This document shows, piece by piece, positions 1-64,000 of a DNA stretch of 64,000 nt; position 1 is the first letter of the stretch, and each line of letters starts with the position of its first letter. Position numbers and translations under genes: made by a program. This DNA is from Nostoc sp. DedSLP01 (GTDB lineage: Bacteria; Cyanobacteriota; Cyanobacteriia; Cyanobacteriales; Nostocaceae), in the NCBI GenBank assembly GCA_034530875.2, contig JAVRCJ020000021.1, positions 64,001 through 128,000 on the forward strand, in the 5' to 3' direction. Under the pieces are notes generated by a model, which did no database searches, was not told where the DNA came from, and saw only the letters and a program-made list of their open reading frames with translations.

Positions 1-838
1 ATTGTGGCTAGAATAATTTTTCGCCTGTTGAATACGATACCGTATTTATAGCTTTTTTTTAAATCCTGTAAGATTACATACTTAAAAAAAACAACCTTTG
101 GGCGTATTGTTTTTCAAGTTTAGATAGCATACAGGCATTTGATTAGTTTCTCTTAACTCAGCAGGAAAATCGAAACTATTAAATTTTCTGGTCAATCGAG
201 CTATCATAACAAAAAATTTTATTGTTAAGACTTTAAGAGTCAGCCCTGAGAATCTAGAATGAATCGGATTATAACTAGGGAATTAATACTGGGTTGAATC
301 TAATACTATATTTATAAAACACGCGGTTTTATTGAGATACGGAAATAAGTCAGAGGCGTGATTTCTAGCGATCGCCCAGTAAAACCGTCTCTTATAGCTT
401 ATAGCTCTTGGTATCCCAGAGGCTAACGAACAGCCAGATCTCAGCTCCCTTCTAACCCACAATTAGAGAGACGCAATGAAATTTTAAGTATAAAAAATTA
501 CTACATGTTTTGAGTCTTCCAGCTTCCCAACAGACTAAACTGCTGGAAAATTTCGCCTGAATTGCAATCTGTTTTTTATTTTTTCACAGAGTATTGCACC
601 TAGCTGCCCAGCATTGCCATACTTTAGGTGCGATATCTAAATAGCAAGCTGTCCAGTTTCTAATCGCGGATTGCAAACATTGCAATATCTAGCGGATGCA
701 AACATTGATATATCTAGCTATTGGAACAGTTAAAAGGGTGTAGTCTGTTATGTGTGTTTGTTGCCTAGAAGGTGATTTTAACCTCAGGAAATACAAACAA
801 TCAATTGAAAATACAGTATTTTCCATCTAAAAAAATTT

Positions 839-1540
839 ATGGTTCTTGGTCGTAAATCAGCTGTTTCTACAAAGGATACTGGGTTTTGGCGAAATTCTAT
901 CCTTTCTTTGGGGAGGCGACGACGTTCTGGACGTCTGGAACCAACAGCGCCCAGTGCTTCTGTCCTCGCTCCCCAAGCTGCACCAGTATCTTCTGTCAGA
1001 CGAAAGCGTTCTACAAAAAAATTATCCGTTTCTTCTGCAAATGAGGCAATTGTGCCCCAATCTACGAAAGAGTTGGGCAGACAAGTACTGCCAAATCTCA
1101 ATCACCAGTCGAATGAAACCTATAAGACTCAGGAGATAGGTTTCTCCAGTCTTCCTATCATGCCTGCTTCTGGAGCAACACCATTATGGTTGCTGCGTTT
1201 CTACGCTTTTCATCGTTGTTCGGCAGTTTTGGCATTTTTGTTAGTAGCTACAACTCTTGCGGTTTATGGTTGGACTGTATATTGTCAAGAGCTTTGGAGT
1301 CAGTCATATCGCAGACTACAGAACCTGCAACGTCACGAGCGACTATTAACGACAACTAACGCGACGCTAACAAACAAAATGGCACAGGAAGCAGAACAGC
1401 CAACAACAGGGCTGGTATCGCCAACTCCGGACAAGATGATTTTCTTACCTCCAGCATCTTCAACTCCTGAACCAGCTCCGTCTAATAGAAAATCAAATTC
1501 CCAAACGCAACAACAAACGCTCTCGCCACTGGGGTATTAA
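839..1540 (+). CDS. Cell division protein, FtsL-like (single TM helix plus coiled coil)
   Basis: One hydrophobic helix (SAVLAFLLVATTLAVYGWTVY) followed by a coiled coil (YRRLQNLQRHERLL); lies directly upstream of ftsI, the usual ftsL position. Confidence 0.7.
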   Translation: MVLGRKSAVSTKDTGFWRNSILSLGRRRRSGRLEPTAPSASVLAPQAAPVSSVRRKRSTKKLSVSSANEAIVPQSTKELGRQVLPNLNHQSNETYKTQEIGFSSLPIMPASGATPLWLLRFYAFHRCSAVLAFLLVATTLAVYGWTVYCQELWSQSYRRLQNLQRHERLLTTTNATLTNKMAQEAEQPTTGLVSPTPDKMIFLPPASSTPEPAPSNRKSNSQTQQQTLSPLGY

Positions 1541-1561
1541 GCGATAAGGGGGAAGGGGTAA

Positions 1562-1654
1562 GGGGCAGGAGGCAGGAGGCAGGAGGCAGGAGGCAGGAGG
1601 CAGGAGGCAGGAGGCAGGGGGCAGGGAAAACTAATGACTAATGACTAATGACTA
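1562..1654 (+). repeat. STRR heptamer arrays (GGCAGGA)n then (CTAATGA)n
   Basis: Tandem heptamers read directly; typical of Nostocales intergenic DNA. Confidence 0.9.
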
Positions 1655-1676
1655 AAATGACTAAGGGACAAATCCA

Positions 1677-3515
1677 ATGCAAAAGTCACCAAGTAAAACA
1701 AAATTCCCAAAGTTTCGCCCAGAATCCACAAGGCGGCAGAGGGGTTCTAGAGGCAGGTTTTTTGGGAAATTAGCTTCTAATATCCAAGAGCAAGCATCCA
1801 ATACCAAATCCCGGCTGTTTCTTGTCTGGGGCGTATTAATAGCAGCAGGGTTGGGATTGAGCGTTAAGTTGTATAGCCTGCAAATTACTCAAGGGGCAAA
1901 GTTAACACAGCAGGCACGAAACCAGCAAATGGTAAATTTGCGACCTTTTATGCCGCGTCGTCCGGTGCTCGATCGCAATAATAATGTGTTGGCGATTGAC
2001 CGTCCTGTATACACTTTATACGCTCATCCAAAGCTGTTTGATAAGCCTAATGAAGAAGTAGCAGAGCTGCTTTCCCCAATATTGGCCAAAGATACTCCTG
2101 AGTTGGTGAAGACTTTTGAAGGCAAAAAAAGCGGTATCGTACTTGCGCCAGCGATACCGGAAGAAATTGTCGATCGCATTACTTCTTTGCGCTTAAATGG
2201 CTTAGAGTTAATTCAAAAATATTCCCGCTATTACCCTTCAGACGATTTGGTTGCTGATGTGGTCGGCTACGTGAATGTTGACCGTCGCGGTCAGGCTGGT
2301 GTGGAATATTCTCAAGAGAAGTTACTAGAACGCTACGTACAAACGGTGCGCCTCAGCCGAACGGGTACTGGCGCCATAATGCCAGACCGTGCCCCTGAAG
2401 GTTTTTTACATTTTGATGATTTGCGACTGCAACTGACTATTGATAGCCGTTTGCAACGAATTGCCCGCGCTGCCCTCAAGCAAAAAATGGACGAGTTTAA
2501 GGCCAAACGCGGGGCGGTAATTGTTATGGATGCATTGGATGGTTCTTTACTCGCCCTGGTTTCTCAGCCTACTTATAACCCTAATGAATACGCCAAAGCT
2601 AATATTTCACTGTTTAAAAACTGGACGGTGGCGGATCTTTACGAACCGGGATCGACTTTTAAGCCTTTGAATGTGGCGATCGCTTTGGAAAATAATGTTA
2701 TTAAACCAGATGATATTTTTAATGACTCCGGTTCTATTCGCGTAGCTAATTACACCATTAAAAATGCGATGAACAATGGTTACGGGCCTCTCAGCATCGC
2801 TCAAATCCTGCAAAATTCCAGCAACATTGGCATGGTGCAAATTATCCAGCGATTAAAACCTGCAATCTACTACAACTGGCTAGAACGTTTGGGACTAGGA
2901 CAAAAAGTTGATACAGATTTACCTTTTGAAGTCGGCGGTCGCCTCAAAAGTCAAGAAGAATTTATCGCCTCGCCCATTGAACCAGCTACTACTTCCTTCG
3001 GTCAAGGCTTTTCCATGACGCCAATACAGTTGGTGCAAATGCATGGCGCTTTAGCCAATGGCGGTAAATTAGTTACGCCCCATGTAGTCCGCGGTCTGAT
3101 TGATACCAAAGGACAGATGCACGATTCGCCAGCCCGCACTATCCCACGCCAAATTTTCTCAGCCGCAACAGCTCAAAAGGTCGTGGAAATGATGGAAACT
3201 GTTGTATCTGAAGGCACTGGGAAGGTATCGCAAATTCCCGGCTATCGCATCGCTGGTAAAACCGGTACTGCCCAAAAAGCGAGTCCCAATGGTGGTTACA
3301 TTAAGGGCGCGAGAATCACTAGTTTTGTCGCTATTTTACCGGTAGAATCACCCCGCTATGTAGTGTTTGCATTAGTGGATGAACCAAAAGGAGAAAATGC
3401 TTATGGTTCTACAGTCGCCGCGCCAATTGTCAAGTCGGTGATTGAAGCGCTAATTCCTCTAGAAGAGATTCCGCCAAGTAAAGCAATTGAAGAACAAAAG
3501 CAACCGAATAATTAA
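1677..3515 (+). CDS. ftsI: Class B penicillin-binding protein (FtsI/PBP3 transpeptidase)
   Basis: N-terminal TM; SxxK (EPGSTFK), SxN (SSN) and KTG (GKTGTAQK) motifs. Confidence 0.9.
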   Translation: MQKSPSKTKFPKFRPESTRRQRGSRGRFFGKLASNIQEQASNTKSRLFLVWGVLIAAGLGLSVKLYSLQITQGAKLTQQARNQQMVNLRPFMPRRPVLDRNNNVLAIDRPVYTLYAHPKLFDKPNEEVAELLSPILAKDTPELVKTFEGKKSGIVLAPAIPEEIVDRITSLRLNGLELIQKYSRYYPSDDLVADVVGYVNVDRRGQAGVEYSQEKLLERYVQTVRLSRTGTGAIMPDRAPEGFLHFDDLRLQLTIDSRLQRIARAALKQKMDEFKAKRGAVIVMDALDGSLLALVSQPTYNPNEYAKANISLFKNWTVADLYEPGSTFKPLNVAIALENNVIKPDDIFNDSGSIRVANYTIKNAMNNGYGPLSIAQILQNSSNIGMVQIIQRLKPAIYYNWLERLGLGQKVDTDLPFEVGGRLKSQEEFIASPIEPATTSFGQGFSMTPIQLVQMHGALANGGKLVTPHVVRGLIDTKGQMHDSPARTIPRQIFSAATAQKVVEMMETVVSEGTGKVSQIPGYRIAGKTGTAQKASPNGGYIKGARITSFVAILPVESPRYVVFALVDEPKGENAYGSTVAAPIVKSVIEALIPLEEIPPSKAIEEQKQPNN

Positions 3516-3755
3516 AGAAGTCGCAAGTCGCAAGTACAGTTTTGTAATGGGGATTTAGACCCCACCACAAAACTGACCGGTTATAGAACCGGGGGACAAA
3601 AAAGCCCAGAATTTGGTTAATAAACAATATTCAATGCCTAATATTCTCCTGCAAGAGAACTCCAAAAAATAAATTATTCCAATTTCTAGACTCAATACAA
3701 CTGTTTTTCTCCCCTGCTCCCCTGCTCCCCTGCCCTTCTACCCCCCTGCCATATA

Positions 3756-4871
3756 TCAATCTTCAGGTGAGGTATGAGGTTTGCCCTTAAACGCTGCCAA
3801 TAAAATTAGAAGACCGCCGAATGACAAAATAGGAATGCCTGAAGTTGGTTCGGTTACAGAGACGGATGAAATTGGCGTCAAGAGGAAGGCGCGTAATTCA
3901 CCATTAACTGCGCCACGACCGACAATTTGGCCTTTGTTATTAATGGCAGATGCTGCTGTCAAAGTAAAGCCAGGGTTTGAACCGGGAGCAATCAGGTCGT
4001 TTAAGTCGTACAGAGTATTATCGCTATAAAGAAAAGCCCGCAAACCGTTGCTATCTGTGGTAAAAAAGTCATTGTTATTGCCAGAAAAACCGACTACTTG
4101 ACCCAAATTATTGATTCCCAGACCAACACTGAAGGAATCTGTAGGGCGTAATCTGCCGAGGTCTTGGAGTCCTGTGGTGGAACTGTATAGAAAAGCACGA
4201 CCATCATTTATATCGCTGAGTCCGGAAGTACCAACTACTTGCCCTAAGTCATTAATATTATTTGCTGTGCTGTAGTTGTCACTGGGCAAAGTTCCCAAGT
4301 TAGTAGTTTGGCCGTTTTGGTAGAGAAAAGCTCTGTTTGAATTGAGAATGCCTACTACTTGTCCTGAATTATTTAAATTGTAGGCACCAGCACCAGGAAT
4401 TCCGATGCTGGTGGCGACACCATTGCTATACAAAAAAGCCCCTAGTCCGGTCGATCCTCCTACTATTTGGGTGCGATCGTTAATGCCATAAGGAATAGCA
4501 TTTTCGATCGCCAGGGGTTGGGTGATGCCATTGCTGTAGAGAAAAGGGTTATTTGTAAAGTTTGCACCGACCGAATTACCAACTACTTGCCCTAAGTTAT
4601 TGATACCAGTTACTCCAAGTTCGTTATCGCCGGGTAAGGGACTAATTGTTTTGACGGAACCGTTGCTGTAAAAAAAAGAACTGTTTAAAGAATTAATGGC
4701 TACCTCACCTGAGTCATTGATATCGGTAGCATAACTGTAAGTTTCTCCTGTAAGACTACCTAAGTCAGTAAGGGAGTATAGAGATGCTGCAAATGCCGAC
4801 TTAGATCCAGTAAAAGCGATCGCAGTTAAGGTGACTGCTGTTACACAGGCTTTCCACTTCAGTAAAACCAT
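3756..4871 (-). CDS. Secreted HAF-repeat (DUF3466-like) protein with PEP-CTERM-like tail
   Basis: Signal peptide; repeated 'INNLGQVVG...RAFLY' units; C-terminal VTEP + hydrophobic helix + basic residues. Confidence 0.8.
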   Translation of the reverse strand: MVLLKWKACVTAVTLTAIAFTGSKSAFAASLYSLTDLGSLTGETYSYATDINDSGEVAINSLNSSFFYSNGSVKTISPLPGDNELGVTGINNLGQVVGNSVGANFTNNPFLYSNGITQPLAIENAIPYGINDRTQIVGGSTGLGAFLYSNGVATSIGIPGAGAYNLNNSGQVVGILNSNRAFLYQNGQTTNLGTLPSDNYSTANNINDLGQVVGTSGLSDINDGRAFLYSSTTGLQDLGRLRPTDSFSVGLGINNLGQVVGFSGNNNDFFTTDSNGLRAFLYSDNTLYDLNDLIAPGSNPGFTLTAASAINNKGQIVGRGAVNGELRAFLLTPISSVSVTEPTSGIPILSFGGLLILLAAFKGKPHTSPED

Positions 4872-5056
4872 GTTCTTTTTCTCTGATTTGGCATTACATC
4901 CTAAATTATTACTGAAGAGATACCCTGTCTCTAATTCGTTTTTAGGCTTAATCTTTCTTTATAACCAGGGAAAGAGGTAGAGAACATTACTCGTGTGGGA
5001 ACTTATGTATTAGAAGTGAATCTGATTTTTCACTGTTTAAAGTTACTGAAGATTCC

Positions 5057-6160
5057 ATGCAAAGCAATATAGCTATATTTTCTAACACTGAGGCTGAAAA
5101 AAAGAGTACGCAAAAACAAACAACAGTTACCAATTACGAACGTGCCGAGCAGCAATTTATAGAACTGCTAGCAACAGAGGATTTGGACAATTTACTGGAT
5201 ATAAAACCTGCAAAAGCGAGTGAGTTTCAACAGACGCTTTCTATGGCAATTCGCGCTGCTTATGGAAGCGATCGCTCTGACGAACAAGCTCACCTCTTTG
5301 TTCAGCGGATACTTTATCGAATTAATCGGCGAAACTTGTTTTGGTACGATGATTTGCATAATTATTCCAACGAGCGATCGCTTTATTTGTACTTATGCCG
5401 CGACCAAATTGAAGCTGCTTGGCAAAAGTGGGAACTTGCACAATTAGATGTGGCTGCAATACAAAAATTGGACGCCAAACAGGCTTTGATTGAGCGTGTA
5501 TCTGCCGATTTAGATCCGCAATTATCGCCAAGCAGCCGCTATATCTGTGAAGAAATGACGGAAGCTGGCTATCGCCATTTACTAGCGATCGGCTCTTTTG
5601 ATGGCTTGGTTGAAGCTAGCAATCTCTCCCGGGTTTTGGGTGGTGCTGCTAATGAAGTGCAGTGTACGCTGGTGCGGGTACTACTAGAGGAATACGGCAA
5701 CGGTCGCTTATCTCGCAAGCACTCGACATTTTTTGCCCAAATGTTATCTGAGTTTGGGATGAAAACTGAACCAGAAGCGTATTTTGATTTAGTACCTTGG
5801 GAAGTTTTGGCTTCAACCAATCATAACTTTCTCATGACCGAGCGCAAACGCTATTTCCTGCGTTATGGCGGGGGATTGACCTTTTTTGAAGTGGCTGGGC
5901 CAGCAGTTTATAAAAATTATCTTGTGGCAGCACAACGGCTGGGACTTTCTGATGTTGCAGTGGGTTATTGGGAACTGCACATTCGAGAAGACGAACGCCA
6001 CGGTCGTTGGATGTTAGATGATGTAGCTTTGCCTTTGGTAGAACGATATCCTGATGATGCCTGGGAATTAGTATTAGGGTACGACCAGCAAAAATTCATA
6101 GGCGATCGCGCTGCTGTTGCTGTTGTACGAGCAATACGCCAAGCAGAACAAACTGCCTGA
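5057..6160 (+). CDS. Heme-oxygenase-like diiron oxidase (iron-containing redox enzyme family)
   Basis: Helical protein with EEYGNG...KH, FFE and HIREDERH ligand patterns typical of the family. Confidence 0.8.
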   Translation: MQSNIAIFSNTEAEKKSTQKQTTVTNYERAEQQFIELLATEDLDNLLDIKPAKASEFQQTLSMAIRAAYGSDRSDEQAHLFVQRILYRINRRNLFWYDDLHNYSNERSLYLYLCRDQIEAAWQKWELAQLDVAAIQKLDAKQALIERVSADLDPQLSPSSRYICEEMTEAGYRHLLAIGSFDGLVEASNLSRVLGGAANEVQCTLVRVLLEEYGNGRLSRKHSTFFAQMLSEFGMKTEPEAYFDLVPWEVLASTNHNFLMTERKRYFLRYGGGLTFFEVAGPAVYKNYLVAAQRLGLSDVAVGYWELHIREDERHGRWMLDDVALPLVERYPDDAWELVLGYDQQKFIGDRAAVAVVRAIRQAEQTA

Positions 6161-6374
6161 TTCACCTAAGAAATCGCAAAATTAAAAATTCAAAAATAGC
6201 AAATATTTTCTAGCATTTTAATTTGGCATTTTTCAGCCATTTTAGTGCTAATTCATCATCCAAAATAATTTCTTTAGCAAATTAATTTGCTAAAGAAACA
6301 CTTTTTACTGCTTATATCTAAGCTAGTAATATTAACCCTCAACTAACCATACATTATTATCGAGTTAAAGTCAA

Positions 6375-7070
6375 ATGAAAGATATCTTTTTTTGCCCTGA
6401 AGAATCTAATTTTTACTCCAACTGCTTAGAAAATTTTGTCATCAGAAATAGTCAAGATTACAAATCGGTAGTTGAATTTGGTTCTGGGGATGGTAGTCCT
6501 GTAATTAATTCTTTGTTGAGAAATAAGTTTGATGGAGTAATTCAGGGATTTGAATTAAATACTTCTGCATGGAAAGCTGCAAATTTAACTATTGATGAAT
6601 ACAAGCTCAGCGATAAATATATAATCCACAATTCATCTTTGTTTGAATCTTCCCAACCTGAAGCAGAGTATCTTGTGGCTAATCCGCCATATCTCCCTGC
6701 ACCTGATAATGATATATATATGCCACTCTTATTCGGTGGTGAAGATGGAGCAACAATTACTAACGAGCTTTTGACGTTAGGTTATGAAAATGTGTTGCTT
6801 TTAGTATCTAGCTATTCTAATCCTACAAGTACGCTCAAACTAGCAAAAGAATATGGTTATTGCGTAGATAAATTTATAGTTTTGCCTTTGCAATTCGGCT
6901 ACTATAGCTCTGAACCTAAAGTCAAGAACCACATAGAAAATTTACGTAAAAATAAAATGGCATTTTATTCGGGAAATTATTATTTTTTAGCTGGTGTTTT
7001 ATTTAAAAAGCATCAAGAACCGCAAGTTGATTTATCTCATGAATTAGCACATATCATGACTAGTTTATAA
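6375..7070 (+). CDS. Class I SAM-dependent methyltransferase (HemK-like, NPPY)
   Basis: Motif I VEFGSGDG and motif IV ANPPY. Confidence 0.85.
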   Translation: MKDIFFCPEESNFYSNCLENFVIRNSQDYKSVVEFGSGDGSPVINSLLRNKFDGVIQGFELNTSAWKAANLTIDEYKLSDKYIIHNSSLFESSQPEAEYLVANPPYLPAPDNDIYMPLLFGGEDGATITNELLTLGYENVLLLVSSYSNPTSTLKLAKEYGYCVDKFIVLPLQFGYYSSEPKVKNHIENLRKNKMAFYSGNYYFLAGVLFKKHQEPQVDLSHELAHIMTSL

Positions 7071-7336
7071 ACAAAATTCAAAATGTTTATTACTGTTGTT
7101 GCAGTAACGATGTCTACGAAAGACTACGCTCAATCTTTCTAGTTCTGACTCTGCAACTTCAGCACGTTGGCATTGTAATTGAACTTTGTCTTTTCTCTCC
7201 CCTTGGCTCGTTTTTTACTTGAAAGTCTCTAATTGCTTTCCCGATTATATTCCGTATTTATACAGAGTTCTTCTTTATCAAATTTTTGTTGAATCATAAT
7301 AGAGCTTAAGAGTCTTACGATCGGGATTGCTTTAAA

Positions 7337-8023
7337 ATGTATCAAATTGACCCACCGCGATCGCCAAAAGATGTGTTGCCGACCATGTACGATCTTCCCA
7401 GCAAAGATCCTAACGAGCCTGGTTTGCTCGATCGCTTTCATCAGTTGCAACCTCGTCTGTTAAACGAAACCTTTTGTCCGCAAAATTACCCTAGTGACAA
7501 GATATTTGTTGCTAGCAATTTGAATCTTTATTACGATCCGCGCCATCATAACTGGCACAAGCAGCCAGATTGGTTTGCTGTGTTGGGTGTTTCCCGTCTC
7601 TACGAACAGCGGGATTTACGCTTAAGCTATGTCATTTGGCAAGAGGGAGTCGATCCTTTTATCGTGGTTGAGTTGCTGTCTCCCAGCACTGAAAAAGAAG
7701 ATTTAGGGCAAACATTGCGCGATATCGAACAACCGCCAGGAAAATGGGAAGTTTACGAGCAGATTCTCCGAGTTCCTTATTATGTAGTATTCGATCGCGA
7801 TCGAGATCGGTTTAGAGTGTTTAAGTTAAATGGTGCGCGTTATGCTGAAGTGACACTTTCAGAGTCGCGTTTCTGGATACCAGAGTTGCAATTAGGCTTA
7901 GGTGTATGGCAAGGACGCTATCAAGATATAGAACAGCCTTGGTTACGCTGGTACGATTGGACGGGTTGCTGGATATTGACTGCTACAGAACAAAACAAGC
8001 AACGCGCTGAATCAGAAAAATAA
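7337..8023 (+). CDS. Uma2 family putative endonuclease (C-terminal tail apparently truncated)
   Basis: LPTMYDLPS, QPDWFAV, VVELLSPST motifs. Confidence 0.85.
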   Translation: MYQIDPPRSPKDVLPTMYDLPSKDPNEPGLLDRFHQLQPRLLNETFCPQNYPSDKIFVASNLNLYYDPRHHNWHKQPDWFAVLGVSRLYEQRDLRLSYVIWQEGVDPFIVVELLSPSTEKEDLGQTLRDIEQPPGKWEVYEQILRVPYYVVFDRDRDRFRVFKLNGARYAEVTLSESRFWIPELQLGLGVWQGRYQDIEQPWLRWYDWTGCWILTATEQNKQRAESEK

Positions 8024-8079
8024 CTTTTTCAAAGGTCGATGGCATTGAACCCGATGTAGATTAATTTTTAGCGAGATAG

Positions 8080-8283
8080 CTATTCGGGCTTTTTGTGCCA
8101 ATGTCCATCGTCGCCTTTTTCGTAATCGCGCTTGACTGCACTCCAAGCAACACGAAAAGCACTTTCTTCTTTACCATACTCTTCTAGAGCGCTGTTAAAA
8201 GCAGCCCGAAAAATTTCTTGGGCGTGTTTTGGTAAGTTATCTTTTACTGAATCTGGTAAATCTTCAATTTGTTGATAAGGCAT
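8080..8283 (-). CDS. chaB: ChaB family protein
   Basis: MPY..DLPDSVK.NLPKHAQEIFRAAFN...AWSAVK signature. Confidence 0.9.
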   Translation of the reverse strand: MPYQQIEDLPDSVKDNLPKHAQEIFRAAFNSALEEYGKEESAFRVAWSAVKRDYEKGDDGHWHKKPE

Positions 8284-8751
8284 AAATCATGATTAATTTG
8301 TAAGTAAGGATTCAGGAGTCAGGATTCAGGAGTCAGAATAATTAAAGAATCATACCAAGCTTTGATTAATATCTTAATTCTACTGAAATTATTATAAATT
8401 CTGAGTTTTGAACGGCAGTTGCTTTATGCCGGGAAACCCATCCACCGCACTACCTCCTCCTGAGTGCTGAATTCTTAGATTTGTAATTCAATAAATATTG
8501 AGTATGGTGGCGCGATCGGACTAATAAATTGATAAAGAAAGTCTTCATTCAATATTTTAGTCTTATCGCGCCAATGAGATATTTACCTAGTTTAAAACTG
8601 TGAATTTAAACTCAGGTAATAAGCATTTTCATGCTACTCTAAAGATTTTTTCTTAGCTATTGGTTATTAGCTATTCAAAAATGACAAACACAAAGAATTA
8701 ATTTTTTAAACAAGGTACAATTTCATCGACCTTATTGAAAGGTGATAGTAC

Positions 8752-9195
8752 CTAAAAACTAATTTTTTGTGGCTTAAAACTTGATACACTATCCCAATAG
8801 TTAACCTCCCGAATGTTAACTTTGAGCAAAGCAATATTACTTTCATCCAGCCCTTTAGGAAACCAAGTTTGCAGTTCGGGTTTCCATAATTCTCGCATCT
8901 TGTTGCGGTCTGTTACAAGTTGCGAGCTACCTGAAATAGAAACGAAACGTTGCTGTTCGGGTGACACGAAGGTGACATTGACTTGTGGATAGTTTTCAAC
9001 TTCAGTAACCTTATGAGAATCTGCATAGGTAAAGAACCAAAGTGTGGCGTCAGAGCTAATATCGCCACTCCTTGACATAGGATAACTATGCAGACTGCCA
9101 TCGCTATCTACTGTGGTGAACATTCCATAATCAATATTTTTGATTAGTTCGCGCAACTTTCCAATCTCTTGTCCGCGTTCTGTAGAAGTTGTCAT
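8752..9195 (-). CDS. General stress protein 26 / pyridoxamine 5'-phosphate oxidase-like flavin-binding protein
   Basis: GMFTTVD..GSLHS.PM, LWFFT, WFPKG motifs. Confidence 0.85.
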   Translation of the reverse strand: MTTSTERGQEIGKLRELIKNIDYGMFTTVDSDGSLHSYPMSRSGDISSDATLWFFTYADSHKVTEVENYPQVNVTFVSPEQQRFVSISGSSQLVTDRNKMRELWKPELQTWFPKGLDESNIALLKVNIREVNYWDSVSSFKPQKISF

Positions 9196-9462
9196 TGGCT
9201 GTACTCTTTGCTATTGTATTTTTGAGAATGTAACTTTTGATTACAACCAGATTTCCAAGTGGGAACCTCTTTTTTAATTTTAAAGTTTTTAGTTTTAATT
9301 ACCTGAGTCTAGAGGTTGACTTATACTAACTGATTAACTCTTTTAGTTATATCCAAAGAGATATTATTTAAGAATAAGATGTAACTGTAAGCTGCTTATG
9401 ATGTAAGCTCTGTGTTAGCAAGAATCTGACGATAACAAAGTGATTTATGCGCTTCTTTCTTG

Positions 9463-9638
9463 AGAGGTTGTTTTAAAAGTAGTTGGTTGTGATTTTAATC
9501 ACATTTTTACCTCCCTTAATCCTCCCTTGGAAAGAGGGGGAGACTAGATAATCCAGTTCCCTCCCTTTTCCAAGGGGAGGATTAAGGCGGGGTAAACAAA
9601 TATTTGATACACTACTACAGACTTTTCAAACATCCTCT
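9463..9638 (+). mobile_element. MITE-like element, family A (TIR AGAGGTTGTTTGAAAAGT-like)
   Basis: Imperfect 18-bp terminal inverted repeats and internal hairpins; related copies at 43416 and 53871. Confidence 0.75.
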
Positions 9639-9859
9639 GAGATAGATTTTTTGGATTTGCACTCAATTTAAATTAATTATGTAATTTTAGACTGATGAAT
9701 CTAGCCATTAGCTTAACTGCGTTTAAATTGTCAGGGCTATCTTGGAAGTCTAATTCAGCTGTGTTGTGACTTTTATAATTAAATTTCACGAAATACAATT
9801 ATTATCTAATTTTAGAATTGCGTAGGCTAACAAAGAGCGTAGGCATCGCGCCCTAAAAA

Positions 9860-10417
9860 TTAAACTAATTCTGCTTCTTCAAATATCTGCTTTGTTGTTA
9901 ATTCCAAACCTGGGAGTATCGTATCTACAATGGGCGTATCATCCGTATAAACTTGAATTGATCCATCAGACAGAAAAACTCTAATACTCATAACTTCTGG
10001 ATCTATCACCCAAACTCTAGGCACGCCCGCAGTTAAATAATCCTTCGCTTTCTCTTCAAATTCCGTTATTGTCTGGTCTGGAGAGATAATTTCAATTACC
10101 AATTCTGGAATTGCCGGACAAGCTTCATTAAGCTTCCAACTTTTGGGTAAACGTTCGTAAGATATGTATGTCAAATCTGGTAAAGGTGCCCAATCTTTAC
10201 CTTGAAGTTTTAAAAGAATCGCCCACTCTGCACATACTCTACCTTTGCCTTTGCACCATGTATGAATGAGGATTAGTAAGGCAGCTTGTAAAGCTGAATG
10301 GAAAAATTTTGGAGACACTTTAGGGACTGCTTGGCCATCAACAAACTCATAGTATACATCTCCTTCTGGAAGGCTTAGAAACTCTTTTAAAGTAAGTTGA
10401 CCTGTTATGTTAACCAT
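9860..10417 (-). CDS. Uma2 family putative endonuclease
   Basis: LTLKEFL.LPE, YEFVDG, PLPDLTY, PELVIEIISP, VWVIDP motifs; ATG at 10417 preferred. Confidence 0.9.
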   Translation of the reverse strand: MVNITGQLTLKEFLSLPEGDVYYEFVDGQAVPKVSPKFFHSALQAALLILIHTWCKGKGRVCAEWAILLKLQGKDWAPLPDLTYISYERLPKSWKLNEACPAIPELVIEIISPDQTITEFEEKAKDYLTAGVPRVWVIDPEVMSIRVFLSDGSIQVYTDDTPIVDTILPGLELTTKQIFEEAELV

Positions 10418-10641
10418 AAGCTGTATAAGATAGTGGCTAATACACATATCCTACATGGGAAACAGTAGGTGTGGTATGGCTGTTAAATCTTATATGAAAC
10501 CAAAGCAGCAGGCGACGGTGTTATCAAGCTCAATCAAACTTAACTGCAATTGGTGTCTTGTGTCTGCCCCCAAAAATCCCCTTTCTTCGCGGATAAGCGT
10601 ACACCAGACACCGCTAGACACCAGCTAATTTATCACTTTGC

Positions 10642-11232
10642 TCATCTTACCGATCTATTGTTGTGCTTGATAATTTTAATTAGATACACTCCTGTAATAG
10701 CTCCGTTGAGCATACCGAATAATAATCCATAAGCAAATACTCCTATAACAAAATTGTTAGTAAAAATAGTTTTCCATAATGTAAAACTACCTATAAAACC
10801 ACCTAAAGTCCAGCCTAGAGTACTAGCTAATATCCAGCTTGTTCGTAGGTGAAATAGAGAAACATATCTTCTTAAAAAGAACCACTGTTGCACTCCAGCG
10901 AGCAAACCTCCAAAGGCCCCACTAATGGAGTAAGAAAAGACTGCACAGATATTAAAACTATTTGTGTAATGATTACACCAATCACTAAAGCCGCTGTTAA
11001 TTGCTAATTTTCCACCCATTAATCCATATAAGATAATACCAGCAACATTAGTTAATATCCACCATCTGCTTAGTCCAATAATTTGCTTTCTTAATATTAA
11101 CCATTGGGCTATTCCCGGCACTAATGGAGTAATAAAAAAGGTTTGGAATGAAAGAAGACCTATAAAGAAGCTAAAAGCATTTGCAAATACCCACTGCATC
11201 CAAAAATCATAATCGTTTTGATAAGTTTGCAT
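10642..11232 (-). CDS. Hypothetical multi-pass membrane protein
   Basis: Several hydrophobic segments; repeated 'G..QW..LR...WIL' units. Confidence 0.7.
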   Translation of the reverse strand: MQTYQNDYDFWMQWVFANAFSFFIGLLSFQTFFITPLVPGIAQWLILRKQIIGLSRWWILTNVAGIILYGLMGGKLAINSGFSDWCNHYTNSFNICAVFSYSISGAFGGLLAGVQQWFFLRRYVSLFHLRTSWILASTLGWTLGGFIGSFTLWKTIFTNNFVIGVFAYGLLFGMLNGAITGVYLIKIIKHNNRSVR

Positions 11233-11788
11233 ATTCTCTTACAAATTTTGCCATGCGGCATTTTCCTCTAGACTTAACCAATCTTTTTGCAGTGATGATT
11301 CACTCATAATAGTGATTTATAAGGTTTTATCTTTCTGGTACTTAGTTTGTAAGAACTGAACAAAATATAAAATTTCTTGTAACAAAGGGTCAGGTAATTT
11401 TTCTAGTTTTTGTGTAATCTGTTCTTTAAGCATAATTATCTACTTTGTGTTTCGGCAATATCTAAAATAATAATATTTATCGTATCGGTTTTGGAAGCAA
11501 AATAAAAGATAAGGTTAATTCTACTTCTTCTAATTAGTACATTTAGCCTAAATTCAACTCAAGGGGCAAAGCTTCAATATTCAAAGCTGACAAGACATTG
11601 CAGGAGCGATCGCCAATAATAACCATACTTGTCATACCCCAGTTCCATCACATATTTTTAGCCAAATAATGTTAAATTTATACCCTTTGAATGAGCCTCT
11701 TCAACCTATAGCAAGAGTGTCATCTTCCATTAACCGCCTACGATGAAAAACTAGGAAATTAAATTGCAGTATATCTGCCTATCAAATT

Positions 11789-12010
11789 ATGGACTGGAAG
11801 TACAGGTGGAAAAACGGCTATCGCCCAAGCCGAGATGAAGCAGCAAAAAATCCTCATTTGTTAGATGAAAGTCAGTTCGAGAACGAACAAGACCGACAGC
11901 TAGCCGAAGAAGCTGCAAGAAAACACTTAGGCATACCTGCACCAACCTTAGACGAAGAAAAGTCAGTACTACCTCATGCACCAATGCCTAATGAAAAAGG
12001 GCAAAAATAA
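11789..12010 (+). CDS. Small hydrophilic hypothetical protein
   Basis: 73-aa ATG ORF in an otherwise empty intergenic region. Confidence 0.6.
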   Translation: MDWKYRWKNGYRPSRDEAAKNPHLLDESQFENEQDRQLAEEAARKHLGIPAPTLDEEKSVLPHAPMPNEKGQK

Positions 12011-12209
12011 CACCATTTATCAAAGAAAGGCAGAGGGCAGGAGGCAGAAGGCAGAAGGAAGAAAATACAATTTTTGCTTTCTGCCAAAAGGGTTTAAATC
12101 TCCTAAATTTATTTACGGGGATTACCTCCAGCAAGAACTGCCTTCTACTTAATACATTGTGCAATTTTGCTTATCTACGCTCTACACAATTAAAAACTTC
12201 GACAATATA

Positions 12210-12761
12210 ATGCAGATTACTCAACTTTTGAATCAATTGAAAGCTAGAAAATTCACTAAATTTCTTAGTCAAACAATGGCTTTAGGAATAGGTGCTATTG
12301 TTCTATTTTCAGCTAGTAATGCTGATGCTGCCGAACAAGTTATTTTAAAGTATGGTGATTTTCAAGGGCCGATATCTGTTGGAGAATTAAATCAGTTTGT
12401 AGAAACTGGCAAGACTACGCCGACATTAACGGCTTATTTGCAGGCGGCTCAACAAGAACCTGCATTAGCTCGTAAAGCACTTCAAGCTGGTATCAAAGCC
12501 GATCGCACCTTTTTAAATAACTTACTCTCTAGCTGGGCAGGGCCAGTTTTGGTTAACCAAATTGGTGAGGTAGTTCATCCCCCCGGAGGAGAATTAAATC
12601 AACAAGCACTAAGAACTGCTTTAAGTGAATCTATCAAGCAAAAGGGCGAAGTTACACTACTGGCAGCTATTCAGAATTATCCCAATCCTGCTGTTGAATT
12701 AGAAGGCGATCGCCTCATCACTGTCTACGAACGACTCAGCACTTTGGCAGAAAACTTTTGA
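12210..12761 (+). CDS. DUF1400 (alpha/beta hydrolase N-terminal-type) domain protein with signal peptide
   Basis: A.AAEQVILKYG...ISVGEL..FVETG pattern; start codon uncertain. Confidence 0.75.
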   Translation: MQITQLLNQLKARKFTKFLSQTMALGIGAIVLFSASNADAAEQVILKYGDFQGPISVGELNQFVETGKTTPTLTAYLQAAQQEPALARKALQAGIKADRTFLNNLLSSWAGPVLVNQIGEVVHPPGGELNQQALRTALSESIKQKGEVTLLAAIQNYPNPAVELEGDRLITVYERLSTLAENF

Positions 12762-12878
12762 TAGGTAGTTACTTTTGAAATCTAATACCTACGAGTCTAC
12801 CTGAAGATTGTACCCCACGACTCAGAAATTACCTAACGTAATTGTAGAGTTGAATTTAAGCATAAGGAAAAGATTTGT

Positions 12879-13451
12879 ATGACAGCCGATGTTTCTAAAG
12901 ATATTAAAAAGGAAGTTAATGGATCGCTAATAACCGGTATTCTGTTGATTGTTGCCGGAATTATTGGCATCGCACTCCCTACATTCACTACCCTATTCGC
13001 CGAAACTTGGTTTGCAGCGATTTTAACTTTTGCTGGTTTTACAAAACTAGTTTACGCCACCCAAACCCGCGATCGCGGAGGTTTTATTTGGAAGCTTTTA
13101 TTAAGCGGACTGTATATTGCAACCGGCATCATGCTGTTGGTTTATCCTTATACAGGCATTCTCAGCCTAACTCTATTGCTTGGTACTTTCTTGTTGACTG
13201 AAGGTACATTTGAGTTAATTCTAGCCTTCCAATTACGTCCCCAACAAAACTGGACATGGGTATTAGTTAATGGCATTATTACACTCGTCTTAGGTGCAAT
13301 GATTTGGTTTCAGTGGCCCTTCAACGCCCCTTGGCTGCTAGGAACGCTAGTTGGTGTCAGCGTTCTGTTCAGTGGCGTTTCCCGCGTGATGCTGTCATGG
13401 AATGTGCGTTCTGCCTTGAATTCTAATGACTCGGCAGTAAATCCTACTTAG
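12879..13451 (+). CDS. HdeD/DUF308 family membrane protein
   Basis: About six TM helices; GI..L..G repeats and WP....WLLG.LVG motif. Confidence 0.85.
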   Translation: MTADVSKDIKKEVNGSLITGILLIVAGIIGIALPTFTTLFAETWFAAILTFAGFTKLVYATQTRDRGGFIWKLLLSGLYIATGIMLLVYPYTGILSLTLLLGTFLLTEGTFELILAFQLRPQQNWTWVLVNGIITLVLGAMIWFQWPFNAPWLLGTLVGVSVLFSGVSRVMLSWNVRSALNSNDSAVNPT

Positions 13452-13613
13452 TGAATGGGGACTGGGGACTGGGGGCAGAAAAAAGTTTGTTTTCTTAATC
13501 CCCAATCACCAATCACCAAGAAAATTTACAACACGTTGCAGCAGCGATCGCCCTGGTATTGCTAAATTAACTAAGGTAATCAAAATCCAGGCTAGCTAGC
13601 TGCAATCTCAACA

Positions 13614-15653
13614 ATGGTATCTAGTTCTACTCCCTTCTCGGATATTCAAAACCATTGGGCACGCTCATTTATTACAGGCTTAGCCCAACTTGAAATTGTC
13701 AGTGGGTTGCCGAATGGCACTTATCGCCCCGATAACTCACTCACCCGCGCTGAGTTTGCCGCTATCCTTGCAAAGGCATTTCCAACAGATCCCAAGAAGC
13801 GGCAGTATGTCCCTTTTGTTGATGTGCCTAGCAGTCATTGGGCAGCAGCAGCTATTCAAGCAGCTTACGAAAAAGGATTTATTAGCGGATTTCCTGATAA
13901 AACCTTCCGTCTTGGTAACCGAATTACCAGGACGGAAGTTTTAGTTTCTTTAGTAGCAGGCTTAGAAATTGCTACGAAGGTAAAACCCGACCTAGTGTCA
14001 AAATTGGGACAAATCTATCAAGATGCCGTTCAAATTCCTAACTATGCCAAAAATCAGATAGCTATTGCCACTAGTGCGGGATTGGTGGTTAATTATCCAA
14101 ATTTGAAATTACTTAATCCTAATTTGGCAGCCACCCGTGCAGATGTGGCAGTAATTATTTATCAAGCTTTAGTGTATCTGGATTTAGCAGATAAGATTGC
14201 TTCTAGTTACCTCGTCATACCGCCAACACCGACAACAACGCCAACACCAACACCTATACCTACGACTAGCGTCAAGCTAAATCATACCAGAGAATTTCGT
14301 GGGGTATGGGTATCATGTGTGTGGAATGGTGATTGGCCTTCCAAAGCAGGACTTTCTGTCGAGCAGCAGAAAGCTGAACTCGTCGAAATTACTAATAAAT
14401 TACAAGCCCTGAACTTCAACGCGCTGATTTTCCAAGTTAGGCCAGAGGGCGATGCTTTGTATGAATCCCAAATAGAACCTTGGAGTGCTTGGCTAACGGG
14501 GACTCAGGGGAAAGCGCCGGAACCATTTTACGATCCTTTAGCGTTTGCGATCGCCGAATGTCACAAGCGTAATATCGAACTTCATGCTTGGTTCAATCCT
14601 TACCGCGCCAGCACTTCTACAAATCCGGCTAAAACCGTCCGTCCGCACATAGCAGTTACTAACCCAGAAAGCGTTTATTTGTGGGGAAGCCAACGCTGGA
14701 TGGATCCAGGACTCAAAGTAGTTCAAGATAGGGCTTACAACGTAATTATCGATGTACTCAAGCGCTACGATATCGATGGGGTTCACTTAGATGATTATTT
14801 CTATCCCTATCCCATTGAAAACGAATCTTTCCCCGATAGCAAAACATACGCTGCATACAAAGCAGCTGGTGGTACCCTTAGCCTTAGCGACTGGCGACGG
14901 GACAATGTTAACAAAATGGTACTGCGTCTGTCGGAAGGAATCAAAGCCACTAAGCCGCAAGTTAAATTTGGTATTAGTCCCTTTGGAATTTATCGCCCCG
15001 GACAACCGCCTGGTATTACTGGCTTGGATGCTTACAATCAGCTGTATGCTGACTCCAAGAAATGGCTAGAACAAGGTTGGATTGATTATATTGCACCTCA
15101 ACTTTACTGGCGCACAGACCAAGCACCACAAAGTTATTCTGCATTGTTAAAGTGGTGGACAGACATAAACATCAAACAAAGACATGTTTATGCTGGTAAC
15201 AATCTCACAGAACCAAGTAACAAGAGTCGGGAAAGTGAGGAAATAGAAAAACAGGTGAAAATTAGTCGCAGCCAAGCTTCACGGCTGTCACTGGGGAATA
15301 TTTTCTTTAACCTCGATATTTTAAGGCAAAATAGTCAAGGCATAGCCGATGGATTAGAAACTTTATATAACAGACCTGCCCTACCTCCACCTATGTCTTG
15401 GCGGGATACAACACCACCCCCTCCACCCACTGGACTACAAGTCAACAACCGCAAACTCACTTGGCAGCCTGGAGACGACCAACCAATTCGTTCTTGGACG
15501 CTTTATCGACAAACTGGCGATACTTGGACAATTCAGCGAATTTTGCCTGCTGGTGTAACTTTCTTTACCGTCTCACAAGCGGGAACTTATGCTGTATGTG
15601 CAGTGGATAGGTTAGCGAATGAAAGTTTAGGAGCTGCGATCGCAGTTAGTTAA
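13614..15653 (+). CDS. SLH-domain protein fused to a glycosyl hydrolase-like 10 (DUF187, YddW/DigH-like) domain
   Basis: Three SLH repeats (FSDI..HWA, TRAEFA), PT linker, EFRGVW, HAWFNPYR, DGVHLDDYFYP, DYIAPQLYW. Confidence 0.9.
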   Translation: MVSSSTPFSDIQNHWARSFITGLAQLEIVSGLPNGTYRPDNSLTRAEFAAILAKAFPTDPKKRQYVPFVDVPSSHWAAAAIQAAYEKGFISGFPDKTFRLGNRITRTEVLVSLVAGLEIATKVKPDLVSKLGQIYQDAVQIPNYAKNQIAIATSAGLVVNYPNLKLLNPNLAATRADVAVIIYQALVYLDLADKIASSYLVIPPTPTTTPTPTPIPTTSVKLNHTREFRGVWVSCVWNGDWPSKAGLSVEQQKAELVEITNKLQALNFNALIFQVRPEGDALYESQIEPWSAWLTGTQGKAPEPFYDPLAFAIAECHKRNIELHAWFNPYRASTSTNPAKTVRPHIAVTNPESVYLWGSQRWMDPGLKVVQDRAYNVIIDVLKRYDIDGVHLDDYFYPYPIENESFPDSKTYAAYKAAGGTLSLSDWRRDNVNKMVLRLSEGIKATKPQVKFGISPFGIYRPGQPPGITGLDAYNQLYADSKKWLEQGWIDYIAPQLYWRTDQAPQSYSALLKWWTDINIKQRHVYAGNNLTEPSNKSRESEEIEKQVKISRSQASRLSLGNIFFNLDILRQNSQGIADGLETLYNRPALPPPMSWRDTTPPPPPTGLQVNNRKLTWQPGDDQPIRSWTLYRQTGDTWTIQRILPAGVTFFTVSQAGTYAVCAVDRLANESLGAAIAVS

Positions 15654-15727
15654 GCGCATGATATCAAAATCCGGGGTTGCATAATTGCGGGATGATTTTA
15701 CTAATTTTGTGGGATGGGCCGGAAAGC

Positions 15728-15919
15728 CATTGGTGTCAACTTCAGCTCAAACTCTTGCTCCACAATCTTTTTACCCCACCCCCAACCCCTCCCCTTGCCA
15801 AGGGGAGGGGAGGTTTTGCGTCAGCAAAGCCGGGGTGGGGTAAGCGGATCTTGATGGTAAGTGAGTAGAACTCGCTCATCACGTTTTCATCAGGGTTTCA
15901 CGTTCAATTGACACCTATG
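15728..15919 (+). mobile_element. MITE-like element, family B (TIR CATTGGTGTCAACTT-like)
   Basis: Terminal inverted repeats; closely similar copy at 23163-23338. Confidence 0.75.
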
Positions 15920-15975
15920 GCAGGATGCCCACCCCACAAGAATTAACCCTTGATTCAGCAATGCCCAAAATCCTT

Positions 15976-16004
15976 GTAGAGACGTTGCATTGCAACGTCT
16001 CTAC
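15976..16004. repeat. REP-like palindrome GTAGAGACGTTGCA-N-TGCAACGTCTCTAC
   Basis: Perfect hairpin; related copies at 25914, 33183 and 55875. Confidence 0.85.
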
Positions 16005-16033
16005 ATCTGAATTGATAGTAGGCAATTAATCAA

Positions 16034-16157
16034 TAGACCTCTTGCAAAAGTCCCTAACACCCCACCCCCAACCCCTCCCCTTGCTAAGGGGAGGGGAGCG
16101 TTTGCGTCAGCAAATGCGGGGTGGGGTGCTTTATTTTTGATTTATGCAAGAGGTCTA
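16034..16157 (+). mobile_element. MITE-like element, family C (TIR TAGACCTCTTGCA)
   Basis: 13-bp perfect terminal inverted repeat; internal C-rich/G-rich hairpin shared with family B. Confidence 0.75.
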
Positions 16158-16317
16158 ATGACAAAAACTACATTTTGGCAGAAACTCATACCAAAATGCA
16201 GTTAATAGGGTACTTAATCTTTCCATTAAATCTACATTCTTAAGATACACACTGGGTAGTAATACGTCCATATTTACCGAAGGCACTTTATACTAAAATC
16301 TATAATTATTAGTATTT

Positions 16318-19300
16318 TTGACGAAAAAATTGTTTAAATTTTTAAACGAATTGTTACTTTTGGGATTAGCACTTGCGGCACTAACTCCTTTAATTTTTCA
16401 AGAAAGCCGCGTCATCGCCGAAATTACACCTGACAGCACCTTAGGAAATGAATCATCAATCGTAACCGAAGGGGTTGAAATTAAAGGGGGAATAGGTAAT
16501 CGCATTGATGGTGGTGCAGTCCGAGGAGCAAATCTATTTCACAGTTTTAGGGAATTTAGCATTGATGATGGGCAACGGGTTTACTTTTCTAACCCCACAG
16601 GAATAGAGAATATCCTCACGCGAGTTACAGGTAATAACCCCTCGAATATTTTGGGAACGCTGGGGGTTTTGGGTAATGCCAATCTGTTTTTTATTAACCC
16701 CAACGGCATCTTATTTGGTAAAAATGCAAGGTTAGATATTGCAGGTTCCTTTGTAGGAACAACAGCAAATGCTATTCAATTTGGGAATCAGGGTTTTTGG
16801 AACGCTTCAACCCCGGAAATTACCCCTTTGCTAACTGTAAATCCTTCAGCATTATTCTTCAATCAAATTCCCAGGGGAACTATCGAAACCAGAGCGATCG
16901 CACCTACCGGTTTAGATGCCTCAGGAGAGGAGACATTTGGTTTGCGGGTTGGCGATAATCGCAGTTTACTACTTTTGGGCAGTGACATCAACCTGAATGG
17001 AGGCAGCTTGAACGCCTTGGGGGGTAGGATTGATTTGGGTGGATTGGCAGCACCGGGAAGTGTGGAGTTGAAGTTTGCAGGTAACAATTTGAGTATGAGC
17101 TTCCCTGATGGCGTACCAAGAGCAGATGTTTCACTTAGCAATAATGCCAAGCTCAATGTTACAGCCGAAAATGGTGGTAGTATCGCGATCGCGGCTCGAA
17201 ATATCGACGTTGCAGGAGAAAGCATCATACAAGCCGGAATCGGCTTTGGCTTAGGAAATTTTAGCAATCAAGCTGGAGAAATTACCCTCAATGCCACTGA
17301 TTTAATTACATTAAGCCAGTTGAGTACAATTCAAAACACAGTTGAGCAAAATGCTACAGGTAATAGTGGTGATATTAAGGTCACCACAGGTTCATTTTCT
17401 ATTAGTGATGGCTCTCAAGTAATTGTTAGTACTCTGGGACAGGGAAATGCAGGTAATGTCACAATTCAAGCTCGTGACACGGTTACACTTGATGGACTAA
17501 ATAGTGAATATTACTCTACCAAAATAGTTAGCAATATTGCTCGAAAAGGTGTAGGTCAGGCAGGAAATATTAACATTCAAACCGGATCGCTTTCAATGAG
17601 GAATACTGCTTTATTAGATTCCGGTACTGCTGGCCAAGGAAGTGCAGGTAATATTACTATTCAAGCTCGTAAAGCAGTTTTATTAGATGGAAGTGACATA
17701 GCAAGCGAGGTATCAAGCCGTGCAATATTCGGTAAAGGAGGAAATATTGAAATTGAGGCAGATTCGCTTTCAGTTATCAATGGCTCTCAACTAAGTACTA
17801 GCAGCTATGGAAACGGCGATGCAGGCAATGTCACGATTCAAATTTATGGGGTAAATGGCGTTGCTTTTGATGGCGTTAGTAGTGAAGATGGATTTCCGAG
17901 TGGAGCATTCAGCACTATGTCTAACAATGGAGTAGGCAAAGGAGGAAATATCCAAATCGCGGCAGAGTCGCTGTTTGTGAGTAATGGCGCTCAACTACAG
18001 GTGGCGACAATTGGAAAAGGAGATGCAGGTACTATCACCATTAAAGCTCGCGATCGCATTTCTTTCAACGGTACTGCTAGTTATGGATTACCCAGTGGAG
18101 CTTTCAGTTCTGTGGAACCGGAAGCAGTAGGTAAGGGAGGAAACATTTATATTACTACAGGATCGCTGTCGGTTAGCAATGGTGCTGGGTTAAACTCCCA
18201 AACTCGTGGCATCGGAGATGCGGGGAATATTTCGATTCAAGCTCAAGATTGGGTTTTATTTGATGGAGTCAGTTTATTAGACTTCAGCAGTGGGGCATTT
18301 AGTACGGTAGCTTTGGGTGCCCAAGGTAAGGGGGGAGATATTGAGATTATTGCCAATTCGCTCTCAATTAGTAACCGCGCGCGTTTAAATGCTCAAACCG
18401 ACAGTATGGGTAAAGCAGGCAATATTCTAGTGACAGCAAATACTTTTGATGCTGCTAGTGGTGGAGAACTTCTCACATCAACAAGCAGTAGTAGTAATGC
18501 CGGAGATATTACTTTGAGAATACGCGATCGCCTCACTTTAACAGGCGATAGTACCGGAATTTTTGCCAATACAACTGCCAATGCTACTGGCAACAGTGGT
18601 AACATTTTCATCGACCCCAAAGTGATGATGATTCGCGATGCAGCTAAAATTGCTGTTGATAATCAAGGTACTGGTATCGGCGGTACTATTGATATTCAAG
18701 CCGGAAAATTAACTCTCGATAACCAAGCTGTAATTTCTGCGGAAACAGCGAGTAATACTGGTGGCGATATTCAACTCCAACTCACAGACTTGTTGCTATT
18801 AAGGCATAACAGTACCATCTCTACAACTGCGGGAACTACTCAAGCGGGTGGTAATGGAGGTAACATTACCATCAACTCTCCATTTATTGTTGCTGCGGCT
18901 TTGGAAAATAACGATATTACCGCCAATGCTTTTAGTGGTAATGGTGGCAGAGTTGATATTACTGCTCAAGGAATCTTTGGACTAATACCCCGTAGTCGTT
19001 CGGATCTAGAGAGACTATTGGTAACTAATGACCCCGAGCAATTAAATCCGCGATCGCTTCCTACAAGTGACCTCACTGCCATTTCCCAAGCCAATCCCTC
19101 ATTCAGCGAACAGGTAGTTATTAATACAGCAGATGTAGACCCCAGTAACGGACTCGTGAATTTGCCGACAAATATAGTAGATGCCTCCCAACTCATTGCC
19201 CAAACCTGTAGAACTGGTGGAGAAGCAACAGCCAATCAAAAAAGTGAATTTATAGTCACTGGACGCGGAGGTTTGCCGCCTAACCCCATTGAGCCACTTA

Positions 19301-19530
19301 GCAGCGATGCCATTTGGCAAGATTTACAAGCTCATGCTTTGCTCAATGAAAAGGTAAGCGGCTCCCAAGAAGAGGTAAATTTAATTTCAGAAACAGCGAA
19401 TGCGATCGCTGAAGCTCAAGGCTGGGTAACTAACCCTGATGGTACTATTACCCTGGTAGCTCAAGCTCCCACTGCTACCCCTCACAACTCTTCACTCACA
19501 CCTGTTAGTTGTCCGGTTGCCCAAAACTAA
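16318..19530 (+). CDS. Filamentous haemagglutinin N-terminal (TPS) domain exoprotein
   Basis: Signal peptide; NLFHSF..F, NILTRVTG, NLFFINPNGI; G.AGNI.I beta-helix repeats; C-terminal FIVTGRGGLP and EAQGW. Confidence 0.9.
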   Translation: MTKKLFKFLNELLLLGLALAALTPLIFQESRVIAEITPDSTLGNESSIVTEGVEIKGGIGNRIDGGAVRGANLFHSFREFSIDDGQRVYFSNPTGIENILTRVTGNNPSNILGTLGVLGNANLFFINPNGILFGKNARLDIAGSFVGTTANAIQFGNQGFWNASTPEITPLLTVNPSALFFNQIPRGTIETRAIAPTGLDASGEETFGLRVGDNRSLLLLGSDINLNGGSLNALGGRIDLGGLAAPGSVELKFAGNNLSMSFPDGVPRADVSLSNNAKLNVTAENGGSIAIAARNIDVAGESIIQAGIGFGLGNFSNQAGEITLNATDLITLSQLSTIQNTVEQNATGNSGDIKVTTGSFSISDGSQVIVSTLGQGNAGNVTIQARDTVTLDGLNSEYYSTKIVSNIARKGVGQAGNINIQTGSLSMRNTALLDSGTAGQGSAGNITIQARKAVLLDGSDIASEVSSRAIFGKGGNIEIEADSLSVINGSQLSTSSYGNGDAGNVTIQIYGVNGVAFDGVSSEDGFPSGAFSTMSNNGVGKGGNIQIAAESLFVSNGAQLQVATIGKGDAGTITIKARDRISFNGTASYGLPSGAFSSVEPEAVGKGGNIYITTGSLSVSNGAGLNSQTRGIGDAGNISIQAQDWVLFDGVSLLDFSSGAFSTVALGAQGKGGDIEIIANSLSISNRARLNAQTDSMGKAGNILVTANTFDAASGGELLTSTSSSSNAGDITLRIRDRLTLTGDSTGIFANTTANATGNSGNIFIDPKVMMIRDAAKIAVDNQGTGIGGTIDIQAGKLTLDNQAVISAETASNTGGDIQLQLTDLLLLRHNSTISTTAGTTQAGGNGGNITINSPFIVAAALENNDITANAFSGNGGRVDITAQGIFGLIPRSRSDLERLLVTNDPEQLNPRSLPTSDLTAISQANPSFSEQVVINTADVDPSNGLVNLPTNIVDASQLIAQTCRTGGEATANQKSEFIVTGRGGLPPNPIEPLSSDAIWQDLQAHALLNEKVSGSQEEVNLISETANAIAEAQGWVTNPDGTITLVAQAPTATPHNSSLTPVSCPVAQN

Positions 19531-22109
19531 TGTTGCACTCTCAGATGGCAAAAAAACAGCCGAAATTTTGGCGTCAAGTTCTAGCTTTTGTGCTTTGTGT
19601 GCTGTTGGGGATGAGTCTAACTCTGGTGCTGGAATTGAGACAAGTCATAGCTGCTGCCGTTCAACCTCTGGCTGTCAAAACACAATATTTATCGAACTCA
19701 AATTTAATTCAACAAGGTAGAGAACTCTACCAAGCGCAACGCTATGCTGAAGCGATAAATATTTGGCAGTTGGCACTCAAAGCAGAAAAAAATCCATCTT
19801 CTCAAGCTATGGTGCTAAATTATCTCTCTTTGGCTTATCAGCAATTGGGACAGTGGCAGCAAGCAACCCAGACAATTAGCTCTAGCTTGAATTTAATTCA
19901 AAACTCCCAGACAACACCGCAAACAAAACTCATCCTTGCCCAAGCACTCAACACTCAAGGAAGTTTGCAATTAGCCGAAGGTAAAACTGAACAAGCTCTT
20001 AATTCTTGGCAACAAGCAACTAACATTTATACCGTAGCAGGTTATACACAAGGCAGAATTGGCAGTTTAATTAATCAAGCTCAAGCCCAACAAGCTCTAG
20101 GGCTTTACCTGCAAGCTCGTAAAACCCTAGCAGAAGTAGAACGAACGCTAGAGAATCAACCAGACGAACAGTTAAAAACTACAGAATTACGTAGCCTGGG
20201 CAACGTTCTCAAATCTGTGGGTGCTTTTGCTGATTCTCGCAGAGTTTTGCAGCAAAGTTTGCAGTTGCTACAAAATAGCGCGAGTAAATCACCACAAGAA
20301 TTGAGTGCTACTTTACTCAGCTTGGGTAATACAGCTTATGCCCAAGGCGATAAAGAGGCAGCATTAGCATACTACGAACAAGCTGCAAATATTGCGCCAG
20401 CAAGCACTATAACTCAGATTCAAGCTCAAATTAATCAACTTCAATTATTAATAGCAACTGGACAAACAAAAAAAGCCGAGAATCTTTCCCTAGAACTCCA
20501 GTCAAAGTTTAATAATGTTTCTCCCAGTCGCTCAACAATTTACTCTCGCATCAACCTTGCGAAAAGTTTAGTGAAACTGGGAACTCAAGAAAACACTGCA
20601 TCTGCTAAACTACTGGCAACAGCAATTCAAGAAGCTGAAAATTTAAGCGATCGCCAAGCACAGTCTTATGCTTTGGGTTATCTAGGCGGACTCTACGAAC
20701 AAACCGAGCAGTGGTCAAATGCTCAAGATTTAACCCAGCAGGCTTTGCAAATAGCTCAAGCCATTAATGCGCCACATATTGCTTATCAATGGCAATGGCA
20801 ATTAGGACGGATTTTAAAAGCCCAAGGTGCAATCAAGCAAGCAACATCAGCTTATGAAGTCGCCTTTACAACATTAAAATCTCTGCGCAGCGATTTAGTG
20901 GCGATTAACAGTGACATTCAATTTTCCTTCCGGGAAGCTGTAGAGCCTGTATATCGCGAATACGTACAATTACTTTTAAATCAAGATCCTAGCCAGGAGC
21001 AACTAAAACAAGCGCGTCAAGTAATTGAATCGCTACAATTAGCAGAACTTGACAACTTTTTTCGTTCAGCTTGTCTCCAAGGACAGATAGTACCGATTGA
21101 CCAAATTCAACAGTCGGCAGCAGCAGTCATTTATCCCATCATTTTGCCAGACCGACTAGAGGTAATTCTCAGTTTACCTCAGCAAGGACTACGCCACTAT
21201 GCCACGAAAATAAGCCAAGCTGAAGTAGAAGAAGTCATACAGCAACTCAGAGAAAATTTAGAAAAACCCTTCACAACTCCTGAGGGAAAATTATTATCTA
21301 CAAAAGTTTATGACTGGTTAATTCGCCCTGTGGAAGCAGAACTAGCTGAAAATGAGGTGAAAACATTGGTTTTTGTCTTAGATGGTGCATTGCGGAACGT
21401 GGCGATCGCAGCTTTGTATGATGGTAATAATTATTTGGTAGAAAAATACAGCATAGCCCTAACACCCGGCTTAGAGCTATTAGGGCCGCGTCCTTTGCGT
21501 CAAAGCAAGCTAAAAACTTTGGCTGCTGGACTCACAGAAGCACGACATGGATTTACTTCCTTACCAAATGTCAGCGACGAATTAAAAACAATTGAGTCGG
21601 AAGTCCCTAGCGAAGTTCTCCTGAATCAGACATTTACTAGTTCAGCGCTACGAAAACTCATTGACTCAGTACCGTTTTCTGTGGTGCACCTAGCAACTCA
21701 CGGTCAATTTAGTTCCAATGCCGATGAAACCTTTGTGTTGGCTTGGGATAAACCAATTAAACTCAACGAATTAAAAGACTTGCTTCGCAGCAGAGAGCAA
21801 ACTACACCTGAGCCAATTGAATTACTCGTTCTTAGTGCTTGCGAAACTGCCGATGGAGACAAACGCGCCGCTTTAGGGCTGGCTGGTATGGCAATTCAAG
21901 CAGGCGCACGCAGTACCTTAGCCTCTCTTTGGAGTTTAGATGATGAATCTGGCGCGCGTCTAATTAGCCAATTTTATAAAGAGCTAGCGACTAAGCAAGT
22001 GACAAAGGCAGAAGCTTTGCGACAAGCGCAACTCTCACTGTTAAAAGACCCAGATTATCGCCATCCGGTGCATTGGGCGGCTTACGTTTTGCTGGGAAAT
22101 TGGCTGTAG
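19530..22109 (+). CDS. TPR-CHAT domain protein (caspase-like protease)
   Basis: N-terminal hydrophobic segment, TPR helices, VHLATHG and LVLSAC catalytic motifs, HPVHWAAY end; ATG overlaps upstream stop (TAATG). Confidence 0.92.
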   Translation: MLHSQMAKKQPKFWRQVLAFVLCVLLGMSLTLVLELRQVIAAAVQPLAVKTQYLSNSNLIQQGRELYQAQRYAEAINIWQLALKAEKNPSSQAMVLNYLSLAYQQLGQWQQATQTISSSLNLIQNSQTTPQTKLILAQALNTQGSLQLAEGKTEQALNSWQQATNIYTVAGYTQGRIGSLINQAQAQQALGLYLQARKTLAEVERTLENQPDEQLKTTELRSLGNVLKSVGAFADSRRVLQQSLQLLQNSASKSPQELSATLLSLGNTAYAQGDKEAALAYYEQAANIAPASTITQIQAQINQLQLLIATGQTKKAENLSLELQSKFNNVSPSRSTIYSRINLAKSLVKLGTQENTASAKLLATAIQEAENLSDRQAQSYALGYLGGLYEQTEQWSNAQDLTQQALQIAQAINAPHIAYQWQWQLGRILKAQGAIKQATSAYEVAFTTLKSLRSDLVAINSDIQFSFREAVEPVYREYVQLLLNQDPSQEQLKQARQVIESLQLAELDNFFRSACLQGQIVPIDQIQQSAAAVIYPIILPDRLEVILSLPQQGLRHYATKISQAEVEEVIQQLRENLEKPFTTPEGKLLSTKVYDWLIRPVEAELAENEVKTLVFVLDGALRNVAIAALYDGNNYLVEKYSIALTPGLELLGPRPLRQSKLKTLAAGLTEARHGFTSLPNVSDELKTIESEVPSEVLLNQTFTSSALRKLIDSVPFSVVHLATHGQFSSNADETFVLAWDKPIKLNELKDLLRSREQTTPEPIELLVLSACETADGDKRAALGLAGMAIQAGARSTLASLWSLDDESGARLISQFYKELATKQVTKAEALRQAQLSLLKDPDYRHPVHWAAYVLLGNWL

Positions 22110-22295
22110 TAAAAATAATTTTTTATATCACGCAGAGTCGCACAGGCAAGGCAGCGACGGGTACGCAGGGGGTTTCCCCCATGAGCGACTGCCGCGCAAA
22201 GAAGAGAACGCAAAGAAGGACTTTTGCAAGAGGTCTAATGAGCGTGGCGCGTCTGAATCCTCCACGCTCAAGATTGCTGAATTCTGTATTCTTCT

Positions 22296-22688
22296 TTATG
22301 TCGTCTTTGTAGCGCCGGGTTTTGCATCTGCGTTTGATTTTAACCGCGTGATGAGAGCTTTACGAACGCGATCGCTTTTCCTTACCGCACCTGCTAGTTC
22401 GTATTCCCGGCTATCTTTGCCATACTTTGACGCTACACCACTAACTAAGCGTTCTGAAGTCTCGCGCATGTTCTTTTCCAGGGCTTCTATTTTCCCCTTT
22501 GCCGAATCGAGGGTGTTTAGTAACTGATTATATTGCTTGAGTTCGTTACGTAGTTCCGCAGTTAACTCGTTCAAATACTGCAAACTGACAGAATCACCAA
22601 AATCGAGGCTAGGATCGATTGATTGCAACCCGATTGTCTGCTGTTCTATTTTTTCGAGTACGGAAGAAGTTTTTTTGGGGCGTGGCAT
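22296..22688 (-). CDS. Hypothetical coiled-coil protein (YGKDSREYELAG motif)
   Basis: 130 aa from ATG 22688 (MPRPKK); basic N- and C-termini and a central heptad pattern; resembles a hypothetical family recalled from cyanobacteria. Confidence 0.8.
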   Translation of the reverse strand: MPRPKKTSSVLEKIEQQTIGLQSIDPSLDFGDSVSLQYLNELTAELRNELKQYNQLLNTLDSAKGKIEALEKNMRETSERLVSGVASKYGKDSREYELAGAVRKSDRVRKALITRLKSNADAKPGATKTT

Positions 22689-22832
22689 CAATACATACCT
22701 TTTGCTTAACTTTATTCTTCTAGCGTCTCTCAAAAATATAAGTAGTTGGTTCAGTGAAAATAGCCAAAATCAAGCATTTTTTCCCAAAAAAATTTAATGA
22801 ATAGTTCAGTAATTGCCGTAAAATAATTTACT

Positions 22833-23052
22833 TTGTTAACCAAAGTGCTTGGTTTGTTAAACAAAGTGTTTGTCTTGTTAACGAAAGTGCTTGGTTTATT
22901 AAACAAAGTGCTTGCCTTGTTAACCAAAGTGCTTAGTTTATTAAACAAAGTGTTTGTCTTGTTAACGAAAGTGCTTGGTTTGTTAAACAAAGTGCTTGCC
23001 TTGTTAATCAAAGTGCTTAGTTTATTAACCAAAGTGCTTGCCTTGTTAAACA
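22833..23052. repeat. Tandem array of about 10.5 x 21 bp (consensus TTGTTAAMCAAAGTGCTTGSY)
   Basis: Ten full units plus a partial unit read directly; ends at HIP1 site 23053-23060. Confidence 0.97.
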
Positions 23053-23146
23053 GCGATCGCACATATTATCTGTTAGCTTAAAATTACGGCATTGCTTTTA
23101 TTACACCGTTTTTCATCTATTTGAACCACTTGAACCACAATTTTCG

Positions 23147-23358
23147 GTAGGGGCTTTACAGCGTTCAAACTCTTGCCCCACAATCGTTTTACCCCACCCC
23201 CAACCCCTCCCCTTGGCAAGGGGAGGGGCGATTTTGGCTTTAGACAAAATCGGGGTGGGGTAACGCGGATTTTGATGGTAAGTGAGATAGCTGAATATCA
23301 CATCTTTACAAGGGTTTCGCGTTAAGTTGACACCAATGCACAGCTGTAAAGCCCCTAC
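23147..23358 (+). mobile_element. Family B MITE (left TIR missing) nested inside a GTAGGGGCTTTACAGC palindrome
   Basis: 16-bp perfect inverted arms at 23147-23162 and 23343-23358 enclose a sequence similar to 15740-15919. Confidence 0.75.
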
Positions 23359-23489
23359 AACGTGGTCTACTCAACTGAAAACTGCTGTAGGGACACAAAA
23401 CCAGTTTTTCTCTTGCCCTCTGCCTCCCTCGCGAAGCGAGATAAACTCCAGTAAATGGGTTGCTAAAAAATTTTTTTGGCTTTGTTGTG

Positions 23490-23528
23490 ATTTGAGTGCA
23501 TAAACCTCAAAAGTGAAACGTGTAACTC
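23490..23528 (+). promoter_or_regulatory. Conserved promoter-like motif, copy 1 (TGCATAAA-N14-CGTGTAAC)
   Basis: 36/39 identical to 26005-26043; ends 63 nt before ATG 23592; preceded by an A6T7 tract. Confidence 0.7.
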
Positions 23529-23591
23529 AGCAAGAAGTTCAAAGGCTAACACCAGACTTCATTACACACACAACACGAGGTTTATAGGAAT

Positions 23592-25709
23592 ATGGGAATT
23601 TATACTGGCGACAACGGCAATAATATCTTTCTGGGAACTAATGGTGAATCTTGGACACTCAACGGACAAGATGGCAATGACAATCTAACTGGTGCAGATC
23701 GAGACGACCTAATTACTGGTGGAGCTGGTAACGACAATTTGCTTGGTGCTGCTGGTAATGATTATCTTTATGGTAATGCTGGCTATGACTACTTGTATGG
23801 TAACGGCGGCGATGACAAGTTAATTGACGAAGATGGTTATGTAGATGGTGGTGCAGGCATTGATACGCTAGTAGCTAACTACGGTGCCTACGGAAGTCCC
23901 AGTCTTGGTGTAATCGTAGGATCTGATAGTATCACCAATATTTACCCAGGATTCTTAGGACTCAAGTTCACTAATATTGAAAAATTTCTCATCATAGGCT
24001 CACAATTGCTAGATACCCTGCGTGGTGGTGCTAATAGTGATAGCCTGTATGGTGAAGGTGGTAACGATCGAATTGAAGGTGGCGCTGGTCTTGATTATCT
24101 TTATGGTGGCGCTGGTGATGATACCGTAATTGATACAGATGGTTCTGTAGATGGTGGTGCAGGTATTGACACATTAATAGCCAACTACAGTGTGTTGAAT
24201 AATGGTGCTGGTGTAGAAATGAAACCAAGCGCTATTGTTAACCGGGCGAATAATAATCCACTACTCAATTATACTAATTTTGAGAAATTTAACGTTACAG
24301 GCACACAATACGCAGATATTCTGCGTGGTGGTGCTAGCAGTGATATCCTTAAAGGCGGTGCTGGTAAAGATCAAATTGAGGGTGGCGCTGGCTTTGATTA
24401 TCTTTATGGTGAGGCTGGGGATGATACCTTAATCGATACAGATGGTTCTGTAGATGGTGGTGCAGATGTTGACACACTAGTAGCCAACTACGCTGATTTG
24501 AATAGTGGTGCTGGCGTACACGTAGGATATTTGGGACAAAGTGCCATTTTCAGCCGGCAAACAGGATTATCACTACTCAATTACACTAGTATTGAACAAT
24601 TTAACATCACAGGTACACAATACGCAGATGTCTTAAGCGGCGGTGCTAAGGGTGATACCCTCAAAGGCGGTGCTGGTAACGATCAAATTGAGGGTGGCGC
24701 TGGCTATGATTATCTTTATGGTGAAGCTGGGGATGATACTATTATTGATTCAGATGGTCTTGGTTATGTAGATGGTGGTGCAGGTTTTGACACATTAATA
24801 GCTGACTACACTAATTTAAATAATGGTGCTGGTGTAGACGTGAGAGAAAATGGCATCTTTAGCCGCCTGAATAATAATCCACTACTTAGTTACACTGGTA
24901 TTGAAAAACTCGATATCACAGGCACACAATACGCAGACACTCTCCGTGGTGGTGCTGGCAATGATTTCCTCTACGGCGCTGCTGGCAACGATAGCCTCAA
25001 TGGCGGTGCTGGCAATGATATCCTCAAAGGCGGTACTGGCAATGATACCCTCAACGGCGGTAGTGGCTATGATGTTGTTAACTATGAAGGAAATTATACA
25101 GACTATGCAATCTCTTTTCTGAGCAATGGCGATTTACAAGTAATTGATAAGGTCACTACTAATGGTAACGAAGGTATCGATATTCTCAGTGGTGTAGAAT
25201 TCATTACTGCACAAGACGGAAATTTTGCAGTCCTTACAGGTGGTACAGGCAATGATGTGCTAACGGTGGTAGCACCAAACTATTGGGCTTTCCTCTTCGG
25301 TGGTGACGGAGCCGATAGCCTAACTGGTGGAACTGGCTACGATAACCTCACTGGCGGCAATGGTAATGATACTTTAGTAGGTGGCAATGGTAATGATACT
25401 CTAGTAGGCGGTGCTGGCAACGATATTCTTAATGGTGGTGCTGGCAATGATATTCTTACTGGCGGTTTAGGTGCAGATAAATTTGTGTTTAACTCGAAGG
25501 TAGAAGGCTTAGACATCATCAAAGACTTTAGTATGGTTGAAGGTGACAAGATTCAGATTTCTAAAGCTGGTTTTGGTGGTATCGCTGACTTCAAGAATTT
25601 CAGCTACAACGATGCTACTGGTGCTTTGTTGTTCCAAGGAACTCAATTCGCCACCATTGAGAATAAGCCTGCTAATTTTGCAATCAGTACAGATATTCAG
25701 CTTGTTTAA
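23592..25709 (+). CDS. RTX-type calcium-binding repeat protein
   Basis: Many GGxGxDxLx nonapeptides; four larger internal repeats; C-terminal GADKFVF...DIIKDF; no Sec signal. Confidence 0.92.
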   Translation: MGIYTGDNGNNIFLGTNGESWTLNGQDGNDNLTGADRDDLITGGAGNDNLLGAAGNDYLYGNAGYDYLYGNGGDDKLIDEDGYVDGGAGIDTLVANYGAYGSPSLGVIVGSDSITNIYPGFLGLKFTNIEKFLIIGSQLLDTLRGGANSDSLYGEGGNDRIEGGAGLDYLYGGAGDDTVIDTDGSVDGGAGIDTLIANYSVLNNGAGVEMKPSAIVNRANNNPLLNYTNFEKFNVTGTQYADILRGGASSDILKGGAGKDQIEGGAGFDYLYGEAGDDTLIDTDGSVDGGADVDTLVANYADLNSGAGVHVGYLGQSAIFSRQTGLSLLNYTSIEQFNITGTQYADVLSGGAKGDTLKGGAGNDQIEGGAGYDYLYGEAGDDTIIDSDGLGYVDGGAGFDTLIADYTNLNNGAGVDVRENGIFSRLNNNPLLSYTGIEKLDITGTQYADTLRGGAGNDFLYGAAGNDSLNGGAGNDILKGGTGNDTLNGGSGYDVVNYEGNYTDYAISFLSNGDLQVIDKVTTNGNEGIDILSGVEFITAQDGNFAVLTGGTGNDVLTVVAPNYWAFLFGGDGADSLTGGTGYDNLTGGNGNDTLVGGNGNDTLVGGAGNDILNGGAGNDILTGGLGADKFVFNSKVEGLDIIKDFSMVEGDKIQISKAGFGGIADFKNFSYNDATGALLFQGTQFATIENKPANFAISTDIQLV

Positions 25710-25752
25710 AATTCTCTACAGATTAGTCTAAAAATTTAATCATATCAATTAT

Positions 25753-25782
25753 CAGCCCTTACTTTGGTGAAGGGCTGGTTTT
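25753..25782 (+). terminator. Putative intrinsic terminator
   Basis: CAGCCCTT...AAGGGCTG hairpin followed by a T run, downstream of the RTX gene. Confidence 0.6.
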
Positions 25783-25913
25783 TACATTTAGGGAAAAGAA
25801 GCTGGCAGATAAGGAACACAGAGGCAGGAAGCTTTTTTATCATCTCCCTATCCCCTTCTCCCTATTCCTAGTAGACATCTCCATAAATTAACTCTACGTT
25901 ACCCAAAACCCAT

Positions 25914-25942
25914 GTAGAGACGTAGCAATGCTACGTCTCTAC
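25914..25942. repeat. REP-like palindrome (GTAGAGACG family)
   Basis: Perfect hairpin with compensatory changes relative to the 15976 copy. Confidence 0.85.
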
Positions 25943-26004
25943 ATTGATTTTCACTCCTATGTCTAATAGACATCTCCAAAAAAAAAATTTTTCGGTTCAT
26001 TGCT

Positions 26005-26043
26005 ATTTGAGTGCATAAAGTTCAAAAGTCAAACGTGTAACTC
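26005..26043 (+). promoter_or_regulatory. Conserved promoter-like motif, copy 2
   Basis: 36/39 identical to 23490-23528; preceded by an A/T tract. Confidence 0.7.
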
Positions 26044-26283
26044 TGTGGAGGGTAAAGTAAATAATCCCAACCAACAAACTGGAGGTTGGAGTCATCGAAA
26101 CTACTTTAAATACTCTCCACCAAAGTTGAAGCTAGGGAGTTATTATTTCTGCTCCATGCAGATGTGTATTGGTAGTAAATCATCAGCACTATGAACAATT
26201 TAACTACTAATTTTGCCTAGCTCAACAGCAAGTCAGTTTATCAACAATTATACCGTTAACTACTCAACACAGAAACCTAAAAC

Positions 26284-26988
26284 ATGACTACTAATTACAC
26301 TTCTAAGTCTGCTTTTTCATCTCAACAATCTACTCGTAAGGAAAAATTTATGTCCCGCAAACCATTAAGTTTAATTGCAACACTGATTGGTGTTAGCGTA
26401 CCAGTATTTTCATTAAATTTTGCTCAACCTGCAATGGCACAAGATTACACTAATTGCAGAAAAGTTGATGGCGTAAATGTATGTGCCCAAAAAACATTTG
26501 CTGGTTACGAACTTTATGCCAGTAATCCTTCTCAACCAAGCCAAAATCCCAACGCTTTAGGTCAATACCAATTGTTTTGGGATGGAGTGCAAGTTGGTAT
26601 GGAACCGAGTTGGACACTGCAACAAGCGATCGCTAATTTAGAATTTAATAAGAAAAGCTATCCTAACAAGAAAGTTGAAGGCTTATTTAACGGTCAAAAA
26701 GTCGGCTACGAATTACTCTGGGATGGCGTGCGAGTAGGGTTTGAACCCGGTTGGACATTGCAACAAGCGATCGCTAATTTAGAATTTAATAAGAAAAGCT
26801 ATCCCAACAAGAAAGTTGAAGGCTTATTTAACGGTCAAAAAGTCGGCTACGAATTACTCTGGGATGGCGTGCGAGTAGGGTTTGAGCCAGGTTGGACACT
26901 GCAACAAGCGATCGCTAATTTAGAATTTAATAAGCAAAGCTATCCCAATAAGAAAGTTGAAGGCTTATTCAACGGTAAACAACTGTAA
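26284..26988 (+). CDS. Secreted protein with three 47-aa tandem repeats
   Basis: Signal peptide ending PAMA-Q (start may be ATG 26350); 141-bp near-identical DNA repeats from 26566 to 26985. Confidence 0.85.
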   Translation: MTTNYTSKSAFSSQQSTRKEKFMSRKPLSLIATLIGVSVPVFSLNFAQPAMAQDYTNCRKVDGVNVCAQKTFAGYELYASNPSQPSQNPNALGQYQLFWDGVQVGMEPSWTLQQAIANLEFNKKSYPNKKVEGLFNGQKVGYELLWDGVRVGFEPGWTLQQAIANLEFNKKSYPNKKVEGLFNGQKVGYELLWDGVRVGFEPGWTLQQAIANLEFNKQSYPNKKVEGLFNGKQL

Positions 26989-27013
26989 TCAAAATTGATG
27001 CGATAATCAATAA

Positions 27014-27047
27014 AAAACAGCCCTAGTAAAATTACTAGGGCTGTTTT
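27014..27047. terminator. Putative bidirectional intrinsic terminator
   Basis: AAAACAGCCCTAGTAA / TTACTAGGGCTGTTTT inverted repeat between convergent genes. Confidence 0.7.
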
Positions 27048-27296
27048 AATGTACTGAAAAAATTGCCTTATATAGCAAGTAACTATGGACTGGAGAGAAA
27101 ATAAATGTAGCGACTGTCTTGAAAGTCAAGACAGTCGCTACACCTGCTAATGATAAGTACTCAACTGGACATCATATAAAACTCATATTTGAATTCTGAA
27201 AAAAATCAGTACACCCAAACAAGACTTCTTTCCTACTCCCCACTCCCTACTCCCTGTCTACGCAAGTAAATTCACAAATCAAACCAGATTCCTATA

Positions 27297-28079
27297 TTAT
27301 TTAGCAACACAACAAGATGCGATCGCATCTGTACCAACCTGAACTAAATTAACTTGTTTGAGTAGCTCAATCCAAGCTGATGCAATTTTTGGATCTTTGT
27401 CTTTGGTATTTTGTAAACTTTCTCCTAAACTTGTTAAAGCATCAAACCAAACACCATGTTGTGCAAAAAAACTTGCTTTTGCTAATGGTGTTTTAGCTGC
27501 TGCAAGTTGTTGTTGCCATGATGGGCTGATAGCTACTTGTGTCATTGAACCTTGCACGTAAACAGCAGATGACGCCTTATCAGGATCGCAATAAATCGAA
27601 AAAGTCCAACGATAAGATTTACCAGCAATTAAGGGTTTTGTAGGTTGTACGGGTATGCTAAAAATTCCCGATCGCGTTTCTGGTGGATTAAATTTTGTAT
27701 GATAAACGTAATTATCTGCTTCGTCTTGAATTACAAATTCTATAGGGAGTTTGGGTGTTAATTTATCAGGGACAAAAAACCAAAATGTCGGGGTTTGAGA
27801 TGCCGATTGTCCCCATACTAAATCTTTATTTCCTGTCTTAGTTATAGGTACTAAAGCTGTCAGCGTTTCATACTGCTTACAGGAACCACGACTACCTCCA
27901 CCTCTACGCCTACCTGTGGGTTCTCCTGGCTTTTCCTGCGCTCTTGGTGCAATATATGTGATTTTGCCTGTAGGTGTTAGGGTTTGAGCCTGTACATACC
28001 AATTTCCAGATGGGTTAAAAATACTCAAGGTAAGCGCAGATATCAGGGTGGTAGTATGAAACCAAAGTACCTTTTTCAT
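27297..28079 (-). CDS. DUF928 domain protein (exported)
   Basis: Signal peptide; GGGSRG.C, LTALVP, PTFWFFVP, Y.WTFSI.C, G.WFDAL motifs. Confidence 0.9.
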   Translation of the reverse strand: MKKVLWFHTTTLISALTLSIFNPSGNWYVQAQTLTPTGKITYIAPRAQEKPGEPTGRRRGGGSRGSCKQYETLTALVPITKTGNKDLVWGQSASQTPTFWFFVPDKLTPKLPIEFVIQDEADNYVYHTKFNPPETRSGIFSIPVQPTKPLIAGKSYRWTFSIYCDPDKASSAVYVQGSMTQVAISPSWQQQLAAAKTPLAKASFFAQHGVWFDALTSLGESLQNTKDKDPKIASAWIELLKQVNLVQVGTDAIASCCVAK

Positions 28080-28170
28080 AATAGAAATTAATTAGCGATC
28101 GCCAAAGTAACTTATTAGGATTTTTAATTTTTGAGGATTAACACCTAATTTATTACTACACTTCACTTGC

Positions 28171-30510
28171 CTATAATTTCTGGAATTTTTTGCTGATAAA
28201 GATAAATATAGTACTACTCAGTAGCAAAGAAATCATTGGTGGTACTAAGGGTATCCAGCCGCCTTGAGTTAATAGAATTAAGCAAAATCCAAATAACGTA
28301 ACTGATGCTGCGATTACAGAAATACTGATGTAAGCTATTTTGCGAAGATACCAAGCTAGTAGGCTACCTGTCAAAGACCATACCCAAACCCAGCAAATAT
28401 CAGCCCATTGCCTCCAAACCCATAACATGGGTCTTTGGTCTAAAGCAGCACTGAGTATTTCACTGACCATTTGTGCCTGAATTATTACGCCTGGAATGAT
28501 ATCTGAAGGGTTTTTTCCATCTGGTGTATACCAGTAATCGCTACTACTGTTACTGGTGACGCCAATCAGAATAATCCGGTTTTTCAGGGCATTTGGATTA
28601 ACTTGTCCGTTCAAGACTTGGCTGAGGGTGACTTGGGGTGCGATCGCTTGCACGGAGGGCGAAAAACGGTAATTTAGTAAAATCTGACTACCTTGGGCAT
28701 CTATGGACTGATAACCGCCAGCCCGATTTTGTAACTGTGGGAAAGTTTTATTTCCCAGTTGCAAATCCCAATTTTCGGTAAATTTGGCTGTAATTCCCTG
28801 TTTTTTCAAGTAGAGAAATGCTAGCTGCACGCTAAAGGCAGAAGCAGCAGTACAAGTTGACGAAATTGGGTTGGGAGTCATCGCCAACAAATGACGGCGC
28901 AGTACGCTATCGTTGTCTTCCACAAAATCGCTAAAACCTAACCGTGTTTCTGGTATTTCCGGCGGGGGTGCAATGCCTGTGGGGTCGTATTTGGGATCGG
29001 CACGTTTACAAATTGCAAAAAAGCGATCGCTTTTTTGCATCCGCTTGGCTAGTTCTGGGTAGTTGGCGCTGACTGGAAAATCTCGGTATATATCTAAACC
29101 TATAGCTGCTGGCTGGTATTGTTCCAGTTTAGTTAGTAAGAGATTGAAATACTTGTCGGATAACGAACCTTGCCGCGGTTCTTGTCCTTGCGCTTGAATA
29201 TCCTGGTCGGTGACAGTTATTACCAAAAGCCGCGAGTCCGGTTGTTCTTTTGGTCGCAGTTGCATTAATTGGTCGAATGCATCTAATTCTAGGGCTTGCA
29301 GCCCACCGAATAACCGTATGAATACGACAATTAAACTCACGCTGAAGCTATTAAAAAAAACTAGCGGTAACTGCCTCAAATTCGGACGCGGCAGATATAA
29401 ACCCAACCTCTGACCGCAGATATCCTGCCAAGTGGGGGAAATTTCTGCTGGGTTTTGGCAAATCACAGGTAGCCAAGTAGCGCAGGGAAAATCATGTTCT
29501 AGAGATTGTAATCTTTCTCTGGCTTCCCTAACGGCTGCATATAAAGTTTTACCCTGGGAAAAAAGTGCCAAAAAGTGCTTCAAAAATTCCTGTGCTACCC
29601 CGTCTGGTACGGGTTCGCGCATGACAATTACCTGGGGTAAATGCAAATCGGCTAAATCTTGCGCTAATCCCAAACCATCGCAAGAGTTAAAAATTGCTAA
29701 TTGCAAACCTTGAGCGATCGCCTTTTGTAAACCATACTTTAATTGGTCAATAGTTAAACTTTCCCCAGAATTGAGCATCATTCGCCCTTTGCCTTGGCTG
29801 GAACTATGCCCCGCAAAAAAAAGAATGTCCCAGCCTGACTTCCATAATTGTTCTGTGAGTTGGGAACGGTTGGGTTCGACTAAAAACTTGAGTTCCGTAT
29901 GAGGTAATTGTCGCAGTAAATTTTGGTCTTTTTCGATATCGATACCGTGGCGATCGCCTAAAATTGCTAAAATCCTGACTTTACCTTTACTCTTTTGAGG
30001 ATTTGTCTTCACAGAACGCGTATATTCTGGCGGACTCAGGGCAATTTCAGCTTGTGGATAATCGCTAAAAAAATGCCACAGACACCAAGGAAGCTTTAAA
30101 ACCTGCTCAGATTCAGCAGTAATTATGCAGCGGATTTCTTCTTTTGGTGAAAGTTGAGTGCGTAGTTTGCGGTCAATATTGAGAAACAGCGAACTATTTA
30201 GCCATGTATTTAGACTGTCTTGTAATTCTTGGCAGAGGTTGTCAAACTCTGCTTGGGAAATATGCGTAACATCTTCTTCATCAATTTCAAAGTCTGCAAT
30301 ATTGCCACTGCGCCAACCCAAACTAGCATACAAAGCTGTATACATTTGTTGCCAACGTTGATAAAGATACTCCAATTGTGGTGCAGCAGGCAATCCACCT
30401 GTAAACTGCATGGGAGTAGGAGTATCCGTTTGCCAAAGTTGAGCTGTGACCGTGGGAAAGCCTTGGCGTAAGTTTCCTTTTCCTAAGTTAAGGACGATTT
30501 GTTTACTCAT
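28171..30510 (-). CDS. CHAT (HetF-type) plus CHASE2 domain membrane protein
   Basis: FFAGHS and AIFNSC dyad motifs, TM helix, CHASE2 motifs (IGLDIYRD, GV.IQAQMVS), three C-terminal TMs. Confidence 0.9.
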   Translation of the reverse strand: MSKQIVLNLGKGNLRQGFPTVTAQLWQTDTPTPMQFTGGLPAAPQLEYLYQRWQQMYTALYASLGWRSGNIADFEIDEEDVTHISQAEFDNLCQELQDSLNTWLNSSLFLNIDRKLRTQLSPKEEIRCIITAESEQVLKLPWCLWHFFSDYPQAEIALSPPEYTRSVKTNPQKSKGKVRILAILGDRHGIDIEKDQNLLRQLPHTELKFLVEPNRSQLTEQLWKSGWDILFFAGHSSSQGKGRMMLNSGESLTIDQLKYGLQKAIAQGLQLAIFNSCDGLGLAQDLADLHLPQVIVMREPVPDGVAQEFLKHFLALFSQGKTLYAAVREARERLQSLEHDFPCATWLPVICQNPAEISPTWQDICGQRLGLYLPRPNLRQLPLVFFNSFSVSLIVVFIRLFGGLQALELDAFDQLMQLRPKEQPDSRLLVITVTDQDIQAQGQEPRQGSLSDKYFNLLLTKLEQYQPAAIGLDIYRDFPVSANYPELAKRMQKSDRFFAICKRADPKYDPTGIAPPPEIPETRLGFSDFVEDNDSVLRRHLLAMTPNPISSTCTAASAFSVQLAFLYLKKQGITAKFTENWDLQLGNKTFPQLQNRAGGYQSIDAQGSQILLNYRFSPSVQAIAPQVTLSQVLNGQVNPNALKNRIILIGVTSNSSSDYWYTPDGKNPSDIIPGVIIQAQMVSEILSAALDQRPMLWVWRQWADICWVWVWSLTGSLLAWYLRKIAYISISVIAASVTLFGFCLILLTQGGWIPLVPPMISLLLSSTIFIFISKKFQKL

Positions 30511-30519
30511 AATTTATGT

Positions 30520-30678
30520 CACGCAGAGACGCTCCAGACGCAGAGAGTAAGAGTTGAGGAGAGTTTATTTTTGAGTTTCTGAGCAACGTCAAAACTCTTT
30601 ATCCTCTTTGCGCCTCTCTCTTGAAAAGTTCAGATCGCCGGAAGCCGGCGCTCCGACTTTTCGCTGCGTCTCTGCGTG
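30520..30678. repeat. Composite inverted-repeat element (CACGCAGAGACGC...GCGTCTCTGCGTG)
   Basis: 13-bp terminal inverted arms; related left end near 22129. Confidence 0.65.
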
Positions 30679-30691
30679 AAACAATACCCAT

Positions 30692-31837
30692 TTAACTTTC
30701 AAACTCCTCCATAAAATTGAAATCATCTAAAACAACCTGAAGACTAAACCGTGTATTTTGAGGACATTTAAATCGTTTGAGTTGAATTGAATTATCTGTT
30801 TCCCTTGCTTGCACTGACTGCACAATTTCTCCGGAAGCAGAAATCAATGCCAAACTAATATTTCTAGGGAGATAGAAATTGCGTTCTTTAGGATACAGTT
30901 GAGCGCGGATTCCTACTCTACCATCTATTTCTGCCGTCAATGTCAACATTAACACTACAGCTTGATTGTTATTTGGTAACTCAATTTCCCTAACTCGTTG
31001 GATTGACTGCTCAGCTGTATCGTTAACCTGACGGAAGCTAAAGGCAAAATCTGGTTGCGTACCCAAGTAACTTTCTATTGTTTGCCAGCTATCTGCAACT
31101 ATATTTTGCAACCACTGACGCAAGTTAACAAGTGCTGGCTTCTGTGTAGTAAATCTTTGCGGCCAGTCTTCCCTATTTAATAAGGCTCCCCAAATTTCAA
31201 AAGGCAATTCCAAGCGAGGATTAGTAATTGTTGGACTTGTTAATCTTTGCCAGAGATTTTCTACTTGAGTAGCTGATAAAACAGGTAAAGGAGCCAGAGC
31301 TGTTTGTGTTTGTTCTTCAGGATATAGTTGACGTACTACCCAAAGCACATTTAAATCCTCAATCATTTGAGTAGCATCTAATGAGTAAGTCCGTTCTTGG
31401 TAATCGTAGCTACCTTGATTTTTTAATTGTTCGTGGGTAGTATAGCCCCAAATTCTCATCCACTCACCATCGGGATTAACTTGTACTGCTAAATAATAAT
31501 CTCCTACCCATCGAGGAATATCTATCCATTCTTGGGGTACAGAAAATTCTCTAGTTTCTAAACTTTTATCTGGAATTAAAATTAAACGTTTTGTATCGAT
31601 ATTTATAGCAGTGCCGTTGACCAATTCCCAACTGATTGGCAATGTGTCAATAGTAGCTTCTGGTACGTATTCTGCTTGCAACCAAGGCAAAAAAGTACTG
31701 AGGCATACTTGATTGAGAAAAACATTCCAACGGCTACGGGGACTAACGCTAGACTGGCTTTGCTGCCAAGATTGATTTTGAACTTCAGGAGATACCTCCA
31801 ACCACAGCTGAGTCGGGGGAACACAAAATGATGACAT
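30692..31837 (-). CDS. DUF1822 family protein
   Basis: WELVNGTAI, VPQEWIDIP.W.GDYYLAVQV, WGYTTH..LK, NLRQWL motifs. Confidence 0.88.
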   Translation of the reverse strand: MSSFCVPPTQLWLEVSPEVQNQSWQQSQSSVSPRSRWNVFLNQVCLSTFLPWLQAEYVPEATIDTLPISWELVNGTAINIDTKRLILIPDKSLETREFSVPQEWIDIPRWVGDYYLAVQVNPDGEWMRIWGYTTHEQLKNQGSYDYQERTYSLDATQMIEDLNVLWVVRQLYPEEQTQTALAPLPVLSATQVENLWQRLTSPTITNPRLELPFEIWGALLNREDWPQRFTTQKPALVNLRQWLQNIVADSWQTIESYLGTQPDFAFSFRQVNDTAEQSIQRVREIELPNNNQAVVLMLTLTAEIDGRVGIRAQLYPKERNFYLPRNISLALISASGEIVQSVQARETDNSIQLKRFKCPQNTRFSLQVVLDDFNFMEEFES

Positions 31838-31839
31838 AA

Positions 31840-33057
31840 CTACTGCTCCTTTGAGGGCTGAGGTTGCAAATTACTGAAATAATTTTGTAACCATTCCTCT
31901 AATACTGCACTAATATGTTTAACCACGTTGGAAGTCGGAGAAATATGCATTGTTTCTTGACTCCATTTGGCGATCGCTAGTAATAAAGATTCTCTCGTTT
32001 TCGCCAATTGCCGCGATACTTGATATTGCTGGATTTGCTGTTGTTTGGCAATTTGTTGTTGAGTCAGACCTTGTTGATAGTACAATTGCAGCAATTCTTG
32101 CGATTGTGGAGGCAACTTTCCCAAGGTAGTAATTAATAAATTCTGGATTTCTTGTTGTTGATTTTTTTGAGTTTCCGCTTCTTCTTTAGCGATTAAATCT
32201 GCCAGTAAAGATTCATTTTGAGTAGTATCTGGTAAATCATCTTGTAATTCACTATCAGCTTGACCTGTTTTCGGCGCGTTGAGTGAAGAAACCACAGGAT
32301 ATAAATAAGAACGTGCGTGTTTTGCGGATAACAGCAGCCATTTTTCTAGAGTTTGGGCGTTGGATTCTGTGCTTGGTGGGTTAAGTTGCGTTAAGCGGTC
32401 GCGGTTGTAGAGTTGAGCAATTGCTTCCCAGGTATCTTGGTTTGGTCTTTGCAACTTCCGCACACCTGGCGATTTCCCCAAAATGTAACCATCGACAAAA
32501 CATTTCCAAGCTAACAAGTAACAAGCAATAGTTTCATCTGTTAGCCCAGCATTTTGCAAAGATTCCTGTAGTCGTTTGCGGCTTAACTTCAGTAATAATG
32601 CCCAATCGTTACAAAAATCTATTTCTTGTTTTTGCCGCAAAGCATCACGAATTACATTGCCAAAAGCCACATTGCTGTAGCTTTTGAGACTGGCTTTTTG
32701 GTCAGGATCGCAGGCTTTGAGGATTTTTGGTAGTTCTGCGATCGCTATTTGAAAACAATCAGACAAGGTACACTGGACGCTAGCAATTTGAGGAATCGTC
32801 CTTGTTGCTGACCAATAACAAGTTTCTTGCAAATAAGCTGATAGATGTGCCTCAGCTAGAGAGTTAGGCTGATTTTGCCAATTTTTATGCCAGTAAATTG
32901 CCCAAAAATTTTCTGAGTTTTTCGTTTCTGATATCTGTAGCAAGCGATTTTGGATACTGCGCCGTAGTTTGGCATCATATACCCAACAGTTAAAGCGATC
33001 GGCTTCAAATTGAATAAAGGTTGAAAATATTTCTAAGATTTTCTGGCGAGGACGCAT
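31840..33057 (-). CDS. Atypical sigma-70 family RNA polymerase sigma factor (cyanobacterial group 3/4-like)
   Basis: HLSAYLQE.CY, region-2-like LKSYSNVAFGNVIRDALRQ, region-4 HTH (LLQLYYQQGLTQQQIA...VSRQL); ATG 33057. Confidence 0.85.
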   Translation of the reverse strand: MRPRQKILEIFSTFIQFEADRFNCWVYDAKLRRSIQNRLLQISETKNSENFWAIYWHKNWQNQPNSLAEAHLSAYLQETCYWSATRTIPQIASVQCTLSDCFQIAIAELPKILKACDPDQKASLKSYSNVAFGNVIRDALRQKQEIDFCNDWALLLKLSRKRLQESLQNAGLTDETIACYLLAWKCFVDGYILGKSPGVRKLQRPNQDTWEAIAQLYNRDRLTQLNPPSTESNAQTLEKWLLLSAKHARSYLYPVVSSLNAPKTGQADSELQDDLPDTTQNESLLADLIAKEEAETQKNQQQEIQNLLITTLGKLPPQSQELLQLYYQQGLTQQQIAKQQQIQQYQVSRQLAKTRESLLLAIAKWSQETMHISPTSNVVKHISAVLEEWLQNYFSNLQPQPSKEQ

Positions 33058-33232
33058 GAATTCAAAAGGATAAACCTTCAAAAACAAGTATACTTGTTAC
33101 TTTCGCTCGTGAGTTCGCTAGGCCATCTCATGTCCAGTTGCAGAGGTTCGTGAAGACTGACACGGAGAGTATGAATCCAAATGTAGAGACGTTGCAATGC
33201 AACGTCTCTCCGATTTACCCGTGAAAAATGCC

Positions 33233-33601
33233 TTACAACTTCCGCATATTTTGACTGATGGGGTCAAAACCTTTAGAAAAGCGGGTACTTTCATCGTAAT
33301 AAGCACCAGTCAAATCTGCTCCATACAACTTGGCATATTTGAGTTTGGCTCCCCGAAGATTTGCTTCATTAAGTTTGACACCACTCAAATTTGCTCTGGT
33401 CAAATTTGCTCTGGCTAAATTAGCTCTACTCAAATCTGCTCCCCAGAGTTTGGCTTTAGCTAGATTAGCTCCAGTCAAATCAGATCCCCATAAATTAATT
33501 CCAGGAAAGTGGACTCCAATCAACCTGTACCGACTCAAGTTGAGGGCTGGAAAATATCTTTCCCCTGCGGCATAACGCCTTTTCAATTCCTCAGCATCCA
33601 T
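33233..33601 (-). CDS. Pentapeptide repeat protein
   Basis: MDAEELKRRYAAGERYF start and A(D/N)LxX repeats. Confidence 0.92.
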   Translation of the reverse strand: MDAEELKRRYAAGERYFPALNLSRYRLIGVHFPGINLWGSDLTGANLAKAKLWGADLSRANLARANLTRANLSGVKLNEANLRGAKLKYAKLYGADLTGAYYDESTRFSKGFDPISQNMRKL

Positions 33602-33914
33602 GCATCACATTCACCTTTTTCAGTAATACAGAAGTAATTTGTTCCCATTCTTGATTTAACCCTCCTGCAAACTCTTGCTGGCCGCTGCGCCGATACCAGT
33701 AACGCGCGTTGTTCAAATCGCCTTCTTTGCGGTGCAGGTAAGCATGAACCCAAGCACTATCACTATCGCTGGCATTTTGAACTATTTCATGAGCTTTACT
33801 CCAATCACCTTTTTGGTCATGCCACATTGCTTGCAGCGCTTTTGGCAATGTCTGAGGACATGGGCGCTGTTTTTCCATCAATCGCAAGAATTCTTCTGTA
33901 TTCACGATCGCCAC
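33591..33914 (-). CDS. Conserved hypothetical protein (WVHAYLHRKEGD motif)
   Basis: Recognisable AH...WVHAYLHRKEGD..NA.YWY pattern; overlaps the pentapeptide gene start. Confidence 0.8.
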   Translation of the reverse strand: MAIVNTEEFLRLMEKQRPCPQTLPKALQAMWHDQKGDWSKAHEIVQNASDSDSAWVHAYLHRKEGDLNNARYWYRRSGQQEFAGGLNQEWEQITSVLLKKVNVMHGC

Positions 33915-34092
33915 CCAACGAAAATCAAACTTCTATTTCTAAGATACTCCTCAGGGGGGTAGGGGAAGCAGGAGGTGTGGGAGGTGTGGGAGGTGTGGGA
34001 GGATGGGGAAGAAATCTTTCCCCCCACACTCCCCCATCTCCTCATCTCCCCATCTCCCCACCCCTCCTGCTTCCCCAATGCCCAATGCCCTT

Positions 34093-34692
34093 TCATATCC
34101 GCTTGACTGGAATAACTTCAAACTCGAAAGTATTAATTAAACGGTCATTAACATAGACCTCTATTTTATATTTACCAAGCGGATCGCCAGGAGCGATCGT
34201 CCAAAAATTCTCGATAGTGCCGTCGGGAGCAGACTCTGTGCGCCGCGTGGTAGATGTAGTACCATCTGCTGAAATTGAGAAGTCTTCGCCATTATCTGTA
34301 CCCCAAGTTTGTGGAGGTTTTGGCAAACGTAAGACTTCGCGCCACTTAACTTCACCTTGGTAATCTTTCAGTTTCATTCGCCACCCGTAAGCGATTCCTT
34401 CCTGGAGTGGCACTGTTTTTGTCTGCAAAATGGTAACGTTACCTTTGGCGTCAACTCTCTTCAACCCGAACTCAGCGTTACTGATAATAATCGGTTTGCT
34501 ATTTCTTGGTGCAAGCGTAGGTGTAGGAAATGGTGTGATATTTTGTACAACAATAGAATTAGCGTTGATTGGCTTAGAAGTTATGATTCCAAATATTAGC
34601 CAAGAAGCAGCTAGCACAGCAGTAGTAGCCAAAATTCTCATGAGTATGGTTTTCCTGTCAGACGTTTGGTACTTATTCAAGTAATCTGACAT
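34093..34692 (-). CDS. Hypothetical exported or membrane-anchored protein
   Basis: N-terminal hydrophobic helix; beta-rich domain ending GDPLGKYKIEVY. Confidence 0.75.
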   Translation of the reverse strand: MSDYLNKYQTSDRKTILMRILATTAVLAASWLIFGIITSKPINANSIVVQNITPFPTPTLAPRNSKPIIISNAEFGLKRVDAKGNVTILQTKTVPLQEGIAYGWRMKLKDYQGEVKWREVLRLPKPPQTWGTDNGEDFSISADGTTSTTRRTESAPDGTIENFWTIAPGDPLGKYKIEVYVNDRLINTFEFEVIPVKRI

Positions 34693-34944
34693 ATTTTCCG
34701 GCTCAAAGATACTTCTAATTCGACAAAATACTTTTCCTAACTACTAGCAATGGCAATAATATAAACCTATATTCAGAACGCTATTCTCAATCCAAAATCT
34801 AAAATCCGTCTTGAAAAGTTTGAATCAATGTTTCCTTTGCATTGGGTTAACAGCTTGGTTGCATAAAAACAACCTACTGTTTTTAATTTAGAGTTTTAAT
34901 GATGTTATAGTAATAATTATTACAAATATTTTATACACTTCAAA

Positions 34945-35625
34945 ATGTCTATTTTTAATTCTTTAAAAAAATTACTAATAATTTTGGTATATTTTGGAAT
35001 GACAGGTACTTCATTTGCTTCTGAAGATTCAAAATGTCAAGTAATGGGTTACTTGTTTCTCAAAAAAAATTACTACAATAAAAATATTTCTAATTTTTTG
35101 GTAATAAATGAAATTCGTACCCCTAAAATAATAAATCGCGTTATGCAAGACTTAAAACTAAGTAATATTAATGCTCAGTCTATTTCACCAGAAGAGTTGA
35201 TGATAAATTTGAAGGTTGAAAAGCTTCAAAGTCTTGAATATAGCGAGATTTTCAAGATTTCATATTCCCATACAGATTTGAATTTAGCAGCAGAAGTTAT
35301 TAAGAGTGTAATGCACAACTATATTGAAGAATCTACGCTTCAATTTAAACAAAAAGCTCCAATCTCAAAAAGATTAATTGAAAATGATTTAGTTGTAAAA
35401 AAAGAACAAATAAGGATTGTCCAACAAGAACTTAGGAAGTTATGCGAATCGAGATATCCAAATAAAAACCAAATGTCTAAGTATTCAACTAATTTAAACC
35501 AGCTTCATATAGAATATGCAAATTTATTGACTAGGTTGCAAGAAATAATTGTTGCAGAAAATCAATCACTTGGAAACAAGTTTATCGACAGAAAATGCTC
35601 AAATTCTCGTTCTAGCAGATTATAA
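34945..35625 (+). CDS. AT-rich hypothetical protein resembling a GumC/Wzc periplasmic fragment
   Basis: IFKISYS..D...AAEVI..V...YI pattern plus coiled coil; very low GC. Confidence 0.55.
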   Translation: MSIFNSLKKLLIILVYFGMTGTSFASEDSKCQVMGYLFLKKNYYNKNISNFLVINEIRTPKIINRVMQDLKLSNINAQSISPEELMINLKVEKLQSLEYSEIFKISYSHTDLNLAAEVIKSVMHNYIEESTLQFKQKAPISKRLIENDLVVKKEQIRIVQQELRKLCESRYPNKNQMSKYSTNLNQLHIEYANLLTRLQEIIVAENQSLGNKFIDRKCSNSRSSRL

Positions 35626-35761
35626 ATATAATAAATAATTAGTTGACTCCAAAATAAAAAATATTGTGAGCCAGGATTACAGTTAATTATAAGCTGCTAA
35701 AAATTAAAAGCAAAAACTAGCAGATGACTTAATGAAAACTAGTTTGGTTTCTACAATTCTA

Positions 35762-36358
35762 TTAATGAATAATAGATTTTGAGTTAGAATTAATCATGTT
35801 TGATGCATCACAACCTTTTTCAATCGTGTGATAACTTCTTCGCCATTTTTCTAGATAATCTATAGATATCGATCTAGATGTCACATTCACCCCATTTCCT
35901 CGCCAAGCCACTTCTGGATCTGTTGTGAAAACGCCGCATTCTAAGTGATCCAGCCTAATATTCCAATATTCACTAAAACGGCCTTTTAAAGTAATAACTT
36001 GCTCAAATACCTTATTTCTGTGTTTATTTCTTCTTTTTCTTTCTGTTGCTCCTGTTGCTTCTGTATCAATAAATTTAGTTTCAATTAAAAACAAAGTACC
36101 TTTATACGTCAGGTAAACAAAATCGCACTTTCCTAAATCTGTATAATCAGATATTGGCGATTTTTCAAATAACAATAATTCAGCGCACGAGGGAAACAAG
36201 TCTTTAATATTCAAAAATAAATAAGCTTGCAACAGGAGTTCTTTATCATAAGGAAATAACAGCACCCCTTCAAAAAATTTCTTAATGTCCTCGTGAGTTT
36301 GGGGTTGAATTCTTTTGCAGTATGAAACAAATTTATGTAGCTCGTTAACGGTCATCAA
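35762..36358 (-). CDS. Hypothetical protein with a PD-(D/E)xK nuclease-like motif
   Basis: E.LLQAY...GKCDFVY...LFLIETK...QV pattern. Confidence 0.6.
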   Translation of the reverse strand: MMTVNELHKFVSYCKRIQPQTHEDIKKFFEGVLLFPYDKELLLQAYLFLNIKDLFPSCAELLLFEKSPISDYTDLGKCDFVYLTYKGTLFLIETKFIDTEATGATERKRRNKHRNKVFEQVITLKGRFSEYWNIRLDHLECGVFTTDPEVAWRGNGVNVTSRSISIDYLEKWRRSYHTIEKGCDASNMINSNSKSIIH

Positions 36359-36556
36359 GTTTTAACTCCTTCCCCCTGTCGCAGCCTCAAGGCCTATGGC
36401 ATAAAAAGATACCATCTACTTCAGAAAAATTTCATCCGCATAAGTAACTAAAAAAACTTGCAAAATCGTAAATACTTAAGGCAATCTACTGTTGACAGTC
36501 GAGTAAAACTGCTAACTAAATAGCTTTCAGTACTGCTGGAATTTTTACTTTTTAAA

Positions 36557-37909
36557 TCAGCTACCAGTCAGTGATTTTATATGAGCAGAAAATCTAGCGT
36601 TTTGTAAAGCTTGAACGGTGATTCTAGAATCTTGTACGCAAAATTGCCAACCCAAGCGAACAAGTTTACGCGAATTTTCAGTTTGAATAATTCCGATAAC
36701 TGGCATTTTTGCCTTTTCTTTATCTGGTGAATGCTCTTGCAAAATTGTTTTTAAGCGATGTAATTCTTCGATATTAACTGCTTGCTGGGGATTTAATTCG
36801 ACCATCACCATTTGTACTGTTTCCACTGGTTCTGCATCTTCAAGAATAAATTGAGTTTGCTCATCACGTCGGTCTACTTTTCCCCAAACAATTAATCTAG
36901 TATCAACTTGCAGTAGCGAGCTAATACGTTCGTAGATTTTGGGAAAAACTACCGCTTCTACTTGTGTAGTTAAGTCTTCTATTTGTAAAATTGCCATCGG
37001 GTCGCCTTTTTTAGTAACGACTTTTTTGACATTATTCAACATGACAACTGCACAAAGTCTTGTATCGTCCCTTTGTTCGCCAAGCTGTGAAAGGTTAATC
37101 GGGGTCAAAAGTGGTGCTATTTGCCGTAAAGATTTTAGTGGATGATCTGATACATAAAAGCCTAATAGTTCCTTCTCCATTTGTAATTTTTTCTGTGGAG
37201 GAAAATCCAGCACAGGTTTAGCTTTAGGAGCAATTTCAAAGGCATTATTTGCTCTTTTATTTGGAGTTGCAGAAAATCCGTCGCCTAATAAATCAAAAAG
37301 ATTCCCTTGACCGCTGGCTCTATCTTTAGCGCGAGATTGTGCCCAATCATATACTAATTCTAAGTCATTAATCAATTGTTGGCGGTTGGGTTCAAGTTTA
37401 TCAAATGCTCCACAGTAAATGAGCGATTCGAGAGTCCGGCGGTTAACTGCACGTAAATCCACGCGATCGCAAAAATCAGCTAAAGACTTAAACTCTCCTC
37501 CTTCATTTCTGGCTGATAAAATATTGGCGATCGCATTTTGTCCTACATTACGTACCGCCGAAAATCCAAACAAAATCTTTCCTGCTGTCGGTGTAAAATC
37601 AACACCAGAACGGTTAATATCTGGCGGATCTATGGGGATACCCATATTTGTACAGTTAGTGATATATTTCTGTACTTTATCTGTATCGCCACTGTTAGCC
37701 GTTAACAGTGCCGCCATATATTCCAATGGATAATTAGCTTTTAAATATGCTGTTTGATAAGTTACATAACCGTAGGCAGTAGAATGGGATTTATTGAAAC
37801 AATTGGAAGCAATTAAACCATTTGCGATCGCAAAATTATGGTCGCGTTCTACCCCAATATCATAGACATTTTGTCTGCCTAAATATTTGCGTGTCACTAT
37901 TTTTACCAT
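36557..37909 (-). CDS. dnaE: DNA polymerase III alpha subunit, C-terminal half, with split intein C-fragment
   Basis: 36-aa intein-C, then CFNKSHSTAY; EKELLGFYVSDHPL; OB-fold region. Confidence 0.97.
   Translation of the reverse strand: MVKIVTRKYLGRQNVYDIGVERDHNFAIANGLIASNCFNKSHSTAYGYVTYQTAYLKANYPLEYMAALLTANSGDTDKVQKYITNCTNMGIPIDPPDINRSGVDFTPTAGKILFGFSAVRNVGQNAIANILSARNEGGEFKSLADFCDRVDLRAVNRRTLESLIYCGAFDKLEPNRQQLINDLELVYDWAQSRAKDRASGQGNLFDLLGDGFSATPNKRANNAFEIAPKAKPVLDFPPQKKLQMEKELLGFYVSDHPLKSLRQIAPLLTPINLSQLGEQRDDTRLCAVVMLNNVKKVVTKKGDPMAILQIEDLTTQVEAVVFPKIYERISSLLQVDTRLIVWGKVDRRDEQTQFILEDAEPVETVQMVMVELNPQQAVNIEELHRLKTILQEHSPDKEKAKMPVIGIIQTENSRKLVRLGWQFCVQDSRITVQALQNARFSAHIKSLTGS
37802..37909 (-). 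other. DnaE split intein C-fragment (trans-splicing)
   Basis: MVKIVTRKYLGRQNVYDIGVERDHNFAIANGLIASN|CFN junction. Confidence 0.97.
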
Positions 37910-38295
37910 CCTACCCCCCTCGTAGAAGCAAATTCCGCAAACAAAATTAATTGGTAATAATGATGAAAATTGTAGATTGAGTATTACTGATAATACAAGT
38001 CCTCAACAAACAAAACATTGATATACTCTTACACAAAATTAATCACAATATATCAAAAGTTTAATAAACAAATAACCAAACAGTTAATAGCTATATAACT
38101 GAGGTTTTAAAGACACATTAAACATATTTCAATATATAGGAATCTGCTTAGTCCGGGCATTAGTCATTAGTCATTAAGTCATCAGTCATTAGTCATTAGT
38201 TTTCCCCTGCCTCCTGCCCTCTGCCCCCAATACCCCATACCCAATCAAGTCAATATGTACTAAAATCAAGGACTTGAGTCACAAAGAGAGCAGTC

Positions 38296-39756
38296 ATGGC
38301 ATCCATCCGCGAGTTGCACGAACAGCTGGTTACAAAACAACGTTCTGCTGTTGAAATTACCCAAGAAGCTTTAGAACGCATTCAAGCATTAGAGCCGAAA
38401 TTACACAGCTTTTTATGTGTCACGGCAGAACGGGCATTAGAGCAGGCGGCTAATGTGGATGCCAAAATTGCTGCGGGAGAAGAAATTGGGCTGTTAGCAG
38501 GGATTCCTGTTGGCATTAAGGACAATATGTGTACCAAGGGGATTCCTACTACTTGCGGCTCCCGGATTTTGGAAAATTTTGTACCGCCTTATGAATCAAC
38601 GGTAACGCAAAAACTGGCGGATGCCGGGGCGGTTATGGTGGGTAAAACCAACTTGGATGAGTTTGCGATGGGTAGTTCCACAGAAAACTCTGCCTACCAA
38701 GTCACAGCTAATCCTTGGGACTTGTCGCGAGTTCCGGGTGGTTCTTCTGGTGGTTCCGCAGCAGCCGTAGCAGCCAAAGAATGTGTAGTTGCTCTCGGTT
38801 CTGATACGGGGGGTTCGATTCGCCAACCTGCCTCTTTCTGCGGTGTTGTGGGGATGAAACCAACTTATGGTTTGGTTTCGCGTTATGGTTTGGTGGCTTA
38901 TGCTTCGTCTTTAGACCAAATTGGGCCGTTTGGAGGCACAGTAGAAGATGCTGCTATCTTGTTAAGTGCGATCGCAGGTTACGACCCCAAAGACTCCACC
39001 AGCCTCAAAGTTCCCATTCCTGACTACGCTGCTAACTTAAGACCAGACTTTAAACCCAGAGGTCTGTTAAGAATTGGTGTTATTAAAGAAACTTTTGGTG
39101 AAGGTTTAGACTCCGTAGTGGAAGATGCTGTTACCAAAGCAGTAGATCGACTACAAAGTTTAGGAGCAGAGATTCATATAGTTTCCTGTCCCCGCTTTCG
39201 CTATGGCTTACCTACTTACTACATCATCGCCCCATCGGAAGCATCAGCGAACCTAGCTCGTTATGATGGCGTTAAATACGGTTACCGCGCTGCTGATGCC
39301 GATAATCTGCTATCGATGTACACTCGTACCCGCGCCAGTGGTTTTGGTACAGAAGTAAAACGCCGGATTATGATCGGCACTTACGCACTTTCGGCTGGTT
39401 ATTATGACGCTTACTACCTGAAAGCCCAAAAAGTCCGGACGCTGATTAAACAAGACTTTGAAAAGGCTTTTGCCGCAGTTGATGTGTTAGTTTGTCCCAC
39501 ATCTCCCACTACAGCATTTAAAGCAGGGGAAAAAACTACTGACCCCTTAAGTATGTATTTAAATGATTTAATGACTATTCCCGTAAATCTTGCTGGTTTA
39601 CCTAGTTTAAGCGTGCCATGTGGTTTTGACGAGCAAGGACTACCCATAGGATTACAGCTAATTGGTAACGTGCTGCGAGAAGACCAACTTTTTCAAATAG
39701 CCTATGCCTACGAGCAATCAACTACTTGGCATCTGCGTAAACCGCAAATATCTTGA
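38296..39756 (+). CDS. gatA: Asp/Glu-tRNA amidotransferase subunit A
   Basis: [56 protein letters not shown]. Confidence 0.97.
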
Positions 39757-39920
39757 AAATTGGGGACTGGGGACTGGTGACTAGGAGACTCTTAAGACAC
39801 AGAGAGAATAACTCCTAACTCAACACTCAACAGCCACTTATTAGTTTCTTGATTAAAAAATCAAGCGCTTTCTGCAATTCCCCAGTCCCCAGTCTCCAGT
39901 CACCAGTCACCAGTCCCCAG

Positions 39921-40427
39921 TCACTTATTAGTCTGATTACTGACTATCGACTGTTGATTGTTATCTTCTGGAGTTATGGATTGAGCTGTAAGCGGTGCAT
40001 TAAGTGTATAAAGAAGACCAGCGGATGCACTTGCTAATAATAAGATATAGGTCAAAAGCAGAGGTATATGTATATTTCGTTTTTTATCTAAATTCTTATG
40101 AGTATTTTTAGAACTTTGGCGGATAACATTGTTGGTTATCAGCATGTGCGATAAAGTATTGCCATCTAACCCTAAAGCGTCTCCATAGCGACGGATGAAT
40201 CCTTGAAGAAAAATAGGCTCAGGCAATTCATCAAATCGCTCTTGTTCTAATGCTTGCAAAACGCCTAATCGAATCATGGTTTGAGCAGCAATTTCTTCGA
40301 TGCGTATAGATTTTTCTTCTCTTACTTGTCGTAAGTGGGTGCTTATTTCTTTTAATTGCTCTAGTTGAGCTTCGTTTAAGGGCGTCACAACTTTGTCTTC
40401 TCCTGTGTGGGCTAATTCTACTTTCAT
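39921..40427 (-). CDS. RodZ-like HTH (HTH_25) membrane protein, short form
   Basis: LRQVREEK...LQALE...LPEPIFLQGFIRRY plus TM helix. Confidence 0.8.
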   Translation of the reverse strand: MKVELAHTGEDKVVTPLNEAQLEQLKEISTHLRQVREEKSIRIEEIAAQTMIRLGVLQALEQERFDELPEPIFLQGFIRRYGDALGLDGNTLSHMLITNNVIRQSSKNTHKNLDKKRNIHIPLLLTYILLLASASAGLLYTLNAPLTAQSITPEDNNQQSIVSNQTNK

Positions 40428-40586
40428 TGAGAAGGCTTAAAGATGCATACGTAAATTTACTCGATATTTGATTTTTGAATAAATTTTTTTCACGATAACT
40501 TAATGCTCGATTTTTAAATGCTGAGGCAGATAGAACTCAGTATTTTTTTGTTATAATACATACCTAAAAAATTAAAAAGTTCGAGC

Positions 40587-41483
40587 ATGAAAATTAATAG
40601 TCTGCAATTTTTGATACCAGTATTTTTGCGGTTACTATTCTGGGCTGGGATAATTGCAGCATTTGCCTACTTTGCAATCTGTATATTTCTGTATATTCAA
40701 CAAACTCGGTTCATTTTCTTTCCCTCTGTTGTTATCGAAAAGACGCCAGAGTTTTTTAATCTGCCTTACGAAGAGGTTTGGTTACCTGTAACTGCTAAAA
40801 CAGGCAAGGTAGAACGCATTCATGGCTGGTGGATAAAAGCCAAGCAGCCCAATGCCAAGGTGTTGCTATATTTACACGGCAACGGTATCAATATTGGCGC
40901 AAATGTAGCTCATGCCAATCGGTTTCATCAGTTAGGGTTTTCGGTATTGCTGATTGATTATCGGGGTTATGGCCGCAGTGAGGGTTCGTTTCCAAATGAA
41001 AAGCGGGTTTATGAGGATGCAGTTACAGCTTGGAATTATTTGGTACGCCAACAACAGATTCCACCCAGCCAAATTTTTATTTATGGGCATTCTTTAGGCG
41101 GTGCCATCGCCATTGATTTAGCAGTGAAACATCCACAAGCTGCTGGTTTAATCGTGGAAAGCTCTTTTACCTCCATCCGCGATTTAATCGCTTATCGAAA
41201 TATGTTTTGGATGTTTCCTGTAGATTTAATCTTGACACAGCGCTTTGAGTCGATTAAAAAATTGCCAAACTTAAAAATGCCCGTTTTATTCATTCATGGC
41301 ACTGTCGATTCAGCTATACCCGCTTTCATGAGCCAAAAACTTTATGCAGCTGCTCCCGAACCAAAGCAACTATTATTGGTTCCAGGAGCAGACCATAATG
41401 ACACCGCTGTAGTTGGCGGTTCACAATATTTGCAATGGGTAGAGTCTTTTGTTCAACAAACTGTGGCAAGCCATAACTTCTAA
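40587..41483 (+). CDS. Alpha/beta hydrolase (ABHD12/Bem46-like)
   Basis: LHGN, DYRGYG.S, GHSLGG nucleophile, HG..D, DHND. Confidence 0.9.
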   Translation: MKINSLQFLIPVFLRLLFWAGIIAAFAYFAICIFLYIQQTRFIFFPSVVIEKTPEFFNLPYEEVWLPVTAKTGKVERIHGWWIKAKQPNAKVLLYLHGNGINIGANVAHANRFHQLGFSVLLIDYRGYGRSEGSFPNEKRVYEDAVTAWNYLVRQQQIPPSQIFIYGHSLGGAIAIDLAVKHPQAAGLIVESSFTSIRDLIAYRNMFWMFPVDLILTQRFESIKKLPNLKMPVLFIHGTVDSAIPAFMSQKLYAAAPEPKQLLLVPGADHNDTAVVGGSQYLQWVESFVQQTVASHNF

Positions 41484-41522
41484 CGTTGTCTTACACGTTT
41501 GCTCGACCTACAAATCAGGGTA

Positions 41523-41766
41523 GCGAAACGGGCGGTTAGAAACCGCGTCTACACAAACAAAACCCACCTGCCTGGGTTTCAACACTTTGATTTTTTATTA
41601 GTCCGCGCACCATCCGGACGAAAGCTTGTGTAGCTAAGCCACTGCGCCCTTGCGGTTTCCCGACTTGTTCGCCCTTGGCGTTCCCGTTCCCTCGGAGAGG
41701 GTTCCCGTAGGGTAGGGTAGCAAGTGGCGCGCGAATTCCATTCGCCAAGGCTTAAGTTGACACGTA
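41523..41766 (+). repeat. Composite dispersed repeat ending in a family B-like TIR
   Basis: Ends AAGTTGACAC; a degenerate inverted copy lies at about 58775-58920. Confidence 0.6.
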
Positions 41767-41836
41767 TACACAGCTACGATGTATATGTAACGGGTATTTC
41801 GCCAAATAGTATCAATTCATAAATCTTCATCAAAAT

Positions 41837-41873
41837 TATATTCCGATATATCGCGATATATTCCGATATATCG
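41837..41873. promoter_or_regulatory. Putative PadR operator (two CGATATATCG palindromes, 20-bp period)
   Basis: 17-bp direct repeat TATATTCCGATATATCG x2 just upstream of the PadR gene. Confidence 0.65.
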
Positions 41874-41905
41874 TATAGTAGAGAAAGTTGATTGGAAATT
41901 GATTT

Positions 41906-42532
41906 ATGTTTAGACACTTTAAATCGCACTTTAGGAAACCTGCATGGGCTGGAGTTAGCGAAGATGATTTTGTGTTTGTCAAGTCTTGGTTTGAGCATCG
42001 CAAGCATCATGGTAGACATGAGGACAAACACTTTGGTGATGAAATGTTTGGTCGTGGTTGGGGAGAGGAATATCGGACTCGTAGAGGTGATATCAAGTTC
42101 ATCTTGCTGGAGTTGTTATCCGAGCATCCGAGTCATGGTTACGACCTGATTAAAGAGATGGAAACTCGTTATGGTGGTTTCCGTCGTCTCAGTCCTGGCT
42201 CAGTCTATCCAACATTGCAATTGTTGGAGGAAGGCGGTTATTTAATTAGTTCCCAGGAAGGCGGTAAGCGGATTTACACAATTACAGATGAAGGTAGACA
42301 ACTTTTAAGAGAACGTACCCAACAAGAAACTTCAGATTCTCCTTGGGATACCTTCAAAAGTTTCATCAAAGGTAAACCCCAAGAGTTTCTTGAGTTGCGG
42401 AATGCTGCAACAGAATTAGCTGCTGTGGTGGTGCAGGTTGCTCGCAGTGGTAATGTAGAGCGAATAAATAGAGTGCGTGGGCTTTTAGAGGAAGTTAAAC
42501 GGGAAATTTACGCGATTTTGGCTGAAAAATAA
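41906..42532 (+). CDS. PadR family transcriptional regulator (YqjI-like, His-rich N-terminus)
   Basis: RGDIKFILL.LL...PSHGYDLIK, SPGSVYPTLQLLEE, KRIYTITDEG. Confidence 0.92.
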   Translation: MFRHFKSHFRKPAWAGVSEDDFVFVKSWFEHRKHHGRHEDKHFGDEMFGRGWGEEYRTRRGDIKFILLELLSEHPSHGYDLIKEMETRYGGFRRLSPGSVYPTLQLLEEGGYLISSQEGGKRIYTITDEGRQLLRERTQQETSDSPWDTFKSFIKGKPQEFLELRNAATELAAVVVQVARSGNVERINRVRGLLEEVKREIYAILAEK

Positions 42533-42587
42533 AATAGAGACGCTAAATTATGTAGCGTCTCTATTCTTGAAATGCTCAGTCTTGCCC

Positions 42588-43274
42588 TCAAACATTAGAT
42601 GCGATCGCGGTTAAATCTGGCTCAATGAGTGAGTTCAAGAATGTCCACAACTGCAAATCAGTAAAATCTGGTATTGCCATAAATGCGCCGATTTCCCGTA
42701 AGAGTTGGGGATTGTGAGTGGAGGCTATACCAATAGTGCGGATCTGTGCGCCTACCGCAGCGCGAATTCCAGAAGGAGAATCTTCTAGAGCGATCGCTTC
42801 CTCTGCTTGAATTCCCAAGTTATTTAAGGCAACTTTGTAGGGTGCAGGGTCGGGTTTACCTGCTATACAATCATCTGCTAAAACAATTGTATGGAAAGCT
42901 TCTTTTATCCCCAAAACTTCTAGCATAAATTCTGCATTTAATCTCGGAGCATTAGTTACTAATGCACGTTTTAACTGATGCTTTTCTGTCCATGCTAGTA
43001 GTTCCGAAAATCCACTTAGTGGTTGTAGATTGGAGGCAAGTTTGCGAAAAAGTGCCTCTTTTTCATCTGCAAATTTTTCCCCTTCTAATAGTGATAATTG
43101 TGGCAGAATATCTCGCACAATTTCTGGATTTAGTCGCCCACTAATTCGGGATTTATAAAATGCTTCGTCAATTTCGATAGCGAAATTTGACAGCATTTCT
43201 TTCCAAGCTCGGTAGTGTATAGGATCGCTATTGACAATAGTGCCATCTAGGTCAAAGAGAATTGCAGCCAACAT
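42588..43274 (-). CDS. HAD family phosphatase (subfamily IA)
   Basis: FDLDGT, LVTN, KPDP, EDSPSG; ATG 43274 preferred. Confidence 0.92.
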   Translation of the reverse strand: MLAAILFDLDGTIVNSDPIHYRAWKEMLSNFAIEIDEAFYKSRISGRLNPEIVRDILPQLSLLEGEKFADEKEALFRKLASNLQPLSGFSELLAWTEKHQLKRALVTNAPRLNAEFMLEVLGIKEAFHTIVLADDCIAGKPDPAPYKVALNNLGIQAEEAIALEDSPSGIRAAVGAQIRTIGIASTHNPQLLREIGAFMAIPDFTDLQLWTFLNSLIEPDLTAIASNV

Positions 43275-43415
43275 AATTTTTTTGGTACTATGTAAATAAT
43301 TGTTAACTTTATTTACATAGTTTACATTGTTTTTGTCCTTTAGCGATCGTTCTGTCAATATAGGGGACTGAGGAAGAAATTCGCTGACGAAAGATGGGAT
43401 TTGAACCAAATCTTA

Positions 43416-43580
43416 AGACGTTGTTTGAAAAGTGTTTTGCTGTGATTTTAGGCACGTTTAGATCCCCCCTAACCCCCCTTAAAAAGGGGGGAACCGGAAT
43501 CAAAGTCTCCCTTTTTAAGGGAGATTTAGAGGGATCTAGAACTTTTCGATACCAACAATAGGACTTTTCAAACATCCTCT
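43416..43580 (+). mobile_element. MITE-like element, family A
   Basis: AGACGTTGTTTGAAAAGT ... ACTTTTCAAACATCCTCT ends. Confidence 0.75.
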
Positions 43581-43747
43581 AAGAGTCGCAAATTAATCTG
43601 CTAAATCTTAAACTCTATCTTCTATAACTGGATAAGACATGTAAAGGTACACAAGTACAGTCTCTTGAGTAATCAGTTAACAGCGAAAAATTGTTAACGG
43701 ATTACTGTTTTAAGTAAATTCCACATTATTGATAACCTTGTAACTAA

Positions 43748-44518
43748 ATGTTAGGTGCTACAAACTTTTTTCGCGTTGACGAGCTATTAGTGGAGATTTA
43801 CAACTCTGAAGTTGAAATGGCCTTCTCAGTTGCAGAAATCACCCAAAAGTATTTACAGCAAGTTCTCAACGAACAAGATACAGCCACTGTTTTGTTAGCA
43901 ACAGGTAACTCCCAACTAAAATTTCTTGATGCTTTGATTAAATTGGGCGGTGTAGATTGGTCGCGGATTACTTTGTTTCATCTAGATGAATATTTGGGAA
44001 TTAGTGCCTATCATTCTGCCAGTTTCCGGCGTTATCTGCGAGAGCGTGTAGAAAAACGGATTGAGCCTCAGAAATTTCACTATATAGAAGGCGATACATT
44101 GCAACCAGTTGGAGAATGCGATCGCTACACAAAATTATTACAAGCACAACCAATTGATTTGTGTTGTCTTGGTCTTGGCGAAAATGGACATTTGGCTTTT
44201 AACGATCCGACTGTAGCAAATTTTCAAGATCCTTACAGCGTCAAGCTAGTTAAACTAGATAAAGTTAACCGTCAGCAACAAGTAAACACCGGTCAGTTTC
44301 CAGATATTGAAGCTGTTCCCCAGTATGCGTTTACTGTTACGATTCCGATGATTTGTTCTGCGAAAAAAATTATTTGTCTTGCTCCAGAAATACGTAAAGC
44401 AAATGTGGTTAAAGAGATGTTACAAGGAGCTATAAGGACAGATTGTCCGGCTTCTATTCTTCGCCAACAATCCCAAGCAACGTTATTTTTGGATGTTAAT
44501 TCTTCTAGTCTACTTTAA
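43748..44518 (+). CDS. nagB: Glucosamine-6-phosphate deaminase family protein
   Basis: LATGNS, FHLDEY, GLGENGHLAFND, PASIL motifs. Confidence 0.85.
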   Translation: MLGATNFFRVDELLVEIYNSEVEMAFSVAEITQKYLQQVLNEQDTATVLLATGNSQLKFLDALIKLGGVDWSRITLFHLDEYLGISAYHSASFRRYLRERVEKRIEPQKFHYIEGDTLQPVGECDRYTKLLQAQPIDLCCLGLGENGHLAFNDPTVANFQDPYSVKLVKLDKVNRQQQVNTGQFPDIEAVPQYAFTVTIPMICSAKKIICLAPEIRKANVVKEMLQGAIRTDCPASILRQQSQATLFLDVNSSSLL

Positions 44519-44567
44519 GTTGTAAACTCATCTGTATCTAAATTTTTTCTTTCGTTCAGACTCTTGA

Positions 44568-44660
44568 TATAGGAGGAGGCAGAAGGCAGGAGGTAAAACT
44601 ATTATCATTCCTAGCATTCACGCTTGTCATTATGTCCTAACATATCTGACTACAGCTATA
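44568..44660 (+). repeat. Dispersed repeat of about 90 bp bounded by TATA; inverted copy at 58139-58224
   Basis: Reverse-complement match including TGTCATTATGTCCTAACATATCTG. Confidence 0.8.
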
Positions 44661-44946
44661 TTACCAAAATTTAGAAAGATACAAGCCCTTTTTTGAGAAA
44701 AATAAAAGCAGCGGAAACCGCTACTCTGAGTTTAACGCTAATTTTCTGGAGAAGAAAAAATGCGAGGCAAGATAAATTTAAATCACAGGATTTATTCGCA
44801 GAGTATTCAACTTTGAATTTTGAGTTGATGGTAATTGGTCATTTGTCCTTTAAAAATATAAATGACTTATGACCAATGACAAAGAAAGAATTTAACAGCC
44901 TCTAACATCCTAAAATCAAAACTTGAGGCACGATCGGACGATTAGC

Positions 44947-45831
44947 TTATCTATAGCGAGAACCTGTTACTTCATTAGGATCGCTATAGGCTTTGGGTTT
45001 TTCGCGATTACGAGCCAGACCTGCTAAACCAGCTAGACCAAGCAAACCTAACCAACCCCAATTAGAATTGCGATCGCGATTGTCTTGGTAAGTTGTGACA
45101 CCTGTATTCCTGTTATTACCTGTGGTGTCACTATCTGGAACTGTAGTAGTACCAGTGCCCGTACCATCGCTTCCTGTAATACCAGTACCTGTACCATCTG
45201 TAGTCGTACCAGTGCCACTGCCACTACCTGTTGTACCAGTACCACCTGTGCCAGTACCTGTTGCGCCAGTACCTGTTGTATCAGTACCTGTTGTACCAGT
45301 GCCACTTGTACCACTTGTGCCTGTACCACCAATACCACTACCACCTGTGCCACTTGTGCCTGTACTACCAGTACCACTTGTGCCTGTACCACCTGTGCCA
45401 GTGCCACCAATACCACTACCACCAGTGCCACTTGTGCCTGTACCACCAATACCATCTGTACCAGTGCCACTTGTGCCTGTACCTGTTATGCCGCTACCAC
45501 CTGTGCCACTTGTGCCAGTGCCACCAATACCACCTGTACCAGTGCCACTTGTGCCTGTACCTGTTATACCGCTACCACCAGTGCCACTTGTGCCTGTACC
45601 ACCAATACCACCAGTACCACTTGTGCCTGTACCTGTTATGCCGCTACCACCAGTACCACTTGTGCCTGTACCTGTACTACCACTTGTGCCAGTTGTGGAA
45701 GTACTTCCAGAGCCAGAGCCACTACCAGAGGATCCGCTTTGGGCAGAAACAGAAATTGGTAAGGATGCAGAAGCAAAACTGATAGCAAAAAGACTAGCTA
45801 AAACAGTTTTAGATAAATCAGAAGGTCTCAT
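44947..45831 (-). CDS. Gly/Thr/Ser low-complexity surface protein with WGxxGxxG-CTERM anchor
   Basis: Signal peptide, GTGTSGTGG repeats, NWGWLGLLGLAGLAGL followed by basic residues. Confidence 0.88.
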   Translation of the reverse strand: MRPSDLSKTVLASLFAISFASASLPISVSAQSGSSGSGSGSGSTSTTGTSGSTGTGTSGTGGSGITGTGTSGTGGIGGTGTSGTGGSGITGTGTSGTGTGGIGGTGTSGTGGSGITGTGTSGTGTDGIGGTGTSGTGGSGIGGTGTGGTGTSGTGSTGTSGTGGSGIGGTGTSGTSGTGTTGTDTTGTGATGTGTGGTGTTGSGSGTGTTTDGTGTGITGSDGTGTGTTTVPDSDTTGNNRNTGVTTYQDNRDRNSNWGWLGLLGLAGLAGLARNREKPKAYSDPNEVTGSRYR

Positions 45832-46326
45832 GATTATGGTTCCTTGTATGTTCTAGAATTGTTGCGTTTTGTTGATTCTCAAAACCGATATTACCTACTC
45901 AACCTGCTACTTAATAGAGGTATTTTTTGGATAAACAAATTGATGAGCTTTTCACCTCAATCGAAATGTTAAAAAAACATCTGATTGGTAGAGATGAAAC
46001 TCAAAATAATCTTGGAGAGTTTTCAGCGACATTTAGAAAAATTTATAACTGTGTTTCCAAGAATGTTTTTTATTGAAAAATCATACTTTCCGCACAATTT
46101 TAAATTATTTGCAGGCAGAATGACATAAGTGCAAGAAATCATTGACTTGGCATCCCTGTGCTTTCAAATTTACAGATTTATTGTTTATTGAATTCACTAT
46201 TAATTAGATTATATGCTGCTGTTTTTTTAAACTTCTATCATAAGAAGAAAATAAATTATATCTAAGGGTTTAATTTATTCTTGATATTCTTTTTTTTGTT
46301 ATTACAATAATCATAAAAATAGCATT

Positions 46327-46515
46327 TTAGCGTTTGAAATTAGATAAGCAAGCCTCAAGATATATACAATCCTCGCATTGGATATTTTGCCCTGGATTGT
46401 TACATCCACAAGGTGGATTAATATAACATTCAGAAACATTTTTAGGTGTCGAAGACTTATTAAATATGAAGTATAAAGCTGCCTCTCGTAAGCAAAAAAT
46501 CAAATCTTGCACCAT
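46327..46515 (-). CDS. Possible small Cys-rich protein
   Basis: 62 aa from ATG 46515 with a clustered C-terminal Cys pattern. Confidence 0.4.
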   Translation of the reverse strand: MVQDLIFCLREAALYFIFNKSSTPKNVSECYINPPCGCNNPGQNIQCEDCIYLEACLSNFKR

Positions 46516-47848
46516 GTTATTTTGCTGCGATTGTATTTCAAGTAACAAATTTGCAGATACTGACTAGAAAAAACATAAAACTCTAAACAGCAAGATACTG
46601 CTAACTGTTGAAAGTCTATGAAATATCACTTGTATATCTTCTTTCAGTTGGGAACTTATAACTTCATACTCCAGGGGTGCATTACTTTAGACTCAAGGAA
46701 TATTTTTATTGTCGATTAGGTTGCAACCAAGGATATATGACAACGAACTTTAATTGCCGACTGTTAAAGATATCGCGAATATAGCAATCCGATTTGATTG
46801 AGCGAACTTACTTGTCTGGTGCGCAAAGCGAAGCGCAAGGGCGATACACAGGTAACAGGAAGAAAATAAGCGATCGAGGTGTACTTAGTTGTTTCAACAA
46901 TAAAATATGAATTCTAAGTAGGAGGCAGGAGGCAGGAGGCAGAAGGTAAAACCCTGAATAGTAAAAGGTTTCGCTCCTTTAGATTTTATATTTAATTATG
47001 TCCGCCTACTTATATTATTGTTTAATTCTCTTATATTAAGCCTATTAGCAAACTTCTCTAACTAGATCGCCAGTTTACTTCTGAATTCTGCGATAACCAC
47101 ACCACTATCTAAAACTCTTTTGTTGTAAGCAAGCATTAAGATGCTACAATTCCGTTGCTTTGCTAATTCCTGCATCCGTAGGTTTCTGAGTGGGCTGGTT
47201 TTCTATGTATAACATAACCTTAATACTATAGTAATCGAATTTGCTTCTTGAATCAGTGGTAAAGAAAGGAAAGAAGGAACAGGGAACGGGGAACAGCAAA
47301 AAAGTGTACTTAGCTTTGCAAAAATAAAGTAGGAGTTCTACATTTGGCAAAGTATGAGATTTTCAACTGCTTACCCTGCCTTCGTCGGGTTGGGATTTGG
47401 TCTGATTGCTGTTAAGTTTTTAGAGAACCCCTCAGACTCAACCAATGCCTGAGACTAAAAATAATTTTAATTGGAATCATTATCATCTCAGGTTCTAAAT
47501 TTATCGAACTCAATTTCCTATTGCTGCAATTTCAAATCCCCAGTTTCTTAGCAAAAGTCAGGATTTGATTTTTTAACAATGATTTCACATATCTGATATA
47601 TCAATTAGAAAGCTTATTTCAGAAGATCTACGGTAACAATAACCAAAGAGATCGCGGTATTTTAATCTCAAGAAATTTCATAGATCAGCTTACAAAACTC
47701 AAAAAGTACGATGAATTGGGGATGTAGAAGCTTTTGCGAACCTCCAGCCACCTTCTTGGTGTCTGTACCTCTACAGAAACTACCCAGAAAATTTGTTGCT
47801 TGAGATTCTAGCTTTGATGAAGATTTGTGCAGTATATAGGTTTTAATA

Positions 47849-49414
47849 GTGGAATTTTTAAATAATTTTTTATTTAGCAACCAATTTATTCCTCACGGAC
47901 ATTGCTATCTCTGGAAACCGGGATTGGTATTGTTGCATCTGCTTTCAGATGTCCTAACTGGACTTGCTTATTATTCCATTCCAGTCATGCTAGTTTATTT
48001 TGTTCGCAAACGGCGCGATGTGCCTTTTGACTGGATGTTCCTGATGTTTAGCACATTTATTGTTGCTTGTGGCACAACCCATTTAATGGATGTGTGGACG
48101 CTTTGGTATCCTACCTATTGGCTATCAGGGTTAATTAAAGCTATCACTGCTTTTGTCTCAGTAGTTACCGCTTTAGAACTTATACCTTTAATACCCCAGG
48201 CTTTAGTTTTACCTAGTCCTGCCCAACTAGAGACAGCCAACTCCCAACTCGCAACAGAAATTGCCGAACGCAAACGGACTGAGGAGATTTTAAGGGAAAG
48301 CGAACAACGCCTTGAAAGTATGGTTGAGGAACGGACGGCAGAATTAACAAAAATTAATCAATCACTACAGGCAGAAATTACTCAACGCCAGCGAATAGAA
48401 GTAGCATTGCGGGAAAGCGAACAGCGATTTCGGTCTGCATTCGATCAAGCTGCTGTTGGCATTGCTCATGTGGGAATAGATGGAAGATGGTTGTTAGTTA
48501 ATCAGAGGCTTTGCGATATTGTGGGTTACACGCCTAAAGAACTACAATCGCTCACTTTTCAAGATATTACCCACCCAGACGATTTAGAAACTGACCTGAA
48601 ATATGTTGAGTATATTTTAGCAGATCGGATTCAAACTTTCTCAATGGAAAAACGTTATTTTCGCAAAGATACTTCTATTGTTTGGGTTAATCTTACGGTA
48701 TCTTTAATCCGCGAATCTAGCAAAGAGCCAAAGTATTTGATTGCTGTGATTGAAGATATTAGCGATCGCAAACGCTCGCAGGAGCAAATCAAAGCATCTC
48801 TTTTAGAAAAGGAGGTGTTATTAAAAGAAATTTATCATCGCGTAAAAAATAATTTACAGGTGATTTCCAGTTTGCTAAATTTGCAATCTGCATACATCAA
48901 AAACCAAGATGATTTAGCCATATTCCAACAAAGTCAGCAGCGAATTGCATCAATAGCTTTGATTCACGAAAAATTGTATCAGTCTCAAGACTTAGCAAGA
49001 GTTAATTTCCGTGAGTATATTCAAGATTTAGTAGCCAGCTTATTTACTGCTTATGAAGTCAGTGAAGAGGCGATCGCTGTATCAATTGATATTGATGAGG
49101 ATGTTTTTCTAGGCTTGGATACAGCGATTCCTTGTAGCTTAATTATCCATGAACTTGTATCCAATTCTTTAAAATATGCATTTCCAGCAGGGAGAAATGG
49201 TTCAATTTTTATTCACCTTCATCGCAGCAGCGACAATAATTTTATCCTGAAAGTTAGCGATGACGGTATTGGTTTACCTTCAAATTTTGATTTACAAAAA
49301 ATATCATCCTTAGGTTTGCAGTTAGTAGATGCTCTTACCTATCAACTATCAGGAAGCATTCAGATAAAAGGTGATATGGGAGTAGAATCTCAGTTGACAT
49401 TTCCAATTATATAA
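47849..49414 (+). CDS. Sensor histidine kinase: ETR1-type ethylene-binding TM domain + PAS + HisKA_2/HATPase
   Basis: SD...LAYYSIP...FIVACGTTH; PAS (ITHPDD); EIYHRVKNNLQ; DDGIG. Confidence 0.88.
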   Translation: MEFLNNFLFSNQFIPHGHCYLWKPGLVLLHLLSDVLTGLAYYSIPVMLVYFVRKRRDVPFDWMFLMFSTFIVACGTTHLMDVWTLWYPTYWLSGLIKAITAFVSVVTALELIPLIPQALVLPSPAQLETANSQLATEIAERKRTEEILRESEQRLESMVEERTAELTKINQSLQAEITQRQRIEVALRESEQRFRSAFDQAAVGIAHVGIDGRWLLVNQRLCDIVGYTPKELQSLTFQDITHPDDLETDLKYVEYILADRIQTFSMEKRYFRKDTSIVWVNLTVSLIRESSKEPKYLIAVIEDISDRKRSQEQIKASLLEKEVLLKEIYHRVKNNLQVISSLLNLQSAYIKNQDDLAIFQQSQQRIASIALIHEKLYQSQDLARVNFREYIQDLVASLFTAYEVSEEAIAVSIDIDEDVFLGLDTAIPCSLIIHELVSNSLKYAFPAGRNGSIFIHLHRSSDNNFILKVSDDGIGLPSNFDLQKISSLGLQLVDALTYQLSGSIQIKGDMGVESQLTFPII

Positions 49415-49442
49415 GTATAAATAATAAAATAAACATCCAAGT

Positions 49443-50957
49443 ATGACAAGTGCAAAAATTTTAGTTGTCGAAGATGAAGCTATTGTCGCCAAAGACTTAC
49501 AATATCGGCTAAATAAATTTGGTTATACGGTTCCTATTATAGCTTCTTCAGGAGAAGAAGCTATTAATAAAGCAGTAGAAATTTCACCAGATTTGGTGCT
49601 TATGGATATTAAGCTCAAAGGTAAAATGGATGGAATAGAAGCTGCTCAAGAAATCTCCAAACGTTTGGATATTCCAGTCATTTATTTGACCGCTTATGCA
49701 GACGATAATACATTAGAAAGAGCTAAGATAACTGAGCCATTTGGTTATCTACTTAAACCTTTTAAAGAAAAGGAACTAAAAACCAATATTGAAATAGCTC
49801 TAATTAAACATCGTTTAGAAAAGCAACTGAAAGCAAATAAAAAATGGCTGGACGCACTTCTCAAAAGTATCAGTGATGGTGTAATTGCTAGCGACCTACA
49901 ACAATTGGTAACTTTTATGAATCCTGTGGCGGAAAATCTCACAGGATGGAAACAGGAAGAAGCTTGCGGTAGAAATTCATCGGAAGTATTTAATATTGCC
50001 GACGCAGAAACTCATACTCCTCTAGAAAATCCGATAACAAAAGTTATTCAAGATGGTAATATTGTTCACCTTCCCATAGACACGATTTTGATTGCAAAAG
50101 ATGGCGCGACAATACCAATTAATGATAGTGCTGCACCAATTAAAGATGAGAAAGATCGGATTACGGGTGCTGTGGTAATCTTTCGGGATATTACCGAGCA
50201 AAAACAAGCAATTGAAGCACGTAAAAAGCAAATTGAGCAGGAGCAACTTGTGAGTCAATTAGAAGAAATAAATGAACTCAAAAATGACTTCTTGAGTTTA
50301 GTTTCTCATGAATTGCGATCGCCTCTGAGTAATATTAAAGTCATGATTCAGTTGTTACAAACTTCTACAGCGATGGAGGAAACTCAGCACTATCTAGAAC
50401 TAATGGATGCCGAGTGCGATCGCGAGCTAGAATTAATCGACGATTTACTAGACTTACAACGCCTAGAAAGCTTATCCGACCCGATTATTACACCAGATGC
50501 CTTGTTGTTACAACAATGGCTACCTTGGGTAATTGAGCCATTTCAAATCCGTATTCAAGAACACCAGCAAATTTTACAGGTAAATCTTCCAGCAAATCTG
50601 CCGCCACTTTCCTCAGACGGCACTACCTTAGAACGAATTTTAGTAGAATTGCTCAATAATGCCTGTAAATACACACCAGCTCGTGGTGAAATTGTCCTCA
50701 GCGTAAGTCACGATTCTTCACAAACCCCCGCAAGAACTATTATCACTATCAGTAATTCAGTAGAAATTCCCGCAACAGAATTACCACGAATCTTTGAAAA
50801 ATTTTATCGTATCCGTAACGCAGACATTTGGAATCAAGGTGGTTCGGGATTAGGTTTACCCATAGTAGAAAAATTAGTCCAACAACTGCAAGGAAACATT
50901 CAAGTAGAAAGCAGCAACGGATGGACGACTTTCATCCTCACGTTACCTGATTTATAG
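49443..50957 (+). CDS. Hybrid REC-PAS-histidine kinase
   Basis: ILVVEDE, LMDI, KPF receiver; PAS; SHELRSPL; GSGLGL. Confidence 0.92.
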   Translation: MTSAKILVVEDEAIVAKDLQYRLNKFGYTVPIIASSGEEAINKAVEISPDLVLMDIKLKGKMDGIEAAQEISKRLDIPVIYLTAYADDNTLERAKITEPFGYLLKPFKEKELKTNIEIALIKHRLEKQLKANKKWLDALLKSISDGVIASDLQQLVTFMNPVAENLTGWKQEEACGRNSSEVFNIADAETHTPLENPITKVIQDGNIVHLPIDTILIAKDGATIPINDSAAPIKDEKDRITGAVVIFRDITEQKQAIEARKKQIEQEQLVSQLEEINELKNDFLSLVSHELRSPLSNIKVMIQLLQTSTAMEETQHYLELMDAECDRELELIDDLLDLQRLESLSDPIITPDALLLQQWLPWVIEPFQIRIQEHQQILQVNLPANLPPLSSDGTTLERILVELLNNACKYTPARGEIVLSVSHDSSQTPARTIITISNSVEIPATELPRIFEKFYRIRNADIWNQGGSGLGLPIVEKLVQQLQGNIQVESSNGWTTFILTLPDL

Positions 50958-51391
50958 TATTCCTGAGACACGATTAATCGCGTCTCAGTACAAAACTTAT
51001 TCTCTCCCGACTTCGCCACAGCCTTAAATTTGACACAGGCACAGTTTTGTATTACGCTGTGCTACAATCTCCTTAGTTAGACTAAAGATTTCTCCCAACT
51101 AGCTGGTTCCAAGTGAGAAAGAGAGTGCATTTACAGCCTTTATTATCTATCTAGCTTGATTACTGACAATTTGAATTGCAACAAGGAGTTAATGACAAAG
51201 AATTTGGCAGGTTGGCGCAGCAGTGGCTATTTGTAAAAAGTGTATATTCATTTACCAGTGTAATTGTTGCAATTAATCTACACTTTTGCTGTGGCGACTT
51301 GTGCGTAATTGGTTTATATTACGAGAAAACTTTTGTACAACCTCCTACATCATCACCAAGTAACTAGATAACGCTACATAAATAGATAAAT

Positions 51392-52594
51392 ATGGACTTT
51401 GACTATTATAGAAGTAATGATGGCACTCCTACGAATAATACTCGTCAAAGCTTACTTGCTAGCGGTTGGCGGCCGTTTCACCGAGAATTAGACTGGAATT
51501 TTGTATGGGATCTAGTATCTCATGATTCACGCGAACTAACTCAAAAAAGTTTGAATTTAGCAAGTAATATTGCTGAGATTTTGGGGCGAAATAATTATTC
51601 TTGGTGGGCAAATTTATTAAATGTCGTATCTGATAATACGCGTTACGAAATTGAAAAATTTTGGAATTACATTACACCAGATCCTCAATCACCGGATCAT
51701 CGCTACAAAGATGTTTTGAGTACAGAAACACCGATTGTTCAATTCGTCAGTCGGAGCAGTATTCCCATTGATTACGTTCTTAACCGATTGCAAGAAATTA
51801 CTGTATTGCGAGTTTTACATTTGTTAGCTCGTCCTGATATTATTACTCAATATTATTCAGAAAGAGATTTTTACTTTCCTGTAGAAAAGTTTTTTAGCTG
51901 GGAACGGTTAGATGTAATTAATACTGTTTATGCTTACTGGGCTAAAGAAGACGTTTGGTTGCAAATTGACCCTTACGATCGCGGACGACGACAATATACT
52001 TTAATGGCGAGAAATTTAGCGCCATTAATTAACAAAGGAACTTACGACTTAGCAGTAATGCTGAGTGGATATCAAAGTCGTGTCGGCAAAGTTCACAGTC
52101 AATTTCCTATTCGCACATTTCCAGAAGATATCCAAAACTTTACTGATTCTGTACAGCAAGCAATTCTCAATCAAAATCAGTTAGCAGTTCTCGTACATGG
52201 AGAACCAGGAACGGGTAAAACAGCTTGGACGCAAGCAGTAGCAAAAGAAATTCTCGTACCTTTAGGTTTTGTAATTTTTATTTTAGATCACGATGCGATC
52301 GCCAATTTTGTCCCGCCTACTTACTTAGAACGGATTTGTATCGTCATCAACGAAGCTGATAATCTAGCGCAAAATCGTGCATCGGAAGTAGCGCAATACA
52401 ACAATAAAACCGAACACATTCTCAGTTTGTTGGATGGCACTTTGTATCAAAGCGTAATTGATGACTCTGGCATTCAGATGCAGCAAAGGTTAGTTGTCTT
52501 AATGACTTGCAATACAACTGAAAGATTAGATCCAGCCATGTTACGTAAAGGTAGAGTGGATTTAATGTATGAGTTTACGCAATTGTTTGTGTAA
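51392..52594 (+). CDS. AAA+ ATPase domain protein (variant Walker B)
   Basis: GEPGTGKT; IVINEAD; TCN...LDPAMLRKGRVD. Confidence 0.85.
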   Translation: MDFDYYRSNDGTPTNNTRQSLLASGWRPFHRELDWNFVWDLVSHDSRELTQKSLNLASNIAEILGRNNYSWWANLLNVVSDNTRYEIEKFWNYITPDPQSPDHRYKDVLSTETPIVQFVSRSSIPIDYVLNRLQEITVLRVLHLLARPDIITQYYSERDFYFPVEKFFSWERLDVINTVYAYWAKEDVWLQIDPYDRGRRQYTLMARNLAPLINKGTYDLAVMLSGYQSRVGKVHSQFPIRTFPEDIQNFTDSVQQAILNQNQLAVLVHGEPGTGKTAWTQAVAKEILVPLGFVIFILDHDAIANFVPPTYLERICIVINEADNLAQNRASEVAQYNNKTEHILSLLDGTLYQSVIDDSGIQMQQRLVVLMTCNTTERLDPAMLRKGRVDLMYEFTQLFV

Positions 52595-52622
52595 GAAGTA
52601 GAAGGCAGAAGGAAAAATAACT

Positions 52623-53843
52623 GTGAAAATTCAACAACTAATTACAGAAGCACTTAGTTTACCTAATAATGCGATCGCTTATCATATCAGTCAGGAATTA
52701 GCAGCAATTTATCCCCATAAAGGATTGGTAGAGGGTAACGATCCTACATTCAATTTGGAGAGATATACCCAGGTAAATCTATGCAGTCTCGAACAGAATA
52801 CCTTTATCCACAACCAGATTTTAACTAGCTGGGATGGGATGGAGCAAGAAATTTACCACCATACCGAAAATGCCAGTTTTGAAGTTGCATGGCAAGGACA
52901 CCAACTCGATATCCTTTTAATGAGTTGGCAAGAAGGTTATTGTAAAACTCGATATTATTGGATTTTGGCTGATACCAAACAAATAGCTGAAGAATTTTTT
53001 GTTGCTGTTTGTGAGTGGAATTCCGAAATTCGTGAGGAAGTTTTAGTATTTGAAGATGGTTATTGGGAAAAAGATGAAGACTTATTCCAATCAATTCAAG
53101 GTGCTACTTTTGAGAATCTGATTTTGCACGGTAATCTCAAAGAAGATATTCAAGATGACTTGAATGCATTCTTTGCATCCCGTGAAACTTACGCAGCTTA
53201 TGGCGTACCTTGGAAGCGGGGTATTTTATTCATTGGTTCGCCAGGAAATGGCAAAACCCACACAGTAAAAGCATTGATTAATCAAATGCAACAACCTTGC
53301 TTGTACGTGAAAAGCTTCAAATCTGAATATGACACCGATAGCGAAAATATTCGGAAAGTCTTCAAACAAGCTAGGCAATCAGCACCTTGTATTTTAGTAT
53401 TAGAAGATATCGATTCTCTGTTAACTGATGAAAATCGTTCCTTCTTTTTAAACGAACTGGATGGCTTCGCCTTAAACGAAGGAATTATCACCATTGCAAC
53501 TACAAATCATCCAGAACGTTTAGATTCAGCAATTAGCGATCGCCCCAGCCGGTTTGACCGCAAATATCACTTTGAGTTACCAGATGTTCTAGTTAGACAA
53601 GCTTATATCACATTGTGGAATCATAAATTAAAAACTGCAATGCAGTTGTCTGACGAAACTATAAATCGGATAGTGACATTAACAGATGGCTTTTCTTTCG
53701 CCTATCTCAAAGAACTATTTCTCTCATCGATGATTCGCTGGATGGCAACCTTAGAAGCAGGGGCAATGGAAAAAATTATGCTTTCTCAAGTTGCAGTTTT
53801 GCGAGAACAAATGAGCAGTACAACTATTAGTAGTGAAGCCTAA
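52623..53843 (+). CDS. AAA+ ATPase (BCS1-like)
   Basis: PWKRGILFIGSPGNGKT; LVLEDID; TTNHPERLD...RPSRFD. Confidence 0.9.
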   Translation: MKIQQLITEALSLPNNAIAYHISQELAAIYPHKGLVEGNDPTFNLERYTQVNLCSLEQNTFIHNQILTSWDGMEQEIYHHTENASFEVAWQGHQLDILLMSWQEGYCKTRYYWILADTKQIAEEFFVAVCEWNSEIREEVLVFEDGYWEKDEDLFQSIQGATFENLILHGNLKEDIQDDLNAFFASRETYAAYGVPWKRGILFIGSPGNGKTHTVKALINQMQQPCLYVKSFKSEYDTDSENIRKVFKQARQSAPCILVLEDIDSLLTDENRSFFLNELDGFALNEGIITIATTNHPERLDSAISDRPSRFDRKYHFELPDVLVRQAYITLWNHKLKTAMQLSDETINRIVTLTDGFSFAYLKELFLSSMIRWMATLEAGAMEKIMLSQVAVLREQMSSTTISSEA

Positions 53844-53870
53844 GGAAACTAGGAGATACTGCTTACCTTT

Positions 53871-53992
53871 ATATCCCCCTAAATTCCCCTTAAAAAGGGG
53901 TACTTTAAGAAGCTTTCCCCCATTTTTAAGGGGGGCTTGGGGGGATCGACAAGTGCCTAAAATCACAGCTAACCACTTTTCAAACAACCTCT
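53871..53992 (-). mobile_element. Partial MITE-like element, family A
   Basis: Reverse-complement similarity to 43416-43540; only one TIR present. Confidence 0.65.
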
Positions 53993-54063
53993 TAGTGTAA
54001 CTGACGCTGTTGGTGGTTTAACTGGTTTTTAGAAAGGTTTTTGACTCTAACTGAGCCTATTGA

Positions 54064-54264
54064 TTAATAACCTTCTATTTTAAAACCAGCGGATTGAATT
54101 ATCTGTTTAATTGACTCTTCAGAAGCCGCAGTGTCTACAGTTACAGTTTTAGAATCAACGTTCACGTCTACTTTGGCATCAGATTCCATAGTCTGAATAG
54201 ATTGAGTTATTTTTTTGGCGCAATCATTACCTTTAATATTCGGAACTTTCAATTGAATTGTCAT
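54064..54264 (-). CDS. HMA-domain (CopZ/Atx1-like) protein with degenerate metal motif
   Basis: MTIQLKVPNI..., VDV...KTVTV, I..AGF fold pattern; only one Cys. Confidence 0.8.
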   Translation of the reverse strand: MTIQLKVPNIKGNDCAKKITQSIQTMESDAKVDVNVDSKTVTVDTAASEESIKQIIQSAGFKIEGY

Positions 54265-54890
54265 TACTTCCTCGCTAAATCGAATAGAATTTTTATTTCA
54301 CAAATATAATAAAGGTTGAGATAGCAAGTACACATCTTACTATAGTGAGGTAATTGTGCATCCTCAAGATAGTTATAAATAATATTTCTACTTCAATAGT
54401 TTTTCTGAGAATTGTGGAACAGGAAAAGAAAATAAAATACCAAAATATATAAATTTTATTTGTGAAAATATACTTAGTAATACTAACTTCTAAAAAGTAA
54501 CTGATTGAGTTAGGAATGAAGACTATACTAGAGATTGTAGATTTTGCTATCGGCGTTTTTGTGCTGCATAGTTTTTCTTGCAGCACTGCCCGAAGATATA
54601 AATATTTATACGTAAGGCACGAAGCTTTTTATCTGTAATTTTTAACTGTTTTTATGCTTTAGCTACTTCTGTTTAACTCTTAGAGCATATATATATCCAA
54701 AAACAGCTACCTTGTGGCATATATCTGTTGATTGCAGCAGTTTATTGAAATTAATATACTGTTGCCCTTGGACAAAGAGGAGTTTTGCTCAACCATATTA
54801 TTGAAAATAATTTAGTTAAATCGCCCAGATTGACGTATTTACCTGTAGCATCATCAATAAATAAGAGCAAGAATATTTAACTCATCATCA

Positions 54891-55862
54891 ATGCCACAGC
54901 AGGATTCCGTAACCATAACTGATATCCAAGCAGCACAAGCGCGACTTTTAGGAATTGCCCACCGTACACCCGTGCTGACTTCTAGAACTGTTAACGATCG
55001 CACTCATAGCCAAGTGTTTTTTAAATGCGAAAATTTTCAACGTACTGGTTCGTTTAAATTTCGAGGTGCTTACAACGCTTTAGCACAACTCTCAGCAGCA
55101 CAAAAACAAGCAGGCGTCGTCACTTTTTCATCGGGAAATCATGCCCAAGCGATCGCCTTAGCTGGAAAATTACTAAATATTCCTGCTACTATTGTTATGC
55201 CTGATGATGCGCCAGCTGTTAAGCAAACTGCTACTCGCAGTTATGGTGCAGAGATAATTTTGTACAATCGCCAAACAACCAACCGCGAAGAATTAGCCCA
55301 AAATTTAGCAAGCGACAAGAATCTCACACTGATTCCACCATACGATCGTCCTCATATAATCGCAGGACAAGGCACAGCAGCTTTAGAACTAATTCAAGAA
55401 GTTGGGGAATTGGACTTAGTGTTAGTTTGTTGTGGCGGTGGTGGGTTACTTTCTGGTAATGCGATCGCTACCAAAGCACTTTTACCTGATTGTAAAGTAA
55501 TCGGCGTCGAACCAACACTTGCCGACGATGCTACCCGTTCCTTTCACAGTAAAACCCTGCAAACTGTAAAAAATCCCAATACCATCGCAGACGGTGCCCG
55601 CACTCCTAGCCTTGGTAAAATTACTTTTCCCCTAGTGTTGCGCTACGTCGATGATATGGCAACCGTATCTGAAGAAGCCATTGTTCGCACCATGTTTTTC
55701 TTGTGGGAACGTCTGAAAATTGTCGTGGAACCAACTGGAGTACTCGCCGCCGCAGCCTTACTCGAAGGTGTCGTCACAGCACCACAAGCAAAGGTTGGTG
55801 TCATCATCAGCGGTGGAAACGTAGATTTGGCACAAGTTAGTAAATTGTTTTCTCAGTGTTGA
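54891..55862 (+). CDS. PLP-dependent Ser/Thr dehydratase family (threo-3-hydroxyaspartate ammonia-lyase-like)
   Basis: KCENFQRTGSFKFRGA, SSGNHAQ, GGGGL, SGGNVD. Confidence 0.9.
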   Translation: MPQQDSVTITDIQAAQARLLGIAHRTPVLTSRTVNDRTHSQVFFKCENFQRTGSFKFRGAYNALAQLSAAQKQAGVVTFSSGNHAQAIALAGKLLNIPATIVMPDDAPAVKQTATRSYGAEIILYNRQTTNREELAQNLASDKNLTLIPPYDRPHIIAGQGTAALELIQEVGELDLVLVCCGGGGLLSGNAIATKALLPDCKVIGVEPTLADDATRSFHSKTLQTVKNPNTIADGARTPSLGKITFPLVLRYVDDMATVSEEAIVRTMFFLWERLKIVVEPTGVLAAAALLEGVVTAPQAKVGVIISGGNVDLAQVSKLFSQC

Positions 55863-56170
55863 TGAAAATATACAAGAGACGTTGCAATGCAACGTTTCTA
55901 CTGATTGTTTTGCACCAAATCGTAGATTTGGTGGGGGTCTTAAACCCAGTTATTCAGACGCTACGCTCGAATACTCGCTAACGCTGCGCTATCGCGGACA
56001 CGGCGAATCGCTGCTCTATCCGCCAGTCGTACAGGATTCATACTGAATTCTGACTCCTGAATTCTATCTTGATAAAATTAGCAATACCGGAATTCTTCTG
56101 TTTCCCTTTCTCTGTTCAGAAAGTAAACTAGGGTTTTGCTAAAATACTTTACATATATTAAGAAATTTAA

Positions 56171-57502
56171 ATGCAATTACTCAATATCACCTTTATGAAG
56201 GCTGTTCTTAAAGATTCAGAGCAACCAACTAGGTTCTTTTCTCACCTGAGATTTGATGGAAATAAGCTCAATCATCAACCAGGTAGTGTATTGGGAAGCA
56301 CAGCATTGATTGCGGGAACTACGGTAGGTGCGGGAATTCTGGCTCTACCAGCCGTCACCCTGCCGTCAGGAATTTTGCCATCTACATTTGGGTTGATTGC
56401 TGTTTGGCTTTACGCTTTAGTTTCAGGTTTATTAATTGCAGAGGTGACTTTAAACACCATACGTCTAGAAGGACGCCCGAGTATAGGTCTGTTGGGAGTT
56501 GTGGAAAAGACGCTGGGAAAGTTGGGGGCGCGATTTGCTAGCGGCGCATATTTATTTATGCACTACGCTCTGTTGGTAGCATACATTACCCAAGGCGGAG
56601 AAATTTTAGGAACTGCGATCGCCAAACTTTGGGGCGTGGAAAACTTCTTGCCTGCGTGGGTGGGTACAACAACCTTCACGCTAATCTTTGGCGGTATTAT
56701 GTATCTTGGGCGAGAAAAGTTTATTGAGAAATTAAATAGCGCCTTTGTCGGAATTGTCATTGTTTCCTTTTTGGGATTGCTATTACTAGCAGCAGGGCAA
56801 GTTAAGAGTAGCCAATTATTAATTCAGAATTGGAGTGCCCTCGGTAGTGCGGTTTCGGTGATGTGTGTAGCGCTATTTTATCAAAACGTTGTGCCGGTAG
56901 TTGTGACGCAACTTGAAGGAGATGCCCGCAAAATTCGCCAGTCTATTTTTATTGGTTCGTTGATTCCCCTAATCATGTTCTTGGCGTGGAATGCTGTAAT
57001 TTTGGCAAGCGTTAATCCCGATATACTACACAGCGCTGGGGGTAAAACTGTTTTTGACCCACTGCAAATTTTGCGAGCTGGTGGTGCGGGAGAATGGTTA
57101 GGAGTGTTAGTATCAGTGTTTTCAGAGTTTGCGATCGCCACATCATTCATTGGATTTGTATACGGATTATTAGATCTATTCAAAGATATTTTTCTGATTG
57201 CACAAACTAAAATTTCTAGTCGCCTACCCCTGTATTCGCTGGTGCTTTTTCCTCCAATGACCCTTGGTACCCTCAATCCCAGCATCTTTTTTACTGCCCT
57301 AGATTACACTGGAACCTTCAGCATCTCAGTTCTAGGTGGAATTATTCCAGCATTAATGACTTGGAAGCAACGTCAACAGCAAAAAAACTCGCTTCACATC
57401 AATCAACCACTCGTTCCGGGTGGTCAGGTTACACTCATGGCGATGATTGCAGTGGCATTAGTCTTGATAGTCAGACAGATTACCTCAATTTACACAAATT
57501 AA
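56171..57502 (+). CDS. Aromatic amino acid permease (TyrP/Mtr, HAAAP family)
   Basis: LIAGTTVGAGILALP; about 11 TM helices; AIATSFIG. Confidence 0.88.
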   Translation: MQLLNITFMKAVLKDSEQPTRFFSHLRFDGNKLNHQPGSVLGSTALIAGTTVGAGILALPAVTLPSGILPSTFGLIAVWLYALVSGLLIAEVTLNTIRLEGRPSIGLLGVVEKTLGKLGARFASGAYLFMHYALLVAYITQGGEILGTAIAKLWGVENFLPAWVGTTTFTLIFGGIMYLGREKFIEKLNSAFVGIVIVSFLGLLLLAAGQVKSSQLLIQNWSALGSAVSVMCVALFYQNVVPVVVTQLEGDARKIRQSIFIGSLIPLIMFLAWNAVILASVNPDILHSAGGKTVFDPLQILRAGGAGEWLGVLVSVFSEFAIATSFIGFVYGLLDLFKDIFLIAQTKISSRLPLYSLVLFPPMTLGTLNPSIFFTALDYTGTFSISVLGGIIPALMTWKQRQQQKNSLHINQPLVPGGQVTLMAMIAVALVLIVRQITSIYTN

Positions 57503-57574
57503 AGCTATCAATCAAGATTGTGATGTAGTATTCCAGTGTAATATTGTAGTATTCAACATCGTAATCAGAATCAA

Positions 57575-58120
57575 ATGAGCGATCCTCGAGTTATAAAAAT
57601 TAGTAAATATCTGAGCAAATATCTGCGACACACGCCGGAGGAAATTGGCATTGAACTTGCTCCTGGTGGTTGGGTTGCGGTTGAAAAACTACTTACAGCT
57701 TGTGCTAAAAACAAGTTTCTCATTAGCCGTCAGGAATTACAACTAGTAGTTGAATCTAACGATAAACAACGCTTTTCTTTTGATTCCACAGGTACTTTGA
57801 TTCGTGCTAATCAAGGACATAGTGTGGAAGTTGATTTGCAATTAGAAGCTGTTGTACCGCCAGATTTGCTTTATCACGGTACGGGACATAAATCTGTAGA
57901 GTCAATTTTAGAAAAAGGACTTTGCAAAATGTCGCGTCACCACGTTCATTTATCGAGGGATATTGCTACAGCTCAAAAAGTAGGAGCAAGGCATGGAAAA
58001 CCAGTAGTTTTTATTGTAGATGCTGCGGCAATGCATCAGGCAGGTTATATCTTTTATTGTTCTGATAATGGTGTTTGGTTAGTGGATAGCGTGCCAACTG
58101 AATATTTACAACAAATTTAA
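57575..58120 (+). CDS. kptA: RNA 2'-phosphotransferase (Tpt1/KptA)
   Basis: SKYLRH, DKQRF, IRANQGHS, YHGT, RHHVHLS, NGVWL. Confidence 0.95.
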   Translation: MSDPRVIKISKYLSKYLRHTPEEIGIELAPGGWVAVEKLLTACAKNKFLISRQELQLVVESNDKQRFSFDSTGTLIRANQGHSVEVDLQLEAVVPPDLLYHGTGHKSVESILEKGLCKMSRHHVHLSRDIATAQKVGARHGKPVVFIVDAAAMHQAGYIFYCSDNGVWLVDSVPTEYLQQI

Positions 58121-58354
58121 ACTCAAAAAATACATATATATAGTGGTAGCCAGATATGTTAGGACATAATGACAAGCTTAAATGCTAGGAATAGTAATAC
58201 TTTTACCTCCTGCCTCCTGCTATAAAACTCATATTTAATTTTTGAAATAGACACATCTAAAAACTCCACTAATTAAAAATTAGTGGAGTAATTCATATTA
58301 AACTATGTTCAATCAATCCTTATGAAAATTACGATTTACATCACACAAGCTAAA

Positions 58355-58537
58355 CTAGTCTATAGCTTTCTTGATTTCATCTTTGATGTTTTCTACAACA
58401 TGAATACCTTGGGCTTCAGCTTGTTTTGATTGTCCTTCAACTTTATCTTGGGGATTACCAGTTACTTCACCCACAACCTCTTGAATTTTTCCTTCAATAT
58501 TTTTTACAGTCGCTTCGATTCTTTTTTCAGCACTCAT
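58355..58537 (-). CDS. CsbD family stress protein
   Basis: KNIEGKIQE.VG.VTG...EG..KQ.E pattern. Confidence 0.88.
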   Translation of the reverse strand: MSAEKRIEATVKNIEGKIQEVVGEVTGNPQDKVEGQSKQAEAQGIHVVENIKDEIKKAID

Positions 58538-58973
58538 GGTTTTTTCTCCGATTTGTAGTTGGTTAAGCTATTAATTAATTTACTGGCAATGTACGTTTTT
58601 TTACTTCCATCAAGTGAACTAAAAATTAGGTAAATAATAGTATCTTCAGATAGATGCACAATGGCGCACCAGCATATAGTCTAAAAAATGAAAGCGTTAT
58701 AAATAAAATATATATATCTTAAAGAAGAAGTCCAAATACTATCAGTAGATAGATATGTAGGGGCGTACAACTGTTATTGGTGCCAACTTCAGCCTTGCCG
58801 TATAGAATTCGCAGCTATACAAACAAAATAGTTTGGTGCGGACTACTGTAAAATTAAGGTTTTTAACCCGGGTCGGTGCGCTTTGTTTGTATAAAAACGG
58901 TTTATAACCGCCTATTTCGCTTTGGTAATTGTAATGATATAAACAAAATTTCAAGAATAAGGAAAGTCAAGGA

Positions 58974-59861
58974 GTGGCAAAAAAACGTCATAAAAAAGTC
59001 TGGAAAAGTGAGATTAATGACATCATTCGCGGTGCTTGTGGAGGTTTTTTATTTGGTATACCTTTGCTGTATACAATGGAAGTTTGGTGGATTGGCTCGT
59101 TGGCAAAACCACAACAGATGATGATAGCGATCGCTCTGATGTTTATTGTAGTTTTCCTACTAAATCAAACAGAAGGTTTTCGCAAACGCAGATATACTTG
59201 GCAAGCCGGTCAAGCTGCAATGGATACCGTAGAAGCAATAGCGATCGGCATAGCTTGCTCTGCATTTATTCTATTACTATTACGAGAAATAACCCTAGAA
59301 ACTTCCCTGAGGGAATCTTTAGGAAAAATCATCTTTGAAAGTGTACCCTTTACTCTCGGCGTCGCATTAGCTAACCAGTTTTTGGGAGATACTAGAAACG
59401 ACAATGGTAACGAGCAAACAACACCTGCCAAAAATAATGGAGCGAAGAATCAGCAAAATGAAATAGACGCTACTTTAGCTGATATAGGTGCAACCGTAAT
59501 TGGTGCGATCGTGATTGCATTTAACATTGCGCCAACAGATGAAATTACAATGTTAGCAGCCGCAGCTTCACCAGCTTGGGAATTGGCAATTATCGCTGCA
59601 TCATTGCTAATTTCTTATGGCATCGTATTTCAGGCAGGCTTTTCCGACCAAAAAAAGCGAAGACAGCAAAAAGGCATTTTTCAAAGGCCATCTAGCGAAA
59701 CTATCGTGTCTTATTTAGTGTCGCTATTAGCAGGCGCTTTTATGCTGTGGTTCTTTCAAAAAGTGACTTTTAGCGACCCTTGGACAATGTGGTTAGACCA
59801 CACATTAATGTTAGGTTTACCTGCAACTATTGGTGGTGCAGCTGGTAGGTTAGCGATATGA
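58974..59861 (+). CDS. TIGR02587-type integral membrane protein
   Basis: GGFLFGIPLLYTMEVW, NIAPTDEI, LGLPATIGGAAGRL. Confidence 0.85.
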   Translation: MAKKRHKKVWKSEINDIIRGACGGFLFGIPLLYTMEVWWIGSLAKPQQMMIAIALMFIVVFLLNQTEGFRKRRYTWQAGQAAMDTVEAIAIGIACSAFILLLLREITLETSLRESLGKIIFESVPFTLGVALANQFLGDTRNDNGNEQTTPAKNNGAKNQQNEIDATLADIGATVIGAIVIAFNIAPTDEITMLAAAASPAWELAIIAASLLISYGIVFQAGFSDQKKRRQQKGIFQRPSSETIVSYLVSLLAGAFMLWFFQKVTFSDPWTMWLDHTLMLGLPATIGGAAGRLAI

Positions 59862-60262
59862 CTAAAGCAGAACAATCAGAACAACCAAAGCGTTCTCTTG
59901 CTGAGTGGGTGACATTTAGCATCGCCTCATTTATCCTAGCAATTATTGTGGGCTTGGTAGGCTACACTTGGCTGAACGAAAAAAATCAACCTCCTATCAT
60001 TTCTGTCAGCAAAAAAGAAACGATTCGGGAAATTGATGGACAATTTTATGTACCTTTTGAAGTCGTCAATACTGGAGGAGAAACAGCCGAGTCAGTTCAA
60101 ATTATGGCTGAGTTAATAATTGACGGTAAAGTTGCAGAATCAGGAGAACAACAAATTGACTTTTTATCTCGTGGCGAAACTGAAGAAGGCGCATTTTTAT
60201 TCAGCCAAAATCCCGGTCAGGGTAAGTTAAATCTGCGTATTGCTAGCTATAAATCACCATAA
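59858..60262 (+). CDS. TIGR02588-type membrane-anchored protein
   Basis: AEWVTF, N.GGETAESVQ, IDFL; ATGA overlap with upstream gene. Confidence 0.85.
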   Translation: MTKAEQSEQPKRSLAEWVTFSIASFILAIIVGLVGYTWLNEKNQPPIISVSKKETIREIDGQFYVPFEVVNTGGETAESVQIMAELIIDGKVAESGEQQIDFLSRGETEEGAFLFSQNPGQGKLNLRIASYKSP

Positions 60263-60331
60263 TGTCATTAGTCATTGGCAAAGTATAAAAGGCTAATGAC
60301 TAATGACTAATAACTAATCACGATCGCCAGC

Positions 60332-60554
60332 TCAAGCTTTTACTTTAGCTTTTGACCAAACACCGTTTTCATCTTCATCATATTGCTGGTGAATCGTATC
60401 CCAAGCAGCTTGCTCGGCTCTAAACTCATCACTTTTTTCATTGAGTACGGCATTATAGCGATCGATGAATGTACGCTGAGCTTCGCTAAAAAGATGAGCG
60501 CGAACTTCAGGAGACAAGTCTTCTGGGCTGTTGCATACTCCTGGGCAAGGACGC
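60332..60554 (-). pseudogene. 5'-truncated ChaB-domain gene
   Basis: Frame reads [21 protein letters not shown]...AAW and runs upstream straight into a dispersed repeat with no ATG. Confidence 0.6.
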
Positions 60555-60848
60555 TCGCGGACACGGCGAATCGCTGCTCTATCCTGCCTCCTGCCTCAAA
60601 ACCATTAACTCTCTACCTCATGCAAATCAAAACTGCTGTAATACGTCACCTTAGCGTTACGCCAAGGGAACTTGAGGGGGTAAAGGTAAAAGGGAAAAGG
60701 TTTTATCCCTTCCCCTCTAACATCAACCCTATTTCCCAGACCCAATTGAGCAATATTAGCTTGGCAGGTTGCTACTAGAGGGAAGAATAAATCTTCCCTC
60801 AAACTAGCTATATAGACTACCTCGTTAAAATCGGACATTTTCGGTTGG

Positions 60849-61388
60849 CTACACACCTATAGGAGTTTTAGTTTCTGTTGCTGGCTGTGTACCGTTTGCC
60901 TCTATTGCTTGTCCTTCAATAAACGAACGCAGCATCCAAGCCATCTCTTCATGTTCTTCCATTAATCCAGTCAAAAAGTCTGCTGTTCCTTGATCGTGGA
61001 AACTTTCACCAGAGCGATCTACATGATCTCTGAGGTTGCGAATAATCTGCTCGTGATCTTCAACCAAATTAGCTACCATTCCCGTTGCCGTGGGAACATC
61101 ACCAGCATGTTCCTTGAGAGTGGCAATCTTGAGAAATCCTTCCATTGAGCCAACTGGGTAACCACCCAAAGCACGAACTCGCTCTGCCAAAGCATCAATA
61201 TTTACTGTTAGTTTTTCGTAGTGTTCTTCCCAAAGCTGGTGCAAAGAACGAAACTGAGGGCCGACGACATCCCAATGATACTTTTTGGTTTTTACTAACA
61301 GTAGATAGGCATCTGCCAAATCTTGATTCAATAGATCGACTACACCTTGACGCTGTTCATCTGTTAGACCAATATTTATTCGACGCAT
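60849..61388 (-). CDS. dps: DNA starvation/stationary phase protection protein Dps
   Basis: KYHWDVVGPQFRSLHQLWEE, DALAERVRALGG, D.GTADFL, AWMLRS. Confidence 0.95.
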   Translation of the reverse strand: MRRINIGLTDEQRQGVVDLLNQDLADAYLLLVKTKKYHWDVVGPQFRSLHQLWEEHYEKLTVNIDALAERVRALGGYPVGSMEGFLKIATLKEHAGDVPTATGMVANLVEDHEQIIRNLRDHVDRSGESFHDQGTADFLTGLMEEHEEMAWMLRSFIEGQAIEANGTQPATETKTPIGV

Positions 61389-61849
61389 TGTTCTCCATCC
61401 TAAACAAACTTATTAATTATTAACATCACAAAATTACAACATAATCCACATCAACCAAAAGAAACATTGTGAGTTGAAATTAATTTCTACATTTTTCATT
61501 CTGTCTATGTCTTAATAGGTATTATTCAACCCAAATTACTTATTTGGTCATCAAATATGTAATTTAATATACTGAATTATCCGCTAGATAAAACAATAAA
61601 CAATGCGTGTAGTTACAAATAGGGAAATTTCTTTAAAAAAATTCGATGAAATGTATATAAAAATTTGATGATGCGTGCGGGAAAAGACTTACTAACAGTT
61701 TTTGTACGTTGAATGAGTCTGTATTTACCACGAACTAAAATTAAATCTTGAAAACAGTAATATTTACCTGTAAAAAATATTGACTATTGGGCAATATTAG
61801 AACATCAGAGTGTGTCTCCCATGACCTAATTGAGATTCATGGAGGCTAT

Positions 61850-62152
61850 ATGATTTTACTGAAAACTTCAAAATCTGCAACAAATATTCGGTGGAATCAG
61901 CAAAATAAGAAATTACAGACATATACTAATACTTTGTTGTTATCTGCATTGTCAATAACCACTATTTTTTGTACTGGTGCTATTTTGGCAGCCATTTGGC
62001 CATTCCTGATGTCTGTTGTATCTGCTCAGAGTTCGACTTCATTTAATCCTACATCAATTCCCTGGATACATAGTAAATTTGATTGCGAATATAGCGGACG
62101 CGATTGGTCAAATAATCAATGTTGGGATAAAGAACATAGTCCTATGTTTTGA
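61850..62152 (+). CDS. Hypothetical membrane-anchored protein with a small C-terminal Cys/Trp domain
   Basis: GGAGG RBS before ATG 61850; TM helix; IPW...C...GR.W...CWD.EH. Confidence 0.65.
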   Translation: MILLKTSKSATNIRWNQQNKKLQTYTNTLLLSALSITTIFCTGAILAAIWPFLMSVVSAQSSTSFNPTSIPWIHSKFDCEYSGRDWSNNQCWDKEHSPMF

Positions 62153-62338
62153 TTAATCTGATTGTTTTAGGACTGATGTATTTATTAAACAGCATTACAA
62201 AAATGCTTGAAAATTTGCAATTTGCAAAGATTATCAAATTGAATTTACTGTGTACGATTACCAATTAATAATGGGCGATCGCCTAAAATCAATCGCCCAT
62301 TATTACTAAAAAATTACCAAAGTCAAGTATTAATTACG

Positions 62339-62695
62339 TTACTTACCTGTAACTTTATCCAATACATTCTTGATGCTTTCTTCTACTGAGGTTGCGTTTT
62401 GTGAATTTTCAGGACGCTTTTGTTTGTCGAAGTCAGCAGCTCCTTGAACTTCATTGAGTCCTTCGTTAGACTTTCTTTGAACTTCTTCAAGTCCAGCGGG
62501 TGGTTTTCTAGCGTCTTCATCAGTTTGAGCCTGAATATCCAGCAGTTGTGTTTCGCCTTCGGTAGGCTTACTTTGGTAGCTGTCGATCGCAAAAGCAGGA
62601 AAAGCGTTAGATAATAATACTAAGGCACAAGTAAAAGCGACAACTAGAAAGCGTACTGGACGTAAGTTAGATAAAACAGAAGAAATAAGTTTCAT
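62339..62695 (-). CDS. Exported LEA-like / low-temperature-induced-type protein
   Basis: Signal peptide (PAFA); hydrophilic; GLNEVQGAAD motif. Confidence 0.7.
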   Translation of the reverse strand: MKLISSVLSNLRPVRFLVVAFTCALVLLSNAFPAFAIDSYQSKPTEGETQLLDIQAQTDEDARKPPAGLEEVQRKSNEGLNEVQGAADFDKQKRPENSQNATSVEESIKNVLDKVTGK

Positions 62696-63181
62696 TTGAA
62701 ATCCTCGATAACAGCGTTAACTACGCAACAAATTTACTCAACGGGCAAAGCTTATGCTCTTATTCGGTAAACTTTACCAATAAAACTAGTGAGCGATGTT
62801 CCAATATTGATGTTACTGAAAAATAAACTTGAAGGAATTACCTTTGTATTTGTACATCGACCCATAAATGGTTAACGAGCAAGTACTCTTGGTAAGTTCT
62901 TCATTCAATTTGGAACTGATTTATTTTTACTTTGCAAACTATAAGGCATACATCAATCTGTAGAATGAAGTTATTCCTATCTACAGTTAGAAAAAAAATC
63001 ACTCTCTAGGTATATCGACTTAATATACTATTGGTAGGTCAATAGTTTTGAGCTACTTGCTGTTGCAGCAACTCTATTTGATTTGTGAAATTTATACTGT
63101 CCGAATACCCTACTTATTAAATAAGTCGGGTATCTAACTTTGCATGGATAATTTAGTATGACTCTATGATGAAAATTACTC

Positions 63182-64000
63182 TCAAGACCTAGAGGTGTTA
63201 AAAATTTGATTGAAGATAATTTCACCTATAGTATTTTGGTAGATCCAAACACCATTAATTTGACCTTTGAAAGTTTTCTCTCCACTTAATTTTTCTGAAT
63301 ATTTAAACCCAGCACCTAAACCAGTTACTAAAACATTGGGTAAAGAACTTCCATCTTTGAGAAGTACCCTACCATTATCATCTATTCTCGCCCCTCGAGA
63401 ATCACAAAGCAATTCCATCTCATTACCTTCAGAGTCATAAATTGGAATTATATTTGCATCGTATCCGCAAGCATAAATAATCAGTGAGGTTTCATCTAAG
63501 TAAGTTTCTAAATTTTTCCATTTTTCGCTACTTAAAGGTATTTCTACTAAATTAATTCGTTTTTCTTGTTTTTCTTGACTCCATCCCATCACTTGTATAA
63601 ATAGTTCCCTGGAATCAGTACGCAGTCCTCCCAAACGATAGACTTTGTGAGTTGTTGGACAAATATCTTCTTCAGTAAAATCTGTATATCCATCTTCAAA
63701 GGCTTCTTGCCGAGAGTTATAGCATAACTTAATCCTACTCCGATGCAGAATTATAATATCACCATCACAAAAACTTACTTCTGTAACTTTATTTAAAAGA
63801 CACCATGCAGCAGCAAATGCACTATGAGATCCCCCAATAATAACCACTTTTTTTGAACTACTATTACGTAGCCTTTTTTGCATTTCATCTACACCAGGTT
63901 GCGTCAAGACAAAATCGCTCAAAAGTACCTTTTCAAGAAAGTAGTTAGAATAATTTAAATTTGCAAAAATTGTGTCACTAGTTAAATTTTGCTGGTGTTG
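63182..64000 (-). CDS. FAD/NAD(P)-dependent oxidoreductase, C-terminal part (extends beyond window)
   Basis: VVIIGGSHSA Rossmann-like motif and IIYACGY; frame appears open to the window edge. Confidence 0.65.
   Translation of the reverse strand, partial: QHQQNLTSDTIFANLNYSNYFLEKVLLSDFVLTQPGVDEMQKRLRNSSSKKVVIIGGSHSAFAAAWCLLNKVTEVSFCDGDIIILHRSRIKLCYNSRQEAFEDGYTDFTEEDICPTTHKVYRLGGLRTDSRELFIQVMGWSQEKQEKRINLVEIPLSSEKWKNLETYLDETSLIIYACGYDANIIPIYDSEGNEMELLCDSRGARIDDNGRVLLKDGSSLPNVLVTGLGAGFKYSEKLSGEKTFKGQINGVWIYQNTIGEIIFNQIFNTSRS

Follow-up and report, generated by a model that had tools for sequence, protein, structure and literature searches.

The question raised by this locus of Nostoc sp. DedSLP01 is whether its genes for two CHAT proteases, a DUF1822 protein, and a sigma factor form one signaling route from the cell envelope to transcription, and which genes this route would serve. 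The window, i.e., the whole 64-kb stretch of DNA analyzed (GCA_034530875.2 JAVRCJ020000021.1:64001-128000), belongs to a genome of 8.6 Mb. Taken as a whole, the locus is best explained as a self-contained envelope-to-transcription switch, a reading that we hold with more confidence than doubt. Since the promoter, its two targets, and the likely cut site can be read from the sequence, a system that had been catalogued becomes testable at the bench. The features of the locus are listed in Table 1.

Table 1. Features of the locus, numbered from the first nucleotide of the window.
Feature	Position	Strand	Basis
TPS (FHA-like two-partner-secretion) exoprotein, 1070 aa	16318..19530	+	ORF, Pfam TPS
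TPR-CHAT protease	19530..22109	+	ORF, Pfam TPR+CHAT; longest ORF begins TTG 19509
145-aa ORF	22296..22733	-	ORF; 8 family members in genome
Tandem repeat, 21-bp x 10.4, upstream of 145-aa ORF	22832..23049	none	repeat search
Predicted sigma promoter 1: -35 TGCATA, 16-nt spacer, -10 CGTGTAA	23497..23525	+	46.7 bits, other-genome profile
Predicted target 1: 705-aa RTX-repeat calcium-binding exoprotein	23592..25709	+	Pfam RTX repeats
Predicted sigma promoter 2, architecture as promoter 1	26012..26040	+	44.0 bits, other-genome profile
Predicted target 2: 234-aa protein; ATG 26350 is the likely start	26284..26988	+	ORF, hydropathy, repeats
Terminator-like hairpin, 15 pairs, between target 2 and DUF928	27014..27047	none	consensus match
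DUF928 protein, 260 aa	27297..28079	-	Pfam
Receptor protease: EACC2-like N-domain, CHAT, CHASE2, TM helices	28171..30510	-	Pfam, hydropathy
DUF1822, predicted soluble anti-sigma	30692..31837	-	Pfam, structure model
Arg269 codon (F-S-F-R|Q), predicted cleavage site	31031..31033	-	alignment; analogy with HetF-PatU3
Sigma-70/ECF-type factor, 405 aa	31840..33057	-	TIGR02937, structure model
Promoter copy embedded in sigma gene, TGCATA-N16-CGTG	31924..31949	-	pattern match; 112 nt before DUF1822 ATG

All ORFs named in the initial annotation were located in an ORF listing of the window, and the two gene blocks that it had described (FHA-like/TPR-CHAT; DUF928, CHAT-CHASE2, DUF1822, and sigma) agree with the Pfam and TIGR02937 matches. 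The sequence contains the TAATG stop/start overlap of the TPS and TPR-CHAT genes (19528-19532), with the DUF1822 ATG 2 nt past the sigma stop codon. Both CHAT domains carry the His/Cys dyads ascribed to them, namely ATHG H731/SACE C778 in the TPR-CHAT protein (numbering from 19509) and AGHS H235/NSCD C277 in the receptor protease. The 21-bp tandem repeat is not part of the switch, and the 145-aa ORF, which has no target promoter, is probably an unrelated insertion. This third enclosed ORF with its tandem array, like the promoter copy within the sigma gene, had been overlooked in the initial annotation. Terminator-like sites of the hairpin's type were not enriched over shuffles. Linkage of the genes, on which the original proposal depended, is conserved: DUF1822 directly follows sigma in 54 of 55 loci, and among 76 further DUF1822 loci, a sigma gene is present in 70 and an EACC2-CHAT gene in 66. 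The relatives are not independent, so the counts for conservation, linkage, and motifs given here and below overstate significance.

The product of the gene at 31840 is a factor of the sigma-70/ECF type, in which an insertion separates the sigma2 and sigma4 domains and a C-terminal extension follows. It scored 109.5 bits with TIGR02937 (cut-off 42.9) and matched Sigma70_r4 in the Pfam search, in which Sigma70_r2 gave no match. The structure model of the protein was similar to RpoS region 2 (Z 9.8, rmsd 2.5, 96 aligned) and to SigmaE region 4 (Z 7.8, rmsd 1.4, 69 aligned), and all six of its Foldseek matches at E <0.001 were sigma-factor chains.

The promoter motif said to be shared by the two enclosed genes proved to be a bipartite TGCATA-N16-CGTG element. 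The sites from 23491 and 26006 are identical in 35 of 38 bases, plus an A/T tract, which at promoter 1 lies upstream of the site; beyond about -25/+50, their identity is at background. Promoter 1 is placed 95 nt ahead of the RTX gene. The window contains three copies of this element (0.06 expected; three reached in 0 of 100 shuffles). With a profile built from other genomes, no site of the DedSLP01 genome exceeds 17 bits except the two before the enclosed genes, and an unbiased motif search ranked the promoter top, with 12 sites ahead of 11 different gene starts. Motif density is 12.6 sites/Mb in sigma loci compared to 0.6/Mb in the own genome, at the 16-nt spacer only. In nine genomes with clade-A sigma factors, 13 of the 21 strict whole-genome sites fall inside modules. 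Genome-wide, the strict pattern occurs 23 times and its reversed control 20 times, so that the signal resides in location only.

A 60-nt block, spacer included, is common to the two cargo sites, as a local duplication would produce; the motif could be a relic of such an event, or else the operator of another transcription factor, and the enclosed genes would then not be sigma targets. We consider this very improbable. With divergent spacer sequence, the motif recurs before non-homologous genes in other genera, always in sense orientation and at fixed spacer length, and among relatives the TGCATA-N16-CGTG promoter stands before unrelated cargo genes. The motif also has clade-specific variants that change along with the sigma clade and with region 4.2 of the factor: SQ[PAS]T is found in 32 of 34 loci with an xxAAT -35 element and Q-Y in all 29 loci with xxCATA. 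On these comparisons, the sigma factor very likely reads the TGCATA-N16-CGTGTAA promoter. The earlier suggestion that the enclosed exoprotein genes are its targets gains computational support from the comparative motif location and the two own-genome sites. The RTX target has repeat matches only, with no catalytic or toxin domain above cut-off and no hydrophobic N-terminus. At its N-terminus, target 2 (26284) carries a hydrophobic, signal-like segment; its three 47-aa repeats belong to no known family. That both are secreted is suggested by the RTX repeats in one and by the hydrophobic segment in the other.

The promoter copy embedded in the sigma gene scores <17 bits on the cargo profile and is weaker than the two cargo sites. 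TGCATA or TGAATA occupies the embedded position in 57 of 59 sigma genes, followed by a -10 element that is CGTG in clade A (11/11), CGTA in B (5/5), CCAA in C (6/6), and CCTA in E (16/20). The codon at this site ranks first for synonymous conservation among 228 columns in clade A and 292 in clade E. The clade-C embedded motif, recorded beforehand, then fitted 21 upstream sites in five of seven clade-C regions and had no upstream match in clades A, B, or D. Clade D is a misfit, as its embedded -10 GGTA (15/16) differs from the intergenic motif (2 sites), and in a Nostoc subclade with embedded TTAATA-CCTA, 0 of 18 had an exact upstream match. In the second set, only 13 of 63 loci repeat their own embedded motif at an upstream site (null mean 5.9, maximum 12). 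The embedded copy is predicted to be a feedback promoter for DUF1822.

DUF1822 was modeled with a mean pLDDT of 82.9 as an alpha/beta domain (residues 4-177), a helical middle, a flexible linker with Arg269, and an Ig-like beta-sandwich C-domain (277-381). No hydrophobic segment was found by hydropathy, no CHAT domain by Pfam, and no sequence relative in the searched copy of the PDB. The label of TPR protein, given to DUF1822 in the parts of Kaur 2021 available to us (PMC8195603), was rejected on the basis of this fold and of the lack of a TPR Pfam match. The modeled sigma-DUF1822 complex reached an ipSAE of 0.82 (runs 0.79, 0.82, and 0.82), compared to 0.00 for the best of three controls, in line with the binding proposed in the initial annotation. 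The runs had at least 76% of contacts in common, with partner pLDDT of at least 79. Of 157 solved pairs, 116 reach the ipSAE mark, as do 2 of 215 mismatched ones, rates that are only rough for the own alignments used here. In the model, the N-terminal domain of DUF1822 contacts sigma2 and the -35-reading helix of sigma4, and the Ig-like domain past Arg269 makes no contact with sigma. The modeling suggests that DUF1822 is likely the anti-sigma of this sigma factor.

The same N-terminal domain resembles PD-(D/E)XK nucleases (DpnI: Z 7.1, rmsd 3.7, 141 aligned; Hjc: Z 6.9), and Kaur 2021 groups such neighborhoods with counter-invader systems in the parts available (PMC8195603). DUF1822 could accordingly be the latent effector of an anti-invader system, for example a nuclease unmasked by a caspase cut, with sigma as its regulator or second output. 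However, Z values <8 may reflect merely a common fold arrangement, no (D/E)xK motif was seen in the DUF1822 family consensus, and it is this domain that forms the modeled sigma interface. Moreover, the genes predicted as targets code for exported structural products or peptides and not for defense. Such a role for DUF1822 is quite improbable.

Turning to the release of sigma from its presumed anti-sigma, Arg269 is kept in 74 of 75 DUF1822 proteins of the second set and 60 of 63 of the first. The stretch around it has pLDDT <50, and the linker flanks differ between clades. It resembles the Arg where HetF cuts PatU3, although P1' is Gln here and Ser in PatU3. By this analogy, cleavage of DUF1822 at Arg269 by a caspase-fold protease is favored, if only by a little. 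Because the Ig-like domain does not touch sigma, a cut at Arg269 would not free sigma by itself, and a second, degradative step must therefore be assumed. The modeled interface, which lies entirely N-terminal to Arg269, is also compatible with release without any DUF1822 cut, with sigma, anti-sigma, and promoter as proposed: CHAT could cut itself or another protein, or titrate DUF1822, and Arg269 would be a docking residue. Autopeptidase activation is a published proposal (Kaur 2021, PMC8195603, as far as available), and trans-autoproteolysis has been proposed for the TPR-CHAT domain of DdvA (PMC11506125, in the portion available). Furthermore, 16 of 55 sigma loci, mostly of clade E, have no caspase-fold protease within the 20 kb examined; the Arg is kept in nearly all of them. 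On the other hand, a near-invariant Arg in a disordered linker with clade-variable flanks is more in keeping with a scissile bond than with a folded interface, the sigma-DUF1822 pair adjoins two different caspase-fold families, and the HetF-PatU3 precedent is a cleavage after Arg. We therefore regard release without the cut as unlikely.

The candidate protease for this cut is the receptor encoded at 28171, in which a TM segment (383-401), CHASE2 (393-716; E 5e-65, with TM segments on either side), and C-terminal TM helices follow the CHAT domain, with no further output domain. Ahead of CHAT (Pfam 192-346), a conserved N-domain of ~170 aa is present in 19 of 19 aligned proteins; the name EACC2 for it rests on the description in the available parts of Kaur 2021. 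The CHAT cysteine motif is kept in 64 of 64 cases. By sequence, sigma clade D uses a C14 caspase in place of CHAT: an intact-dyad C14 caspase adjoins sigma in 15 of 16 loci. Of 28 loci chosen by DUF928 alone, 23 have CHASE2 no more than 1.5 kb away from it, and DUF928 goes along with CHASE2 receptors having various outputs. Its N-terminus appears signal-peptide-like by eye, below the hydropathy threshold used. DUF928 is likely an exported partner of CHASE2, and we give an even chance to CHASE2-DUF928 gating the protease.

The TPS/TPR-CHAT pair had been named among the possible signal sources, a role that is only putative: the pair has no target promoter, is absent from many loci (TPS in 19 of 76, TPR-CHAT in 25 of 76; flank-limited), and also adjoins other CHASE2 receptors. 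The N-terminus of the TPS protein is hydrophobic, and the protein shares a C-terminal two-Cys domain with its paralogues; the export-like N-terminal segment of the TPR-CHAT protein suggests that it is probably periplasmic. Among 23 CHAT proteins, the 11 shorter ones lack the His-Gly motif at the expected place. The pair may be a secretion unit of its own, frequently close to such modules but not signaling to sigma, which would concern the input arm only and be compatible with the rest. Consistent with this, the genome has 17 TPS-like and 19 TPR-CHAT-like genes, many far from DUF1822, and in the Anabaena minutissima-like genome G046 and in G014, the pair is placed differently or on another contig. 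Yet pair and module are in synteny in several close Nostoc loci and in G015, G057, and G037; the pair also borders modules of clades B and C as well as the copies in PCC 7120 and N. punctiforme, and it accompanies DUF928-CHASE2 where the output is a kinase or ATPase. We judge a separate unit somewhat unlikely and a position upstream of the switch, as its input arm, a tentative possibility.

For the switch as a whole, we propose that, at rest, the DUF1822 N-terminal domain holds sigma, masking sigma2 and the -35-reading sigma4 helix. A periplasmic cue would be read by CHASE2 and its partner DUF928; that the exported TPS/TPR-CHAT pair makes this cue is the weakest step. The signal would switch on the cytoplasmic CHAT domain, which would cut DUF1822 after Arg269, and the N-terminal piece would then probably be destabilized and degraded. 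The freed sigma would take RNA polymerase to exactly two TGCATA-N16-CGTGTAA promoters, those of the RTX gene and of the 234-aa exported-protein gene. Finally, the embedded promoter would yield more DUF1822, and perhaps receptor and DUF928, and thereby reset the switch. A broader, rather unlikely reading is that of a large modular cyanobacterial family of receptor-caspase/anti-sigma/sigma switches, with HetF-PatU-HetZ as one institutionalized offshoot. Protease (CHAT or C14) and cargo would be interchangeable, and each paralogue would carry its own promoter within the final 40 codons of the sigma gene, from which any member's regulon could then be read. The input would be a periplasmic protease cascade, in which TPR-CHAT monitors a two-partner-secreted fiber and acts via DUF928 on CHASE2; if true, this would give the orphan CHASE2 domain a protein ligand.

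Four known systems bear comparison. In type III-E CRISPR, Craspase Csx29 (TPR-CHAT) makes a site-specific cut in Csx30 complexed with RpoE (PMC11127173, in the parts available). Its trigger there is Cas7-11 target RNA in the cytoplasm, with no membrane receptor; the search of the PDB copy linked DUF1822 to no chain by sequence, and none of the ORFs annotated between 12159 and 35625 was identified as a cas gene by Pfam. In Myxococcus xanthus, the ECF sigma DdvS is held by DdvA, and a periplasmic TPR-CHAT is the proposed trigger. DdvA combines, in one protein, a transmembrane zinc-binding anti-sigma and a TPR-CHAT whose active site is incomplete (PMC11506125, in the portion available), whereas the locus here has a predicted soluble anti-sigma and keeps its proteases, both with full dyads, as proteins of their own. 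DUF1822 was rejected as a DdvA-type anti-sigma, having neither a hydrophobic segment nor a CHAT domain.

In the established HetF-PatU3-sigmaHetZ cascade of heterocyst differentiation, HetF cleaves PatU3 after Arg117, and the PatU3-HetZ cross-links lie mostly N-terminal to this cut (PMC9457339; PMC13342950). Common to both are a membrane-anchored CHAT protease, a soluble anti-sigma whose gene directly follows that of a ~400-aa ECF-type sigma with insertions, a mid-anti-sigma Arg as cut site, and a sigma-dependent promoter for the anti-sigma, the anti-sigma role and the last two being predictions here. hetZ has its own TCCGGA-N17-TGAA site 30 nt before the stop codon in 11 of 19 loci. The module is nevertheless not orthologous, as the genome has hetZ-patU and hetF elsewhere; the module also has another promoter, a predicted regulon of two local genes in place of hundreds, and CHASE2 as its sensor. 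Assignment of the sigma factor to the HetZ family was rejected, since NF037963 finds three other genes of the genome; profile-profile similarity to HetZ is confined to 42-43 columns of sigma4 (E 0.002-0.004). The receptor is not HetF (NF045509 24.4 bits, cut-off 1200; true hetF 1444), with 27% identity over 216 CHAT residues. DUF1822 and PatU align weakly in hhalign (E 0.0008-0.006, ~60-70 C-terminal columns, probability 6-24%), a PatU HMM did not find DUF1822 in its own proteome, and PatU clusters are the nearest non-DUF1822 ones in the ESM Atlas (0.82), a lead only.

The fourth system is the class of EACC2-caspase neighborhoods with ECF sigma and DUF1822 catalogued computationally by Kaur, Iyer, Burroughs, and Aravind (eLife 2021; PMC8195603). 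By sequence, the locus is a member of this EACC2-CHAT-CHASE2/ECF sigma/DUF1822 class, with the constant N-terminal alpha+beta domain, caspase, CHASE2 plus TM (one of the C-termini listed there), and adjacent ECF sigma/DUF1822 in common with the account as available. The initial annotation knew of no characterization of the module. As regards experiments this is correct, but a computational description of the three-gene core including CHASE2 had appeared in 2021. In the parts available, that account proposes autopeptidase activation; promoter, target, cut site, and anti-sigma role are absent from it, and DUF928 from its main text. To this core, the present analysis adds, all computationally, the complex model, the promoter and its embedded copy, Arg269, the C14 swap, and the company of DUF928 and CHASE2.

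The ORFs and domains of the initial annotation were all confirmed, as were the TAATG overlap, the gap of 2 nt between sigma and DUF1822 and both His/Cys dyads. The closest named relative of the window DUF1822, 96% identical, is from Nostoc paludosum FACHB-159. The host genome (8.57 Mb) carries DUF1822 at seven loci, of which four include a full-length long sigma gene, together with 12 DUF928 genes and 35 CHAT matches, and it also contains hetZ, patU and hetF outside the window locus, which identifies it as that of a heterocyst-forming cyanobacterium. A search detected sigma in 49 of 60 genomes of the same family. By hydropathy, the receptor consists of CHAT, then the first transmembrane helix, then CHASE2, while TPR-CHAT has an export-like N-terminal segment. 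From this layout, TPR-CHAT is probably periplasmic and the receptor CHAT domain cytoplasmic.

Sampling of 151 genomes across the phylum gave DUF1822 matches in 98; around half of these were weak single matches in small genomes. Larger cyanobacterial genomes commonly carry the gene set. In one family with genomes of ~2 Mb (f49, G101-G225), 49 of 57 small genomes matched DUF1822 weakly (E 1e-5 to 1e-12), in nearly every case once. A first set of 60 regions with 55 sigma genes was taken from the top of the family search list, long contigs being preferred. The neighbourhood survey proposed with the initial annotation revealed conserved linkage, as DUF1822 was the next gene after sigma in 54 of the 55 loci. 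In a quick IQ-TREE search, the sigmas fell into five clades, with the window in clade A (11 rows, support 99). Sigma adjoins EACC2-CHAT-CHASE2 in clades A and C and either EACC2-CHAT-CHASE2 or TPR-CHAT in clade B; in clade D, the gene divergent from sigma encodes, in 15 of 16 loci, a C14 caspase whose His-Cys dyad is intact. Within the 20 kb retrieved per locus, a caspase-fold protease was present in 39 of the 55 sigma loci and absent from 16. The second set, the best 80 of 583 DUF1822 relatives, is biased to the window's type; after removal of four known duplicates, 76 loci remained, including L223, probably a fifth duplicate. Within these 76 loci from the best 80 of 583, we found sigma in 70, EACC2-CHAT in 66, CHASE2 in 62, DUF928 in 33, a TPR-CHAT-type CHAT in 25, TPS in 19 and C14 in five.

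The clade-D C14 caspase (loci L046, L048-L050, L053-L056 and others) contains two further domains: a second caspase-like one, which is degenerate, and a C-terminal helical one, the latter recurring in neighbouring kinase-like proteins. Three modules carry a short DUF1822 (307-322 aa) without the helical middle; in two, a 211-249-aa sigma-like gene replaces the long sigma, and in one no sigma is adjacent. A motif search of the short-sigma modules yielded no outstanding promoter motif.

Coordinates of features in the window, the host genome and retrieved loci (window, G000:C21:64001-128000; G000, host genome; C, contig; L, retrieved locus)
Feature	Location	Strand	Remark
C-terminal domain of TPS exoprotein	window 19080-19530		two Cys
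145-aa ORF	window 22296-22733		rejected as target
21-bp tandem repeat, 10.4 copies	within window 22296-23049		upstream of the 145-aa ORF
705-aa RTX gene	window 23592-25709		predicted target
234-aa exported-protein gene	window 26284-26988		predicted target
Embedded promoter motif	window 31924-31949	minus	inside the sigma gene
ORF with intein-like start	window 36557-37909		by motif, N-terminus presumably resembles a split DnaE intein (C-terminal half), followed by DnaE sequence
TPS-CHAT fusion	G000:C1:308511-314024
Clade-B-like site TGCATA-N16-CGTA	G000:C9:100862		113 nt ahead of the gene for HetZ-related protein 2 (upstream of L003 ORF)
Clade-C promoter array	L150:8900-10070 (G000:C62)		3-5 copies, ~72-bp period
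Short DUF1822	L153:16135-16770
Short DUF1822	L155:5270-6019
Short DUF1822	L156:9612-10580
Embedded hetZ site	L001:2601-2627		-10 overlaps annotated patU ATG

The sigma model comprises sigma2 and sigma4 domains separated by an insertion. In the DUF1822 model, an alpha/beta domain weakly resembling PD-(D/E)XK nucleases is followed by a helical middle, a linker of low confidence (residues 261-275) and an Ig-like domain, a fold that rules out a TPR protein. Modelling of the sigma:DUF1822 complex, also proposed earlier, gave a score of 0.82 compared to 0.00 for the best control, with at least 76% of contacts in common between models and a partner pLDDT of at least 79. In the calibration of the tool, 116 of 157 solved pairs and 2 of 215 mismatched ones reached this mark, counts that are only roughly valid for our own alignments. 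The modelled interface joins DUF1822 residues 4-177 to sigma residues 108-162, 188-202 and 332-383; it includes the recognition helix, as would be expected of an anti-sigma. Among PDB sequences, neither DUF1822 nor the receptor protease had a relative, no HetZ chain was found, and sigma gave only weak sigma4 matches. Foldseek with DUF1822 returned nothing below E 0.001. The candidate cut site, Arg269, is located in the linker and is kept in 60 of 63 sequences of the first set and in 74 of 75 of the second set (from the best 80 of 583 relatives). Clades A and C have F-x-F-R at this position, D and E have G-A-R, and B has G-M/V-R; the context thus matches the protease family only partially.

The promoter motif reported to be shared by the two enclosed secreted-protein genes was confirmed. 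It is bipartite (TGCATA, 16 nt, CGTGTAA), and the 60 regions contain 14 copies (12.6 per Mb) compared to 0.6 per Mb in the host genome, at this spacer and at no other. In orthologous modules, it precedes varied cargo between the two gene blocks, namely RTX, peptidoglycan-binding and several unrelated signal-peptide proteins. An unbiased word-pair search of clade A ranked the motif first, with 12 sites ahead of 11 different starts. In genome G014, the site is retained at the RTX orthologue, which lies behind TPS and TPR-CHAT genes of a different contig. Counted over ten whole genomes, sites of the strict pattern were not commoner than those of its reversed control (23 vs 20); in nine clade-A genomes, 13 of the 21 strict sites fell within modules. 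With a profile built from 19 sites of other genomes, the only host sites above 17 bits were the two in the window. The cargo variants of other clades are TGCATA-N15-CGTA (B), TGCATA-N16-CCTA (E) and GCATAA-N17-CTAT (D). Region 4.2 of sigma varies with the -35 box, although this reflects a single clade split, so the events are not independent.

Several other candidates in the region were set aside. The 145-aa ORF, which has eight family members in the host genome and was found in just a single related locus, was rejected as a target. Autoregulation through a promoter upstream of the window sigma gene was also rejected, as no site occurs there. Over the repeat, the 14 longer relatives of the 234-aa target had no named domain in common. 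Sigma-70 consensus promoters and terminators occurred in the region at chance frequency. The clade-B-like site ahead of the gene for HetZ-related protein 2 may be due to chance, as this pattern has eight upstream sites in the genome.

A third window match, a weak one to the cargo profile, is located within the coding sequence of sigma, 112 nt 5' of the DUF1822 start. At the same codons of 59 sigma genes, TGCATA was found in 51 and TGAATA in six, and one unplaced gene had neither box. The tetramer 16 nt downstream of this embedded -35 is CGTG in 11/11 sequences of clade A, CGTA in 5/5 of B, CCAA in 6/6 of C, GGTA in 15/16 of D and CCTA in 16/20 of E. For synonymous conservation, the -10 codon was top of 228 columns in A and of 292 in E, and third among the 298 of D; the values are inflated by shared descent, the rank not obviously so. 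In clade D, the embedded -10 differs from the intergenic one. For clade C, a candidate based on GCACAA, found in two genomes only, was dropped once the embedded motif predicted a better one. With this embedded motif fixed beforehand, a scan for TGAAT-N16-18-CCAA found 21 upstream sites in five of seven clade-C regions, none in A, B and D, and four in E. These clade-C sites are mostly tandem arrays ahead of small precursor-like genes. Arrays such as that of L150, also seen in L083, L089, L090 and L218, precede 110-140-aa precursor-like genes beside a C39 peptidase ABC exporter and HlyD.

In the second set (best 80 of 583 relatives), the embedded motif was parsed in 63 loci. There, an upstream A-type site was present in 10 of 20 TGCATA/CGTG loci vs 0 of 27 C-type loci, and an upstream C-type site in 10 of 27 C-type vs 1 of 20 TGCATA/CGTG loci. 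An exact upstream copy of the locus's own embedded motif was found in only 13 of these 63 loci from the best 80 of 583 (mean 5.9, maximum 12 in 2000 shuffles), and in 0 of 18 of the TTAATA/CCTA subclade. Module copies exist in two well-known strains. Plasmid alpha of Nostoc PCC 7120 bears a clade-B-type module (PCC7120DELTA_RS29905-RS29950) with an embedded TGCATA-N16-CGTA and a further site, TGCATA-N15-CGTA, upstream of its PPC-domain gene, and pNPUN03 of N. punctiforme bears a C-type module with TGAATA-N17-CCAA preceding a small gene. The sigma gene of the PCC 7120 module may be alr7311, a tentative tag that PMC11119718 lists as a PCC 7120 sigma.

On the input side, 28 loci of other genomes were selected on DUF928 alone, and in 23 of them a CHASE2 gene lay no more than 1.5 kb from DUF928. 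In the host genome, the CHASE2 neighbours of DUF928 carry CHAT, nucleotide cyclase, hybrid histidine kinase or AAA domains. Given these varied outputs, DUF928-CHASE2 looks like a reusable sensor, often accompanied by TPS and TPR-CHAT. Its input could tentatively be a protein cue from the TPS/TPR-CHAT pair, although we consider this somewhat less probable than the opposite. In the ESM Atlas, DUF928 fell into unnamed clusters only. The C-terminal domain of the window TPS exoprotein and its 13 paralogues has two Cys residues in 14 of 14 and a GRGG motif in 12 of 14, and is a candidate site for the coupled TPR-CHAT; a TPS-CHAT fusion also occurs in the host genome. In one clade-A subgroup (L044, L045, L051, L052, L072 and 11 further loci), the gene directly upstream of sigma encodes an exported CHAT protein of ~465 aa that lacks TPR repeats. 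This protein may be an inactive sensor, as the His-Gly motif is missing at the expected place.

The initial annotation knew of no characterisation of this module. This holds for experiments: the literature covered, with few subscription journals, contained no experimental study of the module, DUF1822 or DUF928, and none on this promoter, and the supplements of a Nodularia dRNA-seq study (PMC3610870), as far as available, held nothing on these genes. It does not hold for computation, as the core gene set was catalogued by Kaur et al. 2021 (PMC8195603), who, in the part available, also proposed activation by autopeptidase; DUF928 or TPS may be listed in the figures or source data of that paper. 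What is added to this known class are predictions at the sequence level that would make the system testable. The predicted promoter, two-gene regulon, candidate cut site and modelled inhibitor interface make simple assays possible. What would surprise a specialist is the promoter code, the predicted feedback promoter within the sigma gene, the putative cut site and the exchange of protease. If correct, the predictions would assign functions to DUF1822 and DUF928, offer a handle on CHASE2 sensing and define clade-specific sigma/promoter/anti-sigma sets, which may serve as orthogonal tools for cyanobacterial engineering.

Orthology to hetZ, patU and hetF was rejected. A PatU profile search of 1.84 billion representatives gave 239 matches, the best 150 of which reach down to E 6e-59. 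A cyanobacterial circuit with this working principle, HetF-PatU3-sigmaHetZ, is already solved. According to the parts available, HetF cuts PatU3 after Arg117 (PMC9457339), and most cross-links of the 258-aa PatU3 to HetZ are N-terminal to the cut (PMC13342950). The latter source, whose supplements as available do not contain the term DUF1822, establishes sigmaHetZ, considers PatU3 a likely anti-sigma and reports activation of the patU promoter by sigmaHetZ. In the host PatU, a Tyr-Arg-Ser lies as far from the end of the protein as the cut does in PatU3. The hetZ gene is built likewise, with its own TCCGGA-N17-TGAA site embedded 30 nt ahead of the stop codon in 11 of 19 loci; the site is nearby in five more and was not found in three, which is consistent with the reported activation of the patU promoter. 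Because the -10 of this site overlaps the annotated patU ATG (L001 and 18 other loci), only a shorter, PatU3-like product would be expected from it. If the proposed reading of the module is true, cyanobacterial caspase-like proteases have a part in signalling that is distinct from cell death, and the HetF-PatU3-HetZ circuit is generalised.

Follow-up and report, generated by a model that had tools for sequence, protein, structure and literature searches.

Promoters of the Bacillus subtilis sigma-W/M/X type of ECF sigma factor have the form TG(A/T)AAC-N16/17-CG(T/A)(A/C), and ECF (group 4) sigma factors are recognized in part by a short linker between sigma-2 and sigma-4. Gene neighborhoods that combine an EACC2-caspase with an 'ECF sigma factor' and DUF1822 have been catalogued (Kaur, Iyer, Burroughs, and Aravind 2021, PMC8195603), and the main text of that computational study proposes proteolytic activation followed by a transcriptional step. 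In type III-E CRISPR, the CHAT protease of the CASP-sigma/Csx30/Csx29 system is described as releasing an ECF sigma factor from its inhibitor (Strecker et al. 2022, PMC10028731), and in heterocyst-forming cyanobacteria the sigma factor of the sigma-HetZ/PatU3 system is described as activating the promoter of its co-transcribed inhibitor (Hu et al. 2026, PMC13342950). The protein Alr7311 of Nostoc PCC 7120 is given in the main text of another study as a non-classified sigma-70 protein of the 'SigJ.1' units (Gevin, Latifi, and Talla 2024, PMC11119718). Within the literature searched, the scope of which excluded most subscription papers and the supplements of PMC13342950 and PMC11119718, we found no description of the promoter proposed here and no tested function for the sigma/DUF1822/caspase-CHASE2 cassette.

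The window analyzed here is a 64,000-nucleotide stretch of DNA from Nostoc sp. DedSLP01. An earlier note on this DNA had described two copies of a 39-bp promoter-like motif upstream of two unrelated secreted-protein genes and had assigned them to the sigma factor encoded at 31840-33057. We found both + strand copies where the note placed them (23490-23528 and 26005-26043), with 36 of 39 positions identical (3 differences) and an A-tract/T-tract 5' of each, as it had said. We also found a third copy of the core, absent from that note, on the minus strand within the last codons of the sigma gene. We consider it likely that the motif is a promoter (TGCATA -35 box, 16-nt spacer, CGTG -10 box) read by the 31840-33057 sigma factor, with the two flanking genes and the DUF1822/CHAT-CHASE2/DUF928 genes as its predicted targets. 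The features of the locus are as follows.

16318..22109, + strand: TPS-domain and TPR-CHAT genes, conserved cassette neighbors
23465..23477, + strand: A-tract/T-tract 5' of promoter 1, UP-element-like by sequence; a T-rich tract appears in the non-redundant logos
23497..23502, + strand: promoter 1, predicted -35 box TGCATA
23519..23522, + strand: promoter 1, predicted -10 box CGTG; predicted +1 at 23532 (A)
23592..25709, + strand: predicted target 1, a 705-aa RTX Ca-binding repeat protein
25753..25783, + strand: terminator-like hairpin and T run 3' of target 1; fold of -16.6 kcal/mol for a 45-nt stretch
25978..25992, + strand: A-tract/T-tract 5' of promoter 2
26012..26017, + strand: promoter 2, predicted -35 box TGCATA
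26034..26037, + strand: promoter 2, predicted -10 box CGTG; predicted +1 at 26047 (G)
26284..26988, + strand: predicted target 2, a 234-aa repeat protein with a signal-peptide-like stretch after the second Met (26350)
27014..27047, no strand assigned: bidirectional terminator-like hairpin between target 2 and the DUF928 gene
27297..28079, - strand: DUF928 protein; its gene is the last in the operon predicted to be under the internal promoter
28171..30510, - strand: CHAT (caspase-like) and CHASE2 membrane protein, a predicted sensor protease; architecture as in PMC8195603
30692..31837, - strand: DUF1822 protein, a putative anti-sigma partner
31840..33057, - strand: 405-aa sigma-70-family protein; sigma-2 at about 50-145, sigma-4 at about 299-367, a long insertion between them
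31924..31949, - strand: promoter 3 (predicted), in the sigma coding tail; TGCATA at 31949-31944, CGTG at 31927-31924

The -35/-10 pair proposed in the earlier note stood, with the boxes reduced from full 8-mers separated by N14 to TGCATA and CGTG separated by N16. The +1 positions of promoters 1 and 2 were predicted with the geometry of a start site in PCC 7120 (below), and the T-rich tract upstream in the logos makes an UP element at the A-tract/T-tract plausible. The two downstream genes are indeed unrelated, one encoding an RTX/haemolysin-type protein (PF00353) and the other a repeat protein with no Pfam family above the cutoff. Their description as secreted is a prediction, from the RTX repeats for target 1 and from a signal-peptide-like N terminus judged by eye for target 2. 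The hairpin at 25753..25783 was seen by folding and is absent from the list of a simple terminator scan; with such a terminator-like structure after target 1, target 2 would need its own promoter. No motif was found 5' of the TPS-domain/TPR-CHAT genes at 16318..22109.

When the whole 8.6-Mb genome was scanned, only the two 39-mers of the window were recovered, even at 9 mismatches in 36 specified bases, so the motif is neither a mobile nor a high-copy repeat, an option against its own reading that the earlier note had named. A REP/MITE/STRR repeat was likewise rejected because of the low copy number, the asymmetry, and the lack of terminal inverted repeats, and the palindromic repeats of the window are separate families, as had been claimed. 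Within the window there are 2 matches to the motif, compared to 0 in 100 dinucleotide shuffles. The shorter core TGCATA-Nx-CGTG occurs 1 to 8 times per spacer length in the genome and is not specific alone; the full core, TGCATA-N16-CGTG, has three matches, all within this one 8.5-kb locus. In a position-weight scan of the genome, the two window copies scored 43.9 and 38.7 bits, the next best match scored 18.8, and no further type-A site was found, with the limit that the same matrix scores the internal copy in the sigma gene below 15. A sigma-70 consensus scan of 22000-33300 found no site at the motif, and its 29 sites compare with 24.2 ± 4.9 in shuffles. Identity between copies 1 and 2 is limited to the interval from about 30 nt 5' through 32 nt 3' of the TGCATA start, and their near-identical spacers are probably due to local copying of a promoter piece of about 60 bp.

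Sigma homologues were found in 60 of the 101 relatives searched, and the 39-mer in 7, exactly those with a sigma orthologue of at least 93% identity. In a scan of 127 congeners, 13 have this sigma factor, and the same 13 have an intergenic-type site. One near-identical extra match was also present in 13 of the 127; in the 8 of these loci that were read it always lies antisense within a single conserved coding gene, and all 13 extra matches were therefore dropped before the 13-of-13 count.

The cross-species scan near sigma/DUF1822 loci that the earlier note had suggested covered 101 sigma-homologue loci, nine identical sigma sequences having been removed before the tree was built (110 to 101). 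Across these loci the upstream box is constant, the spacing is fixed, and the downstream box is CGTG, CCTA, or CGTA according to sigma clade. In the 40 clade-A loci, 30 of 68 TGCATAA[A/C] sites have CGTG at exactly 14 nt and none have it at other spacers from 8 to 21; in the other 61 loci, none of 123 sites have CGTG at 14 nt, 35 have CCTA at 14 nt, and 11 have CGTAnA at 13 nt. When the sigma loci were removed from the window's own genome, CGTG lay at 14 nt from 0 of 693 such sites. Box types track the sigma tree, and no locus has external sites of more than one type. The types were, however, defined after seeing the data, related genomes are not independent, and the tree was built quickly, carries long-branch warnings, and places the -35 change as a single event and the -10 changes as two or three. 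In logos across families the spacer drifts, whereas both boxes and the distance between them are retained. Within about 10 kb, external sites were found in just 22 of the 40 clade-A loci. In clade A they lie 5' of genes from 10 families, some on contigs other than that of the sigma gene. A downstream open reading frame is readable for 36 of 41 such sites, and a purine occupies the predicted +1 in 35 of 36. Of 31 clade-A sites, 27 are intergenic and have a gene in the same orientation no more than 400 nt away. Overlap with the sigma gene's own start codon (11 of 39 type-B and 0 of 31 type-A sites) was considered as a confounder of the type-B boxes; 28 of the 39 type-B sites and each of the 31 type-A sites are clear of it.

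TGAATA is the internal box where the region-4 helix reads QPTVSR instead of QYxVSR, a Tyr to Pro change in the recognition residue. TGAATA-N16/17-CC[A/T]A, set as a test beforehand, was present 5' of neighboring genes in 6 of the first 6 QPTVSR loci and flat in 96 other loci. Six further QPTVSR loci, each read over 9 to 12 kb, lacked a TGAATA-CC[A/T]A site, for a total of 6 of 12. GCACAAA, a candidate upstream box for this clade, was not supported and was replaced by TGAATA from the internal site.

Promoter 3 points toward the DUF1822/CHAT-CHASE2/DUF928 genes, with its predicted +1 at 31914 (A), 77 nt 5' of the DUF1822 start. This internal copy is exact in 34 of 40 clade-A sigma genes. The codon for His371 is CAT in 90 of 90 sigma genes, compared to 362 CAT and 239 CAC for other His codons, and after thinning to <70% identity it is CAT in 35 of 35 (P = 5e-7), the highest rank among 141 columns. 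At codon 378, 39 of 40 clade-A genes have GTG and 7 of 7 clade-C genes have GTA. The internal copy is maintained by the choice among synonymous codons. Among the 49 loci of the B group, the downstream box of the internal site varies (CTA in 22, GTA in 18), often with the leading C missing.

A start site in Nostoc PCC 7120, gTSS_350902r of all7317, lies beside the homologue alr7311 (PMC10287535 supplement), which groups with the CGTA clade. At this site TGCATA starts at -34, CGTA occupies -13 to -10, and there is no TANNNT hexamer at -12 to -7; it is one promoter, from a subfamily and an organism other than those of the window. The alr7311 and all7317 units are both induced on nitrogen removal (PMC10287535). 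The PCC 7120 start table, which gives one start per unit, has no row at 3406xx for the internal alr7311 site and no plasmid row for two other pattern matches, and the Nodularia supplement has no TGCATAAA or DUF1822 entry.

The 405-aa protein has a sigma-2 domain by TIGR02937 (109.5 bits against a cutoff of 42.9), with profile matches covering residues 87-149; in the Pfam search Sigma70_r2 was not matched and region 4 alone was found. The sigma-4 helix-turn-helix is present by PF04545/PF08281 and by profile and fold matches. Matches in a fold search with the modeled structure included RpoS region 1.2-2 (Z 10.2, rmsd 2.4, 96 aligned) and SigE region 4 (Z 8.1, rmsd 1.4, 69 aligned); the tool itself rates Z values of 8 to 11 as middling for a helical protein. 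Between sigma-2 and sigma-4 lie about 150 residues that include four helices, a distance at odds with the short linker of group 4. The protein is predicted to work like an ECF sigma factor, yet it is not a canonical one, given this long linker. Membership in the HetZ family (NF037963) was rejected, as the HetZ model picks three other genes of the genome and the profile probability against HetZ is 0.9%. A HetZ cluster at a feature score of 0.90 in Atlas is a weak lead, and a wide VIA fold search had no HetZ structure among the matches listed, which excludes nothing about HetZ.

The sigma, DUF1822, and caspase-CHASE2 genes are adjacent, as in the EACC2-caspase, ECF sigma, and DUF1822 neighborhoods, and DUF1822 directly follows the sigma gene in the loci examined. 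The CHASE2 protein has the His and Cys catalytic motifs of CHAT at residues 231 and 274, as read from its sequence, and about 190 residues lie N-terminal to its CHAT match. The cassette is widespread, with 1423 proteins at E<=1e-5 among 8000 scored.

Alternatively, a housekeeping sigma factor could initiate transcription, with the boxes occupied by the sigma-like protein in the role of an ordinary activator or by a partner such as DUF1822. An ordinary ECF sigma factor is half the size of this sigma-like protein, Pfam gives its region 4 alone, and co-occurrence cannot separate the sigma from DUF1822, its constant follower. However, a sigma-2 fold is present, the boxes lie at -34 and -13 of a measured start that lacks TANNNT at -12 to -7, and the upstream box covaries with the region-4 recognition helix, so we regard this reading as unlikely.

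We give still less credence to a promoter of another genome-wide sigma factor (SigG, SigJ, SigF, or HetZ type) linked to the cassette by shared ancestry. ECF-like geometry is common, and one inherited island could give co-occurrence among close kin; against this, the full core has only its three local matches, the 39-mer is missing from 94 of 101 relatives, genomes with the cassette carry copies on other contigs before unrelated genes, and a HetZ-type promoter reads TCCGGA/TGnA (PMC13342950) rather than TGCATA/CGTG. It is equally improbable that the two copies arose when upstream DNA was recently duplicated and have no regulation in common. They have spacer and flank bases in common over about 60 nt, and one unlinked copy shares 5'-leader sequence with the RTX copy, but across families only the boxes and their distance are kept, and the arrangement is seen again at paralogous cassettes, where the boxes differ, and within the coding region of the sigma gene, where synonymous constraint acts on it. 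Duplication accounts for the origin of the second copy, not for its conservation. The -35/-10 reading and its assignment to the 31840-33057 sigma factor, as the earlier note had proposed, are supported by the fixed spacing around a spacer that varies across families, the clade-matched boxes, the co-occurrence, and one start site measured at a homologous promoter.

We propose that the two flanking genes, whose products are predicted to be exported, would be transcribed by RNA polymerase with the 31840-33057 sigma factor, and that the third copy would drive the DUF1822/CHAT-CHASE2/DUF928 genes. Sigma region 4 would probably read the upstream box, and the downstream one would be read by region 2. 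DUF1822 may keep the sigma factor inactive until an outside signal leads the CHASE2-CHAT receptor to free it by proteolysis; the internal promoter would then restock inhibitor and receptor with no extra sigma factor, a putative negative feedback loop. The genome has four sigma paralogues, the one in the window included, and different boxes would keep paralogous cassettes of one genome insulated. By a narrow balance, we favor the wider proposal of a large cyanobacterial sigma family with its own promoter in its last codons, this feedback loop, several insulated sigma-promoter pairs per genome arising through single-residue changes in regions 4.2 and 2.4, and small regulons of exported proteins or peptides.

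With the promoter kept within the last codons, the sequence that any family member recognizes could be read from its own gene. The promoter also names the outputs of the cassette, mostly predicted exported proteins and peptides, and, being defined, opens the cassette to a simple reporter experiment. The alr7311-alr7312/all7310/all7317 set on the alpha plasmid of Nostoc PCC 7120 is a genetically tractable example, and an E. coli system with Anabaena polymerase has been published (PMC13342950). The clades also provide a naturally occurring set of changes in sigma-promoter specificity and perhaps orthogonal switches for use in engineering cyanobacteria.

Like the B. subtilis sigma-W/M/X promoters, the predicted ones at this locus have two short boxes about 16 nt apart and a CGT-type -10 box; the B. 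subtilis -35 box differs, the sigma factors are small, and autoregulation usually acts from upstream of the gene, not from its coding tail. The locus shares its sigma, DUF1822, and caspase-like protease fused to CHASE2 with the EACC2-caspase neighborhoods, for which, unlike here, the main text of PMC8195603 gives no targets, internal promoter, or clade-specific code and does not use the word 'promoter'. The 'SigJ.1' set is, in the main text of PMC11119718, a domain census without promoter or regulon. Sigma-HetZ, as described in PMC13342950, is also a cyanobacterial ECF-type sigma of about 400 aa with insertions and reads two boxes 16 to 17 nt apart, and its activation of an inhibitor's promoter parallels our proposal. 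We found no significant sequence relation to it; its promoter has 546 sites genome-wide, compared to three local sites here, and the system as described in that paper has no caspase-like receptor, in contrast to the predicted CHAT-CHASE2 protein. CASP-sigma has three sites within its own locus (PMC10028731), as there are three copies at this one. By description, Csx30 is the inhibitor there and DUF1822 the predicted one here, and the trigger there is CRISPR RNA recognition (PMC10028731), whereas at this locus a membrane CHASE2 sensor forms one protein with the protease.

The repeated 39-bp motif is real and is probably a functional ECF-like promoter belonging to an already known cassette. The earlier note had described two copies, 36/39 identical and each behind an A-tract/T-tract, and we recovered both, with that identity, at the first two positions below. 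The third entry, found by relaxing the search to the hexamer, is a copy of the core alone.

23490-23528, plus strand: 39-mer copy 1, after an A-tract/T-tract
26005-26043, plus strand: 39-mer copy 2, after an A-tract/T-tract
31949-31924, minus strand: internal core copy TGCATA-N16-CGTG, inside codons 370 to 378 of the sigma gene

The downstream genes are unrelated, as had been claimed: copy 1 lies upstream of a 705-aa RTX-repeat gene and copy 2 upstream of a 234-aa gene without family. A terminator-like hairpin separates these genes, TPS and TPR-CHAT genes lie upstream of them, and a minus-strand series (the sigma-like gene, DUF1822, CHAT-CHASE2, and DUF928) runs convergent to both. The sequence shared by the two copies spans about 60 nt, ending about 10 nt past the CGTG box. 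The genome-wide scan that had been proposed found no third 39-mer in the 8.57-Mb genome, even allowing nine mismatches, and there was none in shuffled sequence. Copy 2 probably arose by copying of a promoter piece of about 60 bp, and in relatives, similar captures have brought the promoter to other genes. One relative (G022) has lost the RTX gene by deletion, with the promoter left fused to that gene's last codons (locus L014, 10856-11110); an intact promoter copy in that genome sits upstream of an unrelated 348-aa gene on a different contig. Also in the window, at 22296-23062 on the minus strand, is a 145-aa gene that has seven more tblastn matches in the genome; an ORF of 7-residue (21-bp) repeats precedes it, and a similar pair occurs at another locus (L029).

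We compared 101 distinct sigma loci (110 before nine identical sequences were removed). They support the reading of the motif as a -35/-10 pair: spacing is fixed, and in nonredundant logos the two boxes are kept and the spacer is largely lost. Paralogous cassettes have the same upstream box and a different downstream box at equal distance, with box types following the sigma tree over the 101 loci (a quick tree with long-branch warnings), in clades A (CGTG), B (CCTA), and C (CGTA). In clade A (40 loci), CGTG follows TGCATAA[A/C] after 14 nt at 30 of 68 sites and at none with spacers of 8 to 13 or 15 to 21 nt. The other 61 loci gave 0 of 123 sites with CGTG after 14 nt, 35 with CCTA at 14 nt, and 11 with CGTAnA at 13 nt, and the genome outside its sigma loci gave 0 of 693 for CGTG at 14 nt. 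For the hexamer TGCATA alone, CGTG was found at spacer 16 in 64 of 305 clade-A sites, and the other spacers from 12 to 20 together gave four. Five additional loci, assigned by nearest neighbor to four CGTA-type sigmas and one CCTA-type sigma, all had the expected box type. Sites outside the sigma gene occur within about 10 kb in 22/40 clade-A loci, upstream of 10 protein families and with a readable ORF at 36/41; many of the downstream proteins have signal-peptide-like starts (by eye) or are RTX proteins. At 11 type-B sites (contig C69, 13162, of this genome and 10 others), a divergent promoter has its upstream box overlapping the sigma start codon on the opposite strand, because TGCAT is the complement of ATGCA; when occupied, such a box could repress sigma expression. 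Four CGTA-type cassettes in congeners (L180, L182, L184, and L186) have one to four predicted promoters per locus before short peptide-like genes, followed by an exporter gene in two of the four.

The predicted start of the internal promoter lies 77 nt upstream of DUF1822. TGCATA-N16-CGTG has only three matches in the genome, all at the window sigma locus; each other spacer length gives one to eight scattered matches, so the short core alone is not specific. Of the 40 clade-A sigma genes, 34 carry the internal copy without a mismatch, and it is held at the DNA level. The His371 codon is CAT in 90/90 genes, compared with 60% CAT at other His codons, and Leu370 is encoded by CTG or TTG in 68/69. 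Codon 377 ends in C in 39/40 clade-A genes, over four amino acids, and codon 378 is GTG in 39/40 clade-A genes and GTA in 7/7 clade-C genes. In a set thinned to 43 sequences of <70% identity, CAT remained at 35/35 (background, 0.66; P = 5e-7), ranking first among 141 columns. The B group (49 loci) varies in its internal downstream box (CTA in 22, GTA in 18, the leading C sometimes missing), and thus the internal copy is not intact everywhere. Synonymous conservation of GCG ATC was also seen across the family at codons 105 and 106 (window ~32740-32745, minus strand), which matches part of the cyanobacterial HIP1 octamer.

The 39-mer, with up to three mismatches, occurs in 7 of 101 relatives, exactly those with a sigma 93 to 100% identical. 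The pattern TGCATAAA-N14-CGTGTA matched in 26 of 127 genomes of the genus. Thirteen of these matches are one near-identical sequence, antisense inside a conserved coding gene in all eight read, and the remaining 13 are the 13 genomes carrying a sigma orthologue. A stricter pattern gave nine matches across 401 genomes of the order (reversed control, one). Four of these genomes have a sigma at least 64% identical; the five others are all from one genus, and the three checked for sigma have one 44 to 45% identical in the same cassette, with motif copies adjoining the cassette or on other contigs. The stricter pattern missed three genomes with a 70 to 78% identical sigma, two of which have motif variants and the third of which, on a 13-kb contig, has the internal site only. 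Because kin are not independent, inheritance of an island could by itself account for the co-occurrence. In two genomes (L164 in G494 and L175 in G463; minus strand from 1408), a promoter before a protein of at least 469 aa without a Pfam match is on a different contig from the sigma. In a third (G470:C5, 4737544 and 7279685), a TPR-CHAT/RTX block with a promoter and the sigma cassette lie 2.5 Mb apart on the same contig, through either rearrangement or scaffold order.

Protein and DNA also change together, over few independent evolutionary events. The three TGCATA clades all have QYxVSR as their region-4 helix; one clade without TGCATA promoters has QPTVSR, and its internal site is (T/A)GAATA-N16-CC[A/T]A. 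Sought afterwards outside the gene, the same motif was found before neighboring genes in 6/6 QPTVSR loci at spacer 16 or 17 (15 and 9 of 188 sites, respectively, internal sites included); it was flat in 96 other loci, and six more QPTVSR loci had no external TGAATA-type site in the 9 to 12 kb examined in each. Residue 134 differs among the TGCATA clades: Asn with CGTG, Ser with CCTA, and Arg with CGTA. E585 and Q437 of Escherichia coli sigma-70 read positions -33 and -12, and by profile alignments residues 345 and 134 are their putative counterparts. At a QPTVSR paralogue locus of this genome (contig C62, 8907-10750), tandem 72-bp repeats, eight copies in 1.8 kb, each hold a TGAATA-N17-type predicted promoter; three related short peptide-like genes and an ABC exporter lie downstream.

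A homologue, alr7311, lies on plasmid alpha of Nostoc PCC 7120 and groups with the CGTA clade; a measured start site is available at its locus. A published transcription-unit table assigns gTSS_350902r to all7317 (PMC10287535), a PPC-domain gene of the alr7311 locus. Upstream of this start we found a T-tract, then TGCATA starting at -34 and, after a 15-nt spacer, CGTA occupying -13 to -10, an arrangement seen at none of 12 other listed starts inspected in the 50-kb region. The pattern has four matches on the 408-kb plasmid (reversed control, one): at gTSS_350902r, inside alr7311, and two elsewhere. Expression values from the same source have nitrogen removal inducing all7317 (log2 1.8, 2.8) and alr7311-alr7312 (log2 1.2, 1.4). 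The measured start fits a two-box promoter at one site in another subfamily, where alr7311 may be the sigma. Set at an equal distance from the -10 box, +1 is a purine at 35/36 clade-A sites, and the analogous predicted positions in the window are 23532, 26047, and 31914. The listed start of alr7318, a CHAT gene, falls in the A/T tract that precedes the boxes of the divergent all7317 promoter (NC_003276.1, 350902-350953; L149).

The window sigma matches TIGR02937 at 109.5 bits (cutoff, 42.9). Against solved sigma factors, a 107-sequence profile matched over region 4 (301-361), with a weaker match over region 2 (87-149). In a wide fold search with the AlphaFold2 model of the window sigma (mean pLDDT, 79.8; pTM, 0.43), 24 of the 25 top rows were sigma factors; RpoS region 1.2-2, for example, aligned over 96 residues (Z, 10.2; rmsd, 2.4) and SigE region 4 over 69 (Z, 8.1; rmsd, 1.4). 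An insertion of about 150 residues separates sigma-2 from sigma-4. Elsewhere in the window, a minus-strand gene at 36557-37909 has HHH_6 and OB-fold matches and is presumably the C-terminal half of a split DnaE with a short intein piece, and a Gly/Ser/Thr-rich repeat gene at 44947-45856 has open frames on both strands.

The earlier note had assigned the motif to the sigma at 31840-33057; with co-occurrence, clade-matched boxes, and a start site in a homologous system added, this assignment is now the most likely one. The window sigma with core polymerase would most likely read TGCATA-N16-CGTG, transcribing the RTX and 234-aa genes and, from the internal promoter in its tail, DUF1822, CHAT-CHASE2, and DUF928, an arrangement that may provide negative feedback. 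No motif copy was found in the window before the sigma, TPS, or TPR-CHAT genes. Sigma/DUF1822/caspase neighborhoods are described computationally, with no promoters in the main text, by Kaur et al. 2021 (PMC8195603). In the literature searched, DUF1822 appears in two papers and alr7311 once, as an unclassified sigma, and no promoter description was found; subscription papers and the supplements of PMC13342950 and PMC11119718 may bear on this point. The most original parts are the coding-embedded promoter copy and a readable specificity code.

Comparison with known systems suggests roles for the cassette proteins. By analogy with CASP-sigma/Csx30/Csx29 (PMC10028731), DUF1822 would inhibit the sigma, and the CHASE2-CHAT protein, whose His and Cys motifs are retained, would be the protease that releases it on a presumed signal. 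Sequence comparison rejected the window sigma being HetZ itself; this genome has HetZ (C6, 273173), a second HetZ-like gene (C24, 110437), and a distant relative (C9, 99574; E = 3e-22). The best functional precedent for the window sigma is HetZ, which PMC13342950 shows to be a sigma of ECF type that has insertions and controls its own anti-sigma.
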